Positions 1 to 64,000 of a stretch of 64,000 bases of DNA are shown here, in pieces; the stretch's first letter is position 1; every line of letters starts with the position of its first letter. Location of the stretch: positions 946 to 64,945 of the forward strand of contig MFYJ01000001.1 of the NCBI GenBank assembly GCA_001787755.1, in the 5' to 3' direction. This stretch comes from Candidatus Peribacteria bacterium RIFOXYB1_FULL_54_35 (lineage in GTDB: Bacteria; Patescibacteriota; Gracilibacteria; Peribacterales; Peribacteraceae). Both the position numbers and the translations under genes were made by a program. The notes under the pieces were generated by a model. The model did not search any database, was not told where the DNA came from, and was given only the letters and a program-made list of their open reading frames with translations.

Positions 1-406
1 GAGAAGAGCTTGGCTACCCACATACCCATTTTTGAAGGAAGGATATTCATATTATGTTTATTTGAGCTAACAAGTCAAAGCTTTGACTCCTAGTATTTTA
101 GCATGAATCACCTCATAAATCCACTTCAGAGGAAAAATTTGGCTATTCCGAGATTCTTAGAAATAATTCCAAATCTTCAATTTCCCCCCTTTGGAAGGTT
201 CTTTCCATTGCCACCAACGATTGTTGAGTGCCTTATTCTTGCTGCCAAATATATTCATACATCGAGCTTAGCACTCGACAAATTAACCAACAATGTCGCC
301 ATCATCCGAATGTATATAAGAAACTTCTAGAATCTCAGATGAACCTCTGGATGCCACAAAGACACGCAATTGAGAAAATATTATTCCTCGTGTAGGTTTA
401 GCACCT

Positions 407-550
407 ATGGAAAATTTACTTTGGGTTGCTATCTTTGCTTCTGGAGCCGCTTTTTGGAATACCATCCAAATCAGTAAGCAATTGACAAAGACCAACCAAT
501 TCTTAATGGAAAAGCTTGGGACCCCACAACACCCTGAGGACTATAAATAA
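407..550 (+). CDS. small hypothetical protein with hydrophobic N-terminus (47 aa)
   Basis: Read manually: MENLLWVAIFASGAAFWNTIQISKQLTKTNQFLMEKLGTPQHPEDYK*. Below the ORF-track size cutoff; AT-rich context. Confidence 0.4.
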   Translation: MENLLWVAIFASGAAFWNTIQISKQLTKTNQFLMEKLGTPQHPEDYK

Positions 551-609
551 GAACCCCTTAAGGTAACCCGCTCTTGTCAATAAGAAAATATAAATGTACT
601 TTTTGTAGT

Positions 610-1179
610 ATGTTTAAGCAGTGGAAGCTAAATTTCCAAATCCGTTTCGCCAAGAATAAAGCAAAGACATTGGAACTGCCTAGGCTCGTTAATTTACTCT
701 TTTATGAAATCAATCATAGAAGATATCGGTATCAGGTAGAAGGCATTACGAAAAAGGAGATAGAAGAAGAGGCAATGTTTATACCTCAGTCTATTCGTTC
801 TGTAACAGAAATATCTTCAACATCTCCTAAGAATGCTTTACCAAAAGAAGCAATGTTCCTGGAAAACAAGTATATCGGTGCAGTACGCTTCCTCAATAAC
901 AATAATAATTATATTCTTGCACTTGCACAAGAAGACCTTTCCGAATCAAAAGAAACACATTTATTTTTTAATAATAAGTTAGTATTTAGTTGTCGTAGAA
1001 TAGTTGGTGGTTTTTTCGTAAAAGATGAAATTGATGCTTTTATTGATGGTAAATGGGTTAATGACATAAAAAAACTAGCACTAGAAGCTGAAGAGCTACA
1101 AATGAAACGAAACAAGTTCTTTAATCGGAAAAACCGTAATCTTGAAATTAATAAAATAAAGAAAAATTTTGGCATATGA
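610..1179 (+). CDS. hypothetical protein, AT-rich accessory gene
   Basis: Long ORF in a low-GC segment; ATG at 610 (track start TTG 574); no recognisable motif. Confidence 0.6.
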   Translation: MFKQWKLNFQIRFAKNKAKTLELPRLVNLLFYEINHRRYRYQVEGITKKEIEEEAMFIPQSIRSVTEISSTSPKNALPKEAMFLENKYIGAVRFLNNNNNYILALAQEDLSESKETHLFFNNKLVFSCRRIVGGFFVKDEIDAFIDGKWVNDIKKLALEAEELQMKRNKFFNRKNRNLEINKIKKNFGI

Positions 1180-1275
1180 TTTCATGCCATAGCATGGACT
1201 GTAGAGGGAGAAAAGCTAGTCCCTACCTTGCGTCCTCCACTGTCACAGAGTGCCCAAAAGAAAGGGCATATTAGC

Positions 1276-1292
1276 TGGTGGGCCAGGAGGGA
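1276..1292 (-). repeat. duplicate of tRNA-Tyr 3' end (att-like direct repeat)
   Basis: tggtgggccaggaggga versus tggtgggccgggaggga at 1694-1710, 16/17 identical, includes the CCA end. Confidence 0.85.
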
Positions 1293-1304
1293 CCCCTCCA
1301 CTCG

Positions 1305-1541
1305 TCATATGAGACGTTTATTCCGGAAGGCAAAACCTGATGATGACTTCAGGTACTTCTCAAAATCCAATGCTTTCTCTCTTGTCTTGAATGCTGAGTA
1401 GAAAACAAGTTCCTCTGGTTCAATGCGACTCGTTGTTGGCGAGGAATGGTTCTTATGTCTCACAAGCCTCTTTTTTAAATCTCTTGTAAACCCAATGTAG
1501 AATTGCCCATTCTTGAGTTTGAGGATGTATACAAAATACAT
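1305..1541 (-). CDS. small GIY-YIG nuclease (UPF0213/SLX1-like), 78 aa
   Basis: MYFVYIL...FYIGFT..L.KRL..H...FEKYLKS. ATG at 1541 has TATGAT 6 nt upstream. Confidence 0.9.
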   Translation of the reverse strand: MYFVYILKLKNGQFYIGFTRDLKKRLVRHKNHSSPTTSRIEPEELVFYSAFKTREKALDFEKYLKSSSGFAFRNKRLI

Positions 1542-1555
1542 AGGCAGATCATAAT

Positions 1556-1696
1556 GCCCCACTTCGCTTTGCTGCGCAAAGCTCCGCGGGGCACACTTCG
1601 CACTTTCGTAACTGGAGATGGCGCGCCACACAACTTCGCCTGCGGCTACGCGGTGTACCACGCGAAGCTCTTCGTATAGCGAAGAGCGAAGTGTGG
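1556..1696. repeat. cluster of three REP-like palindromes (CGDAG-hairpin-CGAAG core)
   Basis: 1556-1593 gccccacttcgctttgctgcgcaaagctccgcggggca; ~1629-1656 cttcgcctgcggctacg; 1657-1696 accacgcgaagctcttcgtatagcgaagagcgaagtgtgg. Confidence 0.75.
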
Positions 1697-1778
1697 TGGG
1701 CCGGGAGGGATTCGAACCCCCGAAGGCAAGGCCACCTGATTTACAGTCAGGCCCGTTTGACCACTTCGGTACCGACCC
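1694..1778 (-). tRNA. tRNA-Tyr (GTA)
   Basis: Reverse complement folds as a cloverleaf: acceptor GGGTCGG/CCGGCCC, anticodon arm CCTGA-CTGTAAA-TCAGG, long variable arm, GGTTCGAATCC, encoded CCA. Confidence 0.97.
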
Positions 1779-1867
1779 ACGTAAGCGAAAGAATCAGTGC
1801 CAATAGTGCAGAGAAGCACCATTTGACTGTTGGAGTGTACTTCCCACTCCCCTAGAATTCAATCCAC

Positions 1868-2737
1868 ATGTTCTACCTTCTTGCTGTGAGCTCCATGCTC
1901 GGCTACGCGCTCCAGAACGCACTCCTCGTGCGATATGCACGGCGTATGGACGGGCTGAGCCTGGCCTTCTACCGGAATATCTCCTTCCTCGTCACCCTCC
2001 TTCCACTCCTCTTCCTCTCTTCACCGCAGGAAATTGCCGAAGTACTCTCACACTGGAAAGTGCTCCTCATCTCCGGCATTGCCGGAGGGGTGTACCTTGC
2101 CATCGTCTTCGAGTCCTATCACTTCATTGCCATTGGTGTAGGCCACACTATCAAACAAGCAGCCATCAACATCCTCATGGCCCTCGCAGGTCTCCTGCTC
2201 TACGAAGAAGTGCTCCCTGCAATGGAATTCCTCCTCGTTGCGGTTGTCGTCCTTTCCTGCATCTGGCTTTCTATGCAGCGGGTGGATGCACCCCACATCT
2301 CGCAGAAACTCCTCCTTGGCATCTCGCTCTCTCTCCTCTCTGCTTTTCCCGTCATCATCACAAAAATCATCCTCACAGATATGAGCCGTGCAGTTGATCC
2401 TCTCGCAAGCGGCTACTTCTGGGAAGCGGCAATAGGCATTGCATCTGCCGTGACCATCCTGCTGCGATGGGTGCTCCTCCGGAGGGGACTGACACGCATC
2501 GACTCGCGTACCATGCTCGGCATCACTGCCGCGGCCTCCCCTACTCTCATCGGAACAGGATGTTATGCACTCGCTCTGAGCATGGGGCCCATCGCCATCG
2601 TGAGCGCCATAGGAAGCGGATCACTGATTGTCACGGCTCTCTGTGGCTGGCTCTGGTACCACGAGAAACTGAGCCGTTCCCAGTGGGCAGCGCTCGTGTT
2701 CATACTGGTGGCAATTGCGTGGCTGAAATTTGTGTAA
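1868..2737 (+). CDS. EamA/DMT family transporter
   Basis: 289 aa, ~10 hydrophobic segments, two-repeat DMT pattern ending in W-Y-H-E-K-L. Confidence 0.8.
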   Translation: MFYLLAVSSMLGYALQNALLVRYARRMDGLSLAFYRNISFLVTLLPLLFLSSPQEIAEVLSHWKVLLISGIAGGVYLAIVFESYHFIAIGVGHTIKQAAINILMALAGLLLYEEVLPAMEFLLVAVVVLSCIWLSMQRVDAPHISQKLLLGISLSLLSAFPVIITKIILTDMSRAVDPLASGYFWEAAIGIASAVTILLRWVLLRRGLTRIDSRTMLGITAAASPTLIGTGCYALALSMGPIAIVSAIGSGSLIVTALCGWLWYHEKLSRSQWAALVFILVAIAWLKFV

Positions 2738-2791
2738 GCGAGTAGCGGTTAGCGTGTAGCGACTAGCCGCTAATCGCTAATCGCAAGCCGT
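2735..2791. repeat. 7-nt periodic intergenic palindrome between convergent genes
   Basis: gtagcgg ttagcgt gtagcga ... ccgctaa tcgctaa tcgcaag. Confidence 0.7.
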
Positions 2792-2792
2792 T

Positions 2793-4010
2793 CTATTTAT
2801 CCCACCGTATCGCCTCCATGGGACTTAAGCTCGCAGCTTTCTTCGCAGGGACAATGCCGAAGAGGAGACCTGTCCCGAGCGCCATGAGCACTGCTGCAAG
2901 TAAAGCTGGGAAAGAGAGAACAAAGGGAACATACCCGATATACTTACTCGCTGCTGCAGCAAGGATCATTCCAAGTGTCATCCCCCCAATGATGCCGATA
3001 CTCCCGCCAACAAGCGTGAGCGTTACAGCCTCTATGAGGAACTGGAGCAGAATGTCGTGGCCACGTGCACCCACAGCCTTGCGCAACCCGATCTCCCTCG
3101 TCCGCTCCGCTACGGAGACAAGCATGATATTCATAATGCCGATGCCGCCGACGAGAAGAGAAACCCCGGCAATGAGCGCAATGAACACCGTGAGCCCGAG
3201 CGTGACCTGACCGACAATCTTCGTCGCTTGCTCAGCGGAACGGGCACGGAAATCATCTTTATCGTAGTCGTTCTCAGGATTGTCTATGCCATGGCGCTGG
3301 CGCAGAAGCAACGTGACGTCTGCAAGTGCAAGTTCGTCATCCTCTACCGCCTGCATCGTCATGTAGCTCAGCTCCTTCTGTCCTGTTGCAGAGCGCGCAG
3401 TGGTAAATGGAACAAAGACAAAGGTATCGAGATCCTGCATGAGAGCAGAACCTACACTCTGCATCACACCCACCACAGTATAGGAGCGACTCCCTATCTG
3501 CACGCGTTCACCGAGCGGACTTCTTTGGCCAAAGAGATCCTCCGCTGCCTCATACCCAAGCACTGTCACAGATCTCGCCGCTTTTTCATCGGCTTCGGAA
3601 AGGAGTCTCCCCTCCCCCAATTTGAGCCCATAGTTCGCAAAAAAGTTGGATGTCGTCCCGAATATATTTGGCGATAACTCTTCCGTTCCATACTGCACTT
3701 TCTCAGTAATAAATATTACCGGCGCAACACTCTTTACAGTGGTGAGCCCGGTTATCGCCTCGTAATCGCCGTAGGTCACGCTATCGAGCGTGCGGCCGAA
3801 TTTCTCGTAGCCTGTTGGATAGAGCTCAATGAGGTTGTTGCTGAACGATTCGACCTGATCGAGAATATAGCGCTCAAAGCTGCGCCCAACGGAGACCATG
3901 AGCACCACGGAACCGACTCCTATGATGATGCCGAGCATCGTGAGGAGTGATCGCATTCTGTGAGCGACAATTGCCCTGTGAGCCGTTTGGATGGTGTCGC
4001 GAAGGAGCAT
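2793..4010 (-). CDS. MacB-family ABC transporter permease
   Basis: RSLLTMLGIIIGV and GGIGIMNIMLVSVAERTREIGLRKAVGA motifs. Confidence 0.95.
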   Translation of the reverse strand: MLLRDTIQTAHRAIVAHRMRSLLTMLGIIIGVGSVVLMVSVGRSFERYILDQVESFSNNLIELYPTGYEKFGRTLDSVTYGDYEAITGLTTVKSVAPVIFITEKVQYGTEELSPNIFGTTSNFFANYGLKLGEGRLLSEADEKAARSVTVLGYEAAEDLFGQRSPLGERVQIGSRSYTVVGVMQSVGSALMQDLDTFVFVPFTTARSATGQKELSYMTMQAVEDDELALADVTLLLRQRHGIDNPENDYDKDDFRARSAEQATKIVGQVTLGLTVFIALIAGVSLLVGGIGIMNIMLVSVAERTREIGLRKAVGARGHDILLQFLIEAVTLTLVGGSIGIIGGMTLGMILAAAASKYIGYVPFVLSFPALLAAVLMALGTGLLFGIVPAKKAASLSPMEAIRWDK

Positions 4011-5239
4011 TATTCGTACCGGAGTGCGTTCATGGGAGAGAGCTTGGAAGCCTGTCTTGCCGGGTAGATGCCAAACACAAGCCCTGTGAGAATCGCCATG
4101 GCGAGAGCAAGCCCAATGGCAGGAACCGAAAGCGCAAAGTCATAACTCTCGAGGTATTTGTCCACAATCAATGCTGCCAGACCGGCGAGGCCGACACCGA
4201 AGACAACACCAGCGATGCCGGCAAACAGGGTGAGGAGAATCGCTTCGAAGAGGAACTGGAGAAGAATATCCCTCCCTCGTGCTCCCACGGCCTTCCGGAG
4301 GCCTATCTCACGGGTACGCTCGGTCACCGCAACCAGCATGATGTTCATGATGCCGATGCCGCCGACGACCAGAGAGATGCCCGCAATAGTGGTAATGAAC
4401 AGTGTGAGACCCAATGACACCGCACCAAGAATATCATTCGCTTGCTGCGACGTGCGGACGATAAAGTCGTCTTCGTCCGTATCTCCTTCCGGGTTCACAA
4501 TGCCATGCCTCTGGCGAAGCAGGGACTCCACATCTGCTTGCGCGAGATCAAAATCTCCCACTGCCTGGAGTGTGATGACATTCACATGCTTCTGACCCGT
4601 TACGGCACGTCCCGTGGTGAGCGGAATGAAAACAAACTCATCCGCATTCTGGAAGAACTGCGTCCCAACCGGTTCCAGTACCCCCACCACGGTATACTGC
4701 AGATCTCCCAGCCTTACCTGCTTGCCGACCGGATCTTCCAGCCCAAAGAGATCATCTGCGATATCGGAACCGAGTACCACAACGTGCCGCGCGCGCATGA
4801 TGTCCCGTTCTTCCAGAACACGGCCGACTGCAACCGGCATCTCACGGTTCTGAAAATACGGCGGCGTCGTTGCAATGACACGGGGTTGCGTCTTCTCTCT
4901 GCCATAGACAGCGGTGGGGATATCCACAAAAATCGCCGGCGCAACACTCGTGATGGTTGTGAGCCGTTCCAACGCCTCGACATCATCAAATGTAAGGCTG
5001 TCGAACCCCGCGGCGAGCGTGCTTTCCACTCCTTCTTTCTGCCCAGGGAACACCACCATGCTCTGCGCACCTATGGAGCTGATCTGACTGAGTATGAGCA
5101 CCTCCATACTTGCACCGACCGCTGTCATGAGTACCACGGAACTCACACCGATGATGACCCCAAGCATCGTGAGCATAGAACGTTTCCTGTTGACGCCGAT
5201 CGCTCTACGGGCCGTCGCGAATGTGTCTGTGATGAACAT
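4010..5239 (-). CDS. MacB-family ABC transporter permease (paralog)
   Basis: Same MacB/FtsX motifs (GGIGIMNIMLVAVTERTREIGLRKAVGA). Confidence 0.95.
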   Translation of the reverse strand: MFITDTFATARRAIGVNRKRSMLTMLGVIIGVSSVVLMTAVGASMEVLILSQISSIGAQSMVVFPGQKEGVESTLAAGFDSLTFDDVEALERLTTITSVAPAIFVDIPTAVYGREKTQPRVIATTPPYFQNREMPVAVGRVLEERDIMRARHVVVLGSDIADDLFGLEDPVGKQVRLGDLQYTVVGVLEPVGTQFFQNADEFVFIPLTTGRAVTGQKHVNVITLQAVGDFDLAQADVESLLRQRHGIVNPEGDTDEDDFIVRTSQQANDILGAVSLGLTLFITTIAGISLVVGGIGIMNIMLVAVTERTREIGLRKAVGARGRDILLQFLFEAILLTLFAGIAGVVFGVGLAGLAALIVDKYLESYDFALSVPAIGLALAMAILTGLVFGIYPARQASKLSPMNALRYE

Positions 5240-5241
5240 GG

Positions 5242-5982
5242 CTACTTGAGGTGTTTCACATTCTTGGCGTGGTTCCTCTTGAAATCACGCGTGTCGGTCG
5301 CAATGCGCCCATCAAGAATGTGAATGACGCGCTCGGCATACTCTGCAGTCGTCTTTTCATGCGTGACGAGAACGATGGTTCTCCCCTGCTTGCTGTGGAG
5401 ATTTTGCAGGACCTCCATCACCTGAATGCCGGAGGCGCTGTCCAAGTTTCCCGTCGGTTCATCCGCGAAGATGACATCCGGCTCGGTGACGAGTGAACGG
5501 GCAATGGCTGTGCGCTGCTGCTGGCCGCCGGAGAGCTGGTTGGTGAAGTAGGTGGCGCGCTCTGTGAGACCGACTTGCTCAATGGCTTTCATCCCTCTCT
5601 CCGTGCGCTCAGATGCAGGAATGGTCGGGTGATAGAGCAGTGGAAGAATGACGTTATCCAACACAGTCGTGCGGGGGAGCAGGTTGAATGCCTGGAATAC
5701 GAAACTCACGCGCGTCGCGCGGATGCGGGCAAGCTCGTCATCGTGGAGCACACGCGTCTTCTGGCCGCGGAAGAGGTACGAACCGGAAGTGGGAGTATCC
5801 AGGAATCCGAGAATGTGCATGAGCGTGGATTTGCCCGATCCGGAAGGCCCCATGATGGAAATGAACTCTCCCTCGCGGATCGTGAGATCAATGTCAAAGA
5901 GCACCGGCGTTTCCATCCCATCATTGAAGTACGACTTGCAGAGATCAACAGTCTCGATCAGCGGTGGATTCTGCTTTGCCAT
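5242..5982 (-). CDS. ABC transporter ATP-binding protein (MacB/LolD type)
   Basis: Walker [10 protein letters not shown], signature [17 protein letters not shown]. Likely start MAKQ at 5982. Confidence 0.95.
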
Positions 5983-6019
5983 AGGTTGAGACTGAATGAT
6001 AAATTGAAAATTCCATTTC

Positions 6020-7777
6020 CTATTCTTTAATGAGGATAACCACTTTCTCCCCTTCTTCCACCCCACTGATGACTTCCACGTCGGTATCGGACTCCATGCC
6101 GACAACAACAGTGCGCTCCTCTATCTCATCTCCCCCATGGAGAATGCGGACGATATTCTGCCCCAGCGCATTCTTGATGACAGAACGTCCCGGCACCATC
6201 GTCACCTCCTTCTGAACCCCGGTGATGATCTCCACGTCACCCGTCATGCCAATCTTCAGGTTTTTCTCTTCGTCCTCAAGGAAATCGAGCTTGATACGGT
6301 ACTTCGGCACTCCATCGACTAAGGTGGCAGCAGGATCAATTTCTGTCACCTGCAGGAGAAAGTCACGGCCGGGGTAAGCATCGAGTTCCACGCCCCCTTC
6401 CTGCTCGTACTGCACTTTGGGAATGTCGATCTCGGAAACGAACATTTCCACGCGGTACGGACTGTCCCCGAGCATGGTAATCGCACGGTTGAAGTCCTCG
6501 AAATCCCCGGTAAATTCTCCGGCCTTCAGGTTCACCTTGGTGATGCGCCCGGCGATGGGAGCCTTGAGAACGGTATCATCCAGTCTTGCATGCGCGTAGC
6601 GGACCCCTGCGTACGCTCTGTTTGCCGCTGCTCTTGCAGCATCGATATCCGCCTGCCGAGCACCGGCTTTCTTCAGCGCCAGCTGGGCCTCCTGCACGCG
6701 CAGCGACGTCTCGTACGTCGCAATATCTGCCAGTGCTTTATCCTTGGTTCCCTGTGCGGTCGCGAATGCGGATTCCTCCGTTGCAATCTGCGTGCTGAAA
6801 TTCGCAGAGGCATCCCGGGTGGCCTTGAGCTGATCCTCTATGTCATTGAGGGCACTCTGGATGCTATTCCTCTCGCCGGCAAAAGAATCCTTGTACGTCT
6901 CCTTTGTTGCAGTAGTGAGATAGTTGGAAGTAGGCAGGGAGACCATGATGGTATACGCATCATCCGCTGCAGCAACAGCGTGCAAAGCAGCCTCCCGCGC
7001 TGTTCCCAAGTTCAAAAGCGCCTCTTCGAAATCTGCTGGCCTGCTCCCAAGAAGTGCATCCGCAATGGCCACACCCGTTTCCTCACGCTTGCGCACGTAC
7101 ACCTCATACTCAATGCGGGACCGGAATTCCACCGCATTCTTGATGACGGTGGTATCGAAGTAGTCGTCGAGTTCATTGAGGGAATTCTCAATATCAGTGA
7201 GCTCCTGGGAAATGGTGCTGCCTGCAGTGGAGACATAGCCACTGAGACTGGTCTCCGCCTCGCGGTGCAACTGATCAAGCTCACCCTGAGACCGCCCGAG
7301 ACTCCGCTCGGCATTCTCCAATGTGGCGCGCGCTGCTGCGAGAGCCGCCCGCTTGTTTTCTACTTCCGCTTCCGCGATTGCGATTTCCTCCGGACGCGTT
7401 CCCTCTTCAAGTGCCCGCAGATCTGCGAGAGCGGCCTGGTAACTAGCAGAAGCAGACGAACGGTCAGCCTCCAGGCTGTTATTGCGCAGTTCTGCAAGCA
7501 CCTGATCTGCTTCCACGGTATCACCCTCTTTCACATAGACCTCCTCCACTACCCCGGTGACAGGAAACTTCAGCTCCAAATCTTTCTCGGAGATCACCGT
7601 GCCCACTGCCTCCACTGACTGAATGAGATCCCCTCTCACAGCCTCAGCTGTGATGTACTCCGGCTTCTCCGGTGCGAACAGGAAAAATCCAAGCGCAATG
7701 AACGGGAGCAGGATAATGGCAAGGAGGAGGAGCAGCTTCCAGCGCCTCCGCACAAACTTCCAGACAGCATGGCACAC
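6020..7777 (-). CDS. efflux periplasmic adaptor (MacA/HlyD-like) with long coiled coil
   Basis: N-terminal TM, lipoyl halves (GVVEEVYVKEGDTV, LKAPIAGRI), C-terminal VEVISGVEEGEKVV. Start uncertain. Confidence 0.9.
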   Translation of the reverse strand: MCHAVWKFVRRRWKLLLLLAIILLPFIALGFFLFAPEKPEYITAEAVRGDLIQSVEAVGTVISEKDLELKFPVTGVVEEVYVKEGDTVEADQVLAELRNNSLEADRSSASASYQAALADLRALEEGTRPEEIAIAEAEVENKRAALAAARATLENAERSLGRSQGELDQLHREAETSLSGYVSTAGSTISQELTDIENSLNELDDYFDTTVIKNAVEFRSRIEYEVYVRKREETGVAIADALLGSRPADFEEALLNLGTAREAALHAVAAADDAYTIMVSLPTSNYLTTATKETYKDSFAGERNSIQSALNDIEDQLKATRDASANFSTQIATEESAFATAQGTKDKALADIATYETSLRVQEAQLALKKAGARQADIDAARAAANRAYAGVRYAHARLDDTVLKAPIAGRITKVNLKAGEFTGDFEDFNRAITMLGDSPYRVEMFVSEIDIPKVQYEQEGGVELDAYPGRDFLLQVTEIDPAATLVDGVPKYRIKLDFLEDEEKNLKIGMTGDVEIITGVQKEVTMVPGRSVIKNALGQNIVRILHGGDEIEERTVVVGMESDTDVEVISGVEEGEKVVILIKE

Positions 7778-7894
7778 TATCTTCCAGGGAATACTTCTGA
7801 TGAGAGTGAGAGAATTCTTCAGGTTGCGTTGAAATGGGAATGTTTAGGTATACTAAATCATTCTATTTTACCACAAAACAAATATCCCATCAAT

Positions 7895-8746
7895 TTATGA
7901 CTTCAGCCCTGCAACTGCAGAAAGAGCCTCCTTCACCGCTGTCTCCACAGGACGCATTTTGATGCCTTCGGAAAGAAGCTTTTCATTGGTGAGCACACAA
8001 TTGCTGCGCCCGGCTTTCGCCACCTGAGAGAGCTCTCCGAGCGTGAGACGCTCAAACGTGTGCCTCGGATCCACGAGTTCCCTATAGAGCTCCATAATTC
8101 TGTACGGCGATATCACCCCAGGATTCACCACATGGTACATACCCGTTTTCCGCCTTTCTATGAGCACCTTCGCCGCAGCGAAGAAATCTGGCAGATATGT
8201 GAGAGAATTTTCTGTGCCGAGCACGCGGGAATACTTCGTGAGTTTGGAAATGAGATTGCGTTCATGCAGGGAACCATCAAACGGCATGCGGAGCCGGAGA
8301 ATGAGCACCCCTCCGGTGCCGTCGGGGCCGGCGGGAAATTCCCTGAGAATCTCGTCGCACGCCGCTTTTGTCCGCGAGTAGAAGCTGCCTCGGAAGTTCG
8401 GAGCATCCTCCTCCGAAAAACCCTTTCCCCCGTTATCCCCCTGGTACACGCACCCTGAACCCAAATGCACCCAGTAGATGCCTCGCTTAGCACACTCGTC
8501 CAGCAATACGAGCGGCCCTGTGATATTCGCACGCACCGTTTCCTCCTTGTGATCCTCACACCAGTCGATATTCGGACGTCCCGTTTTCCCTGCAGCATTG
8601 ATGACAACATCGGGCTTCTCAGCATCCAATGCCACCGCAACCGCATTGCAGTCTGCGATATCGACTGGAGGAGCCACTGCATTGGGGAAAAGCCTGAGGA
8701 ACTCCTGGCCCATGTAGCCCTTTCCACCAAAGACGAGGATTTTCAT
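7895..8746 (-). CDS. NDP-4-keto-6-deoxyglucose epimerase/reductase (RmlD-like SDR, NRS/ER type)
   Basis: GGKGYMG Rossmann motif, GKTGRPNIDWCE, catalytic YSRTK. Confidence 0.85.
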   Translation of the reverse strand: MKILVFGGKGYMGQEFLRLFPNAVAPPVDIADCNAVAVALDAEKPDVVINAAGKTGRPNIDWCEDHKEETVRANITGPLVLLDECAKRGIYWVHLGSGCVYQGDNGGKGFSEEDAPNFRGSFYSRTKAACDEILREFPAGPDGTGGVLILRLRMPFDGSLHERNLISKLTKYSRVLGTENSLTYLPDFFAAAKVLIERRKTGMYHVVNPGVISPYRIMELYRELVDPRHTFERLTLGELSQVAKAGRSNCVLTNEKLLSEGIKMRPVETAVKEALSAVAGLKS

Positions 8747-8816
8747 AGCACGGCATATGGTAGCCGAGAGAGAAGAGAACCTCTAGTCAGATGGAAGACC
8801 TTCTGAATCAGGGAAG

Positions 8817-8883
8817 TTCATTCGCTCGTTTACTCGTTGGCTCGTTCCAACGAGGAACGAGTGCACGAGTAAACGAGCAAACG
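8817..8883. repeat. 8-nt periodic intergenic palindrome
   Basis: gctcgttt actcgttg gctcgttc ... gaacgagt gcacgagt aaacgagc. Confidence 0.75.
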
Positions 8884-8942
8884 TCCGTACCTTGCGAAAA
8901 ACTGGATTTTTCATTCCAACCGTACTGCGATATACTACGCCT

Positions 8943-11198
8943 ATGGCTCGCTCCCACCGCAGAACCACACGCCACAGACATATGGCAAAGAGGAAAGCCC
9001 GGCAGCTGAAATTCAGCGAGAGCACGCGGAGGCAGATAAGCGGTACGGTACAGCTCTGTATCGGCATTCTCCTCCTGCTCGTACTCCAGCAGCAGGCGGG
9101 GATGATTGGTGAAAGTCTGCAGATCTTCCTGGTGTTCTTCTTTGGGAAGTGGGGAATTCTCTTCCCTCTGACACTCATCGTTTCCGGGTTGCTCCACTGG
9201 TTTGTGAATCCATCCAAACTCAATGCCAGAGAGAAGAGAATTCCCACCCGCATCTGGCTCGGGCTCGGGCTCTGCCTCGTTTCTTTCCTCGGTATGATGC
9301 ACATCGGCGCACCCGTGGAAGAGATCGGCACACGGAGAGATGAGCTTGCCGGCGCCATCGGCTTCATGGCCAGCATGCCTTTCCTGCTCTTTGCCAGCCG
9401 CGCTGTCGGGTACACCGTTCTCACATCCGTCTTTGTAGCAGGGTTATTCATAGCATTTGAACCGGATCTCCCTTCGCTCCTGAAAACTGGCAGTGCTCTG
9501 TTTTCTTCACGAAAGGAGAAGAAAACTGTGCAGCAGATCAGACGCAGAATCCCAGCGATGGAACAGGCGCGGGAAAAGGAACAGAAACATGAAGAAGAGG
9601 AAGAGGACCCTGACCTCATGGAGGAGGACCATGAACCGCCTGAACTCAATATCGTCCGTCCGATCTTCGCAAAACAGACGGTGAAAAATGTCGCAGCCAA
9701 AAGTCTGAAGAAGGCAGCAAAAGCCGCGAAGAATACCATCACCATGCAGGATACCCGCTTTGAGGAGTGGACTTTCCCCGGCTATGACCTCCTCGACGAC
9801 GCACAGAGCGAACTGACCGTGAACGACGAGGAGCTCAAGCGCCAGGCACGGCTGATAGAGGAGAAACTCGGTGAATTCGAGATTGAAGTCACGGTGCGCG
9901 ACGCACATCCCGGACCCACGGTGACGCAATTCACTCTCCAGCCTGCAGAAGGAGTGAAACTGAGCCGCATTGGCGCCTTAAAGGATGATCTTGCGCTTGC
10001 TCTTGCCGCTCCCAGCCTCCGCATAGAGGCACCCATTCCGGGAAAATCCCTCGTCGGCATTGAGATGCCGAACATCAAGAGAACTATCGTGCATCTCCGC
10101 GAAATCATGGAAAGCCCGGAATTCGTGCAGAGTACCTCCAACCTCACGCTCCCCCTCGGACGCGACGTGGGGGGAAAAGCCATCGTAGCGCCGCTCAACG
10201 GCATGCCGCACATCCTCATTGCCGGGGCAACAGGATCAGGAAAATCCGTCTGCATGAATACGTTCCTCATTTCGCTGCTCTACCAGAATGCCCCGGACCA
10301 ACTGAAACTCATTCTCATCGATCCCAAACGCGTGGAACTCGTGCCGTACGATGGCATCCCCCACCTCCTCACGCCGGTGATCACTGAAGCGGAAAAAGCC
10401 CTGCAGGCACTCCGCTGGGCCGTGGCAGAAATGGGACGCCGCCTCCACCGCTTCTCTGAGCAGGGAGTACGCAACATCGATGAATACAATGAGATACAGA
10501 CAGAAGAAGAGAACGTCATTCCCCGCGTCGTGATCGTGATCGATGAGCTCGCGGATCTCATGATGCGCCAGTTCCGCCGCGATACAGAAATGATGGTGGT
10601 ACGCATCGCGCAGATGGCACGTGCCACGGGCATGCACCTTGTCATCGCCACCCAGCGCCCGAGCGTGGATGTCATCACAGGACTGATCAAGGCCAACGTT
10701 CCCACACGCATCGCCTTCCGGACAGTGAGTTCTGTCGATAGCCGTACCATTCTCGACGGCATAGGTGCCGAAGATCTGCTCGGCAAAGGAGACATGCTCT
10801 ATCTGACCGCAGAGACACCAAGCCCCATGCGCGTTCAGGGTATTTTTGTCTCCACCAAAGAAGTCGAGCGGGTGATCAACGCCGTGAAGATCGCAGGAGG
10901 AGGAAAGATCACGGAGGAAATCCCGATGGATGAAATGGACGAAGGCCCCCTTGTCGCAGAGACAACTACTATCAACCTTGAAGCGGATGACAACGGCGGG
11001 GATGACCTCTTCTTCGAAGCGGTCCGCGTGGTACAGGAGACAGGAAGAGCTTCGGCAAGCCTGCTCCAGCGGCAGCTCAAAGTGGGATACGCACGCGCAG
11101 CACGGCTCCTGGACATTATGGAAGACAAAGGCATAGTGGGCCCGGCCGACGGTGCGAAACCGCGGAAGGTGTACATCGATACCATGGCAGCGCAGTGA
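8943..11198 (+). CDS. ftsK: DNA translocase FtsK
   Basis: 4TM N-domain, MPHILIAGATGSGKS, VIDELADLM, ATQRPSVDVITG, gamma domain SASLLQRQLKVGYARAARL. Confidence 0.97.
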   Translation: MARSHRRTTRHRHMAKRKARQLKFSESTRRQISGTVQLCIGILLLLVLQQQAGMIGESLQIFLVFFFGKWGILFPLTLIVSGLLHWFVNPSKLNAREKRIPTRIWLGLGLCLVSFLGMMHIGAPVEEIGTRRDELAGAIGFMASMPFLLFASRAVGYTVLTSVFVAGLFIAFEPDLPSLLKTGSALFSSRKEKKTVQQIRRRIPAMEQAREKEQKHEEEEEDPDLMEEDHEPPELNIVRPIFAKQTVKNVAAKSLKKAAKAAKNTITMQDTRFEEWTFPGYDLLDDAQSELTVNDEELKRQARLIEEKLGEFEIEVTVRDAHPGPTVTQFTLQPAEGVKLSRIGALKDDLALALAAPSLRIEAPIPGKSLVGIEMPNIKRTIVHLREIMESPEFVQSTSNLTLPLGRDVGGKAIVAPLNGMPHILIAGATGSGKSVCMNTFLISLLYQNAPDQLKLILIDPKRVELVPYDGIPHLLTPVITEAEKALQALRWAVAEMGRRLHRFSEQGVRNIDEYNEIQTEEENVIPRVVIVIDELADLMMRQFRRDTEMMVVRIAQMARATGMHLVIATQRPSVDVITGLIKANVPTRIAFRTVSSVDSRTILDGIGAEDLLGKGDMLYLTAETPSPMRVQGIFVSTKEVERVINAVKIAGGGKITEEIPMDEMDEGPLVAETTTINLEADDNGGDDLFFEAVRVVQETGRASASLLQRQLKVGYARAARLLDIMEDKGIVGPADGAKPRKVYIDTMAAQ

Positions 11199-11205
11199 TG
11201 TTTTC

Positions 11206-11330
11206 TAGAGAACCTCTGGAAAATACGAAAGCATGTCATGGTGAGCACTGTCGAACCACGACATGCATCAAATCGTCGCAGTTCGTCAGAGCTCACTGTG
11301 ACAATTTGGGTGTTTTCCAGAGGTTCCCTA
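11206..11330. mobile_element. MITE-like element with 21-bp terminal inverted repeats, TA ends and internal palindromes
   Basis: tagagaacctctggaaaatac (11206-11226) versus gtgttttccagaggttcccta (11310-11330), 19/21 complementary. Confidence 0.65.
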
Positions 11331-11375
11331 CACTAACAGTGAATCTTTCACCGCTTTCGATGGTACAATTTTCCC

Positions 11376-11969
11376 ATGAAACTCCTCATTGGAACGAACA
11401 ACACAGGAAAGGTAACAGAGATTGCAGAATGTCTTCGTGACACTTCCATCGAATTGATCACACCGAAAGATCTGGAGAAGGAGATTGCTGCACCGCCTGA
11501 GACGGGATCGAGTTTTGCAGAGAACGCCATCCAGAAAGCACGGCACTACCATGTGTTCACGGGACTGCCCACCATTGCAGATGATTCCGGGATCGAGGTG
11601 GATGCACTCGCAGGGGAACTTGGAGTGCACACTCGCCGCTGGGGCGCAGGGCCTGCAGCCTCCGATGAGGAGTGGATTGCGTACTTCCTCAAACGCATGA
11701 AGGAGGAAGAGAACAAACGAGCCCGCTTTGTCTGCTATCTCGCCCACTTCGATGCCGGGGGAAACCTCCACATGTTTGAGGGGATTTGCGACGGAACCAT
11801 CACAGAAGACCTCGAAGCAGACTATCTGCCTGGTTTGCCAATTTCCGCCTGCTTCCGGCCGGACGGCTACGATCTCGTGTACTCTGCCATGGGTATTGAA
11901 CAAAAAAATAGTACAAGCCACCGGGGCCGGGCCCTGAAGCAGTTCCGCGATTTCTTACTCCGCGGCTGA
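11376..11969 (+). CDS. rdgB: non-canonical purine NTP pyrophosphatase (Ham1/RdgB)
   Basis: GTNNTGKV, ADDSGIEVDALAGELGV, KNSTSHRGRA. Confidence 0.95.
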   Translation: MKLLIGTNNTGKVTEIAECLRDTSIELITPKDLEKEIAAPPETGSSFAENAIQKARHYHVFTGLPTIADDSGIEVDALAGELGVHTRRWGAGPAASDEEWIAYFLKRMKEEENKRARFVCYLAHFDAGGNLHMFEGICDGTITEDLEADYLPGLPISACFRPDGYDLVYSAMGIEQKNSTSHRGRALKQFRDFLLRG

Positions 11970-12047
11970 GGTTTATGAACCTCGGCAACGGAGTAATATG
12001 GAACACGAAAATTAGGTAAGCTATCTGAACCATTTCCTGCCAATTCT

Positions 12048-12458
12048 ATGGAAGCGATCACACAAATCATTCTTTCCCTTCTAGGTGTAATCGGAATTGG
12101 TGGAATCATCACTGCCTATTTCAACAGATTGAAGGAGATTGAATTTCAGAAGTTGGAACAAAAGCAAAAACGTTATAAATCATCGCTTCTCTACATGGAT
12201 GCTTATTTTGAACCTAAGAATATCAAGTATCTTTCAAGTAGACAGCCCGATATAAATAGTCCTAAAGATGTCTTGGAATATCTCAAAGCTGAATACCATG
12301 AGATGTTGTTATATGCATCTAAAGAAGTGATACTCGCAGTAAAACGATTTTTAGAAAATCCAAATAGAGCAAACTTCTTTGCTTCTGTCTTGGCCATGAG
12401 AAAAGATTTGTGGACCAAGAAAGTTGATGTCGATATTGAGGAAATATGCATTCAATGA
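12048..12458 (+). CDS. hypothetical membrane-anchored protein, AT-rich
   Basis: 136 aa with N-terminal TM helix; low GC relative to flanks. Confidence 0.7.
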   Translation: MEAITQIILSLLGVIGIGGIITAYFNRLKEIEFQKLEQKQKRYKSSLLYMDAYFEPKNIKYLSSRQPDINSPKDVLEYLKAEYHEMLLYASKEVILAVKRFLENPNRANFFASVLAMRKDLWTKKVDVDIEEICIQ

Positions 12459-12513
12459 AACATACCCACATAATTGCATCCAGACTTTCTCTCTGGCTTC
12501 TAATGCCGAAATG

Positions 12514-15510
12514 TCACTCTGAAAGTGGTGTAAAATCGAGCGCAGTAATCTTCCCCCACACTGTCTTCACAAGCTCCCTCAGTTCCTGCACTTCTGCATC
12601 CGTGATCTCCAGACTTATCTCCCTTCTCGCCTGGTCTTCCTTCCCAATATAATCGAGTGTAAAGAGTGTGGCTTCGTGCATGAACTTCGGGTCTGCATCG
12701 CAGAGCATTTTGTAGAACACAAGCTGGCGGAATATATTTTTTTTCTTCCGCACAGCTTCCTCTGTACGGCATGTGTTGCCTGTTTTATAGTCCAACACCC
12801 TGCAGATTCTTCCGTTTGGCTCGAAGAGATCTATACGGTCGACCTTCCCCTTAATGGGAACATCATCCACCACCGCATGAAGTGTTCTCTCGGCAGAGAG
12901 AATCATTGGAATACCGGAAGAAGTCTGCTCTCCGTATCTCCTGACTATTTCGCTCCCCTCCCGCAAATACTGCTCTCTCTCCTCTCTGGTTAAAATCTCC
13001 CTGTCCAAGTACTTCTGGAACGCAGAAACGAGTTCCTCTACAGAGAACTTCCTCCCTTCCTGCCAGGCAAGATTCCTATCTTCTAAGGCACCATGCACTG
13101 CAGTACCGAAAGCCATTTGAGGCTTTTTTTCGCTAGGACGCTGGAGCAGCTGCTCCCATAGAAACTGGTGGGGACCATTATCTTCATCGAGAAAAGCATT
13201 GAGGGCAGTGACCGAGAGTTCGTAGTCTTTGAGTCGCTCATCCAAAAATGCGCGGAAGGCAGTATCTATGGGCAACGGTGGTTTGCGGAGGGTCTCTATG
13301 GGGGTTGGAACATCTTTACCCTGTAGAACAGTTTCCTCTAGCTTCTCTCCGGCCTCCGCCACAAATGTACTAACCTGTGCATCCTGCATCTTCTCACCGG
13401 ACCGATACGTCTCTGGGAAAGTGAGAATGAGCTGCTTACGAGCACGCGTCATCGCTACGAAGAAGAGCCTGCGTTCATCTTCCTGTCCAGCCCGCCTTTC
13501 CACCTCTTTGTCGATATTGAAAATAAGGTGGTCTGGGAGGGCGAGTGTTGTCCTATTGCCGCTATCTCCCCAGTTCTTAAACCAGATATTGGCCATGACA
13601 ACCACATCGAACTCCAGCCCCTTGGCTCCGTGCGCGGTCATGAGCTGTACGCCATCCTGCACGAGGTGCGGAAGGTCGTACTCCAGTTTAAGCTTTGGTT
13701 CGCTGAGGTACTGGTCTATATCTGAGAGGAGATTGCGTAGTGTGAGTGTTTTTACTTCGTAACATCTGCTTTTCACGTACTCATAAAACACATGCAGCCC
13801 CGCAATACCTCTGGGATCAGCCTCTGTGTCTTCAATATCCGGAAGGAGTTTTGCACCCGTAAGAGCTTCTGCCACAACTGCAGTAAGAGTTTTATTCGGC
13901 ATTTCGCTATTCATTTTTGTGATGAATTCATGCGCACTCCGTATGGCTTCTGAAGAAGGTTCCTCTGTGAGAAGGTATTCGTGGAGTGAGAGCCTGTCGC
14001 CTTCTCTATTCCTGCTACGGAAGTTCATCCACAGCCTGCCTAAATCTGCAGGAGAGCAGCCGAAGCAAGGGAGCGCCAGGGCGGCAGAGAGCGCACTGGA
14101 TACCGCAGGCTCTGCGACAGCACGGAGTAGACTCACGGCTTCAAGTACCTGAGGATGCCGCACAAGATCCTGCTTGGCAGTGACCACGGCAGGAATACCC
14201 GCGGAAGTGAGAACATCGGAAATATCCAGTACCTCTTCATTCCTTCTGCATATCAGCGCCATTTCCTTCCAGGGAACTCCCTGCTCTTTCGCTTTACGAA
14301 GAAATTGGACAATGCCTGCGTACTCCGTACTTGTATCTGGGAAGCGTACAAACCGCGGCTTCACGCCCTTCTCCTTCTTTGTGGAAACAAGATACTTTTC
14401 TACGCCTCCAATTTTTCCCGCCAAGCGCTCCTCATTGACTGCTATCACCTCGGAAGCGGCATCGAGTATGGGCTGGAATGAACGGTAGTTTTTCGTAAGT
14501 GTAATGACTGCAGTACTGGGAAAACGCTCGAGAAATGAGAACATATTGCCGATGTTTGCCCCTTGGAACCGGAAAATAGCCTGATCGTCATCTCCAACAA
14601 CAAAGATATTCGGCTGCAAATCCGAATGCACGAACGTAGTGAGAAGATCCAGCACCCTGTTCTGCGCGCCGTTTAAGTCCTGGAATTCATCCACAAGTAT
14701 GTACTGGTACCGCTCCTGCAGAGAACTCAGCAGCCAGTCGTTCTCCTTGAGCGCCTGTAGCGTAACCAGAATCATGTCATCGTAGTCGTAACGATGGCTC
14801 TCCTGCAGTACTTTCCCATACTCCTCGTAGACCGCAATAAACTCCTTCAACTGCTCAACCCTTCGCAGATCCTTCTTATACGCATCAGATGAAAGATCGC
14901 GCTCGCGCCCGGCGGGAGTTTTTTTAATTTCCTGTGCGTAGGGCACTACATGTTTCTTCAGCTCCGCAGGTGAAATTCCTTCTTTCTTCATTTTTGTTAT
15001 CCGATCCAACACGTCTGCCGCCCTATCTTGCTCTGCAACCGGATTGTAGAGGGTAGAAGTAGAGCCAAGTGCCTTTATCGCGTTGCGCACAATCTGCAGT
15101 TGCTCGATAGCACTTACTTGTTCCTGCACCCGAAAATCCACAAAAATGTGCGGGTACTGCTGAATGAGATCGTTACAAAAGCTGTGAATGGTGCTCACCG
15201 TAATACCGTATGCGTCGGGCCCTATGATGCTTCGCAGTCGCTCCCGCATCTCCTTTGTGCCCGAAGTTGTGTAGGTAAGGCAGAGAATGTTCCCAGGGCG
15301 CATTTGCGTTTTTTTGAGAATGTATGCCACTCTCATACCCAGTACCTCTGTCTTCCCCGTTCCAGGTCCGGCAACAACCATCACCGGACCCTCAATCGTC
15401 TCCACAGCAAGTTTCTGAGCGTCGTTGAGCTCTGCGAAACGGCTCTCAAACACACCCTCATTTTGCTTCCGCTTCTTCGCCGTCGACCTGGTCTTGAGAG
15501 ACTGCTTCAC
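12514..15510 (-). CDS. UvrD/PcrA-family helicase with C-terminal PD-(D/E)XK nuclease (AddA/AdnA-like)
   Basis: AGPGTGKT, VDEFQD, VGDDDQAIFRFQGA, TAHGAKGLEF, C-terminal GKVDRID...LDYKTG...QL. Confidence 0.93.
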   Translation of the reverse strand: MKQSLKTRSTAKKRKQNEGVFESRFAELNDAQKLAVETIEGPVMVVAGPGTGKTEVLGMRVAYILKKTQMRPGNILCLTYTTSGTKEMRERLRSIIGPDAYGITVSTIHSFCNDLIQQYPHIFVDFRVQEQVSAIEQLQIVRNAIKALGSTSTLYNPVAEQDRAADVLDRITKMKKEGISPAELKKHVVPYAQEIKKTPAGRERDLSSDAYKKDLRRVEQLKEFIAVYEEYGKVLQESHRYDYDDMILVTLQALKENDWLLSSLQERYQYILVDEFQDLNGAQNRVLDLLTTFVHSDLQPNIFVVGDDDQAIFRFQGANIGNMFSFLERFPSTAVITLTKNYRSFQPILDAASEVIAVNEERLAGKIGGVEKYLVSTKKEKGVKPRFVRFPDTSTEYAGIVQFLRKAKEQGVPWKEMALICRRNEEVLDISDVLTSAGIPAVVTAKQDLVRHPQVLEAVSLLRAVAEPAVSSALSAALALPCFGCSPADLGRLWMNFRSRNREGDRLSLHEYLLTEEPSSEAIRSAHEFITKMNSEMPNKTLTAVVAEALTGAKLLPDIEDTEADPRGIAGLHVFYEYVKSRCYEVKTLTLRNLLSDIDQYLSEPKLKLEYDLPHLVQDGVQLMTAHGAKGLEFDVVVMANIWFKNWGDSGNRTTLALPDHLIFNIDKEVERRAGQEDERRLFFVAMTRARKQLILTFPETYRSGEKMQDAQVSTFVAEAGEKLEETVLQGKDVPTPIETLRKPPLPIDTAFRAFLDERLKDYELSVTALNAFLDEDNGPHQFLWEQLLQRPSEKKPQMAFGTAVHGALEDRNLAWQEGRKFSVEELVSAFQKYLDREILTREEREQYLREGSEIVRRYGEQTSSGIPMILSAERTLHAVVDDVPIKGKVDRIDLFEPNGRICRVLDYKTGNTCRTEEAVRKKKNIFRQLVFYKMLCDADPKFMHEATLFTLDYIGKEDQARREISLEITDAEVQELRELVKTVWGKITALDFTPLSE

Positions 15511-15525
15511 AGCCGCATGCTATCA

Positions 15526-15604
15526 CCAGCCTTCGCCCCGCGCACGCGGGGCTACCTGTCCGCCGTAGTCCGCTGCAAGTGGACGGAGGTGGATGGCCGG
15601 CGAG
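15526..15604. repeat. two nested REP-like palindromes
   Basis: Inner 15555-15593 cctgtccgccgtagtccgctgcaagtggacggaggtgga interrupts outer ccagccttcgccccgcgcacgcggggcta|tggccggcgag. Confidence 0.75.
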
Positions 15605-15799
15605 ATCTGCCATCGTTCAATGATCGAAGGTGTTCAACTCCAAGCCAGCGGGTACCAACAGAAAACACCCTTCCCTGAGTAATTCTGCAGCAGAGAGAAT
15701 CCCATTGCCAGAAACACCTCTCCGATGTACTGATTGCATTCCCAAAGCCATATTCATGATAGAGTCTACTCACCGTATTTTCTCCCCCTCCCCTTTCCT

Positions 15800-16078
15800 A
15801 TGGCAACCCCCACCCCCACACCGACTGATTCCGGCAGCTGCTGCAGGCCTGGTGGCAGTTGCGGCAAATGCCCCATGGACAAGATCGTCCTCATCCTGGT
15901 CCTCATTGGAGGCATTAACTGGGGTCTCATCGGCCTTGGCGGCTTCCTCGGCAAGAACCTGAATGTTGTGAACCTGCTCCTTGGCGGTGTGCCTACACTC
16001 GAGTACGTCGTATACATACTCGTCGGTCTCGCGGCACTCAAGGAGGCAGTATTTCTCGGCAAGTGCTGTAAGAAGTAG
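15800..16078 (+). CDS. DUF378 family membrane protein with Cys-rich termini
   Basis: LVLIGGINWGLIG...VYILVGLAAL; ATG at 15800. Confidence 0.85.
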   Translation: MATPTPTPTDSGSCCRPGGSCGKCPMDKIVLILVLIGGINWGLIGLGGFLGKNLNVVNLLLGGVPTLEYVVYILVGLAALKEAVFLGKCCKK

Positions 16079-16170
16079 GACACTTTTTCCTCCGCAGGCA
16101 ACAGACCTCTCTCGTGGAGGAAAAGAACCATGGTACACTGTGAGTTTGGTTATCCTTTTCCCTCTCCCCT

Positions 16171-16380
16171 ATGGAAAAATCAATGATACGTAATGTCGCG
16201 AAGCTCCTCGTCCTCATCGGATCCATCAACTGGGGGCTGGTCGGCATCAGCTTCTTTTCGGGCGGCGACCTCAACGTCGTCAAGATGCTTGTGGGTCAGT
16301 GGCCGGCCGTCGAAGCCATCGTGTACATTCTCGTGGGCTTAAGCGCTCTCTACCTGCTCATTCCGGGAAAGAGGAGCTAA
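16171..16380 (+). CDS. DUF378 family membrane protein
   Basis: LVLIGSINWGLVG...VYILVGLSAL. Confidence 0.88.
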   Translation: MEKSMIRNVAKLLVLIGSINWGLVGISFFSGGDLNVVKMLVGQWPAVEAIVYILVGLSALYLLIPGKRS

Positions 16381-16398
16381 ACATCCACCGATATCCTG

Positions 16399-16425
16399 AA
16401 AAGAGCCGCAGCTGCGGCTCTTTTT
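16399..16425. terminator. bidirectional intrinsic terminator
   Basis: aaaagagccgca-gc-tgcggctcttttt between convergent DUF378 and rpoD. Confidence 0.8.
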
Positions 16426-17865
16426 CTATGCCGCTTTTTTCCTTTCCCCTCCCAGATCCTTCCGGAGTAAATTCTCCAATGAACCATCCGTATCGAAGAA
16501 CGGACTGCTCGGGGTGAACCCGACGCGCTTGGGGGCTCCGCCATGCTCACGAATGGTCATGGAACGGGGATGATCCCTCATTTTCTGCAGAACCTTCGCC
16601 TCGATTTGACGAATGCGCTCCCGGGTGACACCGAACTCCTTGCCCACTTCTTCCAACGTGTGCCCGATGCCGTCATTCAGACCGAACCGCATTTCGATAA
16701 TTTTGCGCTCGCGCGGCGTGAGGAACTCCAGCATGGAGTGCACATTCTCCTTGCGGAGTTGCCGGTTTGTGGCATCGAACGGATTGATCGCTTCCTCATC
16801 TTCAATGAAATCACCGAGCTTGCTGTCTTCCTCGCTCCCCACCGGAGACTCGAGCGAGATGATGTCCTGGCTGATCTTCTGGATATGACGCACTTTCTTC
16901 ACATCCATTTCCATTTCAACGGAAAGCTCTTCCACAGTCGGCTCCCGACCGAGCTCCTGCACCAGGCGGCGCTGCGTGTGTGTGAGCTTGTTGATGGTTT
17001 CCACCATGTGGACGGGGATACGGATGGTGCGCGCCTGATCCGCAATAGCACGGGTGATAGCCTGGCGGATCCACCACGTCGCATATGTGGAGAACTTGAA
17101 TCCGCGCTCCGGATCGAATTTCTCCACTGCACGGAACAGACCGATATTTCCCTCCTGGATAAGATCGAGGAAAGAGAGACCACGACCAATGTACTTCTTC
17201 GCGATGCTGACCACGAGACGCAGATTTGCTTCCGCCAGCTGCTGCTTCGCGGATGCATCACCTTTGCGAATGCGCCGTGCCAGTTCCACTTCCTTCTTGG
17301 CATCGATGAGCGGGACACGGCCAATTTCCGAAAGGTACATGCGTACGGAGTCATTGCTGATCTCCAGAAGATCAATCTCCCGTTCACGACGGCGTTTCCC
17401 TTTCTCCTCTTCTGAAATTTCCTTGTCATCGATGGCAATGCCGGCTGTGGCGATCACATCGAGCGCGTCATCATCGGCATCACTCACTGTATCCACTTTC
17501 CCTTCCGCCTCAGTCTCCAATGCATCTTCATCTGTATCAGTATCCGTATCAATATCAGTTTCATCGAACGTGGCAACATCCGTAAGATCCTCTACCGGCT
17601 CCCCGAGATCAGACTTGCTCTTCTTCTCCCAGATCAGCGCATCCTTCACATCGATCACCTGAATACCAAGATCCACGAGCAGCGTGTAGATTTCATCGAG
17701 CAAATCGACGTTCAGTTCTGCATTGGGAACCACCTGCATAATCTCCTGATGTGTGACATACCGCTGCTCACGCCCTTTCTTTATGAGATGCTTCACGGCG
17801 TCTGGCAACCCTTTGAGATCGTCATCGGTGGGTTGCGCAATGAATTTTCGCGGATGGGAAGCCAT
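16426..17865 (-). CDS. rpoD: primary sigma factor RpoD
   Basis: [60 protein letters not shown]. Likely start MASH at 17865. Confidence 0.97.
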
Positions 17866-17978
17866 GTGAGCACGAAGTATAGGCGAAAAAAGCCAATCGC
17901 CAAGTGGCACACAGGGTACTGCCTCATTCCTGGAAAGAAAAGAGATTCTCAAGAGAAAACTCCCAGGGACTCACGTGC

Positions 17979-19745
17979 TTAGAGTGCCATCTTTGCCAGT
18001 TTGAGCACCTGCTGATACTGCGTGGTCAGCTGTGCTTCGTCGTGCGGGCGTCCCTCTGCACGTGCCTGCATAAGCTGCTTTGCAATATCTCGCTGTTTGC
18101 GCTGCAGGAATTCATGGTTTGCATTTTTGCAGTTCTTCCGTATTTCCTGCACAGAAAGCCCCTCTGACCAGTTTGCCATGTCGTGATCCTCGCAGTACAG
18201 AAGAAGGATGGAAAGACGTTCCCTGTACTCCTCCGGAATAGTGAGCATGTCCGGCGTGAGGCTCTGCTCCTCCGGCACTTGTTTGATCGCCTGATAGAGA
18301 ACCTCTTCCATTCCCTCCTCCGGGGCAATGAGCTGATCGAGTAGATGCCGGTTGCCGGGGTACAGCAGAAAAAGGGCAAGACTGACTTCCATACTGGAAA
18401 ATGATTTCCGGCGAGAGGCATCTTCTTCCGATGGCGCCTCCTCCGGTGCTGGTTCTGCCACCCACATCTGCTTCGGCAGGTTGGCAAGATCTTCCCTGAG
18501 TGCTATTTCGGTGGTACCGAGCAGACCGGCCACCTTGAGAAGATAGTGTGACTTCTCAACGGCAGAAGGAATGGAATCAATGAGTGGAAGCACAGTTTTC
18601 AGCATTGTCCGCTTCCCCTGCACAGAAGAGAGATCCTGTCCTTCAAGCTGCCGCAGGACATGCTCCACGTACGGGACATCCCGCTCCTGCAGAATCTTCG
18701 TGAGCAAACCGGGATCCTTCACGGCTGTTTCATCGGGATCTTTGTCGGGCAGAACAACGGTCTGGACATTGAGTCCCTCCGCCGAGCAGAGATGGAACGC
18801 CCTCTCCGCAGCCGTGCGGCCCGCCGTATCCTGGTCGAGGCAGAGCACCACTGTTTCCGTATGGCGCTTGAGCAGCTTGGCGTGTTCCTGCGTGAATGCG
18901 GTGCCGCACGCTGCGACGACATTACTCACACCGACACGATGGCAGGCCAGCAGATCGAAGTAGCCTTCGACAACGATGACCTTCTTCACAGGACGCATGG
19001 CCTCCTTCGCGTGATGGAACCCATAGAGCACAGAGGACTTGCGGTAGAGGGGCCCTTCCGCGGAGTTGATATACTTGGCATCGCCCTCGCCGAGCGTGCG
19101 GCCGCCGAAAGCAACGAGTTTCCCCTGATGGTCATGAATGGGAAACATGATGCGGTTGCGGAAGCGGTCATATATTTTCCCTTCCTTGAGATCCTTCTGA
19201 ATACCGAGCCCCGCTTTCATGATCTCACTCTTCGAAAAACCCTCCTTGAGGAGATGTTCGTATGTCTGAGAGAAAGAATCAGGCGCATACCCCAGACCGA
19301 ATTGCTTCACCTGGTCCTGGGGAATACAACGCTCCTGGAGATATTTCATTGCGGCAGGACTCTGCTTGAAGTTCCTCTCGTAGAACTTCTGCACCGTTTC
19401 AAGGCACTCCCTTAAGCGCTCTTTTTCATCTTTCTTCACAGCGTCCACCTGTACATCTTTCACATCCACACCCGTCTTCTCTCCCAGATCTATGAGCGCC
19501 TGCCGGAAATCCACGCCCTCGATCTTCTGGTAGAAACTGAAGATGTCCCCGCCGTTATTACAGGCAAAGCAGAATGCAATCCCCTTGTCCGGCGAAACGA
19601 GCATGCTCGGATGCGTGTCGTTGTGGAACGGGCAGAGACACTTGAAGTGCTTCCCCTTCTTCTGGAGCGCACAGTACTGCCCGACCAGTTCGTCGATGGG
19701 AAGCCGCGCTTTGATCTCGAAGACTGGATCCATTGAGGGAAACAT
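17979..19745 (-). CDS. dnaG: DNA primase
   Basis: CPFHNDTHPS zinc finger, FRNRIMFPI, KYINS, TOPRIM VEGYFD...DQDTAG. Confidence 0.97.
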   Translation of the reverse strand: MFPSMDPVFEIKARLPIDELVGQYCALQKKGKHFKCLCPFHNDTHPSMLVSPDKGIAFCFACNNGGDIFSFYQKIEGVDFRQALIDLGEKTGVDVKDVQVDAVKKDEKERLRECLETVQKFYERNFKQSPAAMKYLQERCIPQDQVKQFGLGYAPDSFSQTYEHLLKEGFSKSEIMKAGLGIQKDLKEGKIYDRFRNRIMFPIHDHQGKLVAFGGRTLGEGDAKYINSAEGPLYRKSSVLYGFHHAKEAMRPVKKVIVVEGYFDLLACHRVGVSNVVAACGTAFTQEHAKLLKRHTETVVLCLDQDTAGRTAAERAFHLCSAEGLNVQTVVLPDKDPDETAVKDPGLLTKILQERDVPYVEHVLRQLEGQDLSSVQGKRTMLKTVLPLIDSIPSAVEKSHYLLKVAGLLGTTEIALREDLANLPKQMWVAEPAPEEAPSEEDASRRKSFSSMEVSLALFLLYPGNRHLLDQLIAPEEGMEEVLYQAIKQVPEEQSLTPDMLTIPEEYRERLSILLLYCEDHDMANWSEGLSVQEIRKNCKNANHEFLQRKQRDIAKQLMQARAEGRPHDEAQLTTQYQQVLKLAKMAL

Positions 19746-19761
19746 GATAGCAAAGTTTCGC

Positions 19762-20883
19762 CTACTCCCCCACTTTTAGAGCAATATTACCGACACTCAA
19801 GGTTTTCGGATCAAAACAGGGGCCAGCACCGACAAAGGGGGCCATAACAACCTGCCCTTTTTTGAGTTGCTTTTGGATTTCTGCCATACGCCTCATCCAC
19901 GATGCCGAACCGTTATTCCCGGACCGGGAGACATCTATATCGACGGCAGGAGACGGTTTTGCCCAACCACGTCTCTCCCACTGCGCACGGATCACCTTAC
20001 CAAAACGTTTGTTTGCCTGGTGCGGAACGATCAACCCAACCTCTTCCGGCTCCATTCCCACTTCCACGAGCGATCGTTCGATGGCATCAATCATCTTCCC
20101 GCTCGCAGTCTCCAGTACTCCGCCGCCATTATTCATTTGAATACACTGCCTATCTCCGTGTTCTTTCCCATCGGGTCCGTACACGGTGCGCTTCGCAAGC
20201 GTGATTAAACCCTCAGACGGGAAAGTATCTATAAATGCATGAAGAATGTTGAATCTCGTCTGTCCCCTCTGCAACGCGGTAGCTGCTGTGTAATCCCCAA
20301 AGAGAAATCCCGTGTTTCTGTCCCGGACATCAAGGTTGTCACCGAGCTTCTCAGCCATGACCATAAGAAAGAACTCCCCCTCAAGTATATCTCTTTCTTC
20401 CACCAAACCCACCTCCGTAAGTTTGGCCGTCGTACTGCACACATAGTTGTGCCCAATCGCTCTCTCCTCCGCCAGGCCGAGAATGCGCGCAACCTTCTCT
20501 GCGGTCCGCTGGACAAGCGCCGCGGGATCACTTTCGTTGATACCAGCAAGATCATCTGTACGAAGACCTAACACTCTGCTCTCGACGGCACTCGTCCCCA
20601 GAAGGAGTCCCCTGCACTTCTCCGGCTGCAGCCCTTTATCGCGCAGCACTCTCATGCAATCCTTCCCAGTACCAGCAGCCATAGAAACAATGGTTTCGTC
20701 TGCCCCCGCAAAGGAGCGTGAATCGATACCGGTTCTTCTGCGCATATCTCCTGATGTCGCAATATCCGGGTGTGGGCAGTGCTGCAGAAACCACTCGTTT
20801 CTCCGCTCAAAACCCCCATACACAGTGCCGGGTATATACCCAGCGAAAGCGGGAAAGCCGAATCCTGTGCCTTCGTTTTCCAA
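19762..20883 (-). CDS. divergent 3-oxoacyl-ACP synthase III (FabH-like thiolase fold)
   Basis: TGIDSR, Cys in NYVCST, LFGD, IVPHQAN, GNNGSAS. Start uncertain (TTG 20883 just after the rsmF stop). Confidence 0.8.
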   Translation of the reverse strand: MENEGTGFGFPAFAGYIPGTVYGGFERRNEWFLQHCPHPDIATSGDMRRRTGIDSRSFAGADETIVSMAAGTGKDCMRVLRDKGLQPEKCRGLLLGTSAVESRVLGLRTDDLAGINESDPAALVQRTAEKVARILGLAEERAIGHNYVCSTTAKLTEVGLVEERDILEGEFFLMVMAEKLGDNLDVRDRNTGFLFGDYTAATALQRGQTRFNILHAFIDTFPSEGLITLAKRTVYGPDGKEHGDRQCIQMNNGGGVLETASGKMIDAIERSLVEVGMEPEEVGLIVPHQANKRFGKVIRAQWERRGWAKPSPAVDIDVSRSGNNGSASWMRRMAEIQKQLKKGQVVMAPFVGAGPCFDPKTLSVGNIALKVGE

Positions 20884-20912
20884 GAGAGCGACCTTAACAG
20901 ACTTCTCCAGAG

Positions 20913-22403
20913 TTACACAACATCTTGCAGGTGATAGATCATCCAGCGGGGAAGGTGGTTTTTGAGCATTCCGTTGCGTGCGCGCCCCCGCCCGATACAC
21001 CAGCCACGGTAGCGGATGAGCACATGCCCGAGGAGCGATGCGTCACATGAAATATCCTGCCCCTGCAGCAAGTGCTGCAACTGTTCTTCTTGAATGACGC
21101 AGACATTCTCCGTTGCCTCACCTCCGCGCAGCACAGCCATCTCATGGTCAATGTACACCGGAATATCCCTGAGCCTCTTTCCGAATGGAAGCCCAAGGCA
21201 GTAGTCCGCAACCGGAAGCTTCAACCTCGCTACCTCCTCTGTCGTTATAGCCAAATGGTCCCCTCTGTCGAAAAGCTGCTCTCCACCACGGATGATGTCT
21301 GTTCCGTACCGCGTCCTGAGAAACTGGGCAATCTCCTGCTGCTGCCCCCGAGGGAGCGGCTTCTCGCGGAAATGCTTGAGTTCCATTTTTTCTGCCTCAC
21401 GTGTGGGTGCTGTTTTCTCCAGCACCGCACAGAAGAACCCCTCGGTGTCGTACGTCTGCGGCCAGATGCGCAAGAAAGGATAGGCGGTTTGCCCTGCAGA
21501 TTGGAGGGAATGCTGCACTGCAATCGAGTCTCGAACGGCGGCATCGAATGCCACTTTCCCTTGATTTACAGCCAATTCTCTTGGATCGACAACCTTAAGT
21601 TGATCACTAAATTTGTTCAATATGCTCAGCACCACTTCCTCGTTCTCCTCGGGAGTGAGCGTGCACGTGGAATACACAATGCGACCGCCAATGGCTGCCG
21701 CATGCACTGCAGACTCTAAAAGCTCCCGCTGGAGCTTGGCTGCCTTGCGAATGCCGAGTTCCGAGCAGTATTTGAGCGCGTTCGAATCTTTCCTGCAGGT
21801 ACCCTGCGCAGTACAGGGTGCATCGATGAGTACGCGGTCGAAGCGGCCCGTCATGTACCTGGCAAACCACTGCCCCATCCTCTTGGTCAGAATGACATTC
21901 ATCACCCCGCTGCGCTGGAGCGCGGACTTCAGGGTTTGGATACGGGCATCCTGTACATCATTGGCAACGATCACTCCCCTGCCCACCGAAGCTCCATGAG
22001 GAGCGGAGGCGGGCCTCCCCTGCATGGCAGCTGCAATCTGTGAAGTTTTGCTCCCCGGTGCAGCGGCCATGTCGAGAATGATTTCTCCCGGTTCCGGCTG
22101 CAGGAGCCCGACAGGCAACATGCTGCTCGCTTCCTGGAAGTAGAAATGCCCGAGAAGATGCAGAAGATCTTTCCCAAGGGGAACAGACCGGTCATCACGG
22201 TCAACGAAGAACCCTTCAGTACACCATGGGACAGGCTGCAGTTTCCACCCCTTCTCCTCTGCCCACCGCTTCAACTCCTCTGCGGAGGAAAGGATGGTAT
22301 TGCTGCGCACGCACCTGCGCAGCGGCTTGCTGCTGTACTCTCTCAGTGTGGAGAGATCAGTGAAGCCGGCATAGCGATCGAAGGGATGGTCAGACACTGG
22401 CAA
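20913..22403 (-). CDS. rsmF: RsmF/NOL1/NOP2 rRNA m5C methyltransferase
   Basis: QEASSM, DMAAAPGSKT, DRVLIDAPC, VYSTCT, EGFF, C-terminal PUA-like region. Confidence 0.88.
   Translation of the reverse strand: MPVSDHPFDRYAGFTDLSTLREYSSKPLRRCVRSNTILSSAEELKRWAEEKGWKLQPVPWCTEGFFVDRDDRSVPLGKDLLHLLGHFYFQEASSMLPVGLLQPEPGEIILDMAAAPGSKTSQIAAAMQGRPASAPHGASVGRGVIVANDVQDARIQTLKSALQRSGVMNVILTKRMGQWFARYMTGRFDRVLIDAPCTAQGTCRKDSNALKYCSELGIRKAAKLQRELLESAVHAAAIGGRIVYSTCTLTPEENEEVVLSILNKFSDQLKVVDPRELAVNQGKVAFDAAVRDSIAVQHSLQSAGQTAYPFLRIWPQTYDTEGFFCAVLEKTAPTREAEKMELKHFREKPLPRGQQQEIAQFLRTRYGTDIIRGGEQLFDRGDHLAITTEEVARLKLPVADYCLGLPFGKRLRDIPVYIDHEMAVLRGGEATENVCVIQEEQLQHLLQGQDISCDASLLGHVLIRYRGWCIGRGRARNGMLKNHLPRWMIYHLQDVV
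21978..22013. repeat. 36-bp REP-like palindrome inserted in frame in rsmF
   Basis: cctgcccaccgaagctccatgaggagcggaggcggg followed by cct; encodes PASAPHGASVGR. Confidence 0.8.
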
Positions 22404-22545
22404 GAGAGGAAAATCCTGCTGCCGTATTCTGACAGAATTACCCGCAGGAGGAACTTCATTCCAGGTAATTCAATGCAGTGAACTGAAATGGGAAGACCAT
22501 TGACTACTCAATAGTTTTTTGTACCATGCTATTCGAATCAATCGA

Positions 22546-23043
22546 ATGAACCTCCTGAGCAATCTCACCCATCTCTTCCAGCCAAGCGGAGCAGCACCCG
22601 CCGGAGAAGTCCCCGTCGTCGTTTCGGAGCAGGAGGCGCTGATTGCAGAGTGGCGTGGGCAGGTGGCACAGATCACTGCTCTCACGAGGAATCCCCAAGC
22701 CGATTCAGGGGAAATCACCTCACTCATGCTTGCCGCATACCGCTCAGGCCGCCACATAGAACACAGGCTCGGTTCTTTTCCCGATACTCTGGGGCAGGAA
22801 AAACAAGCGCTAGTCGACGCAATTGCTCGGCTGTGGCTGGAGTGCAAAATGCTCATGGTAGACCTCCTGCTCGGAAACGATATGAAAGGCGCAAAGATTA
22901 TGAGGATGCGCATGAGTACTATGTGCAGGCTTGGGGAAATGCTGGGCTGCCTCAACCGATTGCCGGGTCACGATAACTACGAACAGGAACCAATCGTGGA
23001 TGCGGAAGAACTGGATAGACGGTTCGGACCCCTTGCAGCCTAG
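22546..23043 (+). CDS. hypothetical protein
   Basis: ORF filling the rsmF-leuS gap; ATG at 22546. Confidence 0.6.
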   Translation: MNLLSNLTHLFQPSGAAPAGEVPVVVSEQEALIAEWRGQVAQITALTRNPQADSGEITSLMLAAYRSGRHIEHRLGSFPDTLGQEKQALVDAIARLWLECKMLMVDLLLGNDMKGAKIMRMRMSTMCRLGEMLGCLNRLPGHDNYEQEPIVDAEELDRRFGPLAA

Positions 23044-23048
23044 GGAGG

Positions 23049-25529
23049 CTACGCCACAACGAGACTCACGAGCCTGCCGGGGATGTACATCTCCTTCTTG
23101 ATCTTCTTCCCCTCAAGATGCCGCTGCACATTCTCTTCCGCTTTCGCAAACTCGAGCGCTTCCTTTTCGGTGATGTCCGGTGAAGCCGTGAACTCCCCGC
23201 GGACCTTGCCGTTCACCTGCACAACGATCGTGATAGTGCTCGCTACGAGCTGTGATGCATCGTAGCCCGGCCAATCCTGATCGATAACAAACCCTTTCCC
23301 GCCGGAATACTCCCACACTTCTTCCGCCAGATGCGGTGCGAGCGGTGCGAGCAGCGTGGCGTAGGTCCGGGCGGCATCAGGAGCGAGGACATCCTGCTTC
23401 TCCAGCACATTGAGGAGTTCCATGAGCGCACTGAGCGCCGTGTTGAAGTGCAGGCGTTCGATGTCCTCGGTCACTTTCTTCACGGTGGCATGCAGCTTTG
23501 AAGTCACCTGGGCATCCACCTGATCAACTTTTTTGTTCAATTTGCGTCCCGAGGGCAACTTCTCCGAGTACAGCCTCCACACACGCTGCACGAAGCGGTC
23601 CACGCCTTTTATGCCCGTATCGCTCCAGTCCCCCCCCTCTGTGAAAGGCCCCATGAACATGAGATACAAGCGGAAGACATCGGAGCCGTACTTCTCGACG
23701 AAGGAATCCGGTGAGACGACGTTCCCTTTCGATTTGCTCATTTTCGCCCCCTTGTTCGTGATCACGCCCTGGTGGATAAGCCGCTGGTACTGCTCCTCGT
23801 GCTGGATGAATCCGAAGTCCTTCAGCGCCATCCCTACGAAGCGCGCGTAGATGAGATGCATGCACGCGTGTTCCGCACCGCCAATGTAGCAATCCACCGG
23901 CATCCACTTCTCCTCGAGCTTCGGATCAACAAGGGCTCCGCTCGAGAGCGGGCGCTGGCGGTACTCCTTCGCATCGTTCTGCGCAGCAAGATACATGAGG
24001 GAGTAGTAGCTCGAGCAGACGAAGGTATCCATAGTGTCGCATTCCGGCGTCCATCCTTTCCCGAAGATCTTCTCGACTCGCTTTTTCAATTCCGGCGATC
24101 CGGCGATCGGCGATGTCCCCGTCGGCTTGAACTCGACATCCGTTGGGAGGAGCCACGGGAGGTGCTTCTCGGGAACGGTGTGCGGATTCCCCTCAGGATC
24201 GTAGACGATCGGGATGAGCGCGCCCCAGTAGCGCTGGCGGGAGATGAGCCAGTCGCGGAGACGGTACGTCGTTACGCGCTTCCCGTACTTCTTCTCCTCA
24301 AGGAAATTCATAATGCGCTCCTTCGCTTCCATGATGGGCAGGCTGTCGAGGAAGGAAGAATTCACCATCGTCCCGGCTTCCTCCTGAACCTGCTCAGGAC
24401 GTGTGATAAAGCTCGTGTCGCCGTCGGGGCCGACGACGACCCGGATGACGGGAATGCGGAACTCCTGCGCGAATTCAAAATCCCGGAGATCGTGGCCGGG
24501 AACGCCGACTACTGCCCCCGTCCCGAACCCCGCAAGGACGAAGTCGGACACCCAAATCGGCATCTTCGCTCCGTTGAGGTTGTTGATCGCCTCGTACCCC
24601 GTGAATGCGCCGGTCTTCTTCCGGCCTTCCTCCTGGCGTTCCAGCTCCGTCTTCTTCTTCGTAGCCTCGAGGTACGCCGCAACGGCTCCCTTCTCTTTCG
24701 AGGGTAGAGCTCCACTGGCGACCTTTTGCGCAAAGGGGTGTTCGGGTGCGAGGACAATAAAGGTCGCACCGAAATTTGTGTCGGGGCGGGTGGTGAAGCA
24801 GACGATTCGTTCGTTGCAGCCATCCACCAAGTATGTGATGTCGATACCTTCCTTCTTCCCGATCCAGTTCCTCTGCATCGCCTTCGTCTTCTCGGGCCAG
24901 TCGAGCGTATCTAAGTTCTTGAGAAGACGCTCCACAAAGTCGGTGATCTTCCAGTACCACTGGGCAAGCGGTTTCTGCACGACAACCGTGTCGCACCGCT
25001 CGCATGTGCCGTCCTGGCATTGCTCATTCGCGAGGACCGTCTGACAGCTCGGACAGAAATTCACGTTCCCCTCCTGCTTGTACGCAAGCCCGTGGGCGAA
25101 CATCTGAAGAAAGAGCCACTGCGTCCACTGGTAGTATTCCGGATGGCTGCTATTCGCGGAGTGAGTCCAGTCGTACATGCATCCCATCCGCTTCAGCTGC
25201 CCGATCATGGTTTTCACGTTGTCGGCCGTGGATTTTGCGGGCGGAATACCCGACTTGATCGCGTAGTTCTCTGCGGGGAGGCCGAATGCATCGAACCCCA
25301 TCGGCGAGAAGACATCGAACCCCTGCATCCGCTTAAACCGTGCGAGTGAATCGGCAGGACCGAAGTTGTACCAGTGGCCAACGTGGAGCTTGTCCCCGCT
25401 CGGGTACGGCCACATGACGTGGGTGTAGTATGGATTCTTGGCTTTCTTGAGATCGATGCTGAAAATCTTCGCCTCCTCCCATTTCTTCTGCCATTTGGCT
25501 TCGACTGCTGCTGGATCGTACTGTGACAT
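23049..25529 (-). CDS. leuS: leucine--tRNA ligase
   Basis: PYPSGDKLHVGH (HIGH), KMSKS, FTTRPDT editing domain, DWLISRQRYWG. Confidence 0.97.
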   Translation of the reverse strand: MSQYDPAAVEAKWQKKWEEAKIFSIDLKKAKNPYYTHVMWPYPSGDKLHVGHWYNFGPADSLARFKRMQGFDVFSPMGFDAFGLPAENYAIKSGIPPAKSTADNVKTMIGQLKRMGCMYDWTHSANSSHPEYYQWTQWLFLQMFAHGLAYKQEGNVNFCPSCQTVLANEQCQDGTCERCDTVVVQKPLAQWYWKITDFVERLLKNLDTLDWPEKTKAMQRNWIGKKEGIDITYLVDGCNERIVCFTTRPDTNFGATFIVLAPEHPFAQKVASGALPSKEKGAVAAYLEATKKKTELERQEEGRKKTGAFTGYEAINNLNGAKMPIWVSDFVLAGFGTGAVVGVPGHDLRDFEFAQEFRIPVIRVVVGPDGDTSFITRPEQVQEEAGTMVNSSFLDSLPIMEAKERIMNFLEEKKYGKRVTTYRLRDWLISRQRYWGALIPIVYDPEGNPHTVPEKHLPWLLPTDVEFKPTGTSPIAGSPELKKRVEKIFGKGWTPECDTMDTFVCSSYYSLMYLAAQNDAKEYRQRPLSSGALVDPKLEEKWMPVDCYIGGAEHACMHLIYARFVGMALKDFGFIQHEEQYQRLIHQGVITNKGAKMSKSKGNVVSPDSFVEKYGSDVFRLYLMFMGPFTEGGDWSDTGIKGVDRFVQRVWRLYSEKLPSGRKLNKKVDQVDAQVTSKLHATVKKVTEDIERLHFNTALSALMELLNVLEKQDVLAPDAARTYATLLAPLAPHLAEEVWEYSGGKGFVIDQDWPGYDASQLVASTITIVVQVNGKVRGEFTASPDITEKEALEFAKAEENVQRHLEGKKIKKEMYIPGRLVSLVVA

Positions 25530-25580
25530 AGCGCAGATAGCGTAGCGAGAACCGCAACATTTTCCTACTGATACTCCTCC

Positions 25581-25700
25581 GCGTTTAAAAGGGTTATCAA
25601 TGGGTTACAGATACATGGCAGGAGTTCTTGGCTCAGGTAAACGCTACGGGGTACGAGAGGAGGTAGTATCTGGTTCTCTGAATAGCTGCCTTTTAAGCGC
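25581..25700 (+). ncRNA. candidate structured ncRNA (long irregular hairpin)
   Basis: gcgtttaaaagg/ccttttaagcgc, gttat/atagc, cagatac/gtatctg, tcttg/cgaga. G-U pairs form only on the + strand. Confidence 0.4.
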
Positions 25701-25758
25701 AACTTAGTATGAGAAAACACACAGAGCGGGAGGAGATCTGCTACAATGACCGTCTCCT

Positions 25759-27105
25759 ATGTCCAAGCTGCCTACTGTAGCCATTGTCGGCCGGCCCAAT
25801 ACCGGGAAATCGACGCTCTTCAACAGGCTCATCGGCCGAAGGAAATCCATTGTCAGTGACATCCCGGGCACCACGCGGGACCATGTTGCACAGAGAGTGG
25901 AAGGGCAGCAGGTCGACTACCTGCTTGTTGACACCGGCGGAATGGGGGGAGGAACGGAGGACAGCGACCTCGAAGGTGACGTACACAAACAATCACTCCT
26001 TGCCCTCGAACATGCAGACGTGATTGTCCTCACCATCAACAGCCGCGAAGACCTCACATCGAGCGACTTTGAAATCATCGATACGCTGCGGAAGAGCAAG
26101 CGCGCCCACGTGCCTGTCATTCTCGCGGCAACCAAATGCGATAATCCCGAGGAGATAGAGAGAGCACTCCCACAGTACTTCGGACTTGGTATTTCAGAGA
26201 ATGTACTTGCCACCAGTGCCCCGCACAAAGTGGGGATCGACGATCTGCGGAACGCCATGGAGCAGGCACTCCTCTCCCTCCACTTCCGGAAAGAAGCGTC
26301 CGGAACGCCTTCCCAGAAACCGAACATTGCCATTATTGGGAAACCCAATGTCGGCAAGAGCTCCATCGTGAATGCTATGATGAGCGAGACACAACGAGCC
26401 AAATCACCCCTTCTGGTCTCGGAAATCCCCGGAACCACACGTGATTCCACAGACACCGTGATCCGTTACCACGATCAGGAGTATGTCTTCATGGATACCG
26501 CCGGAATGAAGCGGCGGAAACAGACTGTCGATAACGAGATCGAGATTCATTCCTACTTCCGCAGCGTGCAAGCTCTCGAACGGTGTGATATCTGTGTGCT
26601 GATACTCGATATACAGGAACCAGTTTCAAGACAGGATAAGCGCATCGCTGCCATGGCAGTGGAAGAAGGGAAAGGGCTCATCATCCTGCTGAACAAAATC
26701 GACCTGCTTCCAACCCCCCAGAAACAGGAGGCACTTGACCATACCGAGCGCATGCTGCAATTTTGCCGCTTCGCGCCTATCATCCCCTGCTCCGCAGAAA
26801 CACGTGAAGGGCTCTTAAAACTCTTTGATGTCATTGAATCCGTGCAACGGAACCGCTCGCGAAGAATACCGACGAAGGATCTCCACCGCTGGTTCCAGGA
26901 TGCCGTCGCAGGACAACCAATGGGATCTCTCGCAAGTTCCAAACACCTCACGCAGGCCGAGGAACTCCCACCGACCTTTGTGATTTTCGTGAAAGACCCA
27001 CAGAAGGTGCAAATCTCGCAACTCCGGGCGCTCGAAAACAATCTTCGGCGTACCTACGCATTCGAAGGAACACCTATCCGCTGGATCACGAAAGTAAGCA
27101 GCTAG
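25759..27105 (+). CDS. der: ribosome biogenesis GTPase Der (EngA)
   Basis: Two GTPase domains: GRPNTGKS/DTGG and GKPNVGKS/DTAG/NKID. Confidence 0.96.
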   Translation: MSKLPTVAIVGRPNTGKSTLFNRLIGRRKSIVSDIPGTTRDHVAQRVEGQQVDYLLVDTGGMGGGTEDSDLEGDVHKQSLLALEHADVIVLTINSREDLTSSDFEIIDTLRKSKRAHVPVILAATKCDNPEEIERALPQYFGLGISENVLATSAPHKVGIDDLRNAMEQALLSLHFRKEASGTPSQKPNIAIIGKPNVGKSSIVNAMMSETQRAKSPLLVSEIPGTTRDSTDTVIRYHDQEYVFMDTAGMKRRKQTVDNEIEIHSYFRSVQALERCDICVLILDIQEPVSRQDKRIAAMAVEEGKGLIILLNKIDLLPTPQKQEALDHTERMLQFCRFAPIIPCSAETREGLLKLFDVIESVQRNRSRRIPTKDLHRWFQDAVAGQPMGSLASSKHLTQAEELPPTFVIFVKDPQKVQISQLRALENNLRRTYAFEGTPIRWITKVSS

Positions 27106-27788
27106 CCCCGCGAGCCGGGTTCTGCACTCCTCGTCTCCTCCTCGAGAACTCCTTCCAGCTCATGCTGTTCCCGCCGTCCCTCCGGCTTGTTATCGTCGAT
27201 GACACGGCCATCTTCGTGAATGGGGAGCGGATACTCCTTAATAGCCTTCTCCAGCTTGTCCATCAGGACAGCAGGATCACTATCAAATACCATATTCGGT
27301 GCCACCTTTCTCTGGCAGAGATCTTCGATAATATGAGGAATAGAATCGCTGATTCCTCCCGTTTCCGTCAGCACTCCTATGGGACGCCCTTCTTCATAGG
27401 CGATGGTCAATTCATTGAGCGTGCCAATTCCTCCGCCAACGATCACGATGGCATCCGATGACCGAATATTGATGATGTCACGCTCCATGAACCCCATGCC
27501 GGTGAAAAGGATCATGTCATGAGTGTGCGGAGACTTGTACTCGTGGATATGGGCATGTTTGGAAAAAGCGGGAGAAACACCAATGGTAAAACCGCCTGCC
27601 TCCTTCGCGCCGAGCAGCGCGTCATTCGGCAGCCCCGGGCAAGCACCGTTGATGAAGATATATCCGCGTTTGCCAATCTCCTGACCAAGCTTACGAGCCA
27701 TTGTCCGCGCATGTTTGAACTCAATCTGCGGGCCGGATGCCGATCCCATGACTCCAATCTTGAGTTGATGTGCATTCTTTTCCACCAT
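27102..27788 (-). CDS. LOG/SLOG family protein (TIGR00725-like)
   Basis: IGVMGSA, GACPGLP, GGGIGTLNE; ATG at 27788. Confidence 0.85.
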   Translation of the reverse strand: MVEKNAHQLKIGVMGSASGPQIEFKHARTMARKLGQEIGKRGYIFINGACPGLPNDALLGAKEAGGFTIGVSPAFSKHAHIHEYKSPHTHDMILFTGMGFMERDIINIRSSDAIVIVGGGIGTLNELTIAYEEGRPIGVLTETGGISDSIPHIIEDLCQRKVAPNMVFDSDPAVLMDKLEKAIKEYPLPIHEDGRVIDDNKPEGRREQHELEGVLEEETRSAEPGSRG

Positions 27789-27860
27789 AGAAACAGTGTA
27801 GCGGAGAATACATTTCTTTCCGATCATTATAGCCTAATTCATCTGTTGCATCAACGCTCC

Positions 27861-28865
27861 TTAGCGCATGAACAAATAGCGATTGACATTGTGTTCTTCA
27901 TTAGTCACTGCGTAATGAATCTCTCCATCGCTCCCGTGAAGGTAGTACCAGTACGCACTCTCCTGGGGGTACAGCGCCGCAAGAAAACTCGCAATGCCCA
28001 CACTGGCGATGGGACCAGGGGGAAGCCCACGGAACTTTCGCGTGTTGTACGGCGAATTCGTGTTCAGATCGGCCTGGGTGATGGCGTCTGTCTGCTTGTC
28101 CAGAATGTAACGCACCGTCGCATCCACACCAAGCCCCCGCCCGTCATCGAAACGCTTCCAGAGAATGCCTGAGACAACCGGCCGCTCGGTATCTGTGAGC
28201 GTTTCTTCCTCAATGAGAGATGCCATAGTGACGATCTCGTGCAGACTGCGCCCAGATTGCCCTATCACCGATTCATACGGTCCCACCACCTTCTTCCGGA
28301 ATGTCGTGAGGAGACGCTCGAGAAAGAATTTTGGGTGAAAGTCCTCCTTGGCAACGAAGTACGTATCCGGATAGAGGTATCCCTCCACCTTCCCACCCCT
28401 CTGCGCAAGACCACCCACGGAAGGCAAAAACTCAAACGAGGAGAAGTCGCATTCCTGCGCGCAGCGCAAAATCTCCCCTGTTGCGCTGAAGCCGCGTTCT
28501 GCCATCAGTGCATCGATCTGCCGGACGGTGTACCCCTCCGGGATGGTGATGACCGCTTCATCCGCCTTCCCGCTCTGCAGTACTTCCACTATCTGCTCAA
28601 CAGCCATAGAAGGCCGGAGAACGAACTTCCCCGCCTGCAGAGAACCGGTCTCCCCCTTCAGCCGCACATAGAGTGTGAAGGCAAGAGGAGACCTGATCAC
28701 TCCCCGTTCGTGCAGAAGATCTGCAATTTGCTGCACGGAAAGGCCTGTCTCAACCTTGATGGTACTCCGTTCCTGGCTCGTACTCTCAACAGGGGCAAGT
28801 GCATTGAAGTACCAGAACACGGTGCCGCAGCCGAGAATGAGGAGAAGAAGAATGAGACGTCGCAT
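27861..28865 (-). CDS. mltG: endolytic transglycosylase MltG
   Basis: ITIPEG, EGYLYPDTY, ASLIEEE, SPYNTR..GLPPGPIAS. Confidence 0.95.
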   Translation of the reverse strand: MRRLILLLLILGCGTVFWYFNALAPVESTSQERSTIKVETGLSVQQIADLLHERGVIRSPLAFTLYVRLKGETGSLQAGKFVLRPSMAVEQIVEVLQSGKADEAVITIPEGYTVRQIDALMAERGFSATGEILRCAQECDFSSFEFLPSVGGLAQRGGKVEGYLYPDTYFVAKEDFHPKFFLERLLTTFRKKVVGPYESVIGQSGRSLHEIVTMASLIEEETLTDTERPVVSGILWKRFDDGRGLGVDATVRYILDKQTDAITQADLNTNSPYNTRKFRGLPPGPIASVGIASFLAALYPQESAYWYYLHGSDGEIHYAVTNEEHNVNRYLFMR

Positions 28866-28877
28866 AGCGATGATTCG

Positions 28878-29189
28878 TTACTTTCCAAGACCCCGCATAC
28901 CCTCTTCTGTAGGAAGACCCATATCCCCCAGCACCCCCTGCATCTGCTCAGCGGCTACAACCTGCGCCTTCTTCAGTGCGCGGTTGAGCGCATCTATGAG
29001 ACGCGGTGCTATCGATTCACGTGGTACCTCCTCGGCGATCTCAATACTCACCACTTCCTGTTCCCCGTTCACCACCACTTTCACTCCCTCCGCTTCCGCC
29101 TCCACATGTATTTTCTTCAGCAGTTTTCGCACTTTTTTGGCTTCCCGCTGCATACGGAATAGATCCTTCGCTTGTGAGAGTGATGTCAT
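28878..29189 (-). CDS. YbaB/EbfC nucleoid-associated protein
   Basis: GVKVVVNGEQEVVSIEI...LIDALNRALKKAQ. Confidence 0.9.
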   Translation of the reverse strand: MTSLSQAKDLFRMQREAKKVRKLLKKIHVEAEAEGVKVVVNGEQEVVSIEIAEEVPRESIAPRLIDALNRALKKAQVVAAEQMQGVLGDMGLPTEEGMRGLGK

Positions 29190-29223
29190 AGCGGGCCTAC
29201 GCTATCTGCTCCGGCCTCCCCTG

Positions 29224-29395
29224 ACAAGAAACAAGATACAAATAATAAGATGCAAACAAATGCCAAATCACACTGCCCAAGATCCAAACAATCCTTATTG
29301 GAATTTAGAGATTGCATATTCTTTGGAACGGCTTACAAATTGCACCTTGGACCTTGTTTGGAACAACTTGTTCTTTGCATCTTGGATCTTTCTTC
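29224..29395. repeat. 7-nt periodic intergenic inverted repeat
   Basis: acaagaa acaagat acaaata ataagat gcaaaca ... cttgttc tttgcat cttggat. Confidence 0.7.
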
Positions 29396-29440
29396 CTGAG
29401 GAAAATTGAATTAAGAACAGAATTCAGCTATAATGCTTCG

Positions 29441-29953
29441 ATGACACAAATAGAAGACATTGCCAACGGAGCCCAACAGATTGTTGCAAATATTATGCAG
29501 AATGAAGACAGCTACACGGAAGTGGTTGAGGTACTGGAGCGCTCAGGCCTCGTCATCGGCCTGGATGTGTTTTCTGTTCTCATTGCAGCAGTCATCGGAT
29601 ACATCGGTGTCATTGTGATGACCTATGGCTGTTTCAAAGGTGTTTGGGACTTTTCCCTCAGCATCGGAAAACGCACAACACACAGGCACCTCCCGATGAT
29701 CCGCATAGAACTGGGCAAGCACCTGGCACTGGGACTGGAATTCCTGGTAGGCAAAGATATTGTGGAATCCATCGTCCACCCGACGTGGAACGATCTCGGC
29801 AAGCTTGGTGCCATCATCGCTCTGCGGACCGTCGTGACCGTCTTCCTCTCGCGCGAACTCAAAGAAGTGGAAGAGGAACTGAAAGTCGAAGGGCAGGAAC
29901 TCGCGCTGGAAGAGCGGCGTTCGAAACTGGCGAGGCAGCAGAAGAGCGCTTAG
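29441..29953 (+). CDS. DUF1622 family membrane protein
   Basis: RIELGKHLALGLEFLVGKDIVESI..PTW.DLGKLGAIIALRT; TATAAT 6 nt before ATG 29441. Confidence 0.88.
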   Translation: MTQIEDIANGAQQIVANIMQNEDSYTEVVEVLERSGLVIGLDVFSVLIAAVIGYIGVIVMTYGCFKGVWDFSLSIGKRTTHRHLPMIRIELGKHLALGLEFLVGKDIVESIVHPTWNDLGKLGAIIALRTVVTVFLSRELKEVEEELKVEGQELALEERRSKLARQQKSA

Positions 29954-30041
29954 TTTGAGGGAGGTAAATACTTTATGTTTTAGAAAGAACATAAATCTCA
30001 CATTTGGGTTACAATCTTAGTATTGTTTCCCTTTTTTAGTG

Positions 30042-30851
30042 ATGCAAAGCAACTACTACGTTTACGTGTATATCGACCCACGTAACTTTGAAGAGTTTTA
30101 TTATGGCAAAGGAAAGGGCAACCGAAAGAATGCTCATCTGAAAGACAAAAAGGATTCCGAGAAAACAAACATAATCAAGGCCATACGAAAAGAAGGTTTG
30201 GAACCTATTGTAAAAGTAATTGCAAAAGACCTTACAGAGAAGGAAGCCTTATTGATCGAAAAAACTCTTATTTGGAAATTAGGAAAAAATCTGACCAATC
30301 TCTCATCGGGTCATTTTGCGGACAAATTCAGAAGGCACCACACTTTCCATCTCAATCTTAACGGCTTTGATTTTGAAAATGGCCTTTATTACGTAAATGT
30401 TGGCGAACGAAAAGGTGGGAACAGATCTTGGATTGATTGCAGAAAATTCGGCTTTCTATCTGCAGGCCAACATCCCAAATACAGCAAACCCCTTCATACT
30501 TTGAATAAGGGTGACATTATTGTCGCCTATCTCAAATCTAAAGGATACGTCGGGATTGGGAAAATTACCGCGACAGCACAACGAGTAAATGATTTCAGAG
30601 TGAATGGTAAGCCTCTGCAGCACATGCAGTTATACAACAAGAACATCTTCAAAAACTGCCACAACAAAAATTCCGAGTATCTTGTTAAAGTTAAATGGAT
30701 CAAATCCGTTTCAGCAGAAGAGGCCAAATGGGAGGCCGGTTTATATGCAATAGAATTGATAAAAGCCTCATTAGAAAACCAGGATGCAACGATTAAATTC
30801 CTCGAAAAGGAATTCAAAGTCAGTTTTAGTGATCTATTATATGGGGCTTGA
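30042..30851 (+). CDS. GIY-YIG nuclease (LEM-3/ANKLE1-like) with C-terminal domain, AT-rich
   Basis: YYVYVYIDPR...FYYGKGKGNR...EALLIE..LI...LTN. C-terminal KGDIIVAY...GYVGIG...VKW pattern. Confidence 0.8.
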   Translation: MQSNYYVYVYIDPRNFEEFYYGKGKGNRKNAHLKDKKDSEKTNIIKAIRKEGLEPIVKVIAKDLTEKEALLIEKTLIWKLGKNLTNLSSGHFADKFRRHHTFHLNLNGFDFENGLYYVNVGERKGGNRSWIDCRKFGFLSAGQHPKYSKPLHTLNKGDIIVAYLKSKGYVGIGKITATAQRVNDFRVNGKPLQHMQLYNKNIFKNCHNKNSEYLVKVKWIKSVSAEEAKWEAGLYAIELIKASLENQDATIKFLEKEFKVSFSDLLYGA

Positions 30852-30863
30852 GAGGCATTAAGA

Positions 30864-30908
30864 TCAATTCCTCTGAATCACAATTCTGTCTTCAATCTCC
30901 TGATCAAC
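30864..30908 (-). pseudogene. diverged duplicate of the 3' end of the adjacent ATPase gene
   Basis: Encodes VDQEIEDRIVIQRN* versus VDQEIEDRIGIQRS* at 30982-31026. Confidence 0.8.
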
Positions 30909-30960
30909 CCTTCGACAGGCTCCAGCCTCCGCGCTTCGTGCTTCGGCCGACAGGCAGGGT
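30908..30960. repeat. nested REP-like palindromes
   Basis: cccttcgacaggct|ccagcctccgcgcttcgtgcttcggccgacagg|cagggt. Confidence 0.75.
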
Positions 30961-30981
30961 AAACTTCTTCCCTGTCTGCTT

Positions 30982-33603
30982 TTAGCTCCTCTGAATTCCG
31001 ATGCGATCCTCAATCTCCTGATCAACGAACACCTTTTTGCGGGCGTACTTCAGGCGGCTGTACTCCTTCACAAGCTTAGCAAGTTCCTCGTTACGATCAG
31101 ACTCGTCCCAGATGGTACTCAAGCTGAAGGGGCGTGACTGCACGTTGTTGATGTTCAGTTTGCAGTAACAGTTGAAATTCGGAATGCCTATGACGTCCTG
31201 CTCAGAGAGAACCGGAGCAAACTCCTTGGCCATGTACTCCGCATCCTCCGCACCGATCTTGAAACTCATGATGGTACCCACGTTCCCGAAGACCGCATCG
31301 CGCATTTTGGTGCTTGATTCGCCATACGCAGACGTCTTCCCTACCAGCTGCCCGATGTACTGGTGCGCCATGATGAGCGCAAGTTCATACTTACGTGCCT
31401 CAGAGAGGATAGTAGCGAAGGCGTCGGTCACGAAATTCTGGAACTCGTCCACATACAGGTAGAAGCGCTTGCGGTCCGCCCTCGGGACATCTGCACGGCT
31501 CAGGGCAGCCATACTGATCTTATTCACGAAGATGAGGCCGAGGAGTTCCGCATTCGTATCGCCGATTTTTCCCTTGGAGAGATTCACGAGAAGTACCTTC
31601 TGGGTGTCCATCACTTCCCGGATATTGAAAGCGCTTTTGGGCTGCCCGATGATGTTGCGCATGGTCGTATTCGTGATGAACGGACCGAACTTCGAACTGA
31701 AGTAAGGAATCATCTCCTGCTTCTCGCGTTCCCCTGTCTGGGCTATTTCATGGTCCCAGAAACTCCGCACCACAGGATTCCCGATCTTGCTGACCTTGTA
31801 ACGCTGGAACTCTTCGTCCACGAAGAGGCGCGGAACGTCGATGAGCGTCGCACCCTCCTCCTCGTCGTCCATCAATGTGAGACACCCGTTGCGGAAGTAG
31901 TGCTGGATGCGCGGGCCGAAGATCTCGTTTCCGAAGAGCTTGATGAAAATCTCCATGGCATCGAGAGCTGCACGGTCCTTCTCTTCCGGTGTTCTCGCCT
32001 CCAGCATATTCAGCCCCATGGGCCGGTTGATGTCGGAGGGATCAAAGACGATGACTTCCTTCGCACGGGACCTGGGCGTGTGAGCGAGCGCATCCTCCAC
32101 CAAGTCTCCATGAGGATCGACCATGCAGAGGCCATCACCATTCGCAATGTCCTGGCGGGACATCCAGCTCAAAAGTGCTGATTTTCCCGAACCGGATTTT
32201 CCGATGATGTAGTGGTGGCGTGTCCGGTCTTTTCCGAGGAACCGGACAGGTGTCTCGACGCCACGGTACTTGTTGTTCCCAAGCAGTATGCCTTCTGCAG
32301 GTGTATCGGGCGGCGGCGGCAGGACTTTGTAGGTACTCCACTGGATGACAGGAATTTTGTTGTAGCGGCTGTCCGGGAAGTGGTAGAGGCCTGCGAGCTC
32401 CTTCTCTACGAGAAGACACTGCGTATGGTAGTAGCCATTCAGCCGCCGCTTCCACATGGAATAGATGAACCTGGCATTCCACCTGAGCGGCATGATTTCC
32501 GTAAACATGCGCCTGTTCACGAAGTAGTTCCCGTAGCTATCTTTGAAGGAGTTGAATGCCACCTGCATGTTGTTCGTGATCTCGATAGCCCTCTGCCACG
32601 TGCTCGAAGAAGCAAGAATGCGTACAGAGCAGTGGTAGAAACTCATGCCGCCCTTCTCCCCCATGCGCTTGTAGAGTTCCTCCTCCGGCTGAATCATACG
32701 GATGAATGCATCCCCCTGCTTTGCCCCCGGAGCCATGTTTTTGGACGGATCGGAGGAGAACATGTCGAAGAAATAGCCGAGGAGAGCAAGCCCGGGAATA
32801 TGCTTGAGAAAATTATCCTTTTTCCCTTTGAACCTCATGGACGCGAAATCCTGGGATTTCTTCCCCCACCTGTTGGAGAATGAAGGAGTCATCACCATCT
32901 GAATGGCCGCCACTTCGTCTTCCTGCAGCTTGCTGAGAACGTTGGCAATACCATTGAGCGGATCATCCTGCATCTGCTCATAGAAACGCAGCGGATACAT
33001 GAATGGCCTCTTGAGTATCATGTTGTACCCAACAAGCTGCTTGCCCTTCGGCCAGATATCCGGAACTTTCTCCGGATACACTTCTGCGTCCGGATAGAAT
33101 GCAGTGATCTGCTTCTCGACGATAGAAGCAAACTTTGGCTGCGTTACCACGTAGAACACCAGCTCCCCCTTATCGAGGAACATCTCCATGCTGATGGTGA
33201 GATAGCGGAAAATCCAGAAGTGCAGCGTCTGCCAGATGGTGAGACTGCGCACTTCCCAGAGCGCGCGGTACAGCTGCTCCATCACAGCCATCTTCTCTTT
33301 GAAATCTTTATCCGTTCGCTTTTCCTGGTCAACCTTGCTGTCACTGCGGGGCTGGATAATCTTCAGCGCCACGAGCTTCTTCGCTTGGCGCAGCGCATAG
33401 AAAAAGCGGGCGTACTTTTTGAAAAACCTCCACAGCAGATAGGCAGAGAGAATCCAGAGCAGTGCTTCAATGGAATTGCCTGCAGGATCCTCGGTGATCC
33501 AATCCCACAAAGTGAACCAGATATCCGCTTTGAGCACACTCGTACCCAGCGCTGCAATACCCAGCAGAAGAGGCCAGAAAAACAAGGAGAGAAAGCCAGC
33601 CAC
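30982..33603 (-). CDS. VirB4/VirD4(TraD)-like P-loop ATPase with N-terminal TM segments
   Basis: HHYIIGKSGSGKS, DPHGDL, LYVDEFQNF, SEARKY, AHQYIGQL. Confidence 0.88.
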   Translation of the reverse strand: MAGFLSLFFWPLLLGIAALGTSVLKADIWFTLWDWITEDPAGNSIEALLWILSAYLLWRFFKKYARFFYALRQAKKLVALKIIQPRSDSKVDQEKRTDKDFKEKMAVMEQLYRALWEVRSLTIWQTLHFWIFRYLTISMEMFLDKGELVFYVVTQPKFASIVEKQITAFYPDAEVYPEKVPDIWPKGKQLVGYNMILKRPFMYPLRFYEQMQDDPLNGIANVLSKLQEDEVAAIQMVMTPSFSNRWGKKSQDFASMRFKGKKDNFLKHIPGLALLGYFFDMFSSDPSKNMAPGAKQGDAFIRMIQPEEELYKRMGEKGGMSFYHCSVRILASSSTWQRAIEITNNMQVAFNSFKDSYGNYFVNRRMFTEIMPLRWNARFIYSMWKRRLNGYYHTQCLLVEKELAGLYHFPDSRYNKIPVIQWSTYKVLPPPPDTPAEGILLGNNKYRGVETPVRFLGKDRTRHHYIIGKSGSGKSALLSWMSRQDIANGDGLCMVDPHGDLVEDALAHTPRSRAKEVIVFDPSDINRPMGLNMLEARTPEEKDRAALDAMEIFIKLFGNEIFGPRIQHYFRNGCLTLMDDEEEGATLIDVPRLFVDEEFQRYKVSKIGNPVVRSFWDHEIAQTGEREKQEMIPYFSSKFGPFITNTTMRNIIGQPKSAFNIREVMDTQKVLLVNLSKGKIGDTNAELLGLIFVNKISMAALSRADVPRADRKRFYLYVDEFQNFVTDAFATILSEARKYELALIMAHQYIGQLVGKTSAYGESSTKMRDAVFGNVGTIMSFKIGAEDAEYMAKEFAPVLSEQDVIGIPNFNCYCKLNINNVQSRPFSLSTIWDESDRNEELAKLVKEYSRLKYARKKVFVDQEIEDRIGIQRS

Positions 33604-33686
33604 GAAGCGAGAGAAGGGTTAGGAGAACGATACCAAGAATTCCGTGTATTGTAGCATATTTTCGGTTCTAAAGGTAGTACTTCAGC

Positions 33687-34727
33687 CTACTCACTGCTGC
33701 AGGAAGACACTTGCATGGTCATTTCTCTTCTCCGTCCTTCCTGTGTCCCGAAAATAAAACGGTACTCACCGCTCATGGAAGGAACGAAGCGAAACCGCTC
33801 CTCCGGGCCCACAAAATCCTGTATCCGCACCGTGTGCCCATCCGGGTAGGTAATACTTCGCACAACAAAGTAGCGGTTGGAGCCGAGATAGACCGAATCT
33901 CCAAGTGAGAGTGTATGGGGTAATCCCCTGTGGAAGCGCACATCACGCGTAATACGGCGCTGGTATGCCCGGGGCTTATCGGAACACTCATCCACCAGTT
34001 CCTTGTCGCCTAACCGACGGAATGTTGCCTGTATGACCCCGCGGGATATGGGAGATATTCTCTCGAACGCTGCTCTGCTCAGATCCATATCCCGGCCGTC
34101 TACATAGGGGCCACGGTCATTGATACGCACGACCACGCTCTTCTGATTCTCCAGATTTGTGACCTGTACAAGCGTGTCCTGCGGGAAACTGCGGTGCGCC
34201 GCTGTGAGCGCTTCCATATCGAACGTTTCCCCAAATGCGGTGCCCTGGCCGTGAAAATCATCTGCATAGAAACTCACAGAATGGACTTCCTCATTGAGGA
34301 ATGTATCGAGCGAGCGCATGAAGTCGAGCAGTTGCTCCCTGCTCTCTATGAAAGCATCTCCTCTGCGCTGCGCGATCGGATATTTCGCGAGCAGCCTGTC
34401 AAGATCGGACCGCTCAATATCCGGTCGTTCCTCCACATTGCGTGACCGGAAAAGCCACAGGAGAGCATCTTCCTGCGAGAGAGGATCTCCGGGACGAAAG
34501 AGCGTTTCTTCATCAAAAAATTTGCGGTCTTTTGCGTACGTAATTTCCAGATACCCCTCCACATCTTCCCTCACATCCTCGAATGGCACGGAACTTACTT
34601 CGTATGCAGGCCTGCGAATGGATTCCCACAACAGCAGAAACCCATCGCGACGGCTGAGGGGGCTGCTCGCCAGAGCAGAAAATGGAAGGGCACACAGAAG
34701 GAAAAGAAATATGATATTTCTCAACAT
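33687..34727 (-). CDS. RlpA-like lytic transglycosylase (DPBB) with degenerate SLH N-terminus
   Basis: Signal peptide; [38 protein letters not shown]. Confidence 0.85.
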
Positions 34728-34766
34728 AAACAGAGTGCATTCTCAGAGAAAGAAGAGCAATTGACT

Positions 34767-36125
34767 TTAGAGAGCCTGCCATCCCGTGGCACGCACAAGC
34801 TGATAGAGCTCCTTCCTCTCCTCCCTCTGGAGAGTGGAAAGTGTTGCCGGACCCACTACCCCCGCACCATGGCTTGCAGGTGAAGAGATGATCCCGCGGG
34901 AAAGCTGAAACTGCTGAACAGCACTCTTGGTCAGCGGCCCGAAATTGCCATTGATCTTCTCGATCGGGAAAAGACCGCGATCGGCCAGGAGAGACTGCAG
35001 TATGCGAACCTGTCTCCCGTTATCCCCTTCTGAAAGGAACTGCTCCACTGCAAGATCGTGCTCGTCAAGATATTTTCCGGCTTCATGGAGTACGAGAAGC
35101 TTCTGCGCCCGCTCCCGAACGAGAGCACGATCCCACGCCGCGCGGATCTGCTTCAGAGTGAGTGGTCCTATGCGACCTGCACCAGGATCTTCTTCGGTCC
35201 CGACGAGCGCACTATCCTTCTGAAACTGCAGGATTGCTTCTGCAAGCGTGCCGTTATAGATGCCATCTGTCCGGCCACGGTAGTACCCGATGTACCGGAG
35301 AATGCGCTGCGCTTCACGCACCGTCTCTGCATCGCTCTCCCCGTCAACAAAACCTCCTATCGGACCCTCCACCCCCTTACGATGTTCGGCAGAGAGCACA
35401 AACGCCGCCGTGGTGGGGGTGAGTTCATCTGCAGGTTCAGAGAGGCGATAGTCCTGGAGAAAACGCGCGAGAGACTGCTCTGTTACTTCTCCAAAAAGAC
35501 CTGAAGCTGCATCGCGGAAATACCCGAGTTCCTTGAGTTTTTCCTGGAGTATTTTCACCGAGAGACTCTGATCGTTCCTCCGTGCTCGCACTGAAAGCAG
35601 ATTGCGGTTCTCCAGCCTGTACTCTTCCAACCGTGAGAGTGGAGCAGGCAGATCATCGAGAGCCACAGCCGTCTGTGGCTGATGGAAACCCGGCGGATAC
35701 ACCGTGCCAACAAAATACTGCGCTCCGAAGGCAAGTGCCCGGGCGAGTCCTTCCTCCCCATAGCCTGCCCACACGTCCAAACGATGCACACCATTGTCTC
35801 CCTCCTGTATCGCTCCACCGCGATCATGTACTGAAAGTACACCAATGCCAGGAAGCGCAACCTTGGTTCCGAAGGAGTAGCTCGGCGGGGCAGCAAGCAT
35901 TCCCGGATACACCTGCGTACCATCGGCAGCCTTCACGCCCTCGCCATTGAGCACCTTGTCTGCCTCATACCCTCCACGCACATAGCAACACTGATCCGGC
36001 AGCGGGGAGTAGTACGCTGTGACGAGGAATGTCTGCTCGTATGGCTCACGGTTGCTCCCCGCCCGTACCGGGTACAGGAACACCAGCAATGCAACCGCTA
36101 TGAAGATACGTTTTGGGATGAACAT
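34767..36125 (-). CDS. 3D-domain protein with peptidoglycan-binding repeats
   Basis: VTAYYS...AAP...DRGGAI...LDVW; repeated V..LQ..L...G..G.FG..T..A...FQ. Confidence 0.85.
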   Translation of the reverse strand: MFIPKRIFIAVALLVFLYPVRAGSNREPYEQTFLVTAYYSPLPDQCCYVRGGYEADKVLNGEGVKAADGTQVYPGMLAAPPSYSFGTKVALPGIGVLSVHDRGGAIQEGDNGVHRLDVWAGYGEEGLARALAFGAQYFVGTVYPPGFHQPQTAVALDDLPAPLSRLEEYRLENRNLLSVRARRNDQSLSVKILQEKLKELGYFRDAASGLFGEVTEQSLARFLQDYRLSEPADELTPTTAAFVLSAEHRKGVEGPIGGFVDGESDAETVREAQRILRYIGYYRGRTDGIYNGTLAEAILQFQKDSALVGTEEDPGAGRIGPLTLKQIRAAWDRALVRERAQKLLVLHEAGKYLDEHDLAVEQFLSEGDNGRQVRILQSLLADRGLFPIEKINGNFGPLTKSAVQQFQLSRGIISSPASHGAGVVGPATLSTLQREERKELYQLVRATGWQAL

Positions 36126-36201
36126 ATTTGTATTGGTTTCGTTCTATTATATCAAAAATCCTGTTTTCGTTCTGTGACACAAGAATGACAAAATATCCTA
36201 T

Positions 36202-37224
36202 TCAATTCCTTAATAGCATTTGTGAATATTCCTTCACAAGCACCTCCTCCTCGAGTCGCATGCCAAACTCCCCCTTAAAATAGACACCAGGTTCGATAGT
36301 GATGATTTCGCCTGCCCGGAGTATTTCTTCCGGAGCTCGAACCGAAATCCGGGCACCTTCGTGAATCTCCAGACCCACACCGTGCCCGAGCGAGTGAGAG
36401 AACTTCTTCTCGAAGCCATACTTCCGGAGTATTTTTCGGGCAGCACCATCCAGATCGTGCGTAGATACCCCCGCCCGAACGAGCTTCATAGCTGCAACCT
36501 TTGCCTCAGAGACGGCATGGAACGCGCGCTCCTGCTTCTGCGTCTTTCGCCCTGTGAAGAAAACCATGCTCTGATCGGCACAGTAGCCCTTGTACCGCGC
36601 ACCAACATCAATCTGGACAATGTTCCCCCTCCGGAAAACCCGGTCTGTTGGCTGATGATGCGGCCGGCTCGTGTGCGTACCGAAAGCAATGATAGGATCG
36701 AACGAGAGTGAATCTGCTCCGAGACACACCGCCCATTCCCCCAATTTCCAGGCAAGCTGCTTCTCAGTGATTCCCTGCCGGAGAGATTGTGGAATCCTCC
36801 GGAGCAGCTCCCGGGTTATCTTCTGGGCCCGGCGGAATTTCCGGATTTCTTCCGGATCTTTCGTGCGGCGAAACCCCTCGACAATCCCCTCCTTTTGAAC
36901 AAATTTTGTGTTCTTAAATTTGCGCTTCCACCTGCGCAGTTGCCCAAGAGTCACCGTTTCCGATTCACACCCGCAGCACTGGACCCTGGCCAAAACAGAT
37001 GTCATCCGACCCACATCCCGAACATCCACTCCCCTCCCCGCCTCTTCCTTCGCAGCTTCACTGTACCTCCCATCAACAAAAAGCGTGAAACGCCGAGGGG
37101 TGACGAGGAGGAAACCCGCACTCACTTCCACCCCGGTGAGATACCGGATATTCGTGAGCGCAGAGACCAGAAACGCCGAAACTCCTGCCGCGTTGAGAAG
37201 TTGCTGGGGCGAGGAGGGATACAT
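36202..37224 (-). CDS. Xaa-Pro peptidase (M24 family)
   Basis: IDVGARYKGYCAD, HSLGHGVGLEIHE, TIEPGVY, GMRLEE. Confidence 0.93.
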   Translation of the reverse strand: MYPSSPQQLLNAAGVSAFLVSALTNIRYLTGVEVSAGFLLVTPRRFTLFVDGRYSEAAKEEAGRGVDVRDVGRMTSVLARVQCCGCESETVTLGQLRRWKRKFKNTKFVQKEGIVEGFRRTKDPEEIRKFRRAQKITRELLRRIPQSLRQGITEKQLAWKLGEWAVCLGADSLSFDPIIAFGTHTSRPHHQPTDRVFRRGNIVQIDVGARYKGYCADQSMVFFTGRKTQKQERAFHAVSEAKVAAMKLVRAGVSTHDLDGAARKILRKYGFEKKFSHSLGHGVGLEIHEGARISVRAPEEILRAGEIITIEPGVYFKGEFGMRLEEEVLVKEYSQMLLRN

Positions 37225-37288
37225 GCACCAAGAGTAGCCTCAAAGAGATATTTGTGCTATCATAGAGTGATCTGTACCCTCTTTGCAG

Positions 37289-37654
37289 ATGAAACACTTC
37301 TTTCCCTTTCTCTCCAAAACCACTGCAGCTCTCACAGCCGCTCTCAGCGCTGCCACAGCATATGCTGCTCAGTACACCGGCGGGGGTCTGAACGCCGGTG
37401 CAGGTGACGCGGGCACCATTGTCGGAAGTACCGACATTCGCACCACTGTCATCAACATCGTAAAGGAAGTGCTCTCCTACATGGCACTTGCGGCCGTCGT
37501 CGTCATCGTCATAGCCGGCATCCTCATGGTTGTGAGCGCCGGGAACGAGGAAAGCAAAGAACGGGCAAAGCGCATCATCCTCTACACATTTGCAGGTCTC
37601 ATTATCATTCTCCTCGCGCAAGGGCTCGTGCAGATAATGGTGAACCTGAGTTAA
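37289..37654 (+). CDS. VirB2/TrbC-like (CPR T4SS-type) pilin
   Basis: Signal peptide, then two TM helices joined by SAGNEESKERAKRII...AGLIII. Confidence 0.8.
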   Translation: MKHFFPFLSKTTAALTAALSAATAYAAQYTGGGLNAGAGDAGTIVGSTDIRTTVINIVKEVLSYMALAAVVVIVIAGILMVVSAGNEESKERAKRIILYTFAGLIIILLAQGLVQIMVNLS

Positions 37655-37682
37655 CAGCCAACAGCGCACAACCTCTCCCGTC

Positions 37683-40439
37683 ATGCCTCGTTTTGTTCCT
37701 CCCCACGGGTTTGTTCTCAGCACTCTGGCACTCCTCCTGCTCAGTCATCCTGCACACATCAGTGCACAGAGAGCAGAGGAAATTATTGCCTTGCGGCCAG
37801 GAGGAATTTTCGAGATCTATGCTGACACCGTCACACCTGATCCAAAAATCAGCTGGGTATTCAGCAAAGGAAGCACGTTCGTCCAGGCTGACAGAGGACC
37901 TCTGTTTAGTATCCGTCCAACGGAGGAAGGGGAGTACTTCCTCACGGGGGAAGTTGCTGATGCACAAGACACCCCGCTCCGAAAGCTTTTTAAAATCCAG
38001 ATGCGGGCAGACGCGCCCATCATCTCTCAGTCAGACACGGAAGGCGATACGCTCGTGCGTGTCTCTCCTACGCCGAATGAAACAAACATGTCCATCCTGA
38101 GAGGCGAACAGCGTGTCGTACGACTCGACATCATTCATCCGGATATCGAACAGCTGGCTCTCGACATTAATGCGGAGAAGGACCAAAGCAACGACGGTGA
38201 TCCCTTCAATGACAATATTCTCACGAACAGCGTCTTTAAGTCAGGACGCGGCAGCTTGCACATCTGGCTGACTCCCAGAATGCTGAACCAAACGTTCCTA
38301 TTGGTTGCACGGCTCAAAACTGGAGCGCTGGTTACGCAGAAAATTCAGGTGATCTCAGAAGACTACGAAGAAATACTGAAACAGAAAATAGAGCAGGAAG
38401 AGCAGGCGCGGAGAGACCGTACGACTATCGAATCGAAACTTGTTGGCGAACGGACATACCGACTCTCAGTCGATGCGGAGGATGGAGTGATAACAGAGAC
38501 AGTGTTTCACCATTGGGATTTCGGTGACGGCACCCAAAGTCTGATGGATGAACCGGAACATCAATTTCCCGAATCCCGCATGTACCAGGTGCGCGTTTCA
38601 GTGCGTGACGCCTATACAGGAAAAGAGATCCTTCTGGTACAGAAACCCTTTGAAGTTTCTGAGGGCACCATGCCAGAAATAACAGAACAAACACCTGGGA
38701 AAGAAGCAATGAATCCGGAAGCCGTTCAGGAATCAGCGAAGCAAACGAGCTACATTGTCGCAACAGTAATCAAGGCTCTCGTCATTCTCGCCATCTCGAT
38801 AGGCATTGGGATTCTCGCTGTGTTTCTGTTTGCAAAAATGAAAGGAAAATCCCTGCAGAAGTCGTTCGAAGAGGCTGAAAAGAAACTTGTGAAAGAACCT
38901 GGCACACGTACTCCGCCTCTGCAACTTGAAAAGCAAGAGGAGGAGAAAAAAGAGGAAGAAGACGAGAGGGAAAAGGAGAAAGAAAAAGAAAAGGCCCCGC
39001 TCGAAACCCCGGAGATCAACAGACAGGTCCCGAGCTGGCTTGCACCTTCGCCGCAAATAAGCAAAGCAGGAGAGAAAGGAGGAAAAGCTCCCTTAGATAC
39101 CTCTGTCCCCCCTCCCCCACCTCCTCCTCCTATTGCACAAAAAACTACAACCTCAGAGCACATACCCGGTACGTCGCAATCTGCAGTATCCGGAGGGCAG
39201 GGTGTACCGCAGGCAGCCGCACAGACTCCCACAGGCGGAGCTCCTGTCCCTCCATGGCTTCAGGGAGCAGTGACAACACCTGCAAAAGCTGCGCAACCTC
39301 TTTCTTCGGAGACACCACAAACAAGACCCACCGCCTCAGAACAAAAGACCACACCCACTTCGACAGGAACTGCAACTCCCCCCTGGTTAGTGGGAGCACA
39401 GACTCTTGAGGAACGTCACAAAGGAAGCACTCCCACAGAACCTGCATCTGCATCCCCTGCCACCCCCAAAACAGAACTACCCGCCCCTGCAAAAAATGAA
39501 GCATCTGTTCCACCCTGGCTGCAACAGACGCCAACTCCACCGCCCCCTGCCGCTGCAGAGCAGAAGATGAGAGCCACCACACCTCCTCCTGCACCATCAA
39601 TACAACATGCGGAGAACACTCCTCCATGGCTGCAGGGAGCAGGAGTAAAAACCACCACTCCTGCAACAAACACCCCCAGAAACCAAGGTGGGACGAGCGC
39701 AACAGGTAATATCTCAGCACAAAAAAATCAGACTGGCGCAAATACAGGAAGCACATCCCAACCCCCACTCCCTCCAACAACAAACCAAACCAGTGACGCA
39801 ATACAAGTGCAGCAAGCAGCAGATAGTGCAGCAGCAGAAAGCACACACTCGAAAGAAGAACGCGAACGGGAGCGCAAGCGCCGCAAACGTCAGCGGTACC
39901 GCGCGAACAAGCGCACACGAGAGCAAGAGGGGGAACAGACACAAGTACAGGCTGCACCTGCACCCACGGAATCCCCCGCAGTAAAGGATGCTCCCCCGCC
40001 GAAGAAGGAAACGCAGACACCACCATGGCTGCAGCACACACCTCCTTCTTCGAAACAAACACAGGAAACAATACCGCCACCGTCACCTCCCGCACCCCCC
40101 GCGCAGAGAGAGAATGCATCTGTCCCCCCCTGGCTGCAGGGAGTGCAGGCACAGAGCACTCAGAAACCACCTGCTAATTTCCCTCCGTCTGAGACCCCTC
40201 CTGCAACCAAGTCCACTCCTCTCCCACCTCCACCTCCCCAGGGAAATGCCCCCATTCCTGAATGGCTCAAGGGAACGAGCGCACCAACACCCCCTCCTCC
40301 GACTCAGCAACCAATACAACAAACCGGAAGTGATGATGATGTGAAGTTCGTGATCAGTGCGGACAGCGTGGAGGGGCAGCCTCCCCAGCCACATACACCG
40401 GGAGATGCGATTCCGCCTGCAGAGAAACAGGGAGAATAG
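37683..40439 (+). CDS. PKD-domain membrane protein with long Pro/Thr/Gln-rich tail
   Basis: Signal peptide, WDFGDG PKD motif, single TM, low-complexity tail with 8 PxWL motifs. Confidence 0.85.
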   Translation: MPRFVPPHGFVLSTLALLLLSHPAHISAQRAEEIIALRPGGIFEIYADTVTPDPKISWVFSKGSTFVQADRGPLFSIRPTEEGEYFLTGEVADAQDTPLRKLFKIQMRADAPIISQSDTEGDTLVRVSPTPNETNMSILRGEQRVVRLDIIHPDIEQLALDINAEKDQSNDGDPFNDNILTNSVFKSGRGSLHIWLTPRMLNQTFLLVARLKTGALVTQKIQVISEDYEEILKQKIEQEEQARRDRTTIESKLVGERTYRLSVDAEDGVITETVFHHWDFGDGTQSLMDEPEHQFPESRMYQVRVSVRDAYTGKEILLVQKPFEVSEGTMPEITEQTPGKEAMNPEAVQESAKQTSYIVATVIKALVILAISIGIGILAVFLFAKMKGKSLQKSFEEAEKKLVKEPGTRTPPLQLEKQEEEKKEEEDEREKEKEKEKAPLETPEINRQVPSWLAPSPQISKAGEKGGKAPLDTSVPPPPPPPPIAQKTTTSEHIPGTSQSAVSGGQGVPQAAAQTPTGGAPVPPWLQGAVTTPAKAAQPLSSETPQTRPTASEQKTTPTSTGTATPPWLVGAQTLEERHKGSTPTEPASASPATPKTELPAPAKNEASVPPWLQQTPTPPPPAAAEQKMRATTPPPAPSIQHAENTPPWLQGAGVKTTTPATNTPRNQGGTSATGNISAQKNQTGANTGSTSQPPLPPTTNQTSDAIQVQQAADSAAAESTHSKEERERERKRRKRQRYRANKRTREQEGEQTQVQAAPAPTESPAVKDAPPPKKETQTPPWLQHTPPSSKQTQETIPPPSPPAPPAQRENASVPPWLQGVQAQSTQKPPANFPPSETPPATKSTPLPPPPPQGNAPIPEWLKGTSAPTPPPPTQQPIQQTGSDDDVKFVISADSVEGQPPQPHTPGDAIPPAEKQGE

Positions 40440-40484
40440 TTGGCAGAGCGGTGTGTTGCATTTACTATTGCGCCCGCTACAACG

Positions 40485-40505
40485 TGGCGAGCTTAGCTCA
40501 GTTGG
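40485..40505 (+). repeat. duplicate of tRNA-His 5' end
   Basis: tggcgagcttagctcagttgg identical to 40579-40599. Confidence 0.9.
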
Positions 40506-40579
40506 CCTAGTCCCGCGCAGCGGGACGTGATAAAAAGAGGCCGCTCGGTGAAAATCGCCACAATCTCTTTCACACTTAT

Positions 40580-40657
40580 GGCGAGCTTAGCTCAGTTGGT
40601 TAGAGCGGATGGTTGTGGTCCATCAGGTCAAGGGTTCGATCCCCTTAGCTCGCCCCA
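40580..40657 (+). tRNA. tRNA-His (GTG)
   Basis: G-1:C73, acceptor GCGAGCT/AGCTCGC, anticodon arm GATGG-TTGTGGT-CCATC, T arm AAGGG-TTCGATC-CCCTT, CCA. Confidence 0.97.
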
Positions 40658-41082
40658 TCCGTCTTCGCGGTGTGAGGGCTACGAAGTTCCGTTCGTTGTT
40701 CCCGTAATGATCATAGCGATACCGCTTCGACGCGATTGGGGCTTGTGTTATAGTTCGACACTATGCATTACGTCTACATTCTCGAGTCTGCACTCGATGG
40801 CAGGCACTGGTACATCGGCGTAACAAGCAACCTACAGAAACGCCTGGAAGAACATAATGCGGGTGATTCTCTGCACACGAACAAATTCAAACCATGGAAA
40901 CTGAAGAGCTACACAGCCTTTACTACACGAGAACAAGCTGAAAAATTTGAGCGGTACCTGAAATCCAATTCAGGACGCGTGTTCGCAAAAAGGCACTTGT
41001 GAGCCGCGGCGTAGCGGTATCGCAAAGCTGGACCCAAGAATGATGGCATACGCATCAAATGCCCTCACGCCGCGAAGCCGGG
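40658..41082 (+). mobile_element. GIY-YIG cassette bounded by nested inverted repeats
   Basis: Outer IR 40658-40679/41061-41082 (19/22); inner IR 40716-40734/41005-41023 (17/19); flanked by 21-bp direct repeats. Confidence 0.7.
40763..41002 (+). CDS. small GIY-YIG nuclease (UPF0213/SLX1-like), 79 aa
   Basis: MHYVYIL...WYIGVT.NL.KRL.EHN.G...FERYLKS; extended -10 TGtTATAGT 8 nt upstream. Confidence 0.93.
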   Translation: MHYVYILESALDGRHWYIGVTSNLQKRLEEHNAGDSLHTNKFKPWKLKSYTAFTTREQAEKFERYLKSNSGRVFAKRHL

Positions 41083-41103
41083 CGATCCCCTTAGCTCGCC
41101 CCA
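41083..41103 (+). repeat. duplicate of tRNA-His 3' end
   Basis: cgatccccttagctcgcccca identical to 40637-40657. Confidence 0.92.
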
Positions 41104-41165
41104 GTCACTCTCAATGTAAATTTTACTTGTGGTGCACTCATCCATCACTATAATGCACCAAACTC

Positions 41166-42209
41166 ATGGCACTGGACGCTTTCAGATACGAGGGTTCCGG
41201 AACACACGCAGATGGCTTCCATCTCGGCATTTTCAATGGTGAAAGAACGGAGGGGGAAAACCCCCGGAAGAACCGGAACGACTGGGTACATGCGGAGGAA
41301 GCACACCGCCTGCACGCAATGGGCACGAGAGAACCCCCGCAGAGCATCTTGGATGCCATGCACCACTACGGGCCGGATCTCGATGCGGCAGGAGACAGCC
41401 GCGTGCGATATTTGATAAGTGAGGAAGACGCTCGAGGTCAGCCGCCAACGCGCTTCACGGAAGCTCTGCAATACTTCACTGAGCAGTCAGCAGAAGACGC
41501 TATCGATGCTCCGCTGGAAATACGGCAGGCAACCAGGCGCAGGCTCGGGATAGATGTCCCTGAGCCTGTAGTGGGTGCGCGTGAGAATCTCGCCCTCTTC
41601 ACTATGACAGGAAGCCCCGCAGACATAGCTCTTGTCTACACCAAACCTGCTCCTGTGGACATCGGGGAGCTCATGGATCTTCCTGCTGCGCAGCGTGTTG
41701 CATACCTAAACGGAATATACCGGAGAAGACTCCTCCTGACTGGAGGTTTCTCTCTCACCGAGGACAGGAATTTCCGGGATGCAATCCTCTCTCTCGCACG
41801 TACCATCAGCAGAGTGCGGGGGACGATCCCCGCCAATGCCCTCACAGACGGAGACGCACTCCGGGAGCTTCTGCTCGATCATTTTGGTACCAGTGAAGAG
41901 CTCATTGCAGCACTGAAGCGTTACCAGCCGGACAGTCCTCTCACCCGCAGCAGACAACCGGACGTGCTCCTTTCCCCCAGGGGAGCCATCGCCAATCCAG
42001 CATTCTTCCCCGATGCGACACTCTCACTCGCAGAATGGGATCTTGATCAGGAAGAAGCCGGCAGACGCGCTTCTGGCGTTCTCTTCGATGTTCTCCAGCA
42101 CAAACTTGAGAACGGAGATTCCAATTTCGGGGGAAACAGACGGGCTCTGGATCTGGAGTACCCACCGCGCGCAGAAGAACATGAAAGGAGGAGAAAGCGG
42201 GCCGCGTAG
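41166..42209 (+). CDS. hypothetical protein
   Basis: 347-aa ORF, TATAAT 11 nt upstream, no recognised motif. Confidence 0.7.
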   Translation: MALDAFRYEGSGTHADGFHLGIFNGERTEGENPRKNRNDWVHAEEAHRLHAMGTREPPQSILDAMHHYGPDLDAAGDSRVRYLISEEDARGQPPTRFTEALQYFTEQSAEDAIDAPLEIRQATRRRLGIDVPEPVVGARENLALFTMTGSPADIALVYTKPAPVDIGELMDLPAAQRVAYLNGIYRRRLLLTGGFSLTEDRNFRDAILSLARTISRVRGTIPANALTDGDALRELLLDHFGTSEELIAALKRYQPDSPLTRSRQPDVLLSPRGAIANPAFFPDATLSLAEWDLDQEEAGRRASGVLFDVLQHKLENGDSNFGGNRRALDLEYPPRAEEHERRRKRAA

Positions 42210-42247
42210 TTGCTCTCTCTCCACGATTCAGGTATTCATTGGCTTCC

Positions 42248-42439
42248 ATGCGAACCTTCCGCGAACGTATCGTGCCTCCCATTGATGGCATCCGCTGCAG
42301 CCAGGAATCAGACGGAGGCTTCACCGTGACGCACGGGCCGGCGACCATCACATTCTCCCCACTCGAGATGGCACAGATAGAGAGAGGACTTGTTTCCACT
42401 GAAGCTGTGCGAGCACTCATTATGGGAGTACTGGGGTAA
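42248..42439 (+). CDS. small hypothetical protein
   Basis: Short ORF following the previous gene. Confidence 0.4.
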   Translation: MRTFRERIVPPIDGIRCSQESDGGFTVTHGPATITFSPLEMAQIERGLVSTEAVRALIMGVLG

Positions 42440-42788
42440 CAGAAGAACTTGAAAAAACACCGGGAGCGCAGCGACAGAGGATGCAATTCCGGCAGAGCCA
42501 ACACATCTCGCTGAATTAGGAATTCCCGTATTGCAGAAAAGACCACGGGGGGAGCACAGCCTTAGTAAGAAGCATGCGCACTGGAAAATACATGAGTTAT
42601 CAAGTACTTGAGCCTTTTCCATTGAGACTCAGTGTGCTAGCGTGGGCTTCACGTGCAAGGAACCGTCTATCGCACTTACACATGTCCGAAGCGCAGTACA
42701 GAACCCCCATCCCTCTTCGTTCATCTCCACTCCGTTCCGCTGAAACTCCGCCGGGATCTCCCCAGTCACTGTCCATCCCATACCCCCC

Positions 42789-44138
42789 ATGACACAATCT
42801 GTGTATCGAACACCGAAAGGCACCCACGACGTCCTCCCGGAAGACCACATCTTCATGACGTACATCAAGAAAGCCGTCCGCCACCGCGCGAGGCAGGCCG
42901 GCTACAAGCGCATAGAGACGCCAATGTTTGAGAACCGCACGATCTTCGAGCGCGGCATTGGTGAGCACACGGACATTGTGGAAAAAGAACTCTTCATGGT
43001 CTCCTCCAAGCACGAAGATGAAGACAATGGCCCGGAGTTCGCCCTGCGTCCCGAGTTCACCGCCAGCATCTGCCGCAGCTATATAGAACATGGCATGCAG
43101 CAGCTCCCGCAACCCGTGGAACTCTATGCCATCGGACCCTGCTTCCGTCATGACCGTCCGCAGAAGGGGCGCTACCGCCAGTTCAACCAGTTCGACTTCG
43201 AGATCATCGGGCTCAAAGACCCCAGCTTGGACGCACAGCTCATCCATGTGCTGAGCAAAATTTTGGATGACCTCAAAATCCTCAAGCGTCTCCGCCTGCA
43301 GATCAACAACATCGGCACCCCCGAGAGCCGCAAAGCGTACCTGGATGCCCTGAAAGACTTCTTCATCGGAAAAGAGCGCAATCTGCCGGCCCTGGACCGC
43401 TCGCGCCTGGAGACCAACCCCTTGCGCCTTCTCGACTCCAAGGAAGAGGATACGCAGATCCTGCTCAAGAGCGCACCGACACTGGACCAGTTCCTGGATG
43501 ACGAGAGCAAGCAGTACCACGAAACCGTGCTGGAGTACCTTGGAGCACTTGGCATCCAGTACGAAGAGAACTCCTCACTTGTACGTGGTCTCGACTACTA
43601 CACACAGACAGTCTTTGAGTACTGGGACGAAACGACAGGCGCACAGAACGCAGTGGGAGGCGGAGGAAGGTACGACCGTCTCATGGAGCTCCTCGGCGGG
43701 AAAGACACGCCGGGCATCGGTTTCGCCTGCGGCATGGAACGCATCGCCTGGCAGATGGCACAGACAGGCGTGAAGCCGCCGAACAAGGACCAGGTGGACG
43801 TGTTCGTCGCCCAGCTCGGACCGGAAGCGAAGAAAACCTGTCTCATGCTCATCTCGCAGCTGCGCGAAAAGGGCGTACACACTATCGGCGCCCTCGGAGA
43901 AGCAAGCCTGAAGAGCCAGATGCGCCTGGCTGACAAGTTTGGCGCCCGCTACACGCTCCTCCTGGGACAGATGGAAGTGAAGGAAGGCGTGATTATTCTC
44001 CGCGACATGGCAGCCGGGAAGCAGAAGCAGATCCCCTTCAAAAATGCCATTCCGGAAGTCACCAAGCTCATCGGGGAAAGGAACCTAGATACCTACACCA
44101 TCAAGGATAAGATTGGGGACACGGTGGATGAGGACTAG
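42789..44138 (+). CDS. hisS: histidine--tRNA ligase
   Basis: PKGTHD, ALRPEFTA, FRHDRPQKGRYRQFNQ, LVRGLDYYT, GGGRYD. Confidence 0.97.
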   Translation: MTQSVYRTPKGTHDVLPEDHIFMTYIKKAVRHRARQAGYKRIETPMFENRTIFERGIGEHTDIVEKELFMVSSKHEDEDNGPEFALRPEFTASICRSYIEHGMQQLPQPVELYAIGPCFRHDRPQKGRYRQFNQFDFEIIGLKDPSLDAQLIHVLSKILDDLKILKRLRLQINNIGTPESRKAYLDALKDFFIGKERNLPALDRSRLETNPLRLLDSKEEDTQILLKSAPTLDQFLDDESKQYHETVLEYLGALGIQYEENSSLVRGLDYYTQTVFEYWDETTGAQNAVGGGGRYDRLMELLGGKDTPGIGFACGMERIAWQMAQTGVKPPNKDQVDVFVAQLGPEAKKTCLMLISQLREKGVHTIGALGEASLKSQMRLADKFGARYTLLLGQMEVKEGVIILRDMAAGKQKQIPFKNAIPEVTKLIGERNLDTYTIKDKIGDTVDED

Positions 44139-44324
44139 AAAAGATGAGAATGGAAAACGGATTCTCATCTCGCGCACCAGCGCCTGCACCTGGCTCTGCA
44201 TCTCCACTGATTCCATAGGAGAAAAACTCAACAAATTTTGCGTATAAGATGCAAAGAAGAATCTTGGAATACAGATTATGCGTATAGGAAGGAGTTATAT
44301 GTTATTCTTCCTCCACCTTCGTCT

Positions 44325-44771
44325 ATGGGGAAAAAGACCAGCACATTCATCTATTGGGCACCAAGGATACTCTCCATTCTCTTCTTATTGTTCTTGGCAG
44401 CGATGTCATTGGATGTTTTCTCCATGGAACTCAATTTCTGGCAAACAGCTGTGGCATTGTTCATGCACAATATTCCCGTACTGATCCTGCTGGTCATCCT
44501 CATATTTTCCTGGAAATACGAAATTGTCGGAGGGGTGGCTTTCATCCTCGCAGGAATTTTCTATATTGCACTGGTTTCGATGACTGCTCTAAAAACAGGT
44601 TTCGAATGGTATTACGTTGCATGGGCTGCGCAGATTTCTGGAGTCGCTTTCTTCATAGGAATACTGTTTCTCATCGGCTGGTCCAAAAAGAAAAGAATGT
44701 TGCAATCCAACCGAACTCACACATCTCCTCCCGAAGGAAAGAACGGAGAGGGAGAGGTTACATCACCCTGA
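44325..44771 (+). CDS. hypothetical membrane protein (about 4 TM)
   Basis: WAPRILSILF...HNIP...WKYEIVGG hydrophobic protein. Confidence 0.75.
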   Translation: MGKKTSTFIYWAPRILSILFLLFLAAMSLDVFSMELNFWQTAVALFMHNIPVLILLVILIFSWKYEIVGGVAFILAGIFYIALVSMTALKTGFEWYYVAWAAQISGVAFFIGILFLIGWSKKKRMLQSNRTHTSPPEGKNGEGEVTSP

Positions 44772-44802
44772 CAATACACATCCCTTCCCCTATACTGCTT
44801 CT

Positions 44803-45495
44803 GTGAAAAAATTTCTTGCCGGAATTATTGTCGGCCTGGCCCTGGTTCCTATGGGCATGCAGGCAGCCATCACTCTCTTTCATGATGTGAGCGCGGATGA
44901 TTGGTTTGGGCCGGCAGTCAGCAGACTGAGAGAACATGGAATCGTGAACGGATACCAGGATGGCACTTTTCAACCGCACCGAGAGGTTTCCCGTGCCGAG
45001 CTTGCAGTAATCATTGACCGTGTGTTGAGTACAGTCGATCCAGAATACGCTGCTCAATCGGCAGAGAATCTGGTGGAAATTACTCTGTATTTCACTGACC
45101 GCGACGTCGCGATAGAAAGAGATTGCAGCGCAACCAAAGCTGTGCGGAGGATGATTCCCCAGACAACCGCAATTGCAGACGCTGCTCTCCGGGAACTGCT
45201 GGCTGGAGTGACTCCTGATGAGGAAACAACGGGTGTCACTGATAGTTTCAGCAATGAGACAGGATACCTTGGAGCAGGTATCGGCCCCCTCATCAGTTAT
45301 TACGAAGGTGTCAGCATCAGCGATGGAATTGCCACAGTTGCATTCACCGGGCAGGCAATGGCCTATCTCAACAGCGCAGCTTGCTCGCAGCAATCGGTGA
45401 AAAGCCCCATAGTACAAACCCTGCGGCAGTTCCCCTCCGTCTCGGATGTGCAATTTTCAGTCGGAGGGAGAGTGGTTACGGAGTGGGATGCGTAA
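44803..45495 (+). CDS. SLH + GerMN-like domain secreted protein
   Basis: FHDVSADDWF...GIVNGYQDGTFQP...SRAE (SLH); ALRELLAG...TLRQFPSVSDVQFSVGG. Confidence 0.85.
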   Translation: MKKFLAGIIVGLALVPMGMQAAITLFHDVSADDWFGPAVSRLREHGIVNGYQDGTFQPHREVSRAELAVIIDRVLSTVDPEYAAQSAENLVEITLYFTDRDVAIERDCSATKAVRRMIPQTTAIADAALRELLAGVTPDEETTGVTDSFSNETGYLGAGIGPLISYYEGVSISDGIATVAFTGQAMAYLNSAACSQQSVKSPIVQTLRQFPSVSDVQFSVGGRVVTEWDA

Positions 45496-45555
45496 TCAAC
45501 CCTGGTACGCGCCATCCGACGACGCTCAGGACACACCCAGCTATAGCTCAGGGAC

Positions 45556-47601
<2,046 letters not shown>

Positions 47602-47849
47602 TTAGAGACATTCACCTTCTGAATCAACGGATGGGTACGGCCTTTTACGCTATTTTCGGAAGTTTTTTTGCATATGGAAAGGACACTTTCCATGGAAACA
47701 CGCTCGCCACTGGTTGCTTTTCGAACAACAAACGAAAAAAGATGAATTGAAAATGGCAAATACAGCCCAAAAAACCACATATTCCTTGCGCAGAAACCAC
47801 CGCTTCTCTACCCTGTGCGGGCACTCACATTTTTGTTTCACTCTGAAAA

Positions 47850-48065
47850 ATGGCAATCCACGCACACAAGAAAGGTGAAGAGAGCAACGACGGACTGCAG
47901 CAGCGCTTCAAGCGCCAGGTCCAGAAAACAGGGCTCATGAAAACTCTCCGTTCCCGCACCTCACTCTCAAGAAAACCCAACAAGCGCATGATGCGTTTGC
48001 GCGCCCTGAAGCGTGAAGAGCACCGTGCACAGAACAGGAAGAAGCAGTTTTACTCCAATATGTAG
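47850..48065 (+). CDS. rpsU: 30S ribosomal protein S21
   Basis: Small basic protein, ESNDGLQQRFKRQV..TG...KP. Confidence 0.75.
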   Translation: MAIHAHKKGEESNDGLQQRFKRQVQKTGLMKTLRSRTSLSRKPNKRMMRLRALKREEHRAQNRKKQFYSNM

Positions 48066-48099
48066 AAGGAACGACTGACGGAGGAGACTATTCCCGAGA

Positions 48100-48177
48100 A
48101 GAATACTAGAGTAATAGAATACTAGGACAGCAGTGCGGCTGTCCTATTACTCTAGTATTCTCATTCCTATTACTCTT
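48100..48177. repeat. 8-nt periodic palindrome between convergent genes (possible terminator)
   Basis: gaatacta gagtaata gaatacta ggacagc...gctgtcc tattactc tagtattc. Confidence 0.75.
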
Positions 48178-48178
48178 C

Positions 48179-49891
48179 CTACCTCCTCAGGAGCTCCAGC
48201 GCCCGGCTCATCTGTTCGTCGCGTTCCGCTTCAGCGACCTCAATGTCCGGCTGGATGCCAATGCCGTCGATCTTGCGGCCGCCCGGCGTATACCACTCGG
48301 CAATGGTGAGCTTGAACGAGGACTGATCATTGAACTGCAGCACCTGCTGCACCGTCCCCTTCCCAAAGCTCTTCTCGCCCACAACCGTCGCACGCTTGTG
48401 ATCCTGGAGCGCACCGGCAACAATTTCAGACGCACTTGCGCTCCCCCCGTTGATGAGCACAATCATGGGAACCGATGCACTGAGTACCGGATCAGTCTCT
48501 GTCTTCTCCTCTCTTGTGCTGTTGCGCTGCCGTATGCCCGCCACCACACTCCCCTTCGGCACCAAATTGCCCATAACGCTGGTTGCCGCACCGAGCAGTC
48601 CGCCGGGGTTGCCCCGCAGATCCAGAATGAATCCCTTCGGATTCTTTGCATCAATATTCTCTATCTGCTCCCGCAGACCTTCCTGTGTGATCTTGCCAAA
48701 CTGCAGGATTTTTACGATTGCCACCTCTCCCTGCCAGGTGATTTCCACTTCCGGCACCGTAATGAGGGCTCTGGTCACCTCCACTTCAAACTCCAGGCCG
48801 TCACGCCGGATCATAAGCTTCGCCTTCGAACCATCCGGCCCCCGCACATGTTCCACTGCCTCCAGGAAACCAATGTCCACAATGTTGAATCCGTCAACGG
48901 AAAGAACGATATCCCCGGGCTTCAGGCCTGCTTCCTCTGCCGGTGATCCGCGCAGCGGAGACACAATGGTCAGATACCCATCTTTATATTCCACCTGCGC
49001 ACCTATGCCAGAGAGCCTTCCCTGAATCTGTGACTGGAAGCTCCGGGACTGCACAGGACGCATAAAGGTGCTGTATGGGTCGTTCAGACTCTTCATGATT
49101 GCCTCCGCAGCACTGTACGCCGCTTCATCCTGATTAATTTTGTCCTCGTAGATGTACTCCTCATTCACAATCTGCCAGAGCGTCTCGAGAATTTCGGACT
49201 TCGGGAGAGGCCGGGTGGAGCGCGTGAAGGTTACTTTGATTGTGGGAGTCTGCATTGTTTCCGCATCACCACCTTCCTGTTCCGGCTCCTGATCTCCCCG
49301 CATCTTGCGGAGGAGAAGGTTCGCGTCTGCTCCGAGGAGCATCCTGTTCACCCCGAACATGTTCTCCCGCAGAGGTTCCATCCAATGCTTCTCCATTGCT
49401 ATGGCAACGGCCTTCTCGACTGCAGATCCTGCCCGGACATCCTTAAAAGACCCCTGAAGCTCCCCCTCCTGTGAAAGATCACCGAGTATCACAGCCACCT
49501 GGAGTGCCTCCCCCCGGCTCATCCCCTGGGCCAGAAGCAGATCGTCTCCGAAGATGCTGAGCGCCCCGTTCTCATGCGCAACACGGATGTACGGAAGCAG
49601 TGCGTTTGGAACACGCTGGTACGGAAGAGGTTCTTCACTGACATCCTCTGTATCAAGATCAAGCGCGCGCACTGCGGCACGAATGAAATCCCCCCGCGTC
49701 ACCACTGCGTTGTCCGCGACGCGAATGGGATCTTCAGACTGCGCCCCTGCAGAGAGAGGTGAAAATGAGAGAAGGACCGGTACGCAGAGTATCCAAAGCG
49801 ATATCCGCAGGCGTGCCTGCACACCGGAGTGCCGGTTGAGGCATGCTTGGGTCGGCGTTCCGGCACGCAGGCGTGAGCAAGTCTTTGACAT
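48179..49891 (-). CDS. S41 C-terminal processing protease (SLH-like + PDZ + S41)
   Basis: GIGAQV PDZ, LDLRGNPGG, SASASEIVAGAL, GKGTVQ. Likely start MSKT at 49891. Confidence 0.92.
   Translation of the reverse strand: MSKTCSRLRAGTPTQACLNRHSGVQARLRISLWILCVPVLLSFSPLSAGAQSEDPIRVADNAVVTRGDFIRAAVRALDLDTEDVSEEPLPYQRVPNALLPYIRVAHENGALSIFGDDLLLAQGMSRGEALQVAVILGDLSQEGELQGSFKDVRAGSAVEKAVAIAMEKHWMEPLRENMFGVNRMLLGADANLLLRKMRGDQEPEQEGGDAETMQTPTIKVTFTRSTRPLPKSEILETLWQIVNEEYIYEDKINQDEAAYSAAEAIMKSLNDPYSTFMRPVQSRSFQSQIQGRLSGIGAQVEYKDGYLTIVSPLRGSPAEEAGLKPGDIVLSVDGFNIVDIGFLEAVEHVRGPDGSKAKLMIRRDGLEFEVEVTRALITVPEVEITWQGEVAIVKILQFGKITQEGLREQIENIDAKNPKGFILDLRGNPGGLLGAATSVMGNLVPKGSVVAGIRQRNSTREEKTETDPVLSASVPMIVLINGGSASASEIVAGALQDHKRATVVGEKSFGKGTVQQVLQFNDQSSFKLTIAEWYTPGGRKIDGIGIQPDIEVAEAERDEQMSRALELLRR
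49806..49875. repeat. 60-bp palindromic in-frame insertion with 10-bp direct repeat
   Basis: cgcaggcgtg at 49806-49815 and 49866-49875; interior folds as a hairpin. Confidence 0.8.
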
Positions 49892-49937
49892 TGAAAAAGA
49901 AGGGGAGAAGCCTACGCATTGTACGTGAGCATTCCTC

Positions 49938-51620
49938 CTACGCAACTACCCGTGTCTGGACGAACGTGTCGGTGGTGACAAGGTGCCCGCGTTCCTTCAT
50001 GTTCTCCTTCTTATAGAAGAGTTCCGTGAGGAGCCAGAACCCTCCCACGACATAGAAGAGTGACGGGATCATGAGCAGCGGCACGAGATGCAGAAGCGAT
50101 CCTGGCGCAAGGCCGAAGAGATCGCCCAACGTAGACGGATGGGCAGGGAGGATGTCCGGGAAGGTGACGAGAAAATTGAAAAGACCATGGAGGATGATTG
50201 CGAACGTCAGCCCCAGCAAGAGCATCTCCCTGCGGAACACGAGTTTCTCCGGATACCCAAGCAGGCTATGGAAGCTCTCTGCAACCCAGAGAATCTTCCC
50301 CTTCCTGTGTGCATCCTGTATGTAGGGACCGGCAAAGAGAGCCAGACCGAAGAAGTACCCCAGTACGCCGGTAGAGACAATGTGCACCATGTTGGTGAGG
50401 ATGGCTCTCCCCATGACATTACCAAGGAATCCCCCCCAGTTGGGTTCGTGTGTGATGAGAAAGTCCTGCACGAACCCTGTGAAATACGTGGGATTCACAA
50501 TGTTCTCTGCAAAAGCAAATCCTATGGCAACAATAATAGAGAGCTGCATAACATCATCGATGCTTGAGAAGAATTTCTTGCCGCTCTGCTTCATCACCCA
50601 AAACTTACTCACTTCTTCCACCACTCCCACAAACAGGAACGAGAGAAGTGTGATGAGAAGCGTCGACCTCACGCTCGTCATACCAACAAGATTGCCGGAA
50701 ACGAATGCGCTGGATGTGCGGTTAAAGTTCTCCGGCACGATGCGGAAAAAGAAAAACTGCATCTCTGCTCCGGAACGCACCAGCTTGTCATAGAACAGAA
50801 TCGGCACCGTAGAGAGCATGCCGGCAAAGAACATGAGGAGAACAAGACTCGCCTGCTGGTAGTGGTACCTGAGGAAGAAACCACACCAGATGACAGCAGG
50901 GATGAGTGCAACCATCCCTGCCAGGATCCGTGCCATGCGTATGTCCGGAGAATCATTCGCAACGAGGAAGATGCCAATCCAGAAGAGGAATGTCCCCAGA
51001 ACCGTTGCCTTCACCCTGGCATTCCATGGCCCAAAGAGGCAACTCCAAGCAAGTGCGATGCAAAGCACAGACAATGCCATGAAGTACGGGTCGTGCACAG
51101 CATCGCCCTGGAAGAGCGACTGCTGAAAACCGATGAGCACAATGCCAATCGCCGTCCCGATCATGCCGGCAAACACGTACTCACGCGAGCGACGCCAGCG
51201 CTGTTCTGCAGCGAGTACGGCTCCTCCAAGCATCGCGAAAAGCACACCGAGCGCGAGTGCACCCGGGTGCCCCTCCCACAGAGGAAATACATGCCGCAAA
51301 CCTTTGAGAGCGAGAAGAAAAAGAACAAACGTCCCGATGAGCGTCCCTCCGATAACCTTGGGCGACGGAATGTACGGCTGCCGCTCCTCTATGGATCCTA
51401 TGGATTCCTCATGGATGAACGATACGTTCACAATGCCAATCCAGAGGCGGCTGAAGATGAGGCTCACCACCAGAAACCCAAGGAAGGAGACCCCTGTCGA
51501 AATGGCATTCCCCTTCTCAAGTACCTGGCTGGCTTCCTGTGCAAATGCGCAGACAGGCAAGAATGCCGTCAGAATGCCTGCGAGCAGTCCGGCCAAATGC
51601 TTTTGCGCGGATACAGCCAT
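49938..51620 (-). CDS. PrsW-family intramembrane metalloprotease with extra N-terminal TMs
   Basis: VVEEVSKF, GFAFAEN, H in NMVHIV, ILHGLFN. Confidence 0.88.
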   Translation of the reverse strand: MAVSAQKHLAGLLAGILTAFLPVCAFAQEASQVLEKGNAISTGVSFLGFLVVSLIFSRLWIGIVNVSFIHEESIGSIEERQPYIPSPKVIGGTLIGTFVLFLLALKGLRHVFPLWEGHPGALALGVLFAMLGGAVLAAEQRWRRSREYVFAGMIGTAIGIVLIGFQQSLFQGDAVHDPYFMALSVLCIALAWSCLFGPWNARVKATVLGTFLFWIGIFLVANDSPDIRMARILAGMVALIPAVIWCGFFLRYHYQQASLVLLMFFAGMLSTVPILFYDKLVRSGAEMQFFFFRIVPENFNRTSSAFVSGNLVGMTSVRSTLLITLLSFLFVGVVEEVSKFWVMKQSGKKFFSSIDDVMQLSIIVAIGFAFAENIVNPTYFTGFVQDFLITHEPNWGGFLGNVMGRAILTNMVHIVSTGVLGYFFGLALFAGPYIQDAHRKGKILWVAESFHSLLGYPEKLVFRREMLLLGLTFAIILHGLFNFLVTFPDILPAHPSTLGDLFGLAPGSLLHLVPLLMIPSLFYVVGGFWLLTELFYKKENMKERGHLVTTDTFVQTRVVA

Positions 51621-51727
51621 GGGAGTATGTCTGTTGTATTATTATAACATATTTTGACTTATATTTGAATATCTGCTTTTGTAGCATATAGCGCTCAGAA
51701 GCATTGGCTGCTACCGTAGGCCCACGT

Positions 51728-53137
51728 ATGCCAGCGGACTCCCTCGACCAGGTCGTTTCCCTCTGTAAACGCAGAGGCTTCATCTTCCCGGGATCAGAAA
51801 TCTACGGGGGACTCGCCAGTACATGGGACTACGGCCCCCTCGGCACAGAGCTCAAGAACCGCGTGAAGCGTGAATGGTGGAATGCATTCGTACGAGGCCG
51901 AGCAGATATCGTAGGACTCGACAGCGCCATTCTCATGAACCCGAAGGTCTGGGAAGCGAGCGGGCACGTCACTTCATTCAACGACCCCCTCGTGGACTGC
52001 AAGGGCTGTAAGGAACGCTTCCGGGGAGACAAGCTTCTGGAAGAGAAACTCGGAGTGGAAGCTGCAGCCATCTTAAAACTGGATCAGGTGAAATCCATGC
52101 TCGACGCCGAGGAGGTACACTGCCCCAACTGTGGCAAGCGGGACTGGACCGAAGCCAAGCAGTTCAACCTCATGTTCGAAACCCGGCAGGGTGCGGTGAA
52201 GGACGACACAAACAGACTCTTCCTGCGCCCGGAGACCGCCCAGGGCATCTTCGTGAATTTCCGCAATGTCGTGCAGACACAGCGCCTCCGTCTGCCCTTC
52301 GGCATCGGCCAGATCGGCAAAGCGTTCCGCAACGAAATCACCCCCGGCAACTTCACCTTCCGCACGCGTGAATTCGAACAGATGGAAATCGAGTATTTCG
52401 TGGAACCGAAGGATGCGGAGAGCGCGTTTGAGGAATGGCGCAAAGTCGTGTGGGAATGGTACCTGGATCTCGGGATAGCAGAGAAACGCCTCCGTGTGCG
52501 CGAGCATGGTGAGAAGGAGCTCTCGCACTACAGCTCCAAAACGGTGGATATTGAATACCAGTTCCCCTGGGGATGGGGCGAACTCTTCGGACTCGCCAAC
52601 CGCGGGGACTTCGATCTCACCCAGCACGAGAAATTCTCGGGTGAAGATCTGAAGTACACCGACCCGGATGACCCGGGAAAGAAACTCATTCCACACGTAA
52701 TAGAGCCAAGCTTCGGCTGTGACCGGACAGTGCTCACCTTCCTGCTCAACGCCTACACCGAGGAGGAGCTCCCCAACGGAGAAGTGCGCACAGTGATGAA
52801 ATTTGACAAACGTCTTGCGCCGGTCGATGTAGCCGTTCTCCCTCTCAGCAAGAAAGATACTCTGATAGAGAAAGCAAAAGAACTGCACAAGTCACTCCTC
52901 AGTGAAACGACCCTCGCCGTAGATTTTGATATCACCGGCTCCATCGGCAAGCGGTACCGCAGGCAGGATGAAATAGGAACACCACTCTGCATCACCATCG
53001 ACTTTGGCACCATTGGCGAAGACGCGAAGCAGGGGGAACAAGATACCGTCACCATCCGGTACCGAGACTCGCTGGAGCAGGACCGTGTGCCGCTCGGGAA
53101 AGTGCGCGAGAAGATCGCTGAGTATTGGAGATCTTGA
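51728..53137 (+). CDS. glyQS: glycine--tRNA ligase (alpha2 type)
   Basis: CKRRGF..GSEIYGG, LRPETAQG, FRNEITP, REFEQME, GSIGKRYRRQDEIGTP. Confidence 0.96.
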   Translation: MPADSLDQVVSLCKRRGFIFPGSEIYGGLASTWDYGPLGTELKNRVKREWWNAFVRGRADIVGLDSAILMNPKVWEASGHVTSFNDPLVDCKGCKERFRGDKLLEEKLGVEAAAILKLDQVKSMLDAEEVHCPNCGKRDWTEAKQFNLMFETRQGAVKDDTNRLFLRPETAQGIFVNFRNVVQTQRLRLPFGIGQIGKAFRNEITPGNFTFRTREFEQMEIEYFVEPKDAESAFEEWRKVVWEWYLDLGIAEKRLRVREHGEKELSHYSSKTVDIEYQFPWGWGELFGLANRGDFDLTQHEKFSGEDLKYTDPDDPGKKLIPHVIEPSFGCDRTVLTFLLNAYTEEELPNGEVRTVMKFDKRLAPVDVAVLPLSKKDTLIEKAKELHKSLLSETTLAVDFDITGSIGKRYRRQDEIGTPLCITIDFGTIGEDAKQGEQDTVTIRYRDSLEQDRVPLGKVREKIAEYWRS

Positions 53138-53231
53138 GAGGATGGGAGTAAAAGAATAAGAGGGATGAGGTTCCTGAATTCTTTTGGATTAAGATGCTTT
53201 CCTCATTCCTCTTACTCTCTTATTCTTTCCC
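53138..53231. repeat. 8-nt periodic purine/pyrimidine inverted repeat
   Basis: ggagtaaa agaataag agggatga ... cctcattc ctttactc tcttattc. Confidence 0.65.
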
Positions 53232-53262
53232 TGAAACAGTCCTTGCGCCAAGCGGCCACCCT

Positions 53263-53679
53263 CTACACAGCAACATCAAATTCTGTGCTGGCGGTGTCTG
53301 TGTTGTTCTTCCCTTCCTTCCGGAGCATGGAATGAAAATGGTTGAGCGACACATCACCAAACATGCTCTCGATCATCTGCCGAACGTCATCAATATCCCC
53401 ATAGACCTGCCGCATCTGCATGACGTGGTGGCGCAGCGCAGGACCGAGGAGCAACACCTCATTCTCCCCTATGGGTGGAGTGGCGGGTACACGGTCGAGA
53501 TCGCTGATGGAACGACCCATCTCAAATGCTCTCCGCAGCGCGGCCCGGGCCTCCCTCTGCTCGGCCCCCGGCAAACTGTCCACGTACCCGAAGAGATGCT
53601 CCAAATCCCCTTCCAAACCGGTAATTTTCCCCCTGATCTGCTGCATGCGCACGTCCTCTGATGAAGAGAAACTCACCAT
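53263..53679 (-). CDS. hypothetical protein
   Basis: 138-aa ORF, ATG at 53679. Confidence 0.6.
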   Translation of the reverse strand: MVSFSSSEDVRMQQIRGKITGLEGDLEHLFGYVDSLPGAEQREARAALRRAFEMGRSISDLDRVPATPPIGENEVLLLGPALRHHVMQMRQVYGDIDDVRQMIESMFGDVSLNHFHSMLRKEGKNNTDTASTEFDVAV

Positions 53680-53849
53680 GAATGGAGAGGGAAGGAGCGC
53701 GTATAGTACGCACCCGCAATGAGATGTCACTAGGCACACGGCACTTCTGTTGCGTGGTTAATTTATGTACAAAAAGTTTGCACAGCTTTTCCCAAATTTC
53801 CGTCTGAATCAAAGAACGGATTTTCCTTGCAGAAGCAGAAAGGGTTCAG

Positions 53850-54004
53850 TATAACTGCTCCACCACTTCCGGCCGATCGCTGCGGTCCTGATCCCGAACA
53901 CACGGGAAATCCTCCGCATCAAGGCGAATAGACGCCGGAAGGCAGCTAAGGATCGATATTCCATCGACAGTGCGCTGAGCCTCTACTCTCTTCCCTCCTG
54001 CCCC
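53850..54004 (+). promoter_or_regulatory. rpsB promoter and structured 5' leader (putative S2 autoregulatory leader)
   Basis: TATAAC -10-like box; pairings cttccggc/gccggaag, cccg-aacaca-cggg, tcgat/atcga. Confidence 0.5.
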
Positions 54005-54682
54005 ATGGCAATTCCAACCGAAAAGGAACTTATCGATGCCGCGTGCCATCTCGGACATCCCACGAGCAAATGGAACCCCCGTATGGCACCGTACCTCTAC
54101 GGGAGCCGTAAAGATATCCACATCTTCGATCTCGAACAGACGCGCAAGCACCTTGAAAAGGTATGTAACGCGCTCAAGAAGCTTCAGGCAGAAGGGAAAA
54201 CCATCCTCTTCGTCTCCACCAAACAGCAGAGCATCCCTATGATTGAAGATATGGGTGAGACTCTGCACCAGCCAACAGTGACGAAAAAATGGATCCCGGG
54301 CCTCCTCACAAACTGGAGCACCATCAAAAACCGCCTGAAGTACTACCTCGATCTCCAGGAGTCGTTCCGCACCGGTGAGGTGGAGAAGTACACAAAGAAA
54401 GAGCAGGTTTCCCTCAGGAAGAAACTCGCCAAGCTCGATGCGGCACTCTCCGGCGTCTCGACCATGAAACACACACCGGATGCCGTCTTCGTCATAGATG
54501 CAGTGCGTGACTCCGTGGCAATCGCCGAAGCACGGAAGCTGAGCATCCCCGTCTATGGAATTTGCGACAGTAATGCGAATCCTGCGGATTTCACCGAATT
54601 CATTCCAGCGAACGATGATGCTGTGAAATCTCTTCTCCTCATTCTCGGCACACTGAAGGAGACATTGACCTCAACAAAATAA
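54005..54682 (+). CDS. rpsB: 30S ribosomal protein S2
   Basis: HLGH..SKWNPRM, W.PGLLTN, ICDSN, PANDDA. Confidence 0.97.
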   Translation: MAIPTEKELIDAACHLGHPTSKWNPRMAPYLYGSRKDIHIFDLEQTRKHLEKVCNALKKLQAEGKTILFVSTKQQSIPMIEDMGETLHQPTVTKKWIPGLLTNWSTIKNRLKYYLDLQESFRTGEVEKYTKKEQVSLRKKLAKLDAALSGVSTMKHTPDAVFVIDAVRDSVAIAEARKLSIPVYGICDSNANPADFTEFIPANDDAVKSLLLILGTLKETLTSTK

Positions 54683-54702
54683 TTTCTTTCCCTCTTCTCA
54701 CC

Positions 54703-55479
54703 ATGTCTCACATTTCGACTTCTGCGATTTCCTCCCTCCGCAGCCGTACTGGCGTCTCCATTCTCGAATGCAAGAAAGCACTGGAAGATGCGGCGGGCGA
54801 TGAGGAGAAAGCCATAGAACTGCTCCGCAAGCGCGGGATAGCGCTGGCCGCCAAGAAGGCGGCGCGGGATCAGTCCGAAGGACTGATCTTCGGGAAAGAA
54901 AAAAGTGGCACCGCCGCACTTGTGTATGTGAAATGCGAGACGGACTTCGTGGCACGGGATGACAATTTCCTTGCGCTTGGAGAAGCATTGGTCAGCACAC
55001 TCCTGGCTGATGGCGAGGCAGCTGCGAAGAAGCTTGCGGAAACGAAAGTCCCGGAGGCAGTCCAGAAGCTCGGCGAGAACATTTCACTCGGTGCACTCCA
55101 CCGCATAGAAAGCTCCGTCCTCGGACGCTACGTGCACACGAATGGAAAGATTGGCGTGATCGTAGCACTCGAAGGAGGTACCGCGGAAATTGCCAAGGAC
55201 GTGGCCATGCATGCAGCAGCAATGAACCCGCGCTATGTCACACCGCAAGATGTTCCGGCAGGAGACATCGTGAAAGAGAAGGAGATCTGGAAAGAGCAGC
55301 TCTCTAAAGAAGGAAAACCAGAGGCGATACTGGAGAAAATAATGATCGGAAAAGAGAAGAAATTCCGTGAAGAGAACGCACTCACCACACAGGCATTCGT
55401 CAAAGACCCGGGAAAGACAGTCACCCAATATCTCAACGGTGCAACAATTTCCCGCTATGTCCGCATTGCCGTAGAGTAG
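54703..55479 (+). CDS. tsf: elongation factor Ts
   Basis: LRSRTGVSILECKKAL, CETDFVA, KLGENI. Confidence 0.97.
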   Translation: MSHISTSAISSLRSRTGVSILECKKALEDAAGDEEKAIELLRKRGIALAAKKAARDQSEGLIFGKEKSGTAALVYVKCETDFVARDDNFLALGEALVSTLLADGEAAAKKLAETKVPEAVQKLGENISLGALHRIESSVLGRYVHTNGKIGVIVALEGGTAEIAKDVAMHAAAMNPRYVTPQDVPAGDIVKEKEIWKEQLSKEGKPEAILEKIMIGKEKKFREENALTTQAFVKDPGKTVTQYLNGATISRYVRIAVE

Positions 55480-55580
55480 GACTTTCGATCTAGATGGAGA
55501 GCTGCATCCATCTTTGCAGACCTCTCTGCCCTGTGGGAACTCTTTACTTTAAAGAATGGTGCACTCTACCATTCCCCCTT

Positions 55581-55946
55581 GTGGCAGCCCACTCAATCCT
55601 CATCGCGGAGGACGACCCTCTCCTGCGGGATCTCTACAAGAAGAAATTTTCCCTTGCGGGCTACCGCATTCGGACTGCTGAGGATGGGGAAAAAACTATC
55701 GCCGCCATAGAAGAAGAATCCCCCGATTTGCTCGTGCTCGACATCAATATGCCAGTCATCGACGGATTCGGCGTTCTGGAGAAATATCCGTTGGAAGACC
55801 GGCCTTTCGAAGTCATATTTCTCACTAATTTCGGCGATGAGAAAAACAGAGAACGAGGGGAGAAGCTGGGAGTGCGACACTTCCTCGTAAAAAAGGACAT
55901 GACGATCAAAGCACTCGTCTCCCTGGTAGAAAAGATCCTGCGGTAG
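55581..55946 (+). CDS. single-domain response regulator
   Basis: ILIAEDD, LLVLDINMP..DG, LTN, K; GTG start at 55581. Confidence 0.9.
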   Translation: MAAHSILIAEDDPLLRDLYKKKFSLAGYRIRTAEDGEKTIAAIEEESPDLLVLDINMPVIDGFGVLEKYPLEDRPFEVIFLTNFGDEKNRERGEKLGVRHFLVKKDMTIKALVSLVEKILR

Positions 55947-56081
55947 AGAAAGGAATCCTACGGAAGCATATGCAGCTCAACGAAGCCATTTTTTGTTTCT
56001 AAAACTATAATTCCGGGCTTTGGCTTGCGCAGGATGCCGTATTTACCCAAACAGATATTTGTGCTATAATAATAGCAAGAA

Positions 56082-56468
56082 TTGGAAAAAGGATACATCC
56101 TTGTCGCTGAGGACGACCCTGTACTGCGGGAAGTCTACGTGAAGAAGTTCTCCATTGCGGGATACAAAATCCACACAGCGAATAACGGCGAAGAAACACT
56201 CACCGCCATAGAGCAGGAAACGCCAGATCTCCTCCTCTTGGACATCAACATGCCTGTCATGGATGGATTTTCCGTACTGGAGAAATTCCCCAAGGAAGAG
56301 CGAACGTTCCCCATCATTCTGCTCACAAACTTCGGCGACGACAAGAACAGAGCCCGCGGAGAGGAGCTGGGGGCAGACGATTACTTCATCAAGAGCCAAA
56401 TGACCATGCGCAAGCTCCTCGAAATGGTGGATGATCTCATGAAAGCGAGACGGTACTGGAATAAGTGA
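56082..56468 (+). CDS. single-domain response regulator (tandem paralog)
   Basis: ILVAEDD, LLLLDINMP..DG, LTN, K. Confidence 0.9.
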   Translation: MEKGYILVAEDDPVLREVYVKKFSIAGYKIHTANNGEETLTAIEQETPDLLLLDINMPVMDGFSVLEKFPKEERTFPIILLTNFGDDKNRARGEELGADDYFIKSQMTMRKLLEMVDDLMKARRYWNK

Positions 56469-56469
56469 G

Positions 56470-56630
56470 CAGTAGATAGCTTCGGCAGCTTAGTAGCTTC
56501 TCTAGCTCGTTAGGTTTATAGCTGCATTAGCTTCATTAGGGATTTGGACTTTGGATTTGCGATTTTGGGACTCACTAACAGTGCTAATGAAGCTAAAGAA
56601 GCTAATAAAGCTGAAAGCTGCCAGCTATCT
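56470..56630. repeat. 8-9-nt periodic (tagct-based) long inverted repeat
   Basis: agatagct...tagcttcattag ... ctaatgaagcta...agctatct. Confidence 0.75.
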
Positions 56631-56662
56631 CTGGCGCATTTTTCATGATAGAATGGTAAGAT

Positions 56663-59158
56663 ATGCCCACCTTGAACCAGCTATTCCTGGGCCTCGGCTC
56701 TGCTGCATCTGTCTTCATCGGCGTGCATGTCGTGCTGTGGCTGTGCCGGCTTCTCGCGGATTTCCGCCGTGAACGCGACCTCGTCTTCCTCCAGATTCTT
56801 GTCCCGAAAAAGGAAAGCAAAGAAGAGAAAGAAACGGAATCCGAACGCTACTCCTCCGGCCAGGACTTCCGTGAGGTGCTGGGGGTCATGGATCACTTCT
56901 ACCAATCGCTCCACAGTCTGTACCACGGAACTGCAAGGCGGTGGTGGAGGGGGCAACCCTTCATCTCCTTTGAGTATGCTGCACTGCAAGGCGAAATCCT
57001 CTTTTTCGTCGTCTGCCCGCGGGCCATTGTCCACTTGATAGAAAAACAAATCACCTCCTTCTATCCCGATACCATCATCGACGAAGTGGAGGACTACAAC
57101 ATTTTCACAGACAAATCCATCGTTGCGGCACGGACACTCATCCCGCGAGGACCATTCACGAAAATATTCAAAACATATCAGCAGCTTAAGAGTGATCCTC
57201 TGAGCACCATGACAAACGCCTTCTCGAAGCTGAAAGAAACTGAGGGGGCCGCCGTGCAGTTCGTCCTCCGCCCAGCCAAATCCGGCTGGCAGAAAAAACT
57301 GCAGAAAGAAGCCCAGAACCTTTTGAATCCCAAGAAGAAAAAAGGGCTCAGATGGTGGAATCCCATTTCCTGGCTCAGCACCGGCTTCAGTCTCCTCACC
57401 ACAGGAGATGATGTGGTAGATCTGCAATCTGAGAGCAAAGCAACGGGCGAGCGCGTGTCTCAGATGGTAGAGGAATACAGTAAAACTGTGGATGAGAAGG
57501 CAAGCAGCCCCGGTTTCACAGCAATGGTCCGTGTCGTCACCTCCGCAGATACTCTCCTCCGTGCACAGAACCTCCTCCAGGAAGTCTGTGCCGCATTCAC
57601 GCAATTCAGCGACATACGCGGGAACCGCCTCAGGAGATCGAAGCTCTCCAGCAAGAGAAACACCACCATCAGATTCATCCGGCGTTCCCCCCGACTGGGC
57701 ATTCCTGCGGGTATCACAAGCCCCGTGATGCTCCTGGGAGCCCCTGAGCTCACAAGTTTCTTCCACTTCCCCAACATCAAGTACAACAAAGTAGAAACCA
57801 TTAAATGGCAGAACTTCAAGGTGGCACCAGCACCCAAGAACATACCAACAGAGGGCTTGTTCCTTGGAACAAACACCTACCGGGGAGAGAAACGCAAGAT
57901 ATACATGGGCAACGAAGACCGCTTCAGGCATTTCTACATCATAGGGCAGACCGGCACGGGGAAATCTTCGATCATCCAGCTCATGGCACGCCAGGACTTC
58001 CATAACAATATTGGCTGCTGTGTGGTGGATCCGCACGGGTCACTCATTGAGGATCTGCTGCCGTACATTCCGCGCGAACGCGCCGACGACGTGGTGTATT
58101 TCAATCCCGCAGACACGGAAAGACCCATGGGACTCAACCTGCTGGAGGCGGAGACTCCGGAAGAGAAAGACCTTGTCGCACTCGATGCCATGAACATGAT
58201 GGTGAAGATGTTCGGGGAAGAAATTTTCGGTCCGCGTATCCAGGACTACTTCCGCAACGGGTGTCTGACACTCATGGATGATGAGGATGAAGGCGGCGCC
58301 ATCACCGACCTCGTGAAACTCTTCACGGACGAAGAGTGGCAGCGGTACAAAGTATCGAAAGTGAAAAACCCCATTGTCCGCGCATTCTGGGAAAAACAGA
58401 TGGTCCAGACCGGACAGCGTGAGAAGCAGGAAATGATCCCCTACTTCGCAGCGAAGTTCGGCCAGTTCTACACCAATACGCTCATCCGGAACATCGTGGG
58501 GCAAACACGCAGTGCCTTCGATATCTCCAAGTGTATGAATGAGGGCAAGATCCTGCTCATGAACCTGAGTAAAGGACTTGTTGGAGATATCAACGCCCAG
58601 CTCCTCGGTTTGATCATCGTGAGTAAAATACAGGTCGCAGCCATGCGCAGACAGCGGCAGACAAATGAGCAGCGCCGCGACTTCTACCTCTACATCGACG
58701 AGTTCCAGAACTTCGTAACCCCTTCCATTGAGTCCATTCTCTCCGAAGCCCGCAAGTACCGCCTTGGCCTCATCCTCGCCCACCAGTACATCGATCAGCT
58801 GGAAAAAGAGAGCAAGATCTCCGGCAATATCAGCCTGAAGGGCGCAGTCTTCGGCAATGTGGGCACGATGATGTTCTACAAGATCGGTCCGCAGGACGCC
58901 GAAGTATGTGCGAAGGAAATGGCTCCGGTCTTCTCCGAACAGGACCTCATTAACATCGATGCTTTCAAAGGAGCCATGAAACTGAGCGTGGAGGGCCAAC
59001 CTTCCAGACCGTTCTCCATAGAGGTACCACGCCCCTGGCTCGACAAAACGTACCCCAAAGACGAGCAGGCAGCCGAGGCGTTCAAACAGCTCTCCCGCCT
59101 GACGTACGGCCGCGCGAAAGACTTCGTGGATAGGGAGATAATGAGGAGAATCGGGTAG
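56663..59158 (+). CDS. VirB4/VirD4(TraD)-like P-loop ATPase (paralog of 30982-33603)
   Basis: HFYIIGQTGTGKS, DPHGSL, LYIDEFQNF, SEARKY. Confidence 0.88.
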   Translation: MPTLNQLFLGLGSAASVFIGVHVVLWLCRLLADFRRERDLVFLQILVPKKESKEEKETESERYSSGQDFREVLGVMDHFYQSLHSLYHGTARRWWRGQPFISFEYAALQGEILFFVVCPRAIVHLIEKQITSFYPDTIIDEVEDYNIFTDKSIVAARTLIPRGPFTKIFKTYQQLKSDPLSTMTNAFSKLKETEGAAVQFVLRPAKSGWQKKLQKEAQNLLNPKKKKGLRWWNPISWLSTGFSLLTTGDDVVDLQSESKATGERVSQMVEEYSKTVDEKASSPGFTAMVRVVTSADTLLRAQNLLQEVCAAFTQFSDIRGNRLRRSKLSSKRNTTIRFIRRSPRLGIPAGITSPVMLLGAPELTSFFHFPNIKYNKVETIKWQNFKVAPAPKNIPTEGLFLGTNTYRGEKRKIYMGNEDRFRHFYIIGQTGTGKSSIIQLMARQDFHNNIGCCVVDPHGSLIEDLLPYIPRERADDVVYFNPADTERPMGLNLLEAETPEEKDLVALDAMNMMVKMFGEEIFGPRIQDYFRNGCLTLMDDEDEGGAITDLVKLFTDEEWQRYKVSKVKNPIVRAFWEKQMVQTGQREKQEMIPYFAAKFGQFYTNTLIRNIVGQTRSAFDISKCMNEGKILLMNLSKGLVGDINAQLLGLIIVSKIQVAAMRRQRQTNEQRRDFYLYIDEFQNFVTPSIESILSEARKYRLGLILAHQYIDQLEKESKISGNISLKGAVFGNVGTMMFYKIGPQDAEVCAKEMAPVFSEQDLINIDAFKGAMKLSVEGQPSRPFSIEVPRPWLDKTYPKDEQAAEAFKQLSRLTYGRAKDFVDREIMRRIG

Positions 59159-59164
59159 ATCATA

Positions 59165-59242
59165 AGAGAGAGTAATAGGGAATAGAGTACTAGGATAATG
59201 AGGCCCTATGTGTGGGGCCTATTACTCAATTCCCTATTATTC
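59165..59242. repeat. 8-nt periodic palindrome between convergent genes
   Basis: gagtaatag...ggccc-tatgtgt-ggggcc...tattactc; shares units with 48100-48177. Confidence 0.7.
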
Positions 59243-60478
59243 TTACCTCAGAGCAACTGTCTCTATCGGTTTCGCATGCACAAGATAGCGCTGCGCGATG
59301 GAATCCGGCGGCCAGCAGGTGTAGAGAATGAGCTCCTCCCCTTCACCATCGTCATTGAAAGGATCTGTATCTTTCGCATCGATTGTTTCCTCGTAGGTTA
59401 CTTCGTAGGTGTGCAGCTTCCCCTCGTACGTCACGTAAATCCTGTCCCCGGCTTTGAGCTGATTCACCTTGCGGAATATCTTGGTGTACTTCGAGACATC
59501 CCACGGATACCCACTGGAGTGACCATAGATCATGATCTTGCCACCCGCACCGGGATAGCTAAAGAGGTGCCCCACGCCGTCTTTGAGCGCAGCGAGAACA
59601 CCCTGAGAAGAAAGCGGATCTATGGGATGTGTGATGGTGAGGTCCGTAACCCCGAGACTCGGCATAGTAATGGCAAAATACTTCTCTGACGCATACGGAA
59701 GCGTGCCCGCCTGTACGGTCGGTTGGGGCTGATTGATGACCTGAATAGTCTGCGGCTGCGGGAGGCTGATTGAGCGCGAGGAACTCGCCCCCTGGCTCTG
59801 GGTTCCCTGGGACACAGTTCTTCCATCGTTGAAAACAAGAACACCCGCCTCGCGAACATACATCATACGGTAGACCATCTCGAAGAACTGGCCGCGCGTA
59901 ATCGGCTGACCAAGCCGCAGGGACTGCTGCTCCTGCAACACCGCATTGCGCAGAATTGCAGCGTTGATCGAGGACGTGTACCACTGCCCGGGAAAGTTCT
60001 GAATGGCAGCAGAAAGTCTCGCGAATTCTGTTTCTCCCGCTTCCCCGAATGACCGCGAGAGAAGAACCACCGCTTCCTCCACCGTGAGCAACTGCCCCGG
60101 CCGCAGGGTTCCCTCCGGATACCCTTTCACCACTTCTGCTTCGAACGCAGCCTCCACAAACGGGGCAAACCACTGACTCTGCTGTACATCGGAAAAGAGA
60201 GGTAACGGCGGCATGTTCTCCTGGTACCACAGAACACGCTGCGCATACTTCTCCTGGGTGATCATGAGTACTTTGATCGCCTCTGCCCTGTTAAGAAACT
60301 TCTGGGGTCTCGCGAGTCCATCACTGTACCCCCGGAGTATCCCCTTCCCCGAGAGGTACACAAATGCGTCGCTGTAGAGCGTCTGGTCAGTATCGGGGAA
60401 ACCAGCAGCGAATGCCCGTGTTCCGAAGCCCACGAGTAACACTGCCGCCAGCAGAAGGAGTAGCCTTTTATACTGCAT
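59243..60478 (-). CDS. SLH-domain sortase
   Basis: Signal peptide, SLH repeats (GILRGYSDG, VVKGYPEG), sortase motifs IYGHSS, ILYTCWP, QRYLV. Confidence 0.88.
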   Translation of the reverse strand: MQYKRLLLLLAAVLLVGFGTRAFAAGFPDTDQTLYSDAFVYLSGKGILRGYSDGLARPQKFLNRAEAIKVLMITQEKYAQRVLWYQENMPPLPLFSDVQQSQWFAPFVEAAFEAEVVKGYPEGTLRPGQLLTVEEAVVLLSRSFGEAGETEFARLSAAIQNFPGQWYTSSINAAILRNAVLQEQQSLRLGQPITRGQFFEMVYRMMYVREAGVLVFNDGRTVSQGTQSQGASSSRSISLPQPQTIQVINQPQPTVQAGTLPYASEKYFAITMPSLGVTDLTITHPIDPLSSQGVLAALKDGVGHLFSYPGAGGKIMIYGHSSGYPWDVSKYTKIFRKVNQLKAGDRIYVTYEGKLHTYEVTYEETIDAKDTDPFNDDGEGEELILYTCWPPDSIAQRYLVHAKPIETVALR

Positions 60479-60623
60479 ACAAGGGAGCTAATCTAATGAT
60501 TTTTCGCTTTTTTGTCAAGCACTCTTAGGATCTCTCCTGTGCCAAATCCCATTGCAAATCGTCAATTCATGGCACTTTTGAGCTCCTATCGACGAGGCAT
60601 GGTGAAACACTTACGATGCAGGC

Positions 60624-62171
60624 ATGTTTTGCCCTCTCAAACGGCCTGTTCTCACATACCTGCCCACTCTCACCCTCTGCGGATGCCTCCTCCTCTTCGG
60701 AACGTTCCTGAGCAGTCTCGCACATCCTACGTCCCTCGGAGATGGCATACGGCACCTCACTCTCGCCCGTCTCCTGCAGGAAGGGAACTCGTTCGGAGGC
60801 TGGGGCGATGTTCTGTACTCAGGATACTTCAGCACACGGTCCTCTGATCCGTGGTTCCTCACGCACGTGCTGCTCATGCCTCTCGGCACTCTGGATATCG
60901 CGATTGCGGAGGACATGCTGATCCTGCTGCTCATTGGTGCGGTAGGCATCACCTTCCTTCTCTTCCTCAGAACCCTCCGCCTCTCCCCCGCTTCCCAGAG
61001 CATTCTTATCGCACTCCTCCTCCTCGGACACGTGCAATTTACGTTCCGCCTCCTCGTCGGCCGTCCGCTCTTCCTGATGGTCGCCCTCACCACGCTCACG
61101 CTGCTCACCGTCCTCCATAAACAACCATTGCTTCTCCTGGTACTCATGACCATAGCAACACTCCTCTCGCACCTCTTCGTGTTCCCGTTATTCATCTGCC
61201 TTCTGGGATCTCTCTGGCTCCTCTCACTCTCAAGAAAACGCACAGCCATGCTCACATTCCTCAGCGCACTCTCCGGCCTCGTGATTGGTCTTCTCCTCCA
61301 TCCCCAGACAAGCAATTTTGTCCATTATGTTTTCACCATCTTCCTCAGAGTACCTTTCCTCACTGAGCTCGATACGGGCACAGAGATGCATTCGGGTATA
61401 GGGCGCATGGCAGCTGTTCTCACACTCCTCGGTGCCTGCCTCCTCTTCGCATATCATCTGTGGTACACACGCCGCGCCTCCTGGAAGGAAATGCACAGGC
61501 GAGGACTCAGTCTGACAGCCAGCATTGTTCTGGTGATGACACTCGGCATGCTCCTCTGGGTGCGCATGCTCGACTTCCTCTGGCCGCTCCTCCTCATTCT
61601 CCTCGCACAGGTACTGAGCCTGTACCCACCCATTGCCAAAGAAACAGCACATGTTCTCCTGCCCCGATGGGCGCTGCTCAGAAAATACACACTGGGAGTG
61701 CTCCTCCTCGTGCTCACCGTGAACACCGCTAAGACCTTCTATAGTTTCTCCACAGTCAATGCAGAAAACGCGCTCAGCCACTTCACAGATCCGCTGAAGA
61801 ACATTCCAGAGAAATCACGCGTGCTGAATGTGGACTGGGATCTCTTTCCTTCCCTCTTCAGCGCACGACCGGATCTCCTCTATGCGCGCGGAATGGACCC
61901 CTCGTACGACTACCTCTCCGATCCGGATTCCATTCGCTTCTTCGCTGCAGTACGAAATCCATCTGAAGAAACGGACTGGAATGTCTGGCTCACGGAGCTG
62001 ATTCAACACATCCCTTCTGACTACCTTGCTCTCTGGAGAGCGGAAAAACGCAGGAACATGATCGAAACACTCAACCAGAACAAATCCCTCGAGCATGTTG
62101 GCATGAGCGACCGCATTATCGTGTATAAAATCCTTCCTTCCACCGAGCAGTCCGCTCAGGATTCCGTATAA
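60624..62171 (+). CDS. multi-pass membrane protein, possibly GT-C-type glycosyltransferase
   Basis: ~12 TM segments, D..RH in first loop, RP motif, soluble C-terminal domain. Confidence 0.6.
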   Translation: MFCPLKRPVLTYLPTLTLCGCLLLFGTFLSSLAHPTSLGDGIRHLTLARLLQEGNSFGGWGDVLYSGYFSTRSSDPWFLTHVLLMPLGTLDIAIAEDMLILLLIGAVGITFLLFLRTLRLSPASQSILIALLLLGHVQFTFRLLVGRPLFLMVALTTLTLLTVLHKQPLLLLVLMTIATLLSHLFVFPLFICLLGSLWLLSLSRKRTAMLTFLSALSGLVIGLLLHPQTSNFVHYVFTIFLRVPFLTELDTGTEMHSGIGRMAAVLTLLGACLLFAYHLWYTRRASWKEMHRRGLSLTASIVLVMTLGMLLWVRMLDFLWPLLLILLAQVLSLYPPIAKETAHVLLPRWALLRKYTLGVLLLVLTVNTAKTFYSFSTVNAENALSHFTDPLKNIPEKSRVLNVDWDLFPSLFSARPDLLYARGMDPSYDYLSDPDSIRFFAAVRNPSEETDWNVWLTELIQHIPSDYLALWRAEKRRNMIETLNQNKSLEHVGMSDRIIVYKILPSTEQSAQDSV

Positions 62172-62201
62172 TCTGCGAAGTGGCACTCCAAATAGGCATC
62201 A

Positions 62202-62242
62202 CCTACCTTCGCCCCGCATCCGCGGGGACTTCGGTGGGCAAG
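62202..62242. repeat. REP-like palindrome
   Basis: cctaccttcgccccgcatccgcggggacttcggtgggcaag; shares cttcggtgggca with the reverse complement of the rsmF insert. Confidence 0.75.
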
Positions 62243-62283
62243 TCGGCCTCCCCTCTCCATTCCTCTCAAGCGACTGATACGTT

Positions 62284-63378
62284 ATGGCTCTTCAAATAGG
62301 CATCATCGGCCTTCCGAACGTCGGGAAATCGACGCTTTTCAACGCGCTGACGCGCAGCAAAGGAGCTCAGTCTGCCAATTATCCCTTCTGCACAATCGAA
62401 CCGAACGTCGGCATAGTGGAAGTGCCGGACACGCGCCTTCAGACACTCACCGAGATGGTGAAGCCGCAGAAAGTGATCCCCGCTGCCATCGAATTCGTCG
62501 ATATCGCAGGACTGGTGAAAGGAGCCAGCAAAGGAGAAGGCCTCGGCAACCAGTTCCTCCATGCCATCCGGGAAGTCGATGCCCTCTGCCACGTGGTGCG
62601 GGAGTTTGAGGACACCAATATCACGCACGTTGAAGGGACTATAGATCCCAAGCGCGACTGCGAGACCATCGAAACAGAACTCATTCTCGCAGACCTGGAA
62701 TCGATCGTGAAACGTATCGACAAAGTGGAAGGAGCCGCGCGCAGCGGAGACAAGGAGAAGCAGAAGGAGTTCGCTCTCCTCCGGCGCATGAAGGAAGCAC
62801 TGGACACAGGAAAGATGGCACAGACAGTGGAAATGACCTCTGAGGAAAAGAAGCTCTCCAGGCAGTTCAATCTCCTCACAAATAAGCCGATCATCTACGC
62901 ACTGAACATTGCGGAGAAGGCATTACAGTCTGCAAATGAGGCGAAGCAACGTACATCTCTTGGTCTCCCTCCGGATGCGCAGATCATCATGGTATCGGCG
63001 AAAATTGAGGAAGACCTCCAGGACCTCTCTCTGGAGGAAGCGACGGAAATGCTCAGAGAGATGGGTGTGGAATCATCCGGGCTCGACCAGCTCATCCAGG
63101 CAGCGTACGCCGCTCTCGGATACATCACGTACTTCACTGCAGGCCCGAAGGAGGTGCGCGCGTGGAACGTGCTCCGGGGTGCCAGCGCCCCGGAAGCGGC
63201 AGGCGTGATCCATACCGATTTCCAGAAAGGGTTCATCCGCGCCGAAACCATCGCGTACGCGGACTACGTCTCACTCGGAGGGGAACAGAGCGCCAAGGTA
63301 GCCGGAAAGATGCGGAGCGAGGGCAAGGAGTACGTGGTGCAGGACGGCGACGTGATGTATTTTAAGTTCAATGTGTAA
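62284..63378 (+). CDS. ychF: redox-regulated ATPase YchF
   Basis: GLPNVGKST, ANYPFCTIEPN, DIAGLVKGA, AGVIHTDF.KGFIRAE. Confidence 0.97.
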   Translation: MALQIGIIGLPNVGKSTLFNALTRSKGAQSANYPFCTIEPNVGIVEVPDTRLQTLTEMVKPQKVIPAAIEFVDIAGLVKGASKGEGLGNQFLHAIREVDALCHVVREFEDTNITHVEGTIDPKRDCETIETELILADLESIVKRIDKVEGAARSGDKEKQKEFALLRRMKEALDTGKMAQTVEMTSEEKKLSRQFNLLTNKPIIYALNIAEKALQSANEAKQRTSLGLPPDAQIIMVSAKIEEDLQDLSLEEATEMLREMGVESSGLDQLIQAAYAALGYITYFTAGPKEVRAWNVLRGASAPEAAGVIHTDFQKGFIRAETIAYADYVSLGGEQSAKVAGKMRSEGKEYVVQDGDVMYFKFNV

Positions 63379-63427
63379 TCGCAGAGGAAAACTTGCTTTT
63401 TCCTATAAATGTACTATAAATCTCACC

Positions 63428-64000
63428 ATGAGCATTGAAGTTACACCAGAACCGGCTCAGAAACCACTGGTCTCCTACAGGAGCCCAGAATGGGCCAACC
63501 TGCGTACTGGCGTAAGAGGAGATGAAACTGCAGTCGCACGTGCCCCCCGGCACCTGACCGAAACGGCAGGAGGAAATGGACAATCTGTGGAAAGAGCCGA
63601 AAAAGGAGAAACACCTGTAGAAGCAGCCAAAATCAACCACACCTCCCTGGCTCTCCAGGCAATCAGGACCCTCATTGTCGCAAGAATGCATTCGCTCCGC
63701 CCGGGTCCCCGGCCTTCCTTCAGAGAAGGAGACCGCCACGGCGAGCTGAAAAGAATATTGGCCTTGGCAGAAATCGGCGCTTCCCCCGGAGAACTTGTCT
63801 TTGCGCTGCGCAATTCACGGCACAAAGGCACACGGAACTTCGGCAAGCAACTATCCGTTACGGATGGTGATGGATCTGTCACTCTCCAACCTGACTACGC
63901 AACAGAAGCAGAAATAGCACAGGAGATGATCAGACGCACAGATGCCCTTTTGGGACTGCTTGATCCGGATGACGAACCGGAATTTGCTCCTGCAGATACC
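63428..64000 (+). CDS. hypothetical protein, runs off the window end
   Basis: ATG at 63428 (MSIEVTPEPAQK...), open to the end; TACTAT -10-like box upstream. Confidence 0.55.
   Translation, partial: MSIEVTPEPAQKPLVSYRSPEWANLRTGVRGDETAVARAPRHLTETAGGNGQSVERAEKGETPVEAAKINHTSLALQAIRTLIVARMHSLRPGPRPSFREGDRHGELKRILALAEIGASPGELVFALRNSRHKGTRNFGKQLSVTDGDGSVTLQPDYATEAEIAQEMIRRTDALLGLLDPDDEPEFAPADT

Follow-up and report, generated by a model that had tools for sequence, protein, structure and literature searches.

Small GIY-YIG nuclease genes and hairpin elements behind bacterial tRNA genes as candidate homing-like cassettes

Small genes encoding stand-alone GIY-YIG nucleases, each preceded by a conserved two-hairpin element, lie directly behind co-oriented tRNA genes in a Peribacteria genome, in its relatives and in genomes of 11 named phyla. 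We lean, with reservations, towards the view that they are widespread selfish cassettes that behave in a homing-like manner, consisting of a minimal nuclease of the Slx1/UPF0213 branch and the two-hairpin element, with the tRNA gene serving as portable homology.

Anatomy of the two cassettes in the window

The window, by which the whole analysed stretch of 64,000 nt is meant, contains only two tRNA genes according to ARAGORN, tRNA-Tyr and tRNA-His. Both are followed by hairpin repeats, a small GIY-YIG gene on the same strand and then a copy of the tRNA 3' end (Table 1). This shared layout had been recognized in the first-pass annotation and was understated there; it recurs behind many different tRNA genes in distant bacteria. 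An Rfam search of the window returned the tRNAs only and no other RNA family.

Table 1. Features of the Tyr cassette (cassette 1) and the His cassette (cassette 2) in the window
Feature	Position	Strand	Remarks
tRNA-Tyr 3' end direct repeat (T-loop's last base to CCA)	1276..1292	-	right boundary of cassette 1
78-aa stand-alone GIY-YIG nuclease gene, cassette 1	1305..1541	-	ORF; PF01541 E 1.7e-16; alignment A1
Structured palindromic element, cassette 1, between CCA and ATG	1542..1693	-	inverted repeats I1-I5; genome hairpin scan
tRNA-Tyr (GTA)	1694..1778	-	docking site of cassette 1; ARAGORN; Rfam tRNA 60 bits
tRNA-His 5' end copy (up to D-loop)	40485..40505	+	21 nt, 100% identical to 40579-40599
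Insert from 5' fragment to tRNA-His	40506..40578	+	GC hairpin, then sequence directly preceding the tRNA gene
tRNA-His (GTG)	40581..40657	+	docking site of cassette 2; ARAGORN; Rfam tRNA 65 bits
Palindromic element, left half, cassette 2	40658..40762	+	outer arm 40659-40679, inner arm 40716-40734; I1, I2
79-aa stand-alone GIY-YIG nuclease gene, cassette 2	40763..41002	+	ORF; PF01541 E 2.1e-17; inside palindrome
Palindromic element, right half, cassette 2	41003..41082	+	inner arm 41005-41023, outer arm 41061-41081; I1, I2
tRNA-His 3' end direct repeat (T-loop to CCA)	41083..41103	+	right boundary of cassette 2

The repeat-to-repeat spacings given earlier were reproduced by a direct-repeat search. 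The Tyr repeat duplicates positions 1694-1710 (17 nt, 94% identity, spacing 418) and starts 12 nt past the stop codon of the nuclease gene, and the His repeat duplicates 40637-40657 (21 nt, 100%, spacing 446). The GC-rich palindromes that had been described between tRNA and gene correspond to inverted repeats in both cassettes. Five hairpin pairs lie between tRNA and ORF in the Tyr cassette; some of them pair with the ACCA end of the tRNA itself, which is incorporated in the first stem. The genome hairpin scan also placed a hairpin resembling the conserved ATG-proximal one at 1556-1593 (C1 2501-2538) and a further palindromic repeat unit at 1628-1657 (C1 2573-2602). In the His cassette the left palindromic half begins at the first base past CCA, and two nested inverted repeats, an outer one of 21 nt (90%) and an inner one of 19 nt (89%), enclose the ORF. 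Set against the terminal inverted repeats and target-site duplication of a transposon or MITE, this cassette shows 21-nt arms and a 21-nt direct repeat, and the Tyr cassette no right-hand arm; a duplication of 17-21 nt would be unusually long for a transposon. A -10 box of its own, which had been ascribed to each gene, was recovered by the promoter scan for the His gene (extended -10, 40727-40754, directly before the ATG), whereas no coding-strand promoter-like site was detected directly before the ATG of the Tyr gene.

The copy of the tRNA-His 5' end, overlooked in the first-pass annotation, sits 94 nt upstream of the real tRNA-His gene. Inserts resembling the one that separates the two are also located upstream of tRNA-Ser(tga), tRNA-Arg(tct) and tRNA-Thr(ggt) in the same genome, outside the window.

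Both predicted proteins scored far above the PF01541 cut-off of 22.6 bits (60.7 and 63.6 bits), in agreement with the co-oriented genes of about 80 aa proposed before, and they are indeed related but diverged (46% identity, 36/79). Residues Y5, Y17, G19, R27, H31 and E63 are invariant across the 15 sequences of alignment A1, and we take the Tyr, Tyr, Arg, His and Glu among them to be the GIY-YIG catalytic positions. Judged by this residue conservation, the nuclease looks active. The two proteins consist of the GIY-YIG domain alone, 78-79 aa without extension, and fall into the Slx1/UPF0213 branch, the nearest solved structures in a PDB profile search being 1zg2 (E 6.5e-20), 1ywl (E 3.5e-14) and SLX1 (E 3.6e-9). 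Stand-alone UPF0213/Slx1-like proteins such as BH0048 and EF2693 (E. coli YhbQ family) are described, in the available text of the sources, as the minimal form of the domain (PMC1564403, PMC7017083). Pfam found no second domain in either window ORF, and a separate DNA-binding domain of the homing type is absent; the NCBIfam model of group I intron endonucleases aligned below its cut-off with residues 3-38 only of the Tyr-cassette protein and did not match the His-cassette protein. PADLOC gave no meaningful defence-system match for the two nucleases.

Recurrence of the layout behind tRNA genes

In the genome from which the window derives, a tRNA gene in the same orientation ends 7-244 nt ahead of 8 of the 12 small GIY-YIG ORFs, a chance baseline being set by simple arithmetic at about 0.6% of the genome (same-strand positions up to 400 nt behind a tRNA). 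The same arrangement was found at 20 of 27 loci in the relatives G001-G014. Among the best 80 loci on genome contigs of 11 named phyla, which were found with the narrower alignment A2, are best matches to one subfamily and include related genomes as non-independent samples, 58 lie behind a co-oriented tRNA gene (56 of 71 when only loci with 300 nt or more of sequence upstream are counted) and five more behind a co-oriented tmRNA gene. The tRNA docking layout is strongly enriched in other genomes, and the orientation of the cassette gene is always that of the tRNA. Up to 12 diverged copies of the nuclease gene, one of them truncated (C9:39528), are present in the 1.56-Mb genome of the window, and with this query the subfamily was unmatched in 10 of 21 relatives. 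A description of small GIY-YIG genes behind bacterial tRNA genes was not found in the published literature, supplements and subscription journals lying outside the coverage.

The interval from CCA to ATG is occupied by a conserved two-hairpin element, the ATG-proximal hairpin of which was recognized by a loose pattern at 62 of the best 80 loci. In an alignment of 30 hairpin sequences 97% of cells were paired and compensatory changes occurred at 7 of 9 pairs, a level that none of 500 shuffles reached and for which slid controls gave 14-39%; covariation is strong in one of the two hairpins. At many loci the hairpin ends 1-6 nt ahead of the ATG, so that a ribosome-binding site has no room there. 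The genome of the window harbors 61 similar hairpins, 17 within 400 nt of a tRNA and five near a nuclease gene. With a covariance model that is short and has rough E-values, and with relatives that are non-independent samples, 4-39 hairpin matches were obtained in all 11 relatives with a match to this nuclease subfamily and 0-1 in 7 of the 10 without; the three exceptions (8-12 hairpin matches) hold one to about six other small GIY-YIG genes, and G004 and G010 each have a small GIY-YIG gene, yet 0-1 hairpin matches. For eight cassette loci as well as for 10 short-insert loci, Rfam reported tRNA or tRNA-like matches only; the one related match, sX4, was sub-threshold, with 36 bits against a cut-off of 70. 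A hammerhead-like ribozyme, considered for the short inserts, was dropped, its core motif not fitting and Rfam being silent.

The duplicate of the tRNA end, which the first-pass annotation had included in the layout, does not belong to the family as a constant part: it was present at only 6 of 58 loci elsewhere and absent at 52. Neither is it specific to the nuclease: in the genome of the window duplicates accompany 15 of 45 tRNAs, namely 5 of 8 with a nuclease gene and 10 of 37 without. In the window and at the other loci of this genome the duplicates begin in the T-loop, and at several Peribacteria loci a recurrent hairpin module is found at the junction before the duplicate.

Presence, absence and exchange of cassettes

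Empty sites at orthologous tRNA loci were found at a tandem tRNA-Gln locus of Thalassospira, where 11 of the 16 genomes read are empty, with a spacer of 78-81 nt, and five are occupied, three by one cassette lineage and two by another. All inserts, in both lineages, start at the first base past CCA, and the spacer is replaced. In two of the genomes (G021 and G048) the upstream tRNA copy carries allele A and the downstream copy allele B, whereas both copies are of the same allele in the other 14; such chimeric alleles fit co-conversion. In G048, tRNA copy 2 is followed within the matched region by only the initial ~128 nt of another nuclease gene. Taken together, gene conversion through tRNA homology fits the Thalassospira data better than cut-and-paste insertion.

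A jump in identity was observed between the genome of the window (G000) and its relative G003. For the Tyr cassette, identity is 100% across 354 nt, against 86% in the aligned tRNA-side flank; for the His block it is 99.3% across 605 nt, between flanks of 83% and 91-94%. Both high-identity blocks stop at the direct repeat; these are metagenome-assembled genomes, in which chimeric assembly at repeats could mimic the jump. Polymorphism of the homing type, with presence and absence at a conserved site and apparent co-conversion of flanks, is found in Thalassospira, with the G000/G003 jump beside it. In the nuclease tree, which is built on 79 columns only and has 41 of 76 inner branches unresolved, close nucleases differ in their partner tRNAs: at least 36 changes of partner were counted across the 57 labelled rows, and 16 Peregrinibacteria rows use eight different isoacceptors. 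Within the genus of the window, comparison of empty and occupied sites gave no base-level boundaries, because the flanks are only ~70-75% identical.

Two further observations concern tRNA loci of this group. A comparison of G000 with G001 shows the tRNA-Thr(cgt) gene in opposite orientation with respect to its flanks. When contigs from four groundwater runs were placed on positions 39900-41900, no joint across the cassette was seen; loose ends did occur at the 3' end of tRNA-His, running on into different sequence, but they may stem from other organisms and were not taken as evidence.

The window cassettes contain no integrase or recombinase gene, and Y1 transposases (PF01797) had no match in the 97.85% complete genome, in line with the absence of integrase and HUH RAYT enzymes stated for the cassettes in the first-pass annotation. 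Its central proposal of small mobile units without an integrase or transposase of their own is supported by the enrichment, the empty and occupied sites, the identity jump and the neighbourhood of the best 80 loci, where one of 131 downstream ORFs was integrase-like, none was a transposase and most were housekeeping genes.

Mechanism, rival explanations and known systems

For the homing-like cassettes that we favor, the following course can be envisaged. The palindromic element starts at the first base after the tRNA 3' end and could pair with that end. The predicted nuclease would break DNA in or beside a cassette-free tRNA gene, and, given that duplicates have their start in the T-loop, the stretch from there to CCA is a likely break site. 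Repair would then proceed by copying from an occupied tRNA gene; as such genes hardly vary in sequence, the tRNA itself would supply the homology. Clean replacement would be expected if another copy of the tRNA or a homologous flank is present, as in the tandem tRNA-Gln genes of Thalassospira. With homology on the left side only, the far side would be joined illegitimately and a 3' piece of the resident tRNA might be left over, giving a direct repeat as in the window. The hairpins may act as target, in immunity or in expression control. Several points count against this course: the intact tRNA that is kept in the occupied allele leaves the immunity of occupied sites unexplained, the recurrent hairpin module at the junction is not what a random illegitimate join predicts, and the duplicates are both rare beyond this lineage and, in the genome of the window, present behind 10 tRNAs with no nuclease gene. 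Furthermore, the nearest solved relatives of the nuclease are, by profile similarity, structure-specific rather than site-specific enzymes, and the way in which the predicted nuclease would find a site is unclear, as it has 78-79 aa and no DNA-binding domain.

These relatives would suit the analogue of the RAYT system put forward in the first-pass annotation. Here the hairpins would be the mobile units, as in REP/REPIN sequences, and the GIY-YIG enzyme would cleave hairpins in folded single-stranded or cruciform form as well as tRNA-like structures, dispersing its own gene along with the hairpins; the 3' end of the tRNA would be preferred because it folds. We regard this as unlikely, even though the hairpin element is kept beside the gene across phyla, the His gene lies in a transposon-like manner inside its nested palindrome with a flanking direct repeat, hairpins are scattered through the genome with a share of them near tRNAs and nuclease genes, and no Y1 transposase was found. 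Hairpin copy number in the relatives, the three exceptions included, is roughly linked to nuclease genes, which is compatible with such an analogue and is no test of it, given the non-independent relatives and the rough hairpin model; G004 and G010 run against the link. RAYT is usually a single-copy gene, whereas 12 nuclease copies occur here. In addition, the native Thalassospira spacer is replaced and not split, which gene conversion explains better, and we know of no GIY-YIG enzyme that rejoins DNA. A far-reaching extension, which we likewise regard as unlikely, would make the cassettes an unrecognized transposase-free element class across phyla. Here a bare 80-aa structure-specific GIY-YIG protein would recognize folded DNA (the tRNA or tmRNA 3' minihelix and its own CCA-anchored hairpins), and in this way would spread to any tRNA gene and scatter hairpins through the genome. 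It would correspond to REP/RAYT with a GIY-YIG enzyme and would account generally for partial tRNA duplicates in small genomes.

Direct repeats from T-loop to CCA are the classic signature of integrases in tRNA and tmRNA genes, and tmRNA is a docking site here too. The duplicates could be att scars of recombinase-driven elements, and the cassettes remnants or hitch-hiking cargo that recombinases from other parts of the genome move in trans. The genome of the window has one tyrosine recombinase and two large serine recombinases, the latter next to tRNA-Lys(ctt) and tRNA-Gln(ctg); extra low-GC cargo follows the His cassette of G003 and the Gln(ttg) cassette, and the single integrase-like ORF lies ~1.4 kb downstream of one of the 80 loci. 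All three recombinase genes are, however, located away from cassettes, the other 130 downstream ORFs are not recombinases, and the cassettes are very short (320-450 nt). The layout also recurs in phyla with differing recombinase repertoires, most loci lack a duplicate, and two Thalassospira lineages share their start base, so that we consider this origin very improbable. An equally low probability is given to a host function, by which the nuclease would serve tRNA-linked DNA or RNA metabolism and be kept for co-transcription, with the hairpins as a processing or regulatory leader. The invariable orientation, the hairpin just ahead of the ATG and a stem that covaries like those of functional RNAs would suit such a role; the many diverged copies in a small genome, variable presence inside one genus, switching of partner tRNAs, relatives without a subfamily match, the truncated copy and the partial second gene in G048 argue against it.

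No role has been assigned to the stand-alone GIY-YIG proteins of the Slx1/UPF0213 type, which many bacteria possess, and the docking of one branch at tRNA and tmRNA genes, together with a structured element, offers a testable function for this orphan family. If the homing-like reading is true, tRNA-end duplicates and tRNA-linked hairpin repeats need not derive from integrases, and there would be a further minimal selfish element, for which one universally conserved RNA gene is target and portable homology at once. Occupied and empty alleles exist in Thalassospira, where at least one of the genomes is the complete chromosome of a named strain (L098), and this allows tests of the idea outside uncultured CPR lineages such as Peribacteria.

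Among known systems, UPF0213/Slx1-like proteins give the best matches among solved structures, while the accessible parts of PMC1564403 and PMC7017083 mention no function, genomic rule, tRNA docking or hairpin element for them. Integrase islands share the tRNA and tmRNA targets and likewise leave the 3' part of the tRNA, beginning at the T-loop, as a direct repeat; the cassettes differ in their small size (0.3-1.1 kb), in lacking the repeat at most loci and in having no integrase inside or adjoining, save the one ORF mentioned above. In REP/REPIN-RAYT systems dispersed short GC-rich hairpins likewise flank a small nuclease gene without other mobility genes, but the cassette enzyme is of the GIY-YIG and not the HUH type, no Y1 transposase was found in the genome, and the cassettes are anchored on tRNA 3' ends with many enzyme copies per genome. 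A further parallel is SegB of phage T4, which is described as a GIY-YIG homing endonuclease encoded within the T4 tRNA gene cluster; the conserved T-psi-C stem-loop motif of tRNA genes forms part of the site that it recognizes, and it spreads through break repair with co-inheritance of neighbouring tRNA genes (PMC2330249). SegB resembles the cassettes in being a free-standing, non-intronic GIY-YIG gene among tRNA genes, with cassette duplicates that start in the T-loop and Thalassospira tRNA alleles that look co-converted. As a member of the phage I-TevI/Seg branch, SegB binds DNA through a separate part of the protein, whereas the cassette proteins comprise the catalytic domain only and are closest to UPF0213 and Slx1. 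Their genes are found on the chromosomes of bacteria from many phyla, always immediately after the 3' end of the tRNA and together with a conserved hairpin element.

Nuclease cassettes at the two tRNA genes of the window

The first-pass annotation had described both tRNA genes of the window as followed by a small co-oriented GIY-YIG gene, palindromes and a duplicate of the tRNA 3' end. ARAGORN identified two tRNA genes in total, and the ORF behind each of them matched the Pfam GIY-YIG domain (E 1.7e-16 behind tRNA-Tyr, 2.1e-17 behind tRNA-His); as had been claimed, the two nucleases are related yet diverged (46% identity). Behind the ORF lies a direct repeat of the tRNA 3' end, which comprises 17 nt (94%, spacing 418) in the Tyr cassette and 21 nt (100%, spacing 446) in the His cassette. 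Palindromes were detected in both: five hairpin pairs occupy the Tyr intergenic region, some taking in the ACCA end of the tRNA, and the His ORF is enclosed by two inverted repeats, one nested in the other (21 nt, 90%; 19 nt, 89%). Since layout and repeat spacings were found again, the earlier observation is confirmed, with additions. A -10 box had been assigned to each gene, which held for His, where 8 nt separate the ATG from a promoter-like site that includes an extended -10, but not for Tyr, where the promoter scan gave no such site on the coding strand. An exact 21-nt copy of the tRNA-His 5' end lies 94 nt upstream of the real gene.

Just upstream of tRNA-His, an ORF of 918 aa encodes a signal-like N-terminus and a long region rich in Pro, Thr and Gln, in which a PPWLQ-type motif recurs. 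The DNA immediately adjoining the Tyr direct repeat is low in GC (41.7% over the first 2 kb, ~54% elsewhere) and has no counterpart in the congener G003, though the contig of G003 runs ~0.9 kb further. Its ORF at 574-1179 showed no Pfam match, and this DNA may represent a further insertion at the Tyr site.

Coordinates of features in the window (contig C1, 946-64945) and on other contigs of its genome
Feature	Position	Strand	Source or remark
tRNA-Tyr	window 1694-1778	-	ARAGORN
Small ORF behind tRNA-Tyr, 78 aa	window 1305-1541	-	same strand as tRNA
tRNA-His	window 40581-40657	+	ARAGORN
Small ORF behind tRNA-His, 79 aa	window 40763-41002	+	same strand as tRNA
Low-GC DNA	window 1-1275		
918-aa ORF	window 37683-40439		
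5'-end copy of tRNA-His and insert up to the gene	window 40485-40578		
tRNA-Ser(tga), 5'-end copy upstream	C4:53620		
tRNA-Arg(tct), 5'-end copy upstream	C7:367345		
tRNA-Thr(ggt), 5'-end copy upstream	C14:111415		
tRNA-Val(gac), module behind it	C7:173080		
tRNA-Pro(ggg), module behind it	C7:188733		
tRNA-Asp, module behind it	C11:103119		
tRNA-Thr(tgt), module behind it	C11:169302		
tRNA-Glu(ctc), module behind it	C12:44736		two in tandem
tRNA-Leu(tag), module behind it	C11:216985		
Module, Gln(ttg) cassette	C7:236859-236890		end of 1134-nt unit
tRNA-Met	C7:115619-115694		
Second tRNA-Met copy	C7:115440-115618		behind tRNA-Met
Serine recombinase	C7:150665-151108		opposite to tRNA
Serine recombinase	C13:248-688		opposite to tRNA

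Nuclease genes, tRNA-end duplicates and recombinases in the genome

The genome of the window (1.56 Mb, 16 contigs, 97.85% complete) matched PF01541 at 14 places, namely 12 small ORFs, an 803-aa frame, presumably UvrC, and, weakly, a 173-aa frame. The small proteins form several diverged subfamilies, and for eight of the 12 ORFs the start lies 7-244 nt past a tRNA of the same orientation (Tyr, His, Pro(cgg), Lys(ttt), Gly(ccc), Gln(ttg), Ala(ggc), Arg(cct)). When the last 18 nt of each tRNA were searched for within 1.5 kb downstream, allowing up to three mismatches, duplicates were detected behind 15 of 45 tRNAs; of these 15, five belong to the eight that have a nuclease gene and 10 to the 37 that have none.

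The nuclease-free duplicates lie 96-178 nt behind the tRNA, and the inserts that lack a nuclease measure 96-180 nt. A recurrent module comes before at least seven of these duplicates: 6-8 nt complementary to the beginning of the duplicate, then a conserved motif, a hairpin and the duplicate itself. The same module ends the Gln(ttg) cassette unit, which also holds an additional reverse-strand ORF. Covariation between this complementary stretch and the tRNA, two T-loop bases included, was seen in four of four cases inspected by eye, and no Rfam family matches the module. It could have originated as a selected hairpin, by insertion into the T-loop of a partial tRNA copy, or by fold-back repair.

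Upstream, a tRNA 5'-end copy was found at five of the 45 tRNAs. At the four listed in the table, the copy extends to the D-loop, lies 94-99 nt upstream as a mirror image of the 3' duplicates and is separated from the real gene by a GC hairpin motif; at Thr(ggt) the sequence preceding the tRNA is duplicated too. The second tRNA-Met copy resembles a tandem duplicate that was broken: ~57 nt rich in hairpins stand in place of its part from D-arm to anticodon stem. A second dispersed repeat (99 pattern hits) has the core CCTGAGC, ~4 nt or a hairpin, and CGAAGG; the short complementary sequences on either side vary among copies, an unusual trait for a simple mobile repeat.

The recombinases of this genome are one tyrosine recombinase and two large serine recombinases. 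The serine recombinase genes, which have similar C-terminal regions, adjoin tRNA-Lys(ctt) and tRNA-Gln(ctg) away from the cassettes and probably mark true integrative elements.

Distribution of the cassette and its hairpin element

With the His nuclease as query, matches were obtained in 11 of 21 related genomes, that of the window counted. A co-oriented tRNA ends within ~360 nt upstream in 20 of 27 loci fetched from relatives, the partners being His, Thr, Leu, Tyr, Cys, Gln, Ser, Phe, Gly, Glu and Ile. A wider scan with one genome per species yielded 562 relatives, and the best 80 were analysed; these span 11 named phyla, and the closest to the window among them are Candidatus Peribacteraceae / Peregrinibacteria. 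A co-oriented tRNA ends 66-489 nt upstream in 58 of these 80 loci (56 of the 71 with at least 300 nt of upstream sequence); the tRNA adjacency seen in the first-pass annotation recurs in other genomes. Five further loci lie behind a tmRNA gene of the same orientation, which ends 131-544 nt before them. The duplicate, present at both window loci, was found elsewhere in just 6 of the 58 tRNA-linked loci (16 nt, at most one mismatch, within 1.2 kb downstream; upstream control 0/58).

The tmRNA-docked cassettes (L077, L113, L127, L133, L139) stem from Acidobacteriota, Cloacimonadota and Nitrospirota and share this nuclease and hairpin; tandem pairs of nuclease genes occur in L133 and L144. In G003, the His cassette is followed by a 90-nt repeat, made up of the tRNA 3' end and 70 nt more, and then by an extra 1.3-kb insert (L052, 2802-4113) that is visibly AT-rich. 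The insert encodes a 245-aa MerR-type helix-turn-helix protein (PADLOC mad1, E 1.6e-12, N-terminus only) and a 92-aa protein weakly matching the STAS-like DUF4325 domain, and may represent cargo of a defence type added at this tRNA.

Between tRNA and ATG, nearly all loci harbor two modules: a long hairpin starting at the first base after CCA, or right after the acceptor end if CCA is unencoded, and a short hairpin, in most loci 1-60 nt before the ATG. A loose pattern recovered the short hairpin in 62 of 80 loci. In an alignment of 30 sequences 97% of cells pair (slid controls 14-39%) and compensatory changes, plainly visible in the rows, occur at seven of nine pairs, values reached by none of 500 shuffles; alignment and structure were both picked by the analyst, which favours this result. 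The His cassette of the window and its two nearest relatives (L073, L074) have the ORF enclosed by the palindrome halves and not behind them. Rfam contains no family for the element. Sub-threshold matches to the Xanthomonas small RNA sX4 (L114 636-821, 36 bits; L119 2280-2427, 28 bits; cut-off 70) span tRNA-Ser and the element, and sX4 may be the transcript of a related tRNA-trailing element.

Signs of movement and a proposed mode of spread

The nuclease tree is short, and its resolution is poor. At least 36 changes of partner tRNA occur on it among 57 labelled rows, against 45.3 on average and never fewer than 40 when the labels were shuffled 500 times; sixteen Peregrinibacteria rows use eight isoacceptors, and phylum labels change 18 times (minimum possible 10). 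Empty sites, which the first-pass annotation had proposed to look for, were encountered at a tandem tRNA-Gln locus of Thalassospira (37 genomes searched, 16 loci read). In eleven loci a spacer of 78-81 nt separates the two tRNA copies, three carry a cassette lineage of 497-513 nt, and two a different lineage of 662 and 1036 nt. All inserts begin at the first base after CCA and take the place of the native spacer, which is not split. The upstream and downstream tRNA copies are different alleles in two genomes (G021, G048) and the same allele in the other 14; in G048 a second hairpin element follows the second copy, and behind this element the match comprises the first ~128 nt of a nuclease gene.

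Compared with G003, the Tyr cassette (window 1276-1629) is 100% identical and its aligned tRNA-side flank 86%, and the His block (40499-41103) is 99.3% identical between flanks of 83% and 91-94%; both blocks stop at the direct repeat. Because both are metagenome assemblies, a chimeric contig may lie behind this jump. The Gln(ttg) cassette has a second copy at the start of contig C9 (89% over 413 nt). Relative to the genes on either side, tRNA-Thr(cgt) has opposite orientations in the genome of the window (L152, C11:4700-7800), where it has no cassette, and in the congener G001 (L027), where it has one; this tRNA may travel together with the cassette.

A full-text literature search gave no description of the tRNA-docked layout. 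Prokaryotic stand-alone Slx1-like proteins were described as the minimal form in a 2006 survey of the superfamily, whose passages found here contain no mention of a tRNA neighbourhood (PMC1564403). The best solved-structure matches of the nuclease are 1zg2 and 1ywl, then SLX1 chains, and it belongs to the minimal Slx1/UPF0213 branch, with the catalytic positions retained in the alignment.

We rate the window loci as free-standing homing-type nuclease cassettes, and by analogy lean towards a homing-like spread with the tRNA as homology. Its main rival is the model of the first-pass annotation, in which the nuclease acts as counterpart of the RAYT enzyme of REP elements. In the genome of the window 61 similar hairpins were counted, of which 17 lie no more than 400 nt from a tRNA, and no Y1 (RAYT-type) transposase was found. 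A covariance model of the short hairpin gave 4-39 matches in all 11 relatives with the nuclease subfamily and 0-1 in seven of 10 without it; the three exceptions carry other small GIY-YIG genes, and as counter-cases G004 and G010 have one such gene each and 0-1 matches. As the surveyed genomes are related to one another, this tie between hairpin number and nuclease is only a hint. The RAYT-analogue model is considered unlikely as an account of spread, and the bolder reading of the cassettes as a GIY-YIG counterpart of REP/RAYT is doubtful. Decayed integrase-bearing islands rank lower and are improbable: among 131 downstream ORFs (up to two longest per locus, 80 best loci) housekeeping genes form the majority, one is integrase-like and none is a transposase. 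A host function of the layout is placed equally low.

The minimal nuclease with its catalytic positions, together with the precedent of T4 SegB, led us to propose that the cassettes spread in a homing-like manner. A tRNA gene that lacks the cassette would be broken, within the gene or next to it, and the break repaired from an occupied one, the tRNA itself serving as homology. Where a second tRNA copy or homologous flanks are present, clean replacement would result, as in Thalassospira. With left-side homology alone, the far side would be joined without homology and the resident T-loop-to-CCA piece would remain as direct repeat, which would account for repeats that start in the T-loop and are not universal. 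Illegitimate one-sided repair in T4 intron homing reportedly duplicates exon sequence (Parker, Belisle and Belfort, in 1999).

The closest working precedent for tRNA-docked cassettes is T4 SegB, a GIY-YIG homing endonuclease in a tRNA cluster, whose site takes in the T-psi-C stem-loop motif and which drags neighbouring tRNA genes along (PMC2330249).

Follow-up and report, generated by a model that had tools for sequence, protein, structure and literature searches.

A dispersed purine-loop hairpin family in a Candidatus Peribacteria genome, probably a REP-like non-autonomous mobile DNA element

A family of purine-loop hairpin repeats, with approximately 60 scattered copies, is present in the small genome (1.56 Mb) of Candidatus Peribacteria bacterium RIFOXYB1_FULL_54_35 (GCA_001787755.1). 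The family behaves as mobile DNA and has moved recently. With a probability of roughly three in four, it is a REP-like, non-autonomous mobile DNA element and not an RNA gene. The hairpin structure would form on one DNA strand, the conserved loop would be the feature read by a trans-acting enzyme, and the unit would be copied or moved through single-stranded DNA, like REPs and the ends of IS200/IS605 elements. The DNA that was read, i.e., the window, is a stretch of 64,000 nucleotides from contig MFYJ01000001.1 (positions 946-64,945, forward strand), and copies were searched in the whole genome.

Size and anatomy of the hairpin family

The preliminary description of the window had proposed a structure-defined dispersed family and suggested building a covariance model from it. 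The model, R1, was built from 10 copies and gave at least 57 genome matches at E ≤ 0.01, with 150 of about 900 candidates scored. Across relatives, 52-150 candidates were scored per genome, so the copy counts are lower bounds and saturate. A plain pattern, i.e., CGWAG-N7-25-CGRAG with an inner stem of at least 3 and at least 4 of 6 outer pairs, was matched 55 times genome-wide, compared with 0-6 times (mean 2.1) in 10 first-order Markov shuffles. Chance origin of the family is therefore excluded.

The unit is 33-45 nt long. It consists of an unpaired short 5' tail, (A)CYTG, an outer stem of 5-6 bp, a symmetric 3x3 internal loop with GWA opposite GRA, and a variable inner hairpin. A loop of this type would form flanking sheared G.A pairs. 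The inner stem had been described as changing in sequence while mostly staying complementary around a constant purine-rich loop, and this was borne out. Pairing was kept in 94.4% of cells across 42 aligned copies, the alignment being fitted to the model, compared with 72.4% after shuffling, and it fell to 37-43% when the partner strand was slid. Changes on both sides were found at 10 of 13 stem pairs in the same fitted alignment. Covariation was seen in both stems, and the CGWAG/CGRAG loop is conserved, with the exact pentamers at the expected offsets in 44 of 60 copies. The inner hairpin has a tag at its 5' foot, which reads GTAG in 29 of the 60 copies and GAAG in 19.

In the outer stem, G.T outnumbered A.C by 38 to 7 in copies chosen without counting G.T. 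The excess was limited to this stem (4 vs 5 in the inner stem), and it may reflect descent from master copies instead of selection. When window copies were folded as single-stranded DNA, the two-stem shape was predicted in five of six, and the complementary strand folded slightly better in two of the six. Together with the covariation and the conserved 3x3 loop, these predicted folds support the structure-defined family.

Copies in the window

Ten sites had been listed as members, and R1 scores upheld six of them as solid (Table 1). The four core copies match the sequence first quoted for them. Site 1629 is weak, site 15526 is very weak, and sites 40658 and 41003, which flank the 79-aa GIY-YIG gene, are not members, with R1 scores of about 2 bits at 40648-40686 and 41065-41087. 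It had also been stated that five of about ten copies sit in two GIY-YIG cassettes. This count has to be withdrawn, as there are two good copies and a weak one in the tRNA-Tyr cassette and none in the tRNA-His cassette.

Table 1. Hairpin copies and associated genes in the window (bits, R1 score)
Feature	Site as first listed	Position	Strand	Evidence and context
tRNA-Tyr cassette copy	1556	1552..1596	-	29.0 bits; 11 nt upstream of GIY-YIG start codon, sense
Degenerate weak copy	1629	1624..1660	-	17.4 bits, E 0.028 in 67-kb search
tRNA-Tyr cassette copy	1657	1653..1701	+	30.6 bits; abuts tRNA-Tyr 3' end, antisense
Partial/variant copy	15526	15521..15568	-	8.6 bits, filters off; very weak
Highest-scoring copy (core)	15555	15554..15598	+	51.6 bits; upstream of UvrD-like helicase ORF 12514-15510 (-)
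Copy in RsmB/F methyltransferase gene 20913-22403 (-) (core)	21978	21977..22018	+ (antisense)	26.6 bits
Copy between convergent ORFs (core)	rc 30922-30954	30917..30955	-	25.6 bits
Intergenic copy (core)	rc 62202-62242	62197..62243	-	26.3 bits; between ORFs 60624-62171 and 62284-63378
Stand-alone GIY-YIG gene, 78 aa, tRNA-Tyr cassette; candidate partner		1305..1541	-	PF01541, E 1.7e-16
Stand-alone GIY-YIG gene, 79 aa, tRNA-His cassette		40763..41005	+	PF01541, E 2.1e-17
tRNA-Tyr		1694..1778	-	ARAGORN, Rfam
tRNA-His		40581..40657	+	5'-fragment duplicate upstream (40487-40506)

The highest-scoring copy was predicted to fold as outer stem, 3x3 loop and inner hairpin (-8.1 kcal/mol, z -2.3), and its complementary strand gave no fold in single-stranded DNA folding. 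It is also found at the identical site in the sister genome G003, as is the intergenic copy at 62197. The partial copy overlaps it head-to-head and consists of GTAG, a 7-bp hairpin and a CGAAG piece without a proper 5' outer arm. The copy between convergent ORFs lies within another small repeat, and the minimum-energy fold misses its short inner stem. In the tRNA-Tyr cassette, the copy abutting the tRNA (-13.3 kcal/mol, z -6.2) takes the complement of the tRNA CCA end into its outer 3' arm. The copy before the GIY-YIG gene folds at -12.6 kcal/mol (z -2.7), and the degenerate copy is positioned between the two.

In run X15, one contig (depth 5) matched the window exactly for 1,277 nt, yet carried 32 extra letters at 25654, which were read as a family unit.

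Insertion events and landing sites

The copy in the RsmB/F gene is a 36-nt, in-frame insert of 12 aa with Pfam RsmB-F domains on either side. Because it is absent from nine of 11 relatives, i.e., G003 (orthologue 90% identical in amino acids) and eight others, the event was polarised as a gain, and the copy was gained after the split from G003. The remaining two relatives carry different inserts in the corresponding loop. A unit 97% identical to the insert was found elsewhere in G003. The target and the 5' end of the unit have 6 nt in common. As the first bases of the unit recur in the target, the junction can be placed only to within 3-6 nt.

In the comparison with G003, 37 of the 60 copies could be placed, 11 of them at identical sites. 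Seven clean presence/absence events of 33-42 nt each were found, three extra here and four extra in G003; outgroup polarisation covers the RsmB/F event only, and precise deletion could explain the other six. Three of the seven were nested within the loop of another copy, no duplicated flank was detected at any of them, and most junctions showed no microhomology. In-frame copies are tolerated within genes, and copies in long ORFs occur in both orientations.

The insertion point, as aligned, was directly 3' of CTG in four of the seven events, and CTG lay at most 2 nt upstream in 19 of 60 copies (an estimated 3 or so expected by chance). For 16 of 60 copies, a tRNA lay at most 200 nt away, and such zones make up 1.4% of the genome. 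Those upstream of tRNAs within this distance were 12 antisense to 1 sense (8 to 0 in G003), and in seven cases the copy directly adjoins a reverse-complemented tRNA 5' fragment. The landing sites are hairpin loops, often those of other copies, and leftover tRNA D-arm pieces. At tRNA-His, the upstream 5'-fragment duplicate (40487-40506) carries a 39-nt copy in G003 that is absent here. Copies abut the CCA end of tRNA-Tyr, tRNA-Val, tRNA-Ala and one tRNA-Ser here, and of one tRNA-Ser in G003. The tRNA-Ser here has no GIY-YIG gene, and the G003 case is a cassette.

Candidate mobilisers and related systems

Within the taxonomic family, the motif was present in 103 of 121 genomes surveyed and in 74 of 84 genera. 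The preliminary description had taken the hairpin as the recognition site and non-autonomous partner of small stand-alone GIY-YIG nucleases. On this reading, a nick or cut at the loop pentamers would drive its spread. Such a partnership is possible but less likely than not. The proposed copy-number check against RAYT came out on the side of the nuclease. Over the 121 genomes, with relatedness ignored, copy number followed GIY-YIG matches (rho 0.63) more closely than an unrelated small cassette gene used as control, i.e., a four-helix-bundle gene (0.47), or RAYT, the weakest of the three (0.38). Partial rho for GIY-YIG, also ignoring relatedness, was 0.56 when genome size and RAYT were accounted for and 0.50 when the control gene was, although the correlation is partly common to that gene. 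Only three of 103 motif-holding genomes had at most one GIY-YIG match. A copy lies within 300 nt of four of 12 small GIY-YIG genes here and five of seven in G003, with a fixed cassette position at the CCA end (tRNA-Tyr, -Val and -Ala here, tRNA-Ser in G003). However, eight of the 12 cassettes here have no copy, and approximately 90% of copies are far from any GIY-YIG gene. G018 (100% complete) holds 9-12 good copies without a small GIY-YIG gene, its sole match being in a 645-aa UvrC-like frame, whereas G009 has 14 such genes, five beside tRNAs, and no hairpin copy. The G009 genes are accompanied by other AT-rich hairpins. Twelve of 18 motif-free genomes had at least three GIY-YIG matches. Both loop pentamers fit CNNNG, the motif at which the GIY-YIG domain of I-TevI cleaves according to the cited part of PMC12663268, but this motif carries little information. 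Precise 33-39-nt insertions without target duplication are unlike the known products of GIY-YIG homing. No GIY-YIG nuclease is known to move a 35-nt unit in this way.

A search for Y1/RAYT/IS200 genes in the genome found none, which favours the nuclease. It is doubtful that a RAYT mobilised the copies as an ordinary REP family and that its gene was recently lost here, leaving the copies behind, though REPtrons can be lost by deletion (cited part of PMC3733652). The G(T/A)AG tag and the insertions without duplication, into loops and often after a fixed trinucleotide, are as this account expects. RAYT was commoner in motif-holding than motif-free genomes (61/103 vs 3/18, odds ratio 7.3). A RAYT in G003 scores 88.2 bits (NCBIfam cut-off 80) and its orthologous site here holds a different small cassette, and a RAYT in G007 has a palindrome of motif tail plus outer stem on both sides. 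However, RAYT is missing from 42 of the 103 motif-holding genomes, 16 of them with at least 10 copies and several nearly closed, and the RsmB/F copy, at least, is younger than the split from G003. An R1 search of about 1 kb around 44 Y1/RAYT genes of relatives gave no convincing copy (best 18.5, 15.6 and 14.8 bits), 43 of the 44 lacked motif-like flanks, and four of six loci inspected by eye were flanked by a different hairpin type that is not repeated in the genome here. Inverted REPIN pairs were also absent among the copies, which are singlets or tandems.

Spread without a dedicated enzyme, i.e., through template switching or slippage in replication, or through short-patch gene conversion among sequences that form hairpins, is unlikely. 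The 6 nt shared at the RsmB/F target, the nesting in existing hairpin loops and the many unrelated small hairpin elements polymorphic between this genome and G003 (246 gaps of 20-90 nt, with alignment noise accounting for many) agree with it, but most junctions lack microhomology. Strict conservation of the loop across the 74 genera, alongside drifting stems, speaks for recognition by a protein. A functional RNA motif, e.g., a stabiliser, a terminator or an internal loop that binds protein and has tandem G.A pairs, is very improbable. The conserved loop, the covarying stems, the outer-stem G.T excess and the cassette copies in the tRNA trailer or GIY-YIG leader would suit it. Against it, no Rfam family matched the unit, no T run follows the hairpin, and copies upstream of tRNAs are antisense in 12 of 13 cases. 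Orientation to neighbouring genes is mixed (about 11 sense and 8 antisense intergenic copies in a hand tally of the neighbour table), in-frame copies within genes lie both ways, and presence differs between closest relatives. The probability left after the nuclease, RAYT and enzyme-free accounts falls to another enzyme, neither GIY-YIG nor RAYT/HUH.

The reading as a REP-like mobile element places the family near several known systems. GTAG-tagged REPs and REPINs with RAYT, in the cited part of Di Nocera et al. 2013 (PMC3733652), are likewise short GC-rich hairpins in tens of copies, with an unpaired conserved G(T/A)AG adjoining the stem, G.T pairs in stems, some copies within genes and long persistence across a clade. 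Unlike those described there, the present family has its tag in the internal loop that separates its two stems, with a second purine triplet opposite as a mirror image. It has no RAYT here or in the 42 carriers, relatives' RAYT genes are not flanked by the unit, and REPIN-type inverted doublets are replaced by singlets and tandems. IS200/IS605 single-strand transposition (cf. PMC6006769) shares hairpin-defined ends, no target duplication, insertion 3' of a short fixed sequence and a preference for single-stranded or loop DNA. Unlike it, the family has a single 35-nt hairpin rather than two ends around a gene, no linked transposase, and a CTG preference that holds in part of cases only. Rickettsia palindromic elements also lie in frame within protein genes and are tolerated in surface loops, but are 100-150 bp long, of unrelated sequence and from another lineage. 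T4 SegB lies in the T4 tRNA region (cited part of PMC2330249), as the small GIY-YIG genes here lie in tRNA-linked cassettes. GIY-YIG homing (I-TevI, SegB) moves the nuclease gene and its flanks by break repair, and is not known to scatter a 35-nt hairpin. Finally, in the DNA mini-hairpins GCGNAGC (cited part of PMC13037366), CGNAG with a sheared G.A pair is unusually stable. Both loop strands of the family are CGNAG, but here the two face each other in an internal loop, so that the likeness is a physical analogy only.

Structure and copy number of the repeat family

The purine-loop repeat is a real, structured and mobile family. Read in one orientation, each unit of 33-45 nt consists of a tail (A)CYTG, an outer stem of 5-6 bp, CGWAG, an inner hairpin of 7-25 nt, CGRAG and the second arm of the outer stem. 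A plain pattern, i.e., both pentamers, an inner stem of at least 3 and at least 4 of 6 outer pairs, matched the source genome G000 (1.56 Mb, 16 contigs, 54% G+C, 97.9% complete) 55 times; ten first-order Markov shuffles gave 0-6 matches each, with a mean of 2.1. The window corresponds to C1:946-64945 of G000. The preliminary description had named equal matching of shuffled sequence by a covariance model as the result that would count against its view; for the plain pattern, the outcome was the opposite. With the covariance model R1, built from ten equal-length copies, at least 57 copies were found at E ≤ 0.01; the true number is higher because just 150 of about 900 first-look candidates were scored. 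By both counts, the family is a dispersed short palindromic hairpin in many copies, as REP elements are.

Within the window, six solid copies and one weak copy were recognized by R1. The four copies quoted in the preliminary description agreed with its reading of their sequences. Among its further variants, 15526 scored 8.6 bits with filters off, and 40658 and 41003, at about 2 bits each, are not members. It had also placed five of about ten copies in the two GIY-YIG cassettes; R1 assigned two good copies and one weak copy to the tRNA-Tyr cassette and none to the tRNA-His cassette. As an observation, the description was largely right.

That the stems vary yet stay complementary while the purine loop is kept was borne out. 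In 42 copies, 94.4% of stem cells paired, in an alignment fitted to R1, which favours pairing; the value fell to 72.4 ± 1.3% when partners were shuffled and to 37-43% when they were displaced by 1-3 columns. Changes on both sides were seen in 10 of 13 stem pairs. Exact CGWAG and CGRAG stood at the expected offsets in 44 of 60 copies, with CGTAG (29) and CGAAG (19) as the 5' pentamer and CGAAG (43) and CGGAG (12) as the 3' pentamer. REP hairpins have a conserved unpaired tetranucleotide of the GTAG type at one foot; here, a G(T/A)AG tag, i.e., GTAG in 29/60 and GAAG in 19/60, lies directly 5' of the inner hairpin, but inside the internal loop and opposite the second conserved purine triplet.

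Folded as single-stranded DNA, five of the six window copies gave the two-stem shape with a 3x3 loop (z -1.7 to -6.2), which was not obtained for the copy at 30921. Among copies chosen without counting wobble pairs, G.T pairs exceeded A.C pairs in the outer stem (38 vs 7), and the inner stem showed 4 vs 5. The excess indicates that the purine-loop strand is favoured, but for the outer stem only, and it could be inherited from master copies.

Mobility and insertion sites

One insertion is the copy at 21977-22018, which adds 12 residues in frame to an RsmB/F methyltransferase; Pfam domains flank it within the gene. It was absent from 9 of 11 orthologues of relatives, including the sister genome G003 (90% identity), and the other two carried different inserts in the same loop. 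The DNA alignment showed a clean 36-nt insertion; since the first bases of the unit recur in the target, the exact ends of the insertion are uncertain by 3-6 nt. The two different inserts (L060 of G006 and L064 of G017) are unrelated low-complexity stretches of about 15 and 24 residues in the surface loop after the AAPGSK motif. Judged from these sequences, this loop is probably a tolerated landing spot for different repeats.

To find empty sites, the flanks of the copies were compared over nearly all of the G003 genome (1.13 Mb); this work was limited to G003 because G001 and G002 (about 70-79% DNA identity) are too diverged for intergenic alignment. There, 37 of 60 copies were placed, 11 of them at an identical site, and seven clean presence/absence events of 33-42 nt each were found (Table). 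No duplicated flank or target-site duplication, as in a MITE of a DDE transposon, was present in the seven filled/empty pairs. IS200/IS605-like single-strand mobilisation places its inserts 3' of a fixed short target without duplication; in this family, the triplet left of the insert was CTG in four of seven events, one of these four being ambiguous, and CTG lay within 2 nt upstream in 19/60 copies, where about 3 were estimated by chance. CNNNG was seen by eye near most empty target sites and was dropped, the motif being too short to mean anything.

Four public sequencing runs were compared as contigs. Over 1,277 nt, a contig of run X15 matched the window exactly except for 32 extra letters at 25654, which are a family unit in reverse complement; this variant comes from one contig at depth 5. 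Contig ends near copies (22008, 25645) would fit repeats or polymorphism. In its mode of action, the unit probably resembles single-strand hairpin elements of the REP or IS200-end type.

Placement near tRNA genes is marked. The stretches up to 200 nt from the 45 tRNA genes cover 1.4% of the genome and hold 16 of the 60 copies, 12 of them upstream-antisense and one upstream-sense. In G003, 13 of 58 copies are near tRNAs (8 upstream-antisense, 0 upstream-sense), some at sites orthologous with G000. Seven of the upstream copies directly adjoin a duplicated tRNA 5' fragment that stops within the D-arm and is present in reverse complement, and the tRNA-His copy found only in G003 was inserted between CTG and AGCTA, which gives a direct view of insertion into such a fragment. 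The antisense bias arises because the duplicated 5' fragment is the target. Other intergenic copies were about 11 sense and 8 antisense to neighbouring genes by hand tally, copies within long ORFs had both orientations, and no obvious strand bias was seen along the longest contig, C7 (9 plus, 9 minus). In Rfam 15, only two tRNAs of the window passed the gathering threshold, and 13 copies searched at E ≤ 1 yielded nothing relevant. The lack of an Rfam match, the mixed gene orientation, the copies lying both ways in ORFs and the tRNA target that explains the orientation bias speak against an RNA gene.

Other small elements surround the same genes. In some tRNA leaders, a duplicate of the acceptor and D-arm, i.e., of the tRNA 5' end, precedes a GC hairpin and GTGATAAA(A)AG, and the intact tRNA comes about 50 nt further on; a small element of a second kind apparently rebuilds such leaders. 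A recurring trailer, i.e., TTCGACTCG, a hairpin and CTCGCTCATGG(C/T)AA(A/G)CCA, lies downstream of many tRNAs, and one trailer element in G003 holds a 77-nt nested insert.

An element of about 150 nt has terminal inverted repeats beginning CTAGACACGGCG and in some copies a 155-nt nested block of hairpins; its copies are flanked by CTAG and differ in presence between G000 and G003. Another, about 140 nt long at window 25560-25700, is bounded by the inverted ends TACTCCTCC ... GGAGGTAGTA; the orthologous site of G003 lacks it, and a relative of it at a C7 site is in G003 and missing from G000. The 32-letter unit of X15 lies inside the window element. The congeners G000 and G003 differ by 246 alignment gaps of 20-90 nt; many are alignment noise, and many others are hairpin units of other families, e.g., CCCTGAGC...GTCGAAGGG and CACGCCTGCGT...GCAGGCACG. 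G000 appears to carry several small mobile repeat families simultaneously.

Table. Positions of insertion events, repeats and tRNA-associated features (C, contig of G000)
Feature	Position	Remark
Extra in G000		RsmB/F copy
Extra in G000	C13:18928	in-frame 33-mer
Extra in G000	C11:168958	33-mer nested in loop of copy
Extra in G003	upstream of the window's tRNA-His	39-mer within tRNA-His 5' fragment
Extra in G003	in copy C10:14303	33-mer, nested, opposite orientation
Extra in G003		33-mer inside another small repeat
Extra in G003	orthologue of C13:72727	copy of ~42 nt, nested
Tandem copies (examples)	C12:71256/71362/71456; C11:192278/192373	same strand
tRNA-linked GIY-YIG cassettes	window 1277-1778, 40581-41104; C4:7579-8010; C7:63204-63640, 72903-73315, 237575-238030; C9:39528-40011; C11:157831-158258	
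Apparently rebuilt tRNA leaders	window 40487-40580; upstream of C7:367345 and C14:111415; downstream of C7:115619	twice at C14:111415
Recurring tRNA trailers (examples)	C7:65210, 115619, 367421; C13:5798; C12:211308	downstream of tRNAs
CTAGACACGGCG element	C1:65330-65485; C11:31691, 48286, 113660; C12:96686, 137016	C1 copy just past window end
CTAGACACGGCG element, shorter forms	C13:115492; C14:31432	

Candidate mobilizing enzymes

REP-like small repeats are usually tied to a RAYT transposase, the tyrosine (Y1/HUH) enzyme of REP elements. In the 97.9% complete G000 genome, no PF01797 or NF047646 match was found, and tblastn with the RAYT of G003, which itself scores above the NCBIfam cut-off, gave no remnant (best E 1.2). 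At the orthologous G000 site of that RAYT, a four-helix-bundle gene is present instead. The preliminary description had held that copy number tracking a RAYT/IS200 transposase elsewhere in the genome would speak against its view; G000 has no such gene, and RAYT showed the weakest correlation with copy number among 121 genomes (rho 0.38). RAYT was present in 61 of 103 motif carriers versus 3 of 18 non-carriers, and 16 genomes held at least 10 copies without RAYT. Around 44 Y1/RAYT loci of relatives, R1 gave no match above 18.5 bits and none convincing, i.e., no REPtron, in which a RAYT gene is flanked by its own REPs, was recognized. On either side of the G007 RAYT lies a palindrome made of the motif tail and outer stem, which resembles the outer module only, and a different hairpin type flanks 4 of 6 RAYT loci read by eye. 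Inverted doublets of the REPIN kind were not found, the copies being singlets or same-strand tandems; at one place in the window, two copies overlap head to head, the second of them partial. Membership in a RAYT-REP system fails in G000.

The RAYT-flanking hairpin, GAGC-stem-loop-stem-GCGG, was also tried as a repeat family in G000 and G003 and rejected, as the 14 matches in each look random. Downstream of one gene (product ending ...QYRQSIEG; presumably ComM/Mg-chelatase-like), G000 has the four-helix-bundle gene (23S rRNA IVP family; C11:154370-155000), framed by short TAGGG-type repeats, and G003 has the RAYT (C19:8248-8730). This site is probably a swap spot for small cassettes. Within the RAYT frame on G003 C19, a stretch of about 30 nt is a perfect palindrome; it has CGTAG on either strand and encodes RSGRSRSSAT.

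Alternatively, the small stand-alone GIY-YIG nucleases, and not a tyrosine/HUH transposase, may recognize the purine 3x3 loop when the DNA is single-stranded and be responsible for the spread of the hairpins. This proposal is judged unlikely. GIY-YIG matches correlated best with copy number (rho 0.63; control cassette gene 0.47), with a partial rho of 0.50-0.56, in the 121 genomes with relatedness ignored and motif counts that saturate. Linkage is partial, with a copy within 300 nt of a small GIY-YIG gene in 4 of 12 cases in G000 and 5 of 7 in G003; in several cassettes, the copy abuts the CCA end of the tRNA and pairs with it. Both loop pentamers fit CNNNG, described as the I-TevI cleavage motif (PMC12663268), which is a lead and not a test. 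However, 9-12 copies occur in G018, which lacks a small GIY-YIG gene, whereas G009 has 14 such genes, 5 of them beside tRNAs, and zero copies, and no mechanistic precedent for the partnership is known. The partnership proposed in the preliminary description agrees with the correlation that it had named as a check, with these two genomes as clear counter-examples.

Of the 12 small GIY-YIG genes, at least 8 lie immediately 3' of a tRNA CCA end. Downstream of the gene, at least four cassettes (tRNA-Tyr, -His, -Pro and -Lys) hold a decayed duplicate of the 3' part of the tRNA concerned, and in the tRNA-Lys cassette even remnants of the D-arm and T-arm remain. G009 and G003 have the same tRNA/GIY-YIG arrangement. 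The cassette resembles a homing element directed at tRNAs, one that supplies a substitute for the 3' half.

Distribution and significance

The motif was found in 103 of 121 genomes and 74 of 84 sampled genera of the taxonomic family; the repeat is structure-defined and clade-wide in these small-genome bacteria of groundwater and soil (relatives, 0.7-2.1 Mb). In the literature searched for REP, RAYT and MITE in these bacteria, such elements were not found described. It is unusual that the family is maintained, and on occasion at least is also mobile, where a genome has no RAYT/IS200 gene at all, that its units write 11-13-residue inserts into essential genes, and that they remodel the surroundings of tRNA genes. 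The units also interrupt assemblies and give rise to spurious ORFs of low complexity in metagenome-assembled genomes.

The family offers a concrete test of whether the abundant orphan GIY-YIG genes have a DNA partner, with a substrate of about 35 nt, a candidate protein of 78-79 aa, as encoded at window 1305-1541 and 40763-41005, and obvious loop mutants. If they do, the hairpins would be linked to tRNA-targeting GIY-YIG cassettes, and this hairpin element would belong to a partnership of a nuclease and a miniature hairpin, a counterpart of RAYT-REPIN with an enzyme of another fold.

What the first reader, a model, noticed from the sequence alone, without database searches (positions are those of the whole stretch)
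21978..22016. Palindromic element translated inside RsmF (12-aa insertion)
Seen: the protein reads KTSQIAAAMQGR-PASAPHGASVGR-GVIVAND, and the extra 36 bp is a full copy of the repeat family with CCT repeated at the junction. Established: RsmF/RsmB proteins have only a short turn here (pattern M-x-x-x-G-x-I-x-A-N-D/E), and Rickettsia palindromic elements are a precedent for repeats inserted in coding frames. Inference: the repeat is mobile and adds new peptide loops to housekeeping enzymes.
Basis: partly seen in the sequence, partly recalled or inferred. Interest (0 to 1): 0.7.

Follow-up and report, generated by a model that had tools for sequence, protein, structure and literature searches.

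The report
Hairpin repeat inserted inside RsmF gene
A 36-base hairpin-forming repeat that normally sits between genes has landed in frame inside a ribosomal RNA methyltransferase gene of a small groundwater bacterium, adding a floppy 12-residue surface loop; the same kind of event is already known from Rickettsia and other bacteria.

Summary
The RsmF gene (window 20913-22403, minus strand) carries 36 extra bases (21978-22013) that encode PASAPHGASVGR. The closest relative (G003), two other congeners and E. coli RsmF all show a clean 12-residue gap there.

The insert belongs to a real hairpin repeat family: about 40 copies in this 1.56 Mb genome, mostly intergenic, several starting at the CCA end of tRNA genes. 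Near-identical 36-mers lie at unrelated, non-coding places in G003 and in another genus, and this genome is empty at G003's site.

Two metagenome contigs hold a related RsmF with two tandem copies at the same site. On a well-supported tree the copy numbers read (2,(1,0)).

In an AlphaFold model the insert is a low-confidence coil between helix 118-126 and strand 144-148. Of 120 RsmF homologue clusters, 16 carry an insert in this loop, drawn from at least two unrelated palindromic repeat families.

How the repeat moves is not shown. No Y1 (RAYT-type) transposase was found in this genome, although 19 of 24 family relatives have one.

Verdict: a REP/RPE-like in-frame insertion, a new member of a known kind, here in Peribacteria.

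The parts
20913..22403 (-). RsmF-type 16S rRNA m5C methyltransferase gene (496 aa), intact, host of the insert
   Evidence: ORF. Pfam PF17125 + PF01189 + PF13636. Best solved relative is E. coli YebU 2frx: 4.3e-62 by sequence; Foldseek E 1.4e-42, TM 0.80/0.86. The motif IV and VI cysteines (C197, C247) fall in invariant columns of the 24-sequence alignment.
21978..22013 (-). 36-nt hairpin repeat element, coding strand CCCGCC..GGGCAGG, translated as PASAPHGASVGR (residues 131-142)
   Evidence: Absent from G003, G001 and G002. Same extent shared with the G003 and G017 copies. HMM of 30 other copies gives E 2.6e-4 with these exact ends. Low-pLDDT coil in the model.
22008..22013 (-). outer stem, 5' arm (CCCGCC)
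   Evidence: Fold. Covariation of this helix across 50 copies.
21982..21987 (-). outer stem, 3' arm (GGTGGG; one G-T/G-U position)
   Evidence: The pair at alignment columns 4/71 reads AU 16, GU 11, GC 10, CG 4, UA 4.
22000..22004 (-). inner stem, 5' arm (GCTCC), preceded by the unpaired TCC at 22005-22007
   Evidence: The family consensus for the unpaired triplet is TTC.
21991..21995 (-). inner stem, 3' arm (GGAGC), followed by the unpaired TTC at 21988-21990; loop TCAT at 21996-21999
21978..21981 (-). 3' tail CAGG (family consensus CAAG/CAGG). Together with the preceding GGG it reads GGGCAGG, which equals the sequence of the empty site in relatives.
22014..22020 (-). left junction heptamer GGGGAGG, an imperfect (6 of 7) direct repeat of the element's last 7 nt
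   Evidence: The same junction is present in the dimer-bearing contigs L223 and L225.
62202..62242 (+). intergenic family copy, 31 nt after the stop of the ORF at 60624-62171
   Evidence: cmsearch E 9.9e-5, nhmmer 5e-4, context. Also present at the syntenic site in G003 (L065).
30922..30954 (+). weaker family copy between convergent ORFs
   Evidence: cmsearch E 0.018. Context.
15526..15593 (.). two family copies in opposite orientation, just upstream of the 998-aa ORF at 12514-15510 (-)
   Evidence: cmsearch E 0.0043. nhmmer 0.0013 and 0.0028. Context.
1654..1696 (-). family copy that begins at the CCA end of tRNA-Tyr (1694-1778, -)
   Evidence: nhmmer E 2.3e-5; this copy was in the HMM training set.
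1557..1595 (+). family copy near tRNA-Tyr
   Evidence: this copy was in the HMM training set.

Best explanation
The 36 nt at 21978-22013 are one unit of a REP-like hairpin repeat family. The unit has a 6-bp outer stem, a conserved unpaired TTC on each side, a 5-bp inner stem, a short loop and a CARG tail. The family normally lives between genes and at the 3' CCA ends of tRNA genes in this lineage, probably Peribacteria (CPR).

One unit was inserted in frame into RsmF, in the loop between the helix after SAM-binding motif I and strand beta2. It is carried there as a tolerated, probably near-neutral, disordered 12-residue surface loop.

Shown:
- the insertion itself and its membership of the family;
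- near-identical copies at non-homologous sites in relatives;
- reciprocal filled and empty sites between congeners;
- 0, 1 or 2 copies at this site among close lineages;
- the loop position in a confident model;
- repeated independent insertions of other repeats in the same loop.

Inferred:
- The gene still works. It is intact and its catalytic motifs are conserved.
- The unit integrates beside a sequence resembling its own GGGCARG tail. That would explain both the choice of this site and the head-to-tail dimers.
- The mover is a trans-acting single-strand HUH/Y1 (RAYT-like) transposase that this genome no longer has or that was not assembled. I put about 35% on this step. Replication slippage or microhomology-templated copying is the alternative.
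For: Insertion. A 36-nt / 12-aa gap appears in G003, G001 and G002 and in 2FRX and 1IXK. None of 27 aligned relatives has the peptide.

Family.
- Covariance model R1 finds 22 hits in G000. It hits 21 of 24 genomes of the same family against 4 of 16 from other families.
- A regex for the architecture gives 40 rows in G000.
- An HMM from 30 other copies hits the insert at E 2.6e-4 with exact ends.
- The 36-nt subfamily is in 38 of 200 family genomes, with 0 reversed-pattern controls.
- Across 50 copies, 97.3% of cells pair and 6 of 11 pairs show double changes. 37 compensatory cells compare with 5.5 +/- 3.9 in shuffles, and 0 of 500 shuffles reach that value.

Mobility.
- The G003 copy upstream of cysS (35 of 36 identical) sits at a site that is empty in G000.
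- The G017 copy (33 of 36) lies next to a tRNA in another genus.
- L223 and L225 carry a tandem dimer in RsmF.
- The tree reads (P0003[2 copies],(P0001[1],P0002[0])) with supports 100/97 and 100/99.
- A head-to-tail dimer also occurs elsewhere, at G137:C34:7030-7101.

Permissive loop.
- AF2 model: mean pLDDT 91.1, pTM 0.92. The insert is a coil with pLDDT about 50, below 50 at residues 132-136.
- 16 of 120 homologue clusters have inserts here.
- G020's insert is one of 30 genomic copies of a different palindrome.

Not an assembly artefact. Contigs from two runs (X1, X17) bridge the insert without differences.

Target resemblance. Empty RsmF alleles read GGGCAGR at the site. The empty cysS-upstream site in G000 reads GTAAG where the G003 copy ends GCAAG.

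Y1 transposases. Pfam PF01797 hits occur in 19 of 24 family genomes, including about 150-aa RAYT-like ORFs with an HxH motif.
Against: - No PF01797 hit in G000. tblastn with 10 relatives' Y1 proteins also finds none; best E 0.068. The assembly is 97.85% complete.
- No R1 element lies within about 1 kb of 10 Y1 genes in relatives, best E 0.56. No REPtron-like link is therefore shown.
- The hairpin of this copy is no more stable than shuffles.
- This genome holds no second close copy of this subfamily.
- The junctions do not give a clean target-site duplication: 6 of 7 here and none visible at the G003 site. The exact element ends are ambiguous by up to 7 nt.
- The other presence/absence sites compared between G003 and G000 are messy composite indels.
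- The regex used to collect family copies was designed after seeing this element. The alignment used for covariation was fitted to the model. Both lean toward the structure.
- Nothing here tests enzyme activity of the RsmF protein.
Confidence: 0.8

Rival explanations
1. The insert is a family copy, but it spreads without a transposase. A resident hairpin copy would be duplicated by replication slippage, template switching or microhomology-guided repair or gene conversion at sites resembling its GGGCARG tail. The 0/1/2 copy states would then arise by slippage and by homologous recombination between strains.
For: - No Y1 transposase in G000, and no element next to Y1 genes in relatives.
- The target and the element tail share 7 nt.
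- Exact head-to-tail dimers are what slippage produces.
- A different relative has a heptamer tandem repeat in the same loop (L013).
Against: - Slippage explains going from 1 to 2 copies, but not the arrival of a 36-mer at a site with only 7 nt of similarity.
- It does not explain near-identical copies at unrelated loci in two genera.
- Copies are 33-35 of 36 identical, while flanking RsmF DNA is only about 80-85% identical between G000 and L223. This suggests recent copying from a conserved source.
Confidence: 0.3
2. The insert has been taken over for a function. Either the 12-residue loop changes RsmF's contacts with the 30S subunit, or the mRNA hairpin tunes translation or stability of the rsmF message.
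For: - The element is kept with very few changes in two lineages whose flanks differ by about 15%.
- G-U pairs occur at a stem position on the transcribed strand.
- The loop has been hit repeatedly.
Against: - The closest relative lacks the insert, as do 104 of 120 homologue clusters.
- Inserts in this loop are unrelated in sequence and range from 6 to 39 aa.
- The segment is predicted to be disordered.
- Sequence conservation is equally explained by recent copying.
Confidence: 0.1
3. It is an ordinary lineage-specific indel in a variable loop, and the resemblance to repeats is chance.
For: The hairpin energy is not significant. There is no second close copy in this genome.
Against: - 35 of 36 and 33 of 36 matches at unrelated loci in relatives, with 0 reversed-pattern controls in 41 and in 200 genomes.
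- An independent HMM gives E 2.6e-4 with exact ends.
Confidence: 0.03
4. It is an assembly or binning artefact, with a repeat wrongly joined into the gene.
For: Contigs of 2 of the 4 runs laid (X15, X19) end at or next to the insert.
Against: - Contigs of X1 and X17 cross it with no differences.
- Two separate metagenome contigs hold the same junction in a related gene.
- The protein cluster with the insert has 18 member sequences on 25 contigs.
Confidence: 0.02

Closest known systems
REP elements (repetitive extragenic palindromes), including intragenic REPs, as surveyed by Di Nocera et al. 2013 (PMC3733652; passages read)
   Same: - A 20-40 nt imperfect palindrome, tens of copies, mostly intergenic, after ORFs and between convergent ORFs.
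- G-T/G-U positions in stems, and dimers.
- Occasional in-frame copies inside genes, among them RNA-modification and tRNA-related genes in that survey.
- Families without a matching transposase are also described there.
   Different: - No GTAG or CGTC tag at an end of this copy. Many family members carry CTAC (GTAG on the other strand), but inside the hairpin, in the unpaired triplet, and this copy has CTTC there.
- No RAYT in this genome and no element flanking RAYT-like genes of relatives.
- The host is a CPR bacterium.
- Many copies start at the CCA end of tRNA genes.
Rickettsia palindromic elements (RPE). Their discovery as in-frame inserts is recalled from Ogata et al. 2000 and was not read here; they are mentioned in PMC3733652 passages.
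   Same: Palindromic repeats found in frame inside otherwise conserved protein genes of a small genome. They add surface peptide segments without breaking the gene, and they vary between close relatives.
   Different: - As I recall, RPE-1 is about 100-150 bp and encodes 30-50 aa. This unit is 36 nt.
- No sequence relationship was tested.
- A different phylum.
IS200/IS605-family 'peel and paste' elements and RAYTs (Y1 HUH transposases). The mechanism is recalled; the RAYT-REP cleavage is cited in PMC3733652 passages.
   Same: - A strand-asymmetric hairpin with conserved unpaired bases.
- A short conserved motif beside the hairpin that also occurs at the target.
- No clean target duplication.
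- A pattern compatible with precise loss.
- Y1 genes are common in relatives.
   Different: - The unit carries no transposase and is far shorter than an IS.
- No Y1 gene in this genome.
- No biochemical or genomic link between the Y1 genes and this hairpin was found.
Bacterial MITEs such as Correia/NEMIS elements (recalled; review PMC10969869 seen only in a search listing)
   Same: Small non-autonomous repeats that can sit in or next to genes and be transcribed as hairpins.
   Different: MITEs have terminal inverted repeats of a parent IS and a defined target duplication. Here the whole unit is one hairpin of 36 nt, and the flanking repeat is imperfect and may be target similarity.

Membership tests
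RsmF (16S rRNA m5C1407 methyltransferase, RsmB/F-NOL1/NOP2/Sun family) | Domain order: RsmF N-terminal domain, RsmB/F methyltransferase core, C-terminal PUA-like domain | tested here: met
   PF17125 2.6e-12, PF01189 2.4e-42, PF13636 3.7e-9, in that order.
RsmF (16S rRNA m5C1407 methyltransferase, RsmB/F-NOL1/NOP2/Sun family) | SAM motif I and the two catalytic cysteines (motifs IV and VI) | tested here: met
   D111, P116, G117, S118, K119, D194-C197 and S245-T248 are invariant columns in 24 sequences that include the window protein. The naming of the motifs is from general knowledge.
RsmF (16S rRNA m5C1407 methyltransferase, RsmB/F-NOL1/NOP2/Sun family) | Full-length fold like solved RsmF | tested here: met
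   Foldseek top hit 2frx_A: E 1.4e-42, TM 0.80/0.86. T. thermophilus RsmF 3m6v follows.
RsmF (16S rRNA m5C1407 methyltransferase, RsmB/F-NOL1/NOP2/Sun family) | Methylates C1407 of 16S rRNA | not testable with these tools
   Needs an assay.
REP elements (RAYT-associated palindromes) | Short (20-40 nt) imperfect palindrome forming a stem-loop | tested here: met
   36 nt with 11 pairs. Structure is kept with compensatory changes across 50 copies. This copy's own fold energy is not significant (z = -0.89).
REP elements (RAYT-associated palindromes) | Many dispersed, mainly intergenic copies | tested here: met
   22 cmsearch hits and 40 regex rows in G000. 6 of 7 window copies are intergenic.
REP elements (RAYT-associated palindromes) | Conserved GTAG (or CGTC) tetranucleotide at one end | tested here: not met
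   This copy has neither tag at its ends. Many relatives have CTACGG internally; this copy has CTTCGG.
REP elements (RAYT-associated palindromes) | RAYT (Y1 transposase) gene in the genome, typically flanked by REPs | tested here: not met
   0 PF01797 hits in G000 and tblastn negative. 19 of 24 family relatives have hits, but none of the 10 loci examined has the element within about 1 kb.
Rickettsia palindromic elements | In-frame insertion in conserved genes, absent from close relatives | tested here: met
Rickettsia palindromic elements | Sequence or length class of RPE families; Rickettsiales host | not tested
   No RPE sequence was compared. The host is not Rickettsiales: homologues are named Peribacteria or Peregrinibacteria by their sources.
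MITE | Terminal inverted repeats plus a direct target-site duplication | tested here: inconclusive
   The unit is one hairpin. The 7-nt flanking repeat is 6 of 7 here. None is visible at the G003 site.

The most novel reading that the evidence does not exclude
The unit is a site-directed, reversibly inserting hairpin. It integrates next to sequences that resemble its own GGGCARG tail, so a resident copy attracts the next one, and it can leave precisely. This would create a 0/1/2-copy length polymorphism in a loop of a conserved ribosome-modifying enzyme. It may also descend from the CCA-sequestering hairpins that directly follow tRNA and tmRNA genes in many phyla; 31 of 123 exact-motif matches across Proteobacteria, Acidobacteriota, Verrucomicrobiota and Patescibacteria do so. 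That would make it a tRNA-trailer-derived mobile element class in CPR bacteria.
Probability: 0.15. Interest if true: 0.75.

Novelty: new member of a known kind. Interest (0 to 1): 0.45.

Why it matters
It adds a clear CPR (Peribacteria) example to the short list of palindromic repeats that are translated inside conserved enzymes, with unusually complete comparative support. Empty, single and double alleles all occur among close lineages, and there is a donor-like copy elsewhere.

It also shows that one loop of RsmF has been hit again and again: 16 of 120 homologue clusters, by at least two repeat families. That loop is therefore a natural marker for repeat activity and a map of where the enzyme tolerates extra peptide.

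For annotation, odd low-complexity loops in proteins from CPR genomes can be repeat DNA rather than adaptive protein features.

The link between this hairpin family and the CCA ends of tRNA genes across phyla is the part most worth following. I found no paper describing it in the searches run.

Tried and rejected
- Exact or near-exact search for the 39-mer in the window and blastn-short over the whole genome found only the insert itself. I first doubted the 'repeat family' claim for this reason. The doubt was lifted by the pattern search in relatives and by the models.
- General repeat finding over the window and k-mer counts over the genome did not reveal the family. They found other repeats instead (see Noticed in passing).
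- Fold energy of the insert alone is not significant.
- Rfam has no family for the hairpin. It matched only the neighbouring tRNA and tmRNA genes.
- I looked for a REPtron-like link by scanning about 1 kb around 10 Y1 genes of relatives with model R1. Nothing scored below E 0.5.
- Comparison of more G003/G000 presence-absence sites to define element ends gave mostly composite indels. One had a 12-nt duplication of a tRNA 5' end (L067). No consistent junction rule emerged.
- The full metagenome records behind L223 and L225 are not held. The dimer allele is therefore known from only 334 nt of DNA plus the 514-aa protein P0003.
- Contigs of runs X15 and X19 stop at or beside the insert. No contig joining across an empty site was seen, so these data neither show nor exclude a mixed population.
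- The literature searches found no description of this family in CPR, nor of tRNA-end hairpin repeats. The Peribacteria genome paper (PMC4736985, passages read) mentions only tens-of-bp indels in twelve proteins.
Full report
**1. What is at the coordinates**

The minus-strand ORF at 20913-22403 encodes a 496-aa protein. It has the RsmF domain order: PF17125, PF01189, PF13636. Its best solved relative is E. coli YebU/RsmF, 2frx (4.3e-62).

Residues 125-149 read AAMQGR-PASAPHGASVGR-GVIVAND. The phmmer alignments to 2frx and 1ixk open a 12-residue gap at exactly PASAPHGASVGR.

**2. Is it an insertion?**

I searched 41 genomes (this one plus 40 relatives) with the protein; 33 have a match. In an alignment of 28 ORFs, none of the 27 relatives has this peptide. 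22 of the 27 have the short turn. Five (L008, L009, L013, L020, L023) have other, unrelated inserts at the same spot.

G003 is the nearest relative (same genus, 88-90% identity). Its DNA reads ATG CAG GGC AGA GGA GTC where the window has ATG CAG GGG AGG + 36 nt + GGA GTG. G001 and G002 are also empty.

On the coding strand the insert is CCCGCCTCCGCTCCTCATGGAGCTTCGGTGGGCAGG, window 21978-22013. Its last 7 nt, GGGCAGG, equal the empty-site sequence of G001. The 7 nt before it, GGGGAGG, are a 6-of-7 direct repeat of them.

**3. Is it a copy of a repeat family?**

Taken alone the evidence was weak. The 39-mer is unique in the window. blastn-short finds nothing longer than 14 nt elsewhere in the 1.56 Mb genome. 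The hairpin (6-bp stem, 3x3 unpaired, 5-bp stem, 4-nt loop) folds at -11 kcal/mol, no better than 35 of 200 shuffles.

A pattern search in relatives changed the picture. The same 32-nt core occurs once in G003 (1 mismatch) and once in G017, a different genus (3 mismatches), with no match to the reversed pattern in any of 41 genomes. Both copies are at unrelated, apparently non-coding places. One lies upstream of cysS beside another hairpin in G003; the other lies about 40 nt from a tRNA in G017. The three copies share exactly 36 nt.

A covariance model built from them (R1) finds 22 hits in this genome. It hits 21 of 24 genomes of the same family but only 4 of 16 genomes from other families of the class.

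Reading the G000 hits shows a common plan:
- a 6-nt outer arm;
- TTCG(C/T);
- an inner stem and loop of variable length;
- (G/A)CT(T/A)CG;
- the complementary outer arm;
- a CAAG, CAGG or CGAG tail.

A regex for that plan gives 40 rows in the genome, a few of them doubtful.

As a test that does not use the insert itself, I built a profile HMM from 30 other G000 copies. It hits the insert at E = 2.6e-4 in the 64-kb window with ends 21978-22013, second only to a training copy.

Across the family, a degenerate 36-nt pattern matches in 38 of 200 genomes, against 0 for the reversed control.

On 50 copies aligned to the model:
- 97.3% of pair cells are standard pairs;
- 6 of 11 pairs show changes on both sides;
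- 37 compensatory cells compare with 5.5 +/- 3.9 in shuffles, a value reached by 0 of 500 shuffles;
- sliding the partner columns collapses pairing to 22-62%.

That alignment is fitted to the model, which favours the structure. One stem position reads AU 16, GU 11, GC 10, CG 4 and UA 4. The G-T in the window copy is therefore a normal family state, and it hints at a role as RNA.

**4. Does it behave as mobile DNA?**

- The site of the G003 copy upstream of cysS is empty in G000 (C11, about 77,500). There G000 reads ...GTGCC GTAAG CCCGAC... where G003 has ...GTGCC TCTG + element ending GCAAG + CCCGAC. Each of the two congeners thus has the near-identical 36-mer where the other has none.
- A scan of metagenome contigs for the subfamily gave 4 loci. 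One is G003-like, one is G017-like. Two (L223, L225, from different metagenomes) hold an RsmF gene with two head-to-tail units at the very same site, reading ...MQGR PASAPHGASVGR PASAPHGASVGK GVIVAND....
- Flanking DNA identity is 95.0% between G000 and G003 (261 nt), 84.8% between G000 and L223, and 80.1% between G003 and L223.
- Among 120 homologue clusters, P0003 (the dimer allele, 514 aa), P0004 (PTSAPAGATVGR, about 80% identical protein) and P0016 (PTFAPNGAMVGK, about 57-60%) carry family-like units at this site in this frame. P0002 (G003-like) and P0005-P0012 do not.
- An ML tree without the loop columns gives (P0003,(P0001,P0002)) with supports 100/97 and 100/99. P0004 is unresolved within the same clade.

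Copy numbers therefore read (2,(1,0)). Either the unit was gained once and lost exactly in the G003 lineage, or it was gained twice at the same position. The identical odd left junction (GGGGAGG) in G000 and L223 favours one gain followed by a precise loss. This is inference.

The units are 35 of 36 identical between lineages whose flanks differ by about 15%. That argues for recent copying or for constraint on the hairpin.

**5. Where do the other copies sit?**

In the window the other copies are intergenic:
- one is 31 nt after an ORF stop;
- one lies between convergent ORFs;
- an inverted pair lies upstream of a gene;
- two flank tRNA-Tyr, one of them starting in the tRNA's CCA.

Across the genome, several of the 46 tRNA/tmRNA genes are followed at once by such a hairpin whose outer arm begins with the encoded CCA. 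Tyr, Val, Ala, Gly, Phe, Glu and Ser were read by eye.

They come from Alphaproteobacteria, Acidobacteriota, Verrucomicrobiota, Planctomycetota and several Patescibacteria, including Peribacteria and Peregrinibacteria. 31 of the 123 matches are directly preceded by a T-arm-like motif and CCA. Rfam finds tRNA or tmRNA beside 7 of the 8 such loci tested.

**6. Other translated copies**

- A GHMP-kinase-like gene (G000 C7:17922-18869) has a 33-aa, 99-nt insert. It contains one unit in antisense orientation and is absent from all 10 relatives aligned, including G003.
- Two Cys-rich paralogues carry one unit and two tandem units at the same internal position.
- Other copies that fall in long open frames sit at ORF edges and are probably outside the real genes.

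**7. The protein**

An AlphaFold2 model from a 24-sequence alignment is confident: mean pLDDT 91.1, pTM 0.92. It superposes on 2frx with TM 0.80/0.86.

The insert (residues 131-142) is a coil between helix 118-126, which follows motif I, and strand 144-148, which leads to the motif II Asn-Asp. The 131-140 block has mean pLDDT 50, and residues 132-136 are below 50.

In the Rossmann-type methyltransferase fold, this helix-to-strand turn lies at the edge away from the cofactor site. That is general knowledge and was not measured on the model. The catalytic cysteines and the SAM motif are intact.

16 of 120 homologue clusters have inserts of 6-39 aa in this loop. The G020 insert folds at -43.9 kcal/mol and contains one of 30 genomic copies of a different palindrome, CCCCTCTCCC-N3-GGGAGAGGGG. 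Another relative has a heptamer tandem repeat there. The loop is a permissive hot spot. What we see is what selection lets through, helped by the unit being 36 nt long and open in 5 of its 6 frames (my reading of the sequence).

**8. Is it real DNA?**

Contigs assembled from two runs (X1, possibly the source, and X17 from another sample and study) cross the insert with no difference. In two other runs the contigs end at it. The protein cluster with the insert has 18 members on 25 contigs.

**9. How does it move?**

This is not shown. The Y1 transposase family (PF01797) is absent from this 97.85%-complete assembly, and tblastn with 10 relatives' proteins is also negative. The family is present in 28 of 41 genomes searched and in 19 of 24 of the same family, often as about 150-aa ORFs with an HxH motif, as in RAYTs. 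No hairpin unit lies within about 1 kb of 10 such genes.

Several features resemble single-strand HUH systems:
- strand asymmetry, with TTCG on both arms of one strand;
- conserved unpaired bases;
- a tail that matches the target;
- no clean duplication;
- head-to-tail dimers, here and at G137:C34:7030-7101;
- possible precise loss.

Slippage or microhomology-templated copying is the main alternative.

**10. Comparison and novelty**

Palindromic repeats translated inside genes are known. Examples are the Rickettsia palindromic elements and the GTAG/CGTC REPs inside genes of many species, including tRNA-modification genes (PMC3733652, passages read). This case lacks the terminal GTAG/CGTC tag and a resident RAYT, so I do not file it as a classical REP. 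It works like one.

My searches found no report of such elements in CPR or Peribacteria. The Peribacteria genome paper mentions only short indels in twelve proteins (passages). Homologues at 54-71% identity are named Peribacteria or Peregrinibacteria by their sources, and the runs are groundwater and soil metagenomes. The organism's identity is inferred from these.

**Verdict**

This is a new member of a known kind, of moderate interest. The open leads are the insertion mechanism and the link to tRNA ends.

Noticed in passing
G000 genome, e.g. window 1654-1696 after tRNA-Tyr (1694-1778, -); also loci L086-L188 from other phyla: Hairpins of this family start in the encoded CCA of tRNA and tmRNA genes, so the 3' end would be paired in the precursor. 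The same exact core motif follows tRNA or tmRNA genes in Alphaproteobacteria, Verrucomicrobiota, Acidobacteriota and Patescibacteria: 31 of 123 matches.
   Followed up: partly
G000 genome; window copy near 11235 (C1:12180): A second palindromic family of the form ..GTCATGGTTCGAC-N3-GCTCACCATGAC... There are 37 copies of GCTCACCATGAC and 17 of the variant GCTCGGGATGAC, with stems that differ between variants. Related hairpins (CCATTCGACTCG...CTCGCTCATGG) follow tRNA-Leu, Arg, Met and Val.
   Followed up: partly
G000 C7:17922-18869 (outside the window): A GHMP-kinase-like gene has a 99-nt in-frame insert (33 aa) absent from 10 of 10 relatives. Only its last about 38 nt are a family hairpin (antisense); the rest is unique in the genome.
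   Followed up: yes
G000 C7:168926-169000 and C13:72732-72770 (outside the window): Two paralogous Cys-rich proteins (640-aa and 584-aa open frames) carry two units and one unit in frame at the same internal position. The G003 orthologue has a longer composite element there.
   Followed up: partly
RsmF orthologues of relatives: L008, L009, L013, L020, L023; proteins P0082-P0119: Independent inserts of 6-39 aa occur in the same RsmF loop. Several read like translated CCCTCTCCC/GGGAGAGGG-type palindromes (PSP...GEG), and one is a heptamer tandem repeat.
   Followed up: partly
Relatives G001, G003, G005-G020 etc.: There are many small (about 150 aa) Y1/RAYT-like ORFs in family relatives, up to 10 per genome, and Y1 domains inside about 1000-aa ORFs in five genomes. 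This genome has none.
   Followed up: partly
L067 (G003:C49) versus G000 C7:63146-63275: G003 has a 63-nt insertion containing a family hairpin just upstream of a tRNA gene, flanked by a 12-nt duplication of the tRNA's 5' end (GGGTCAGTAGCT).
   Followed up: no
window 8810-8892; 59169-59243; 48146-48176: Intergenic palindromes built from short tandem units (AACGAG-like and AGAGTAATAGG-like). Genome-wide hexamer-type tandem families also occur, such as CTAATGAAGCTA (51 copies) and CTACAAGCTACA (36).
   Followed up: no
window 55596-55870 and 56097-56371; 3897-3998 and 5126-5227: Direct repeats of 275 nt (72% identity) and 102 nt (71%) at 501-nt and 1229-nt spacing, probably neighbouring paralogous genes or domains.
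   Followed up: no
window 21928-22008: In 2 of the 4 runs laid, the assembled contigs end at or next to the insert, while the other two cross it. This could be a palindrome effect in assembly or allele mixture; it is unresolved.
   Followed up: no
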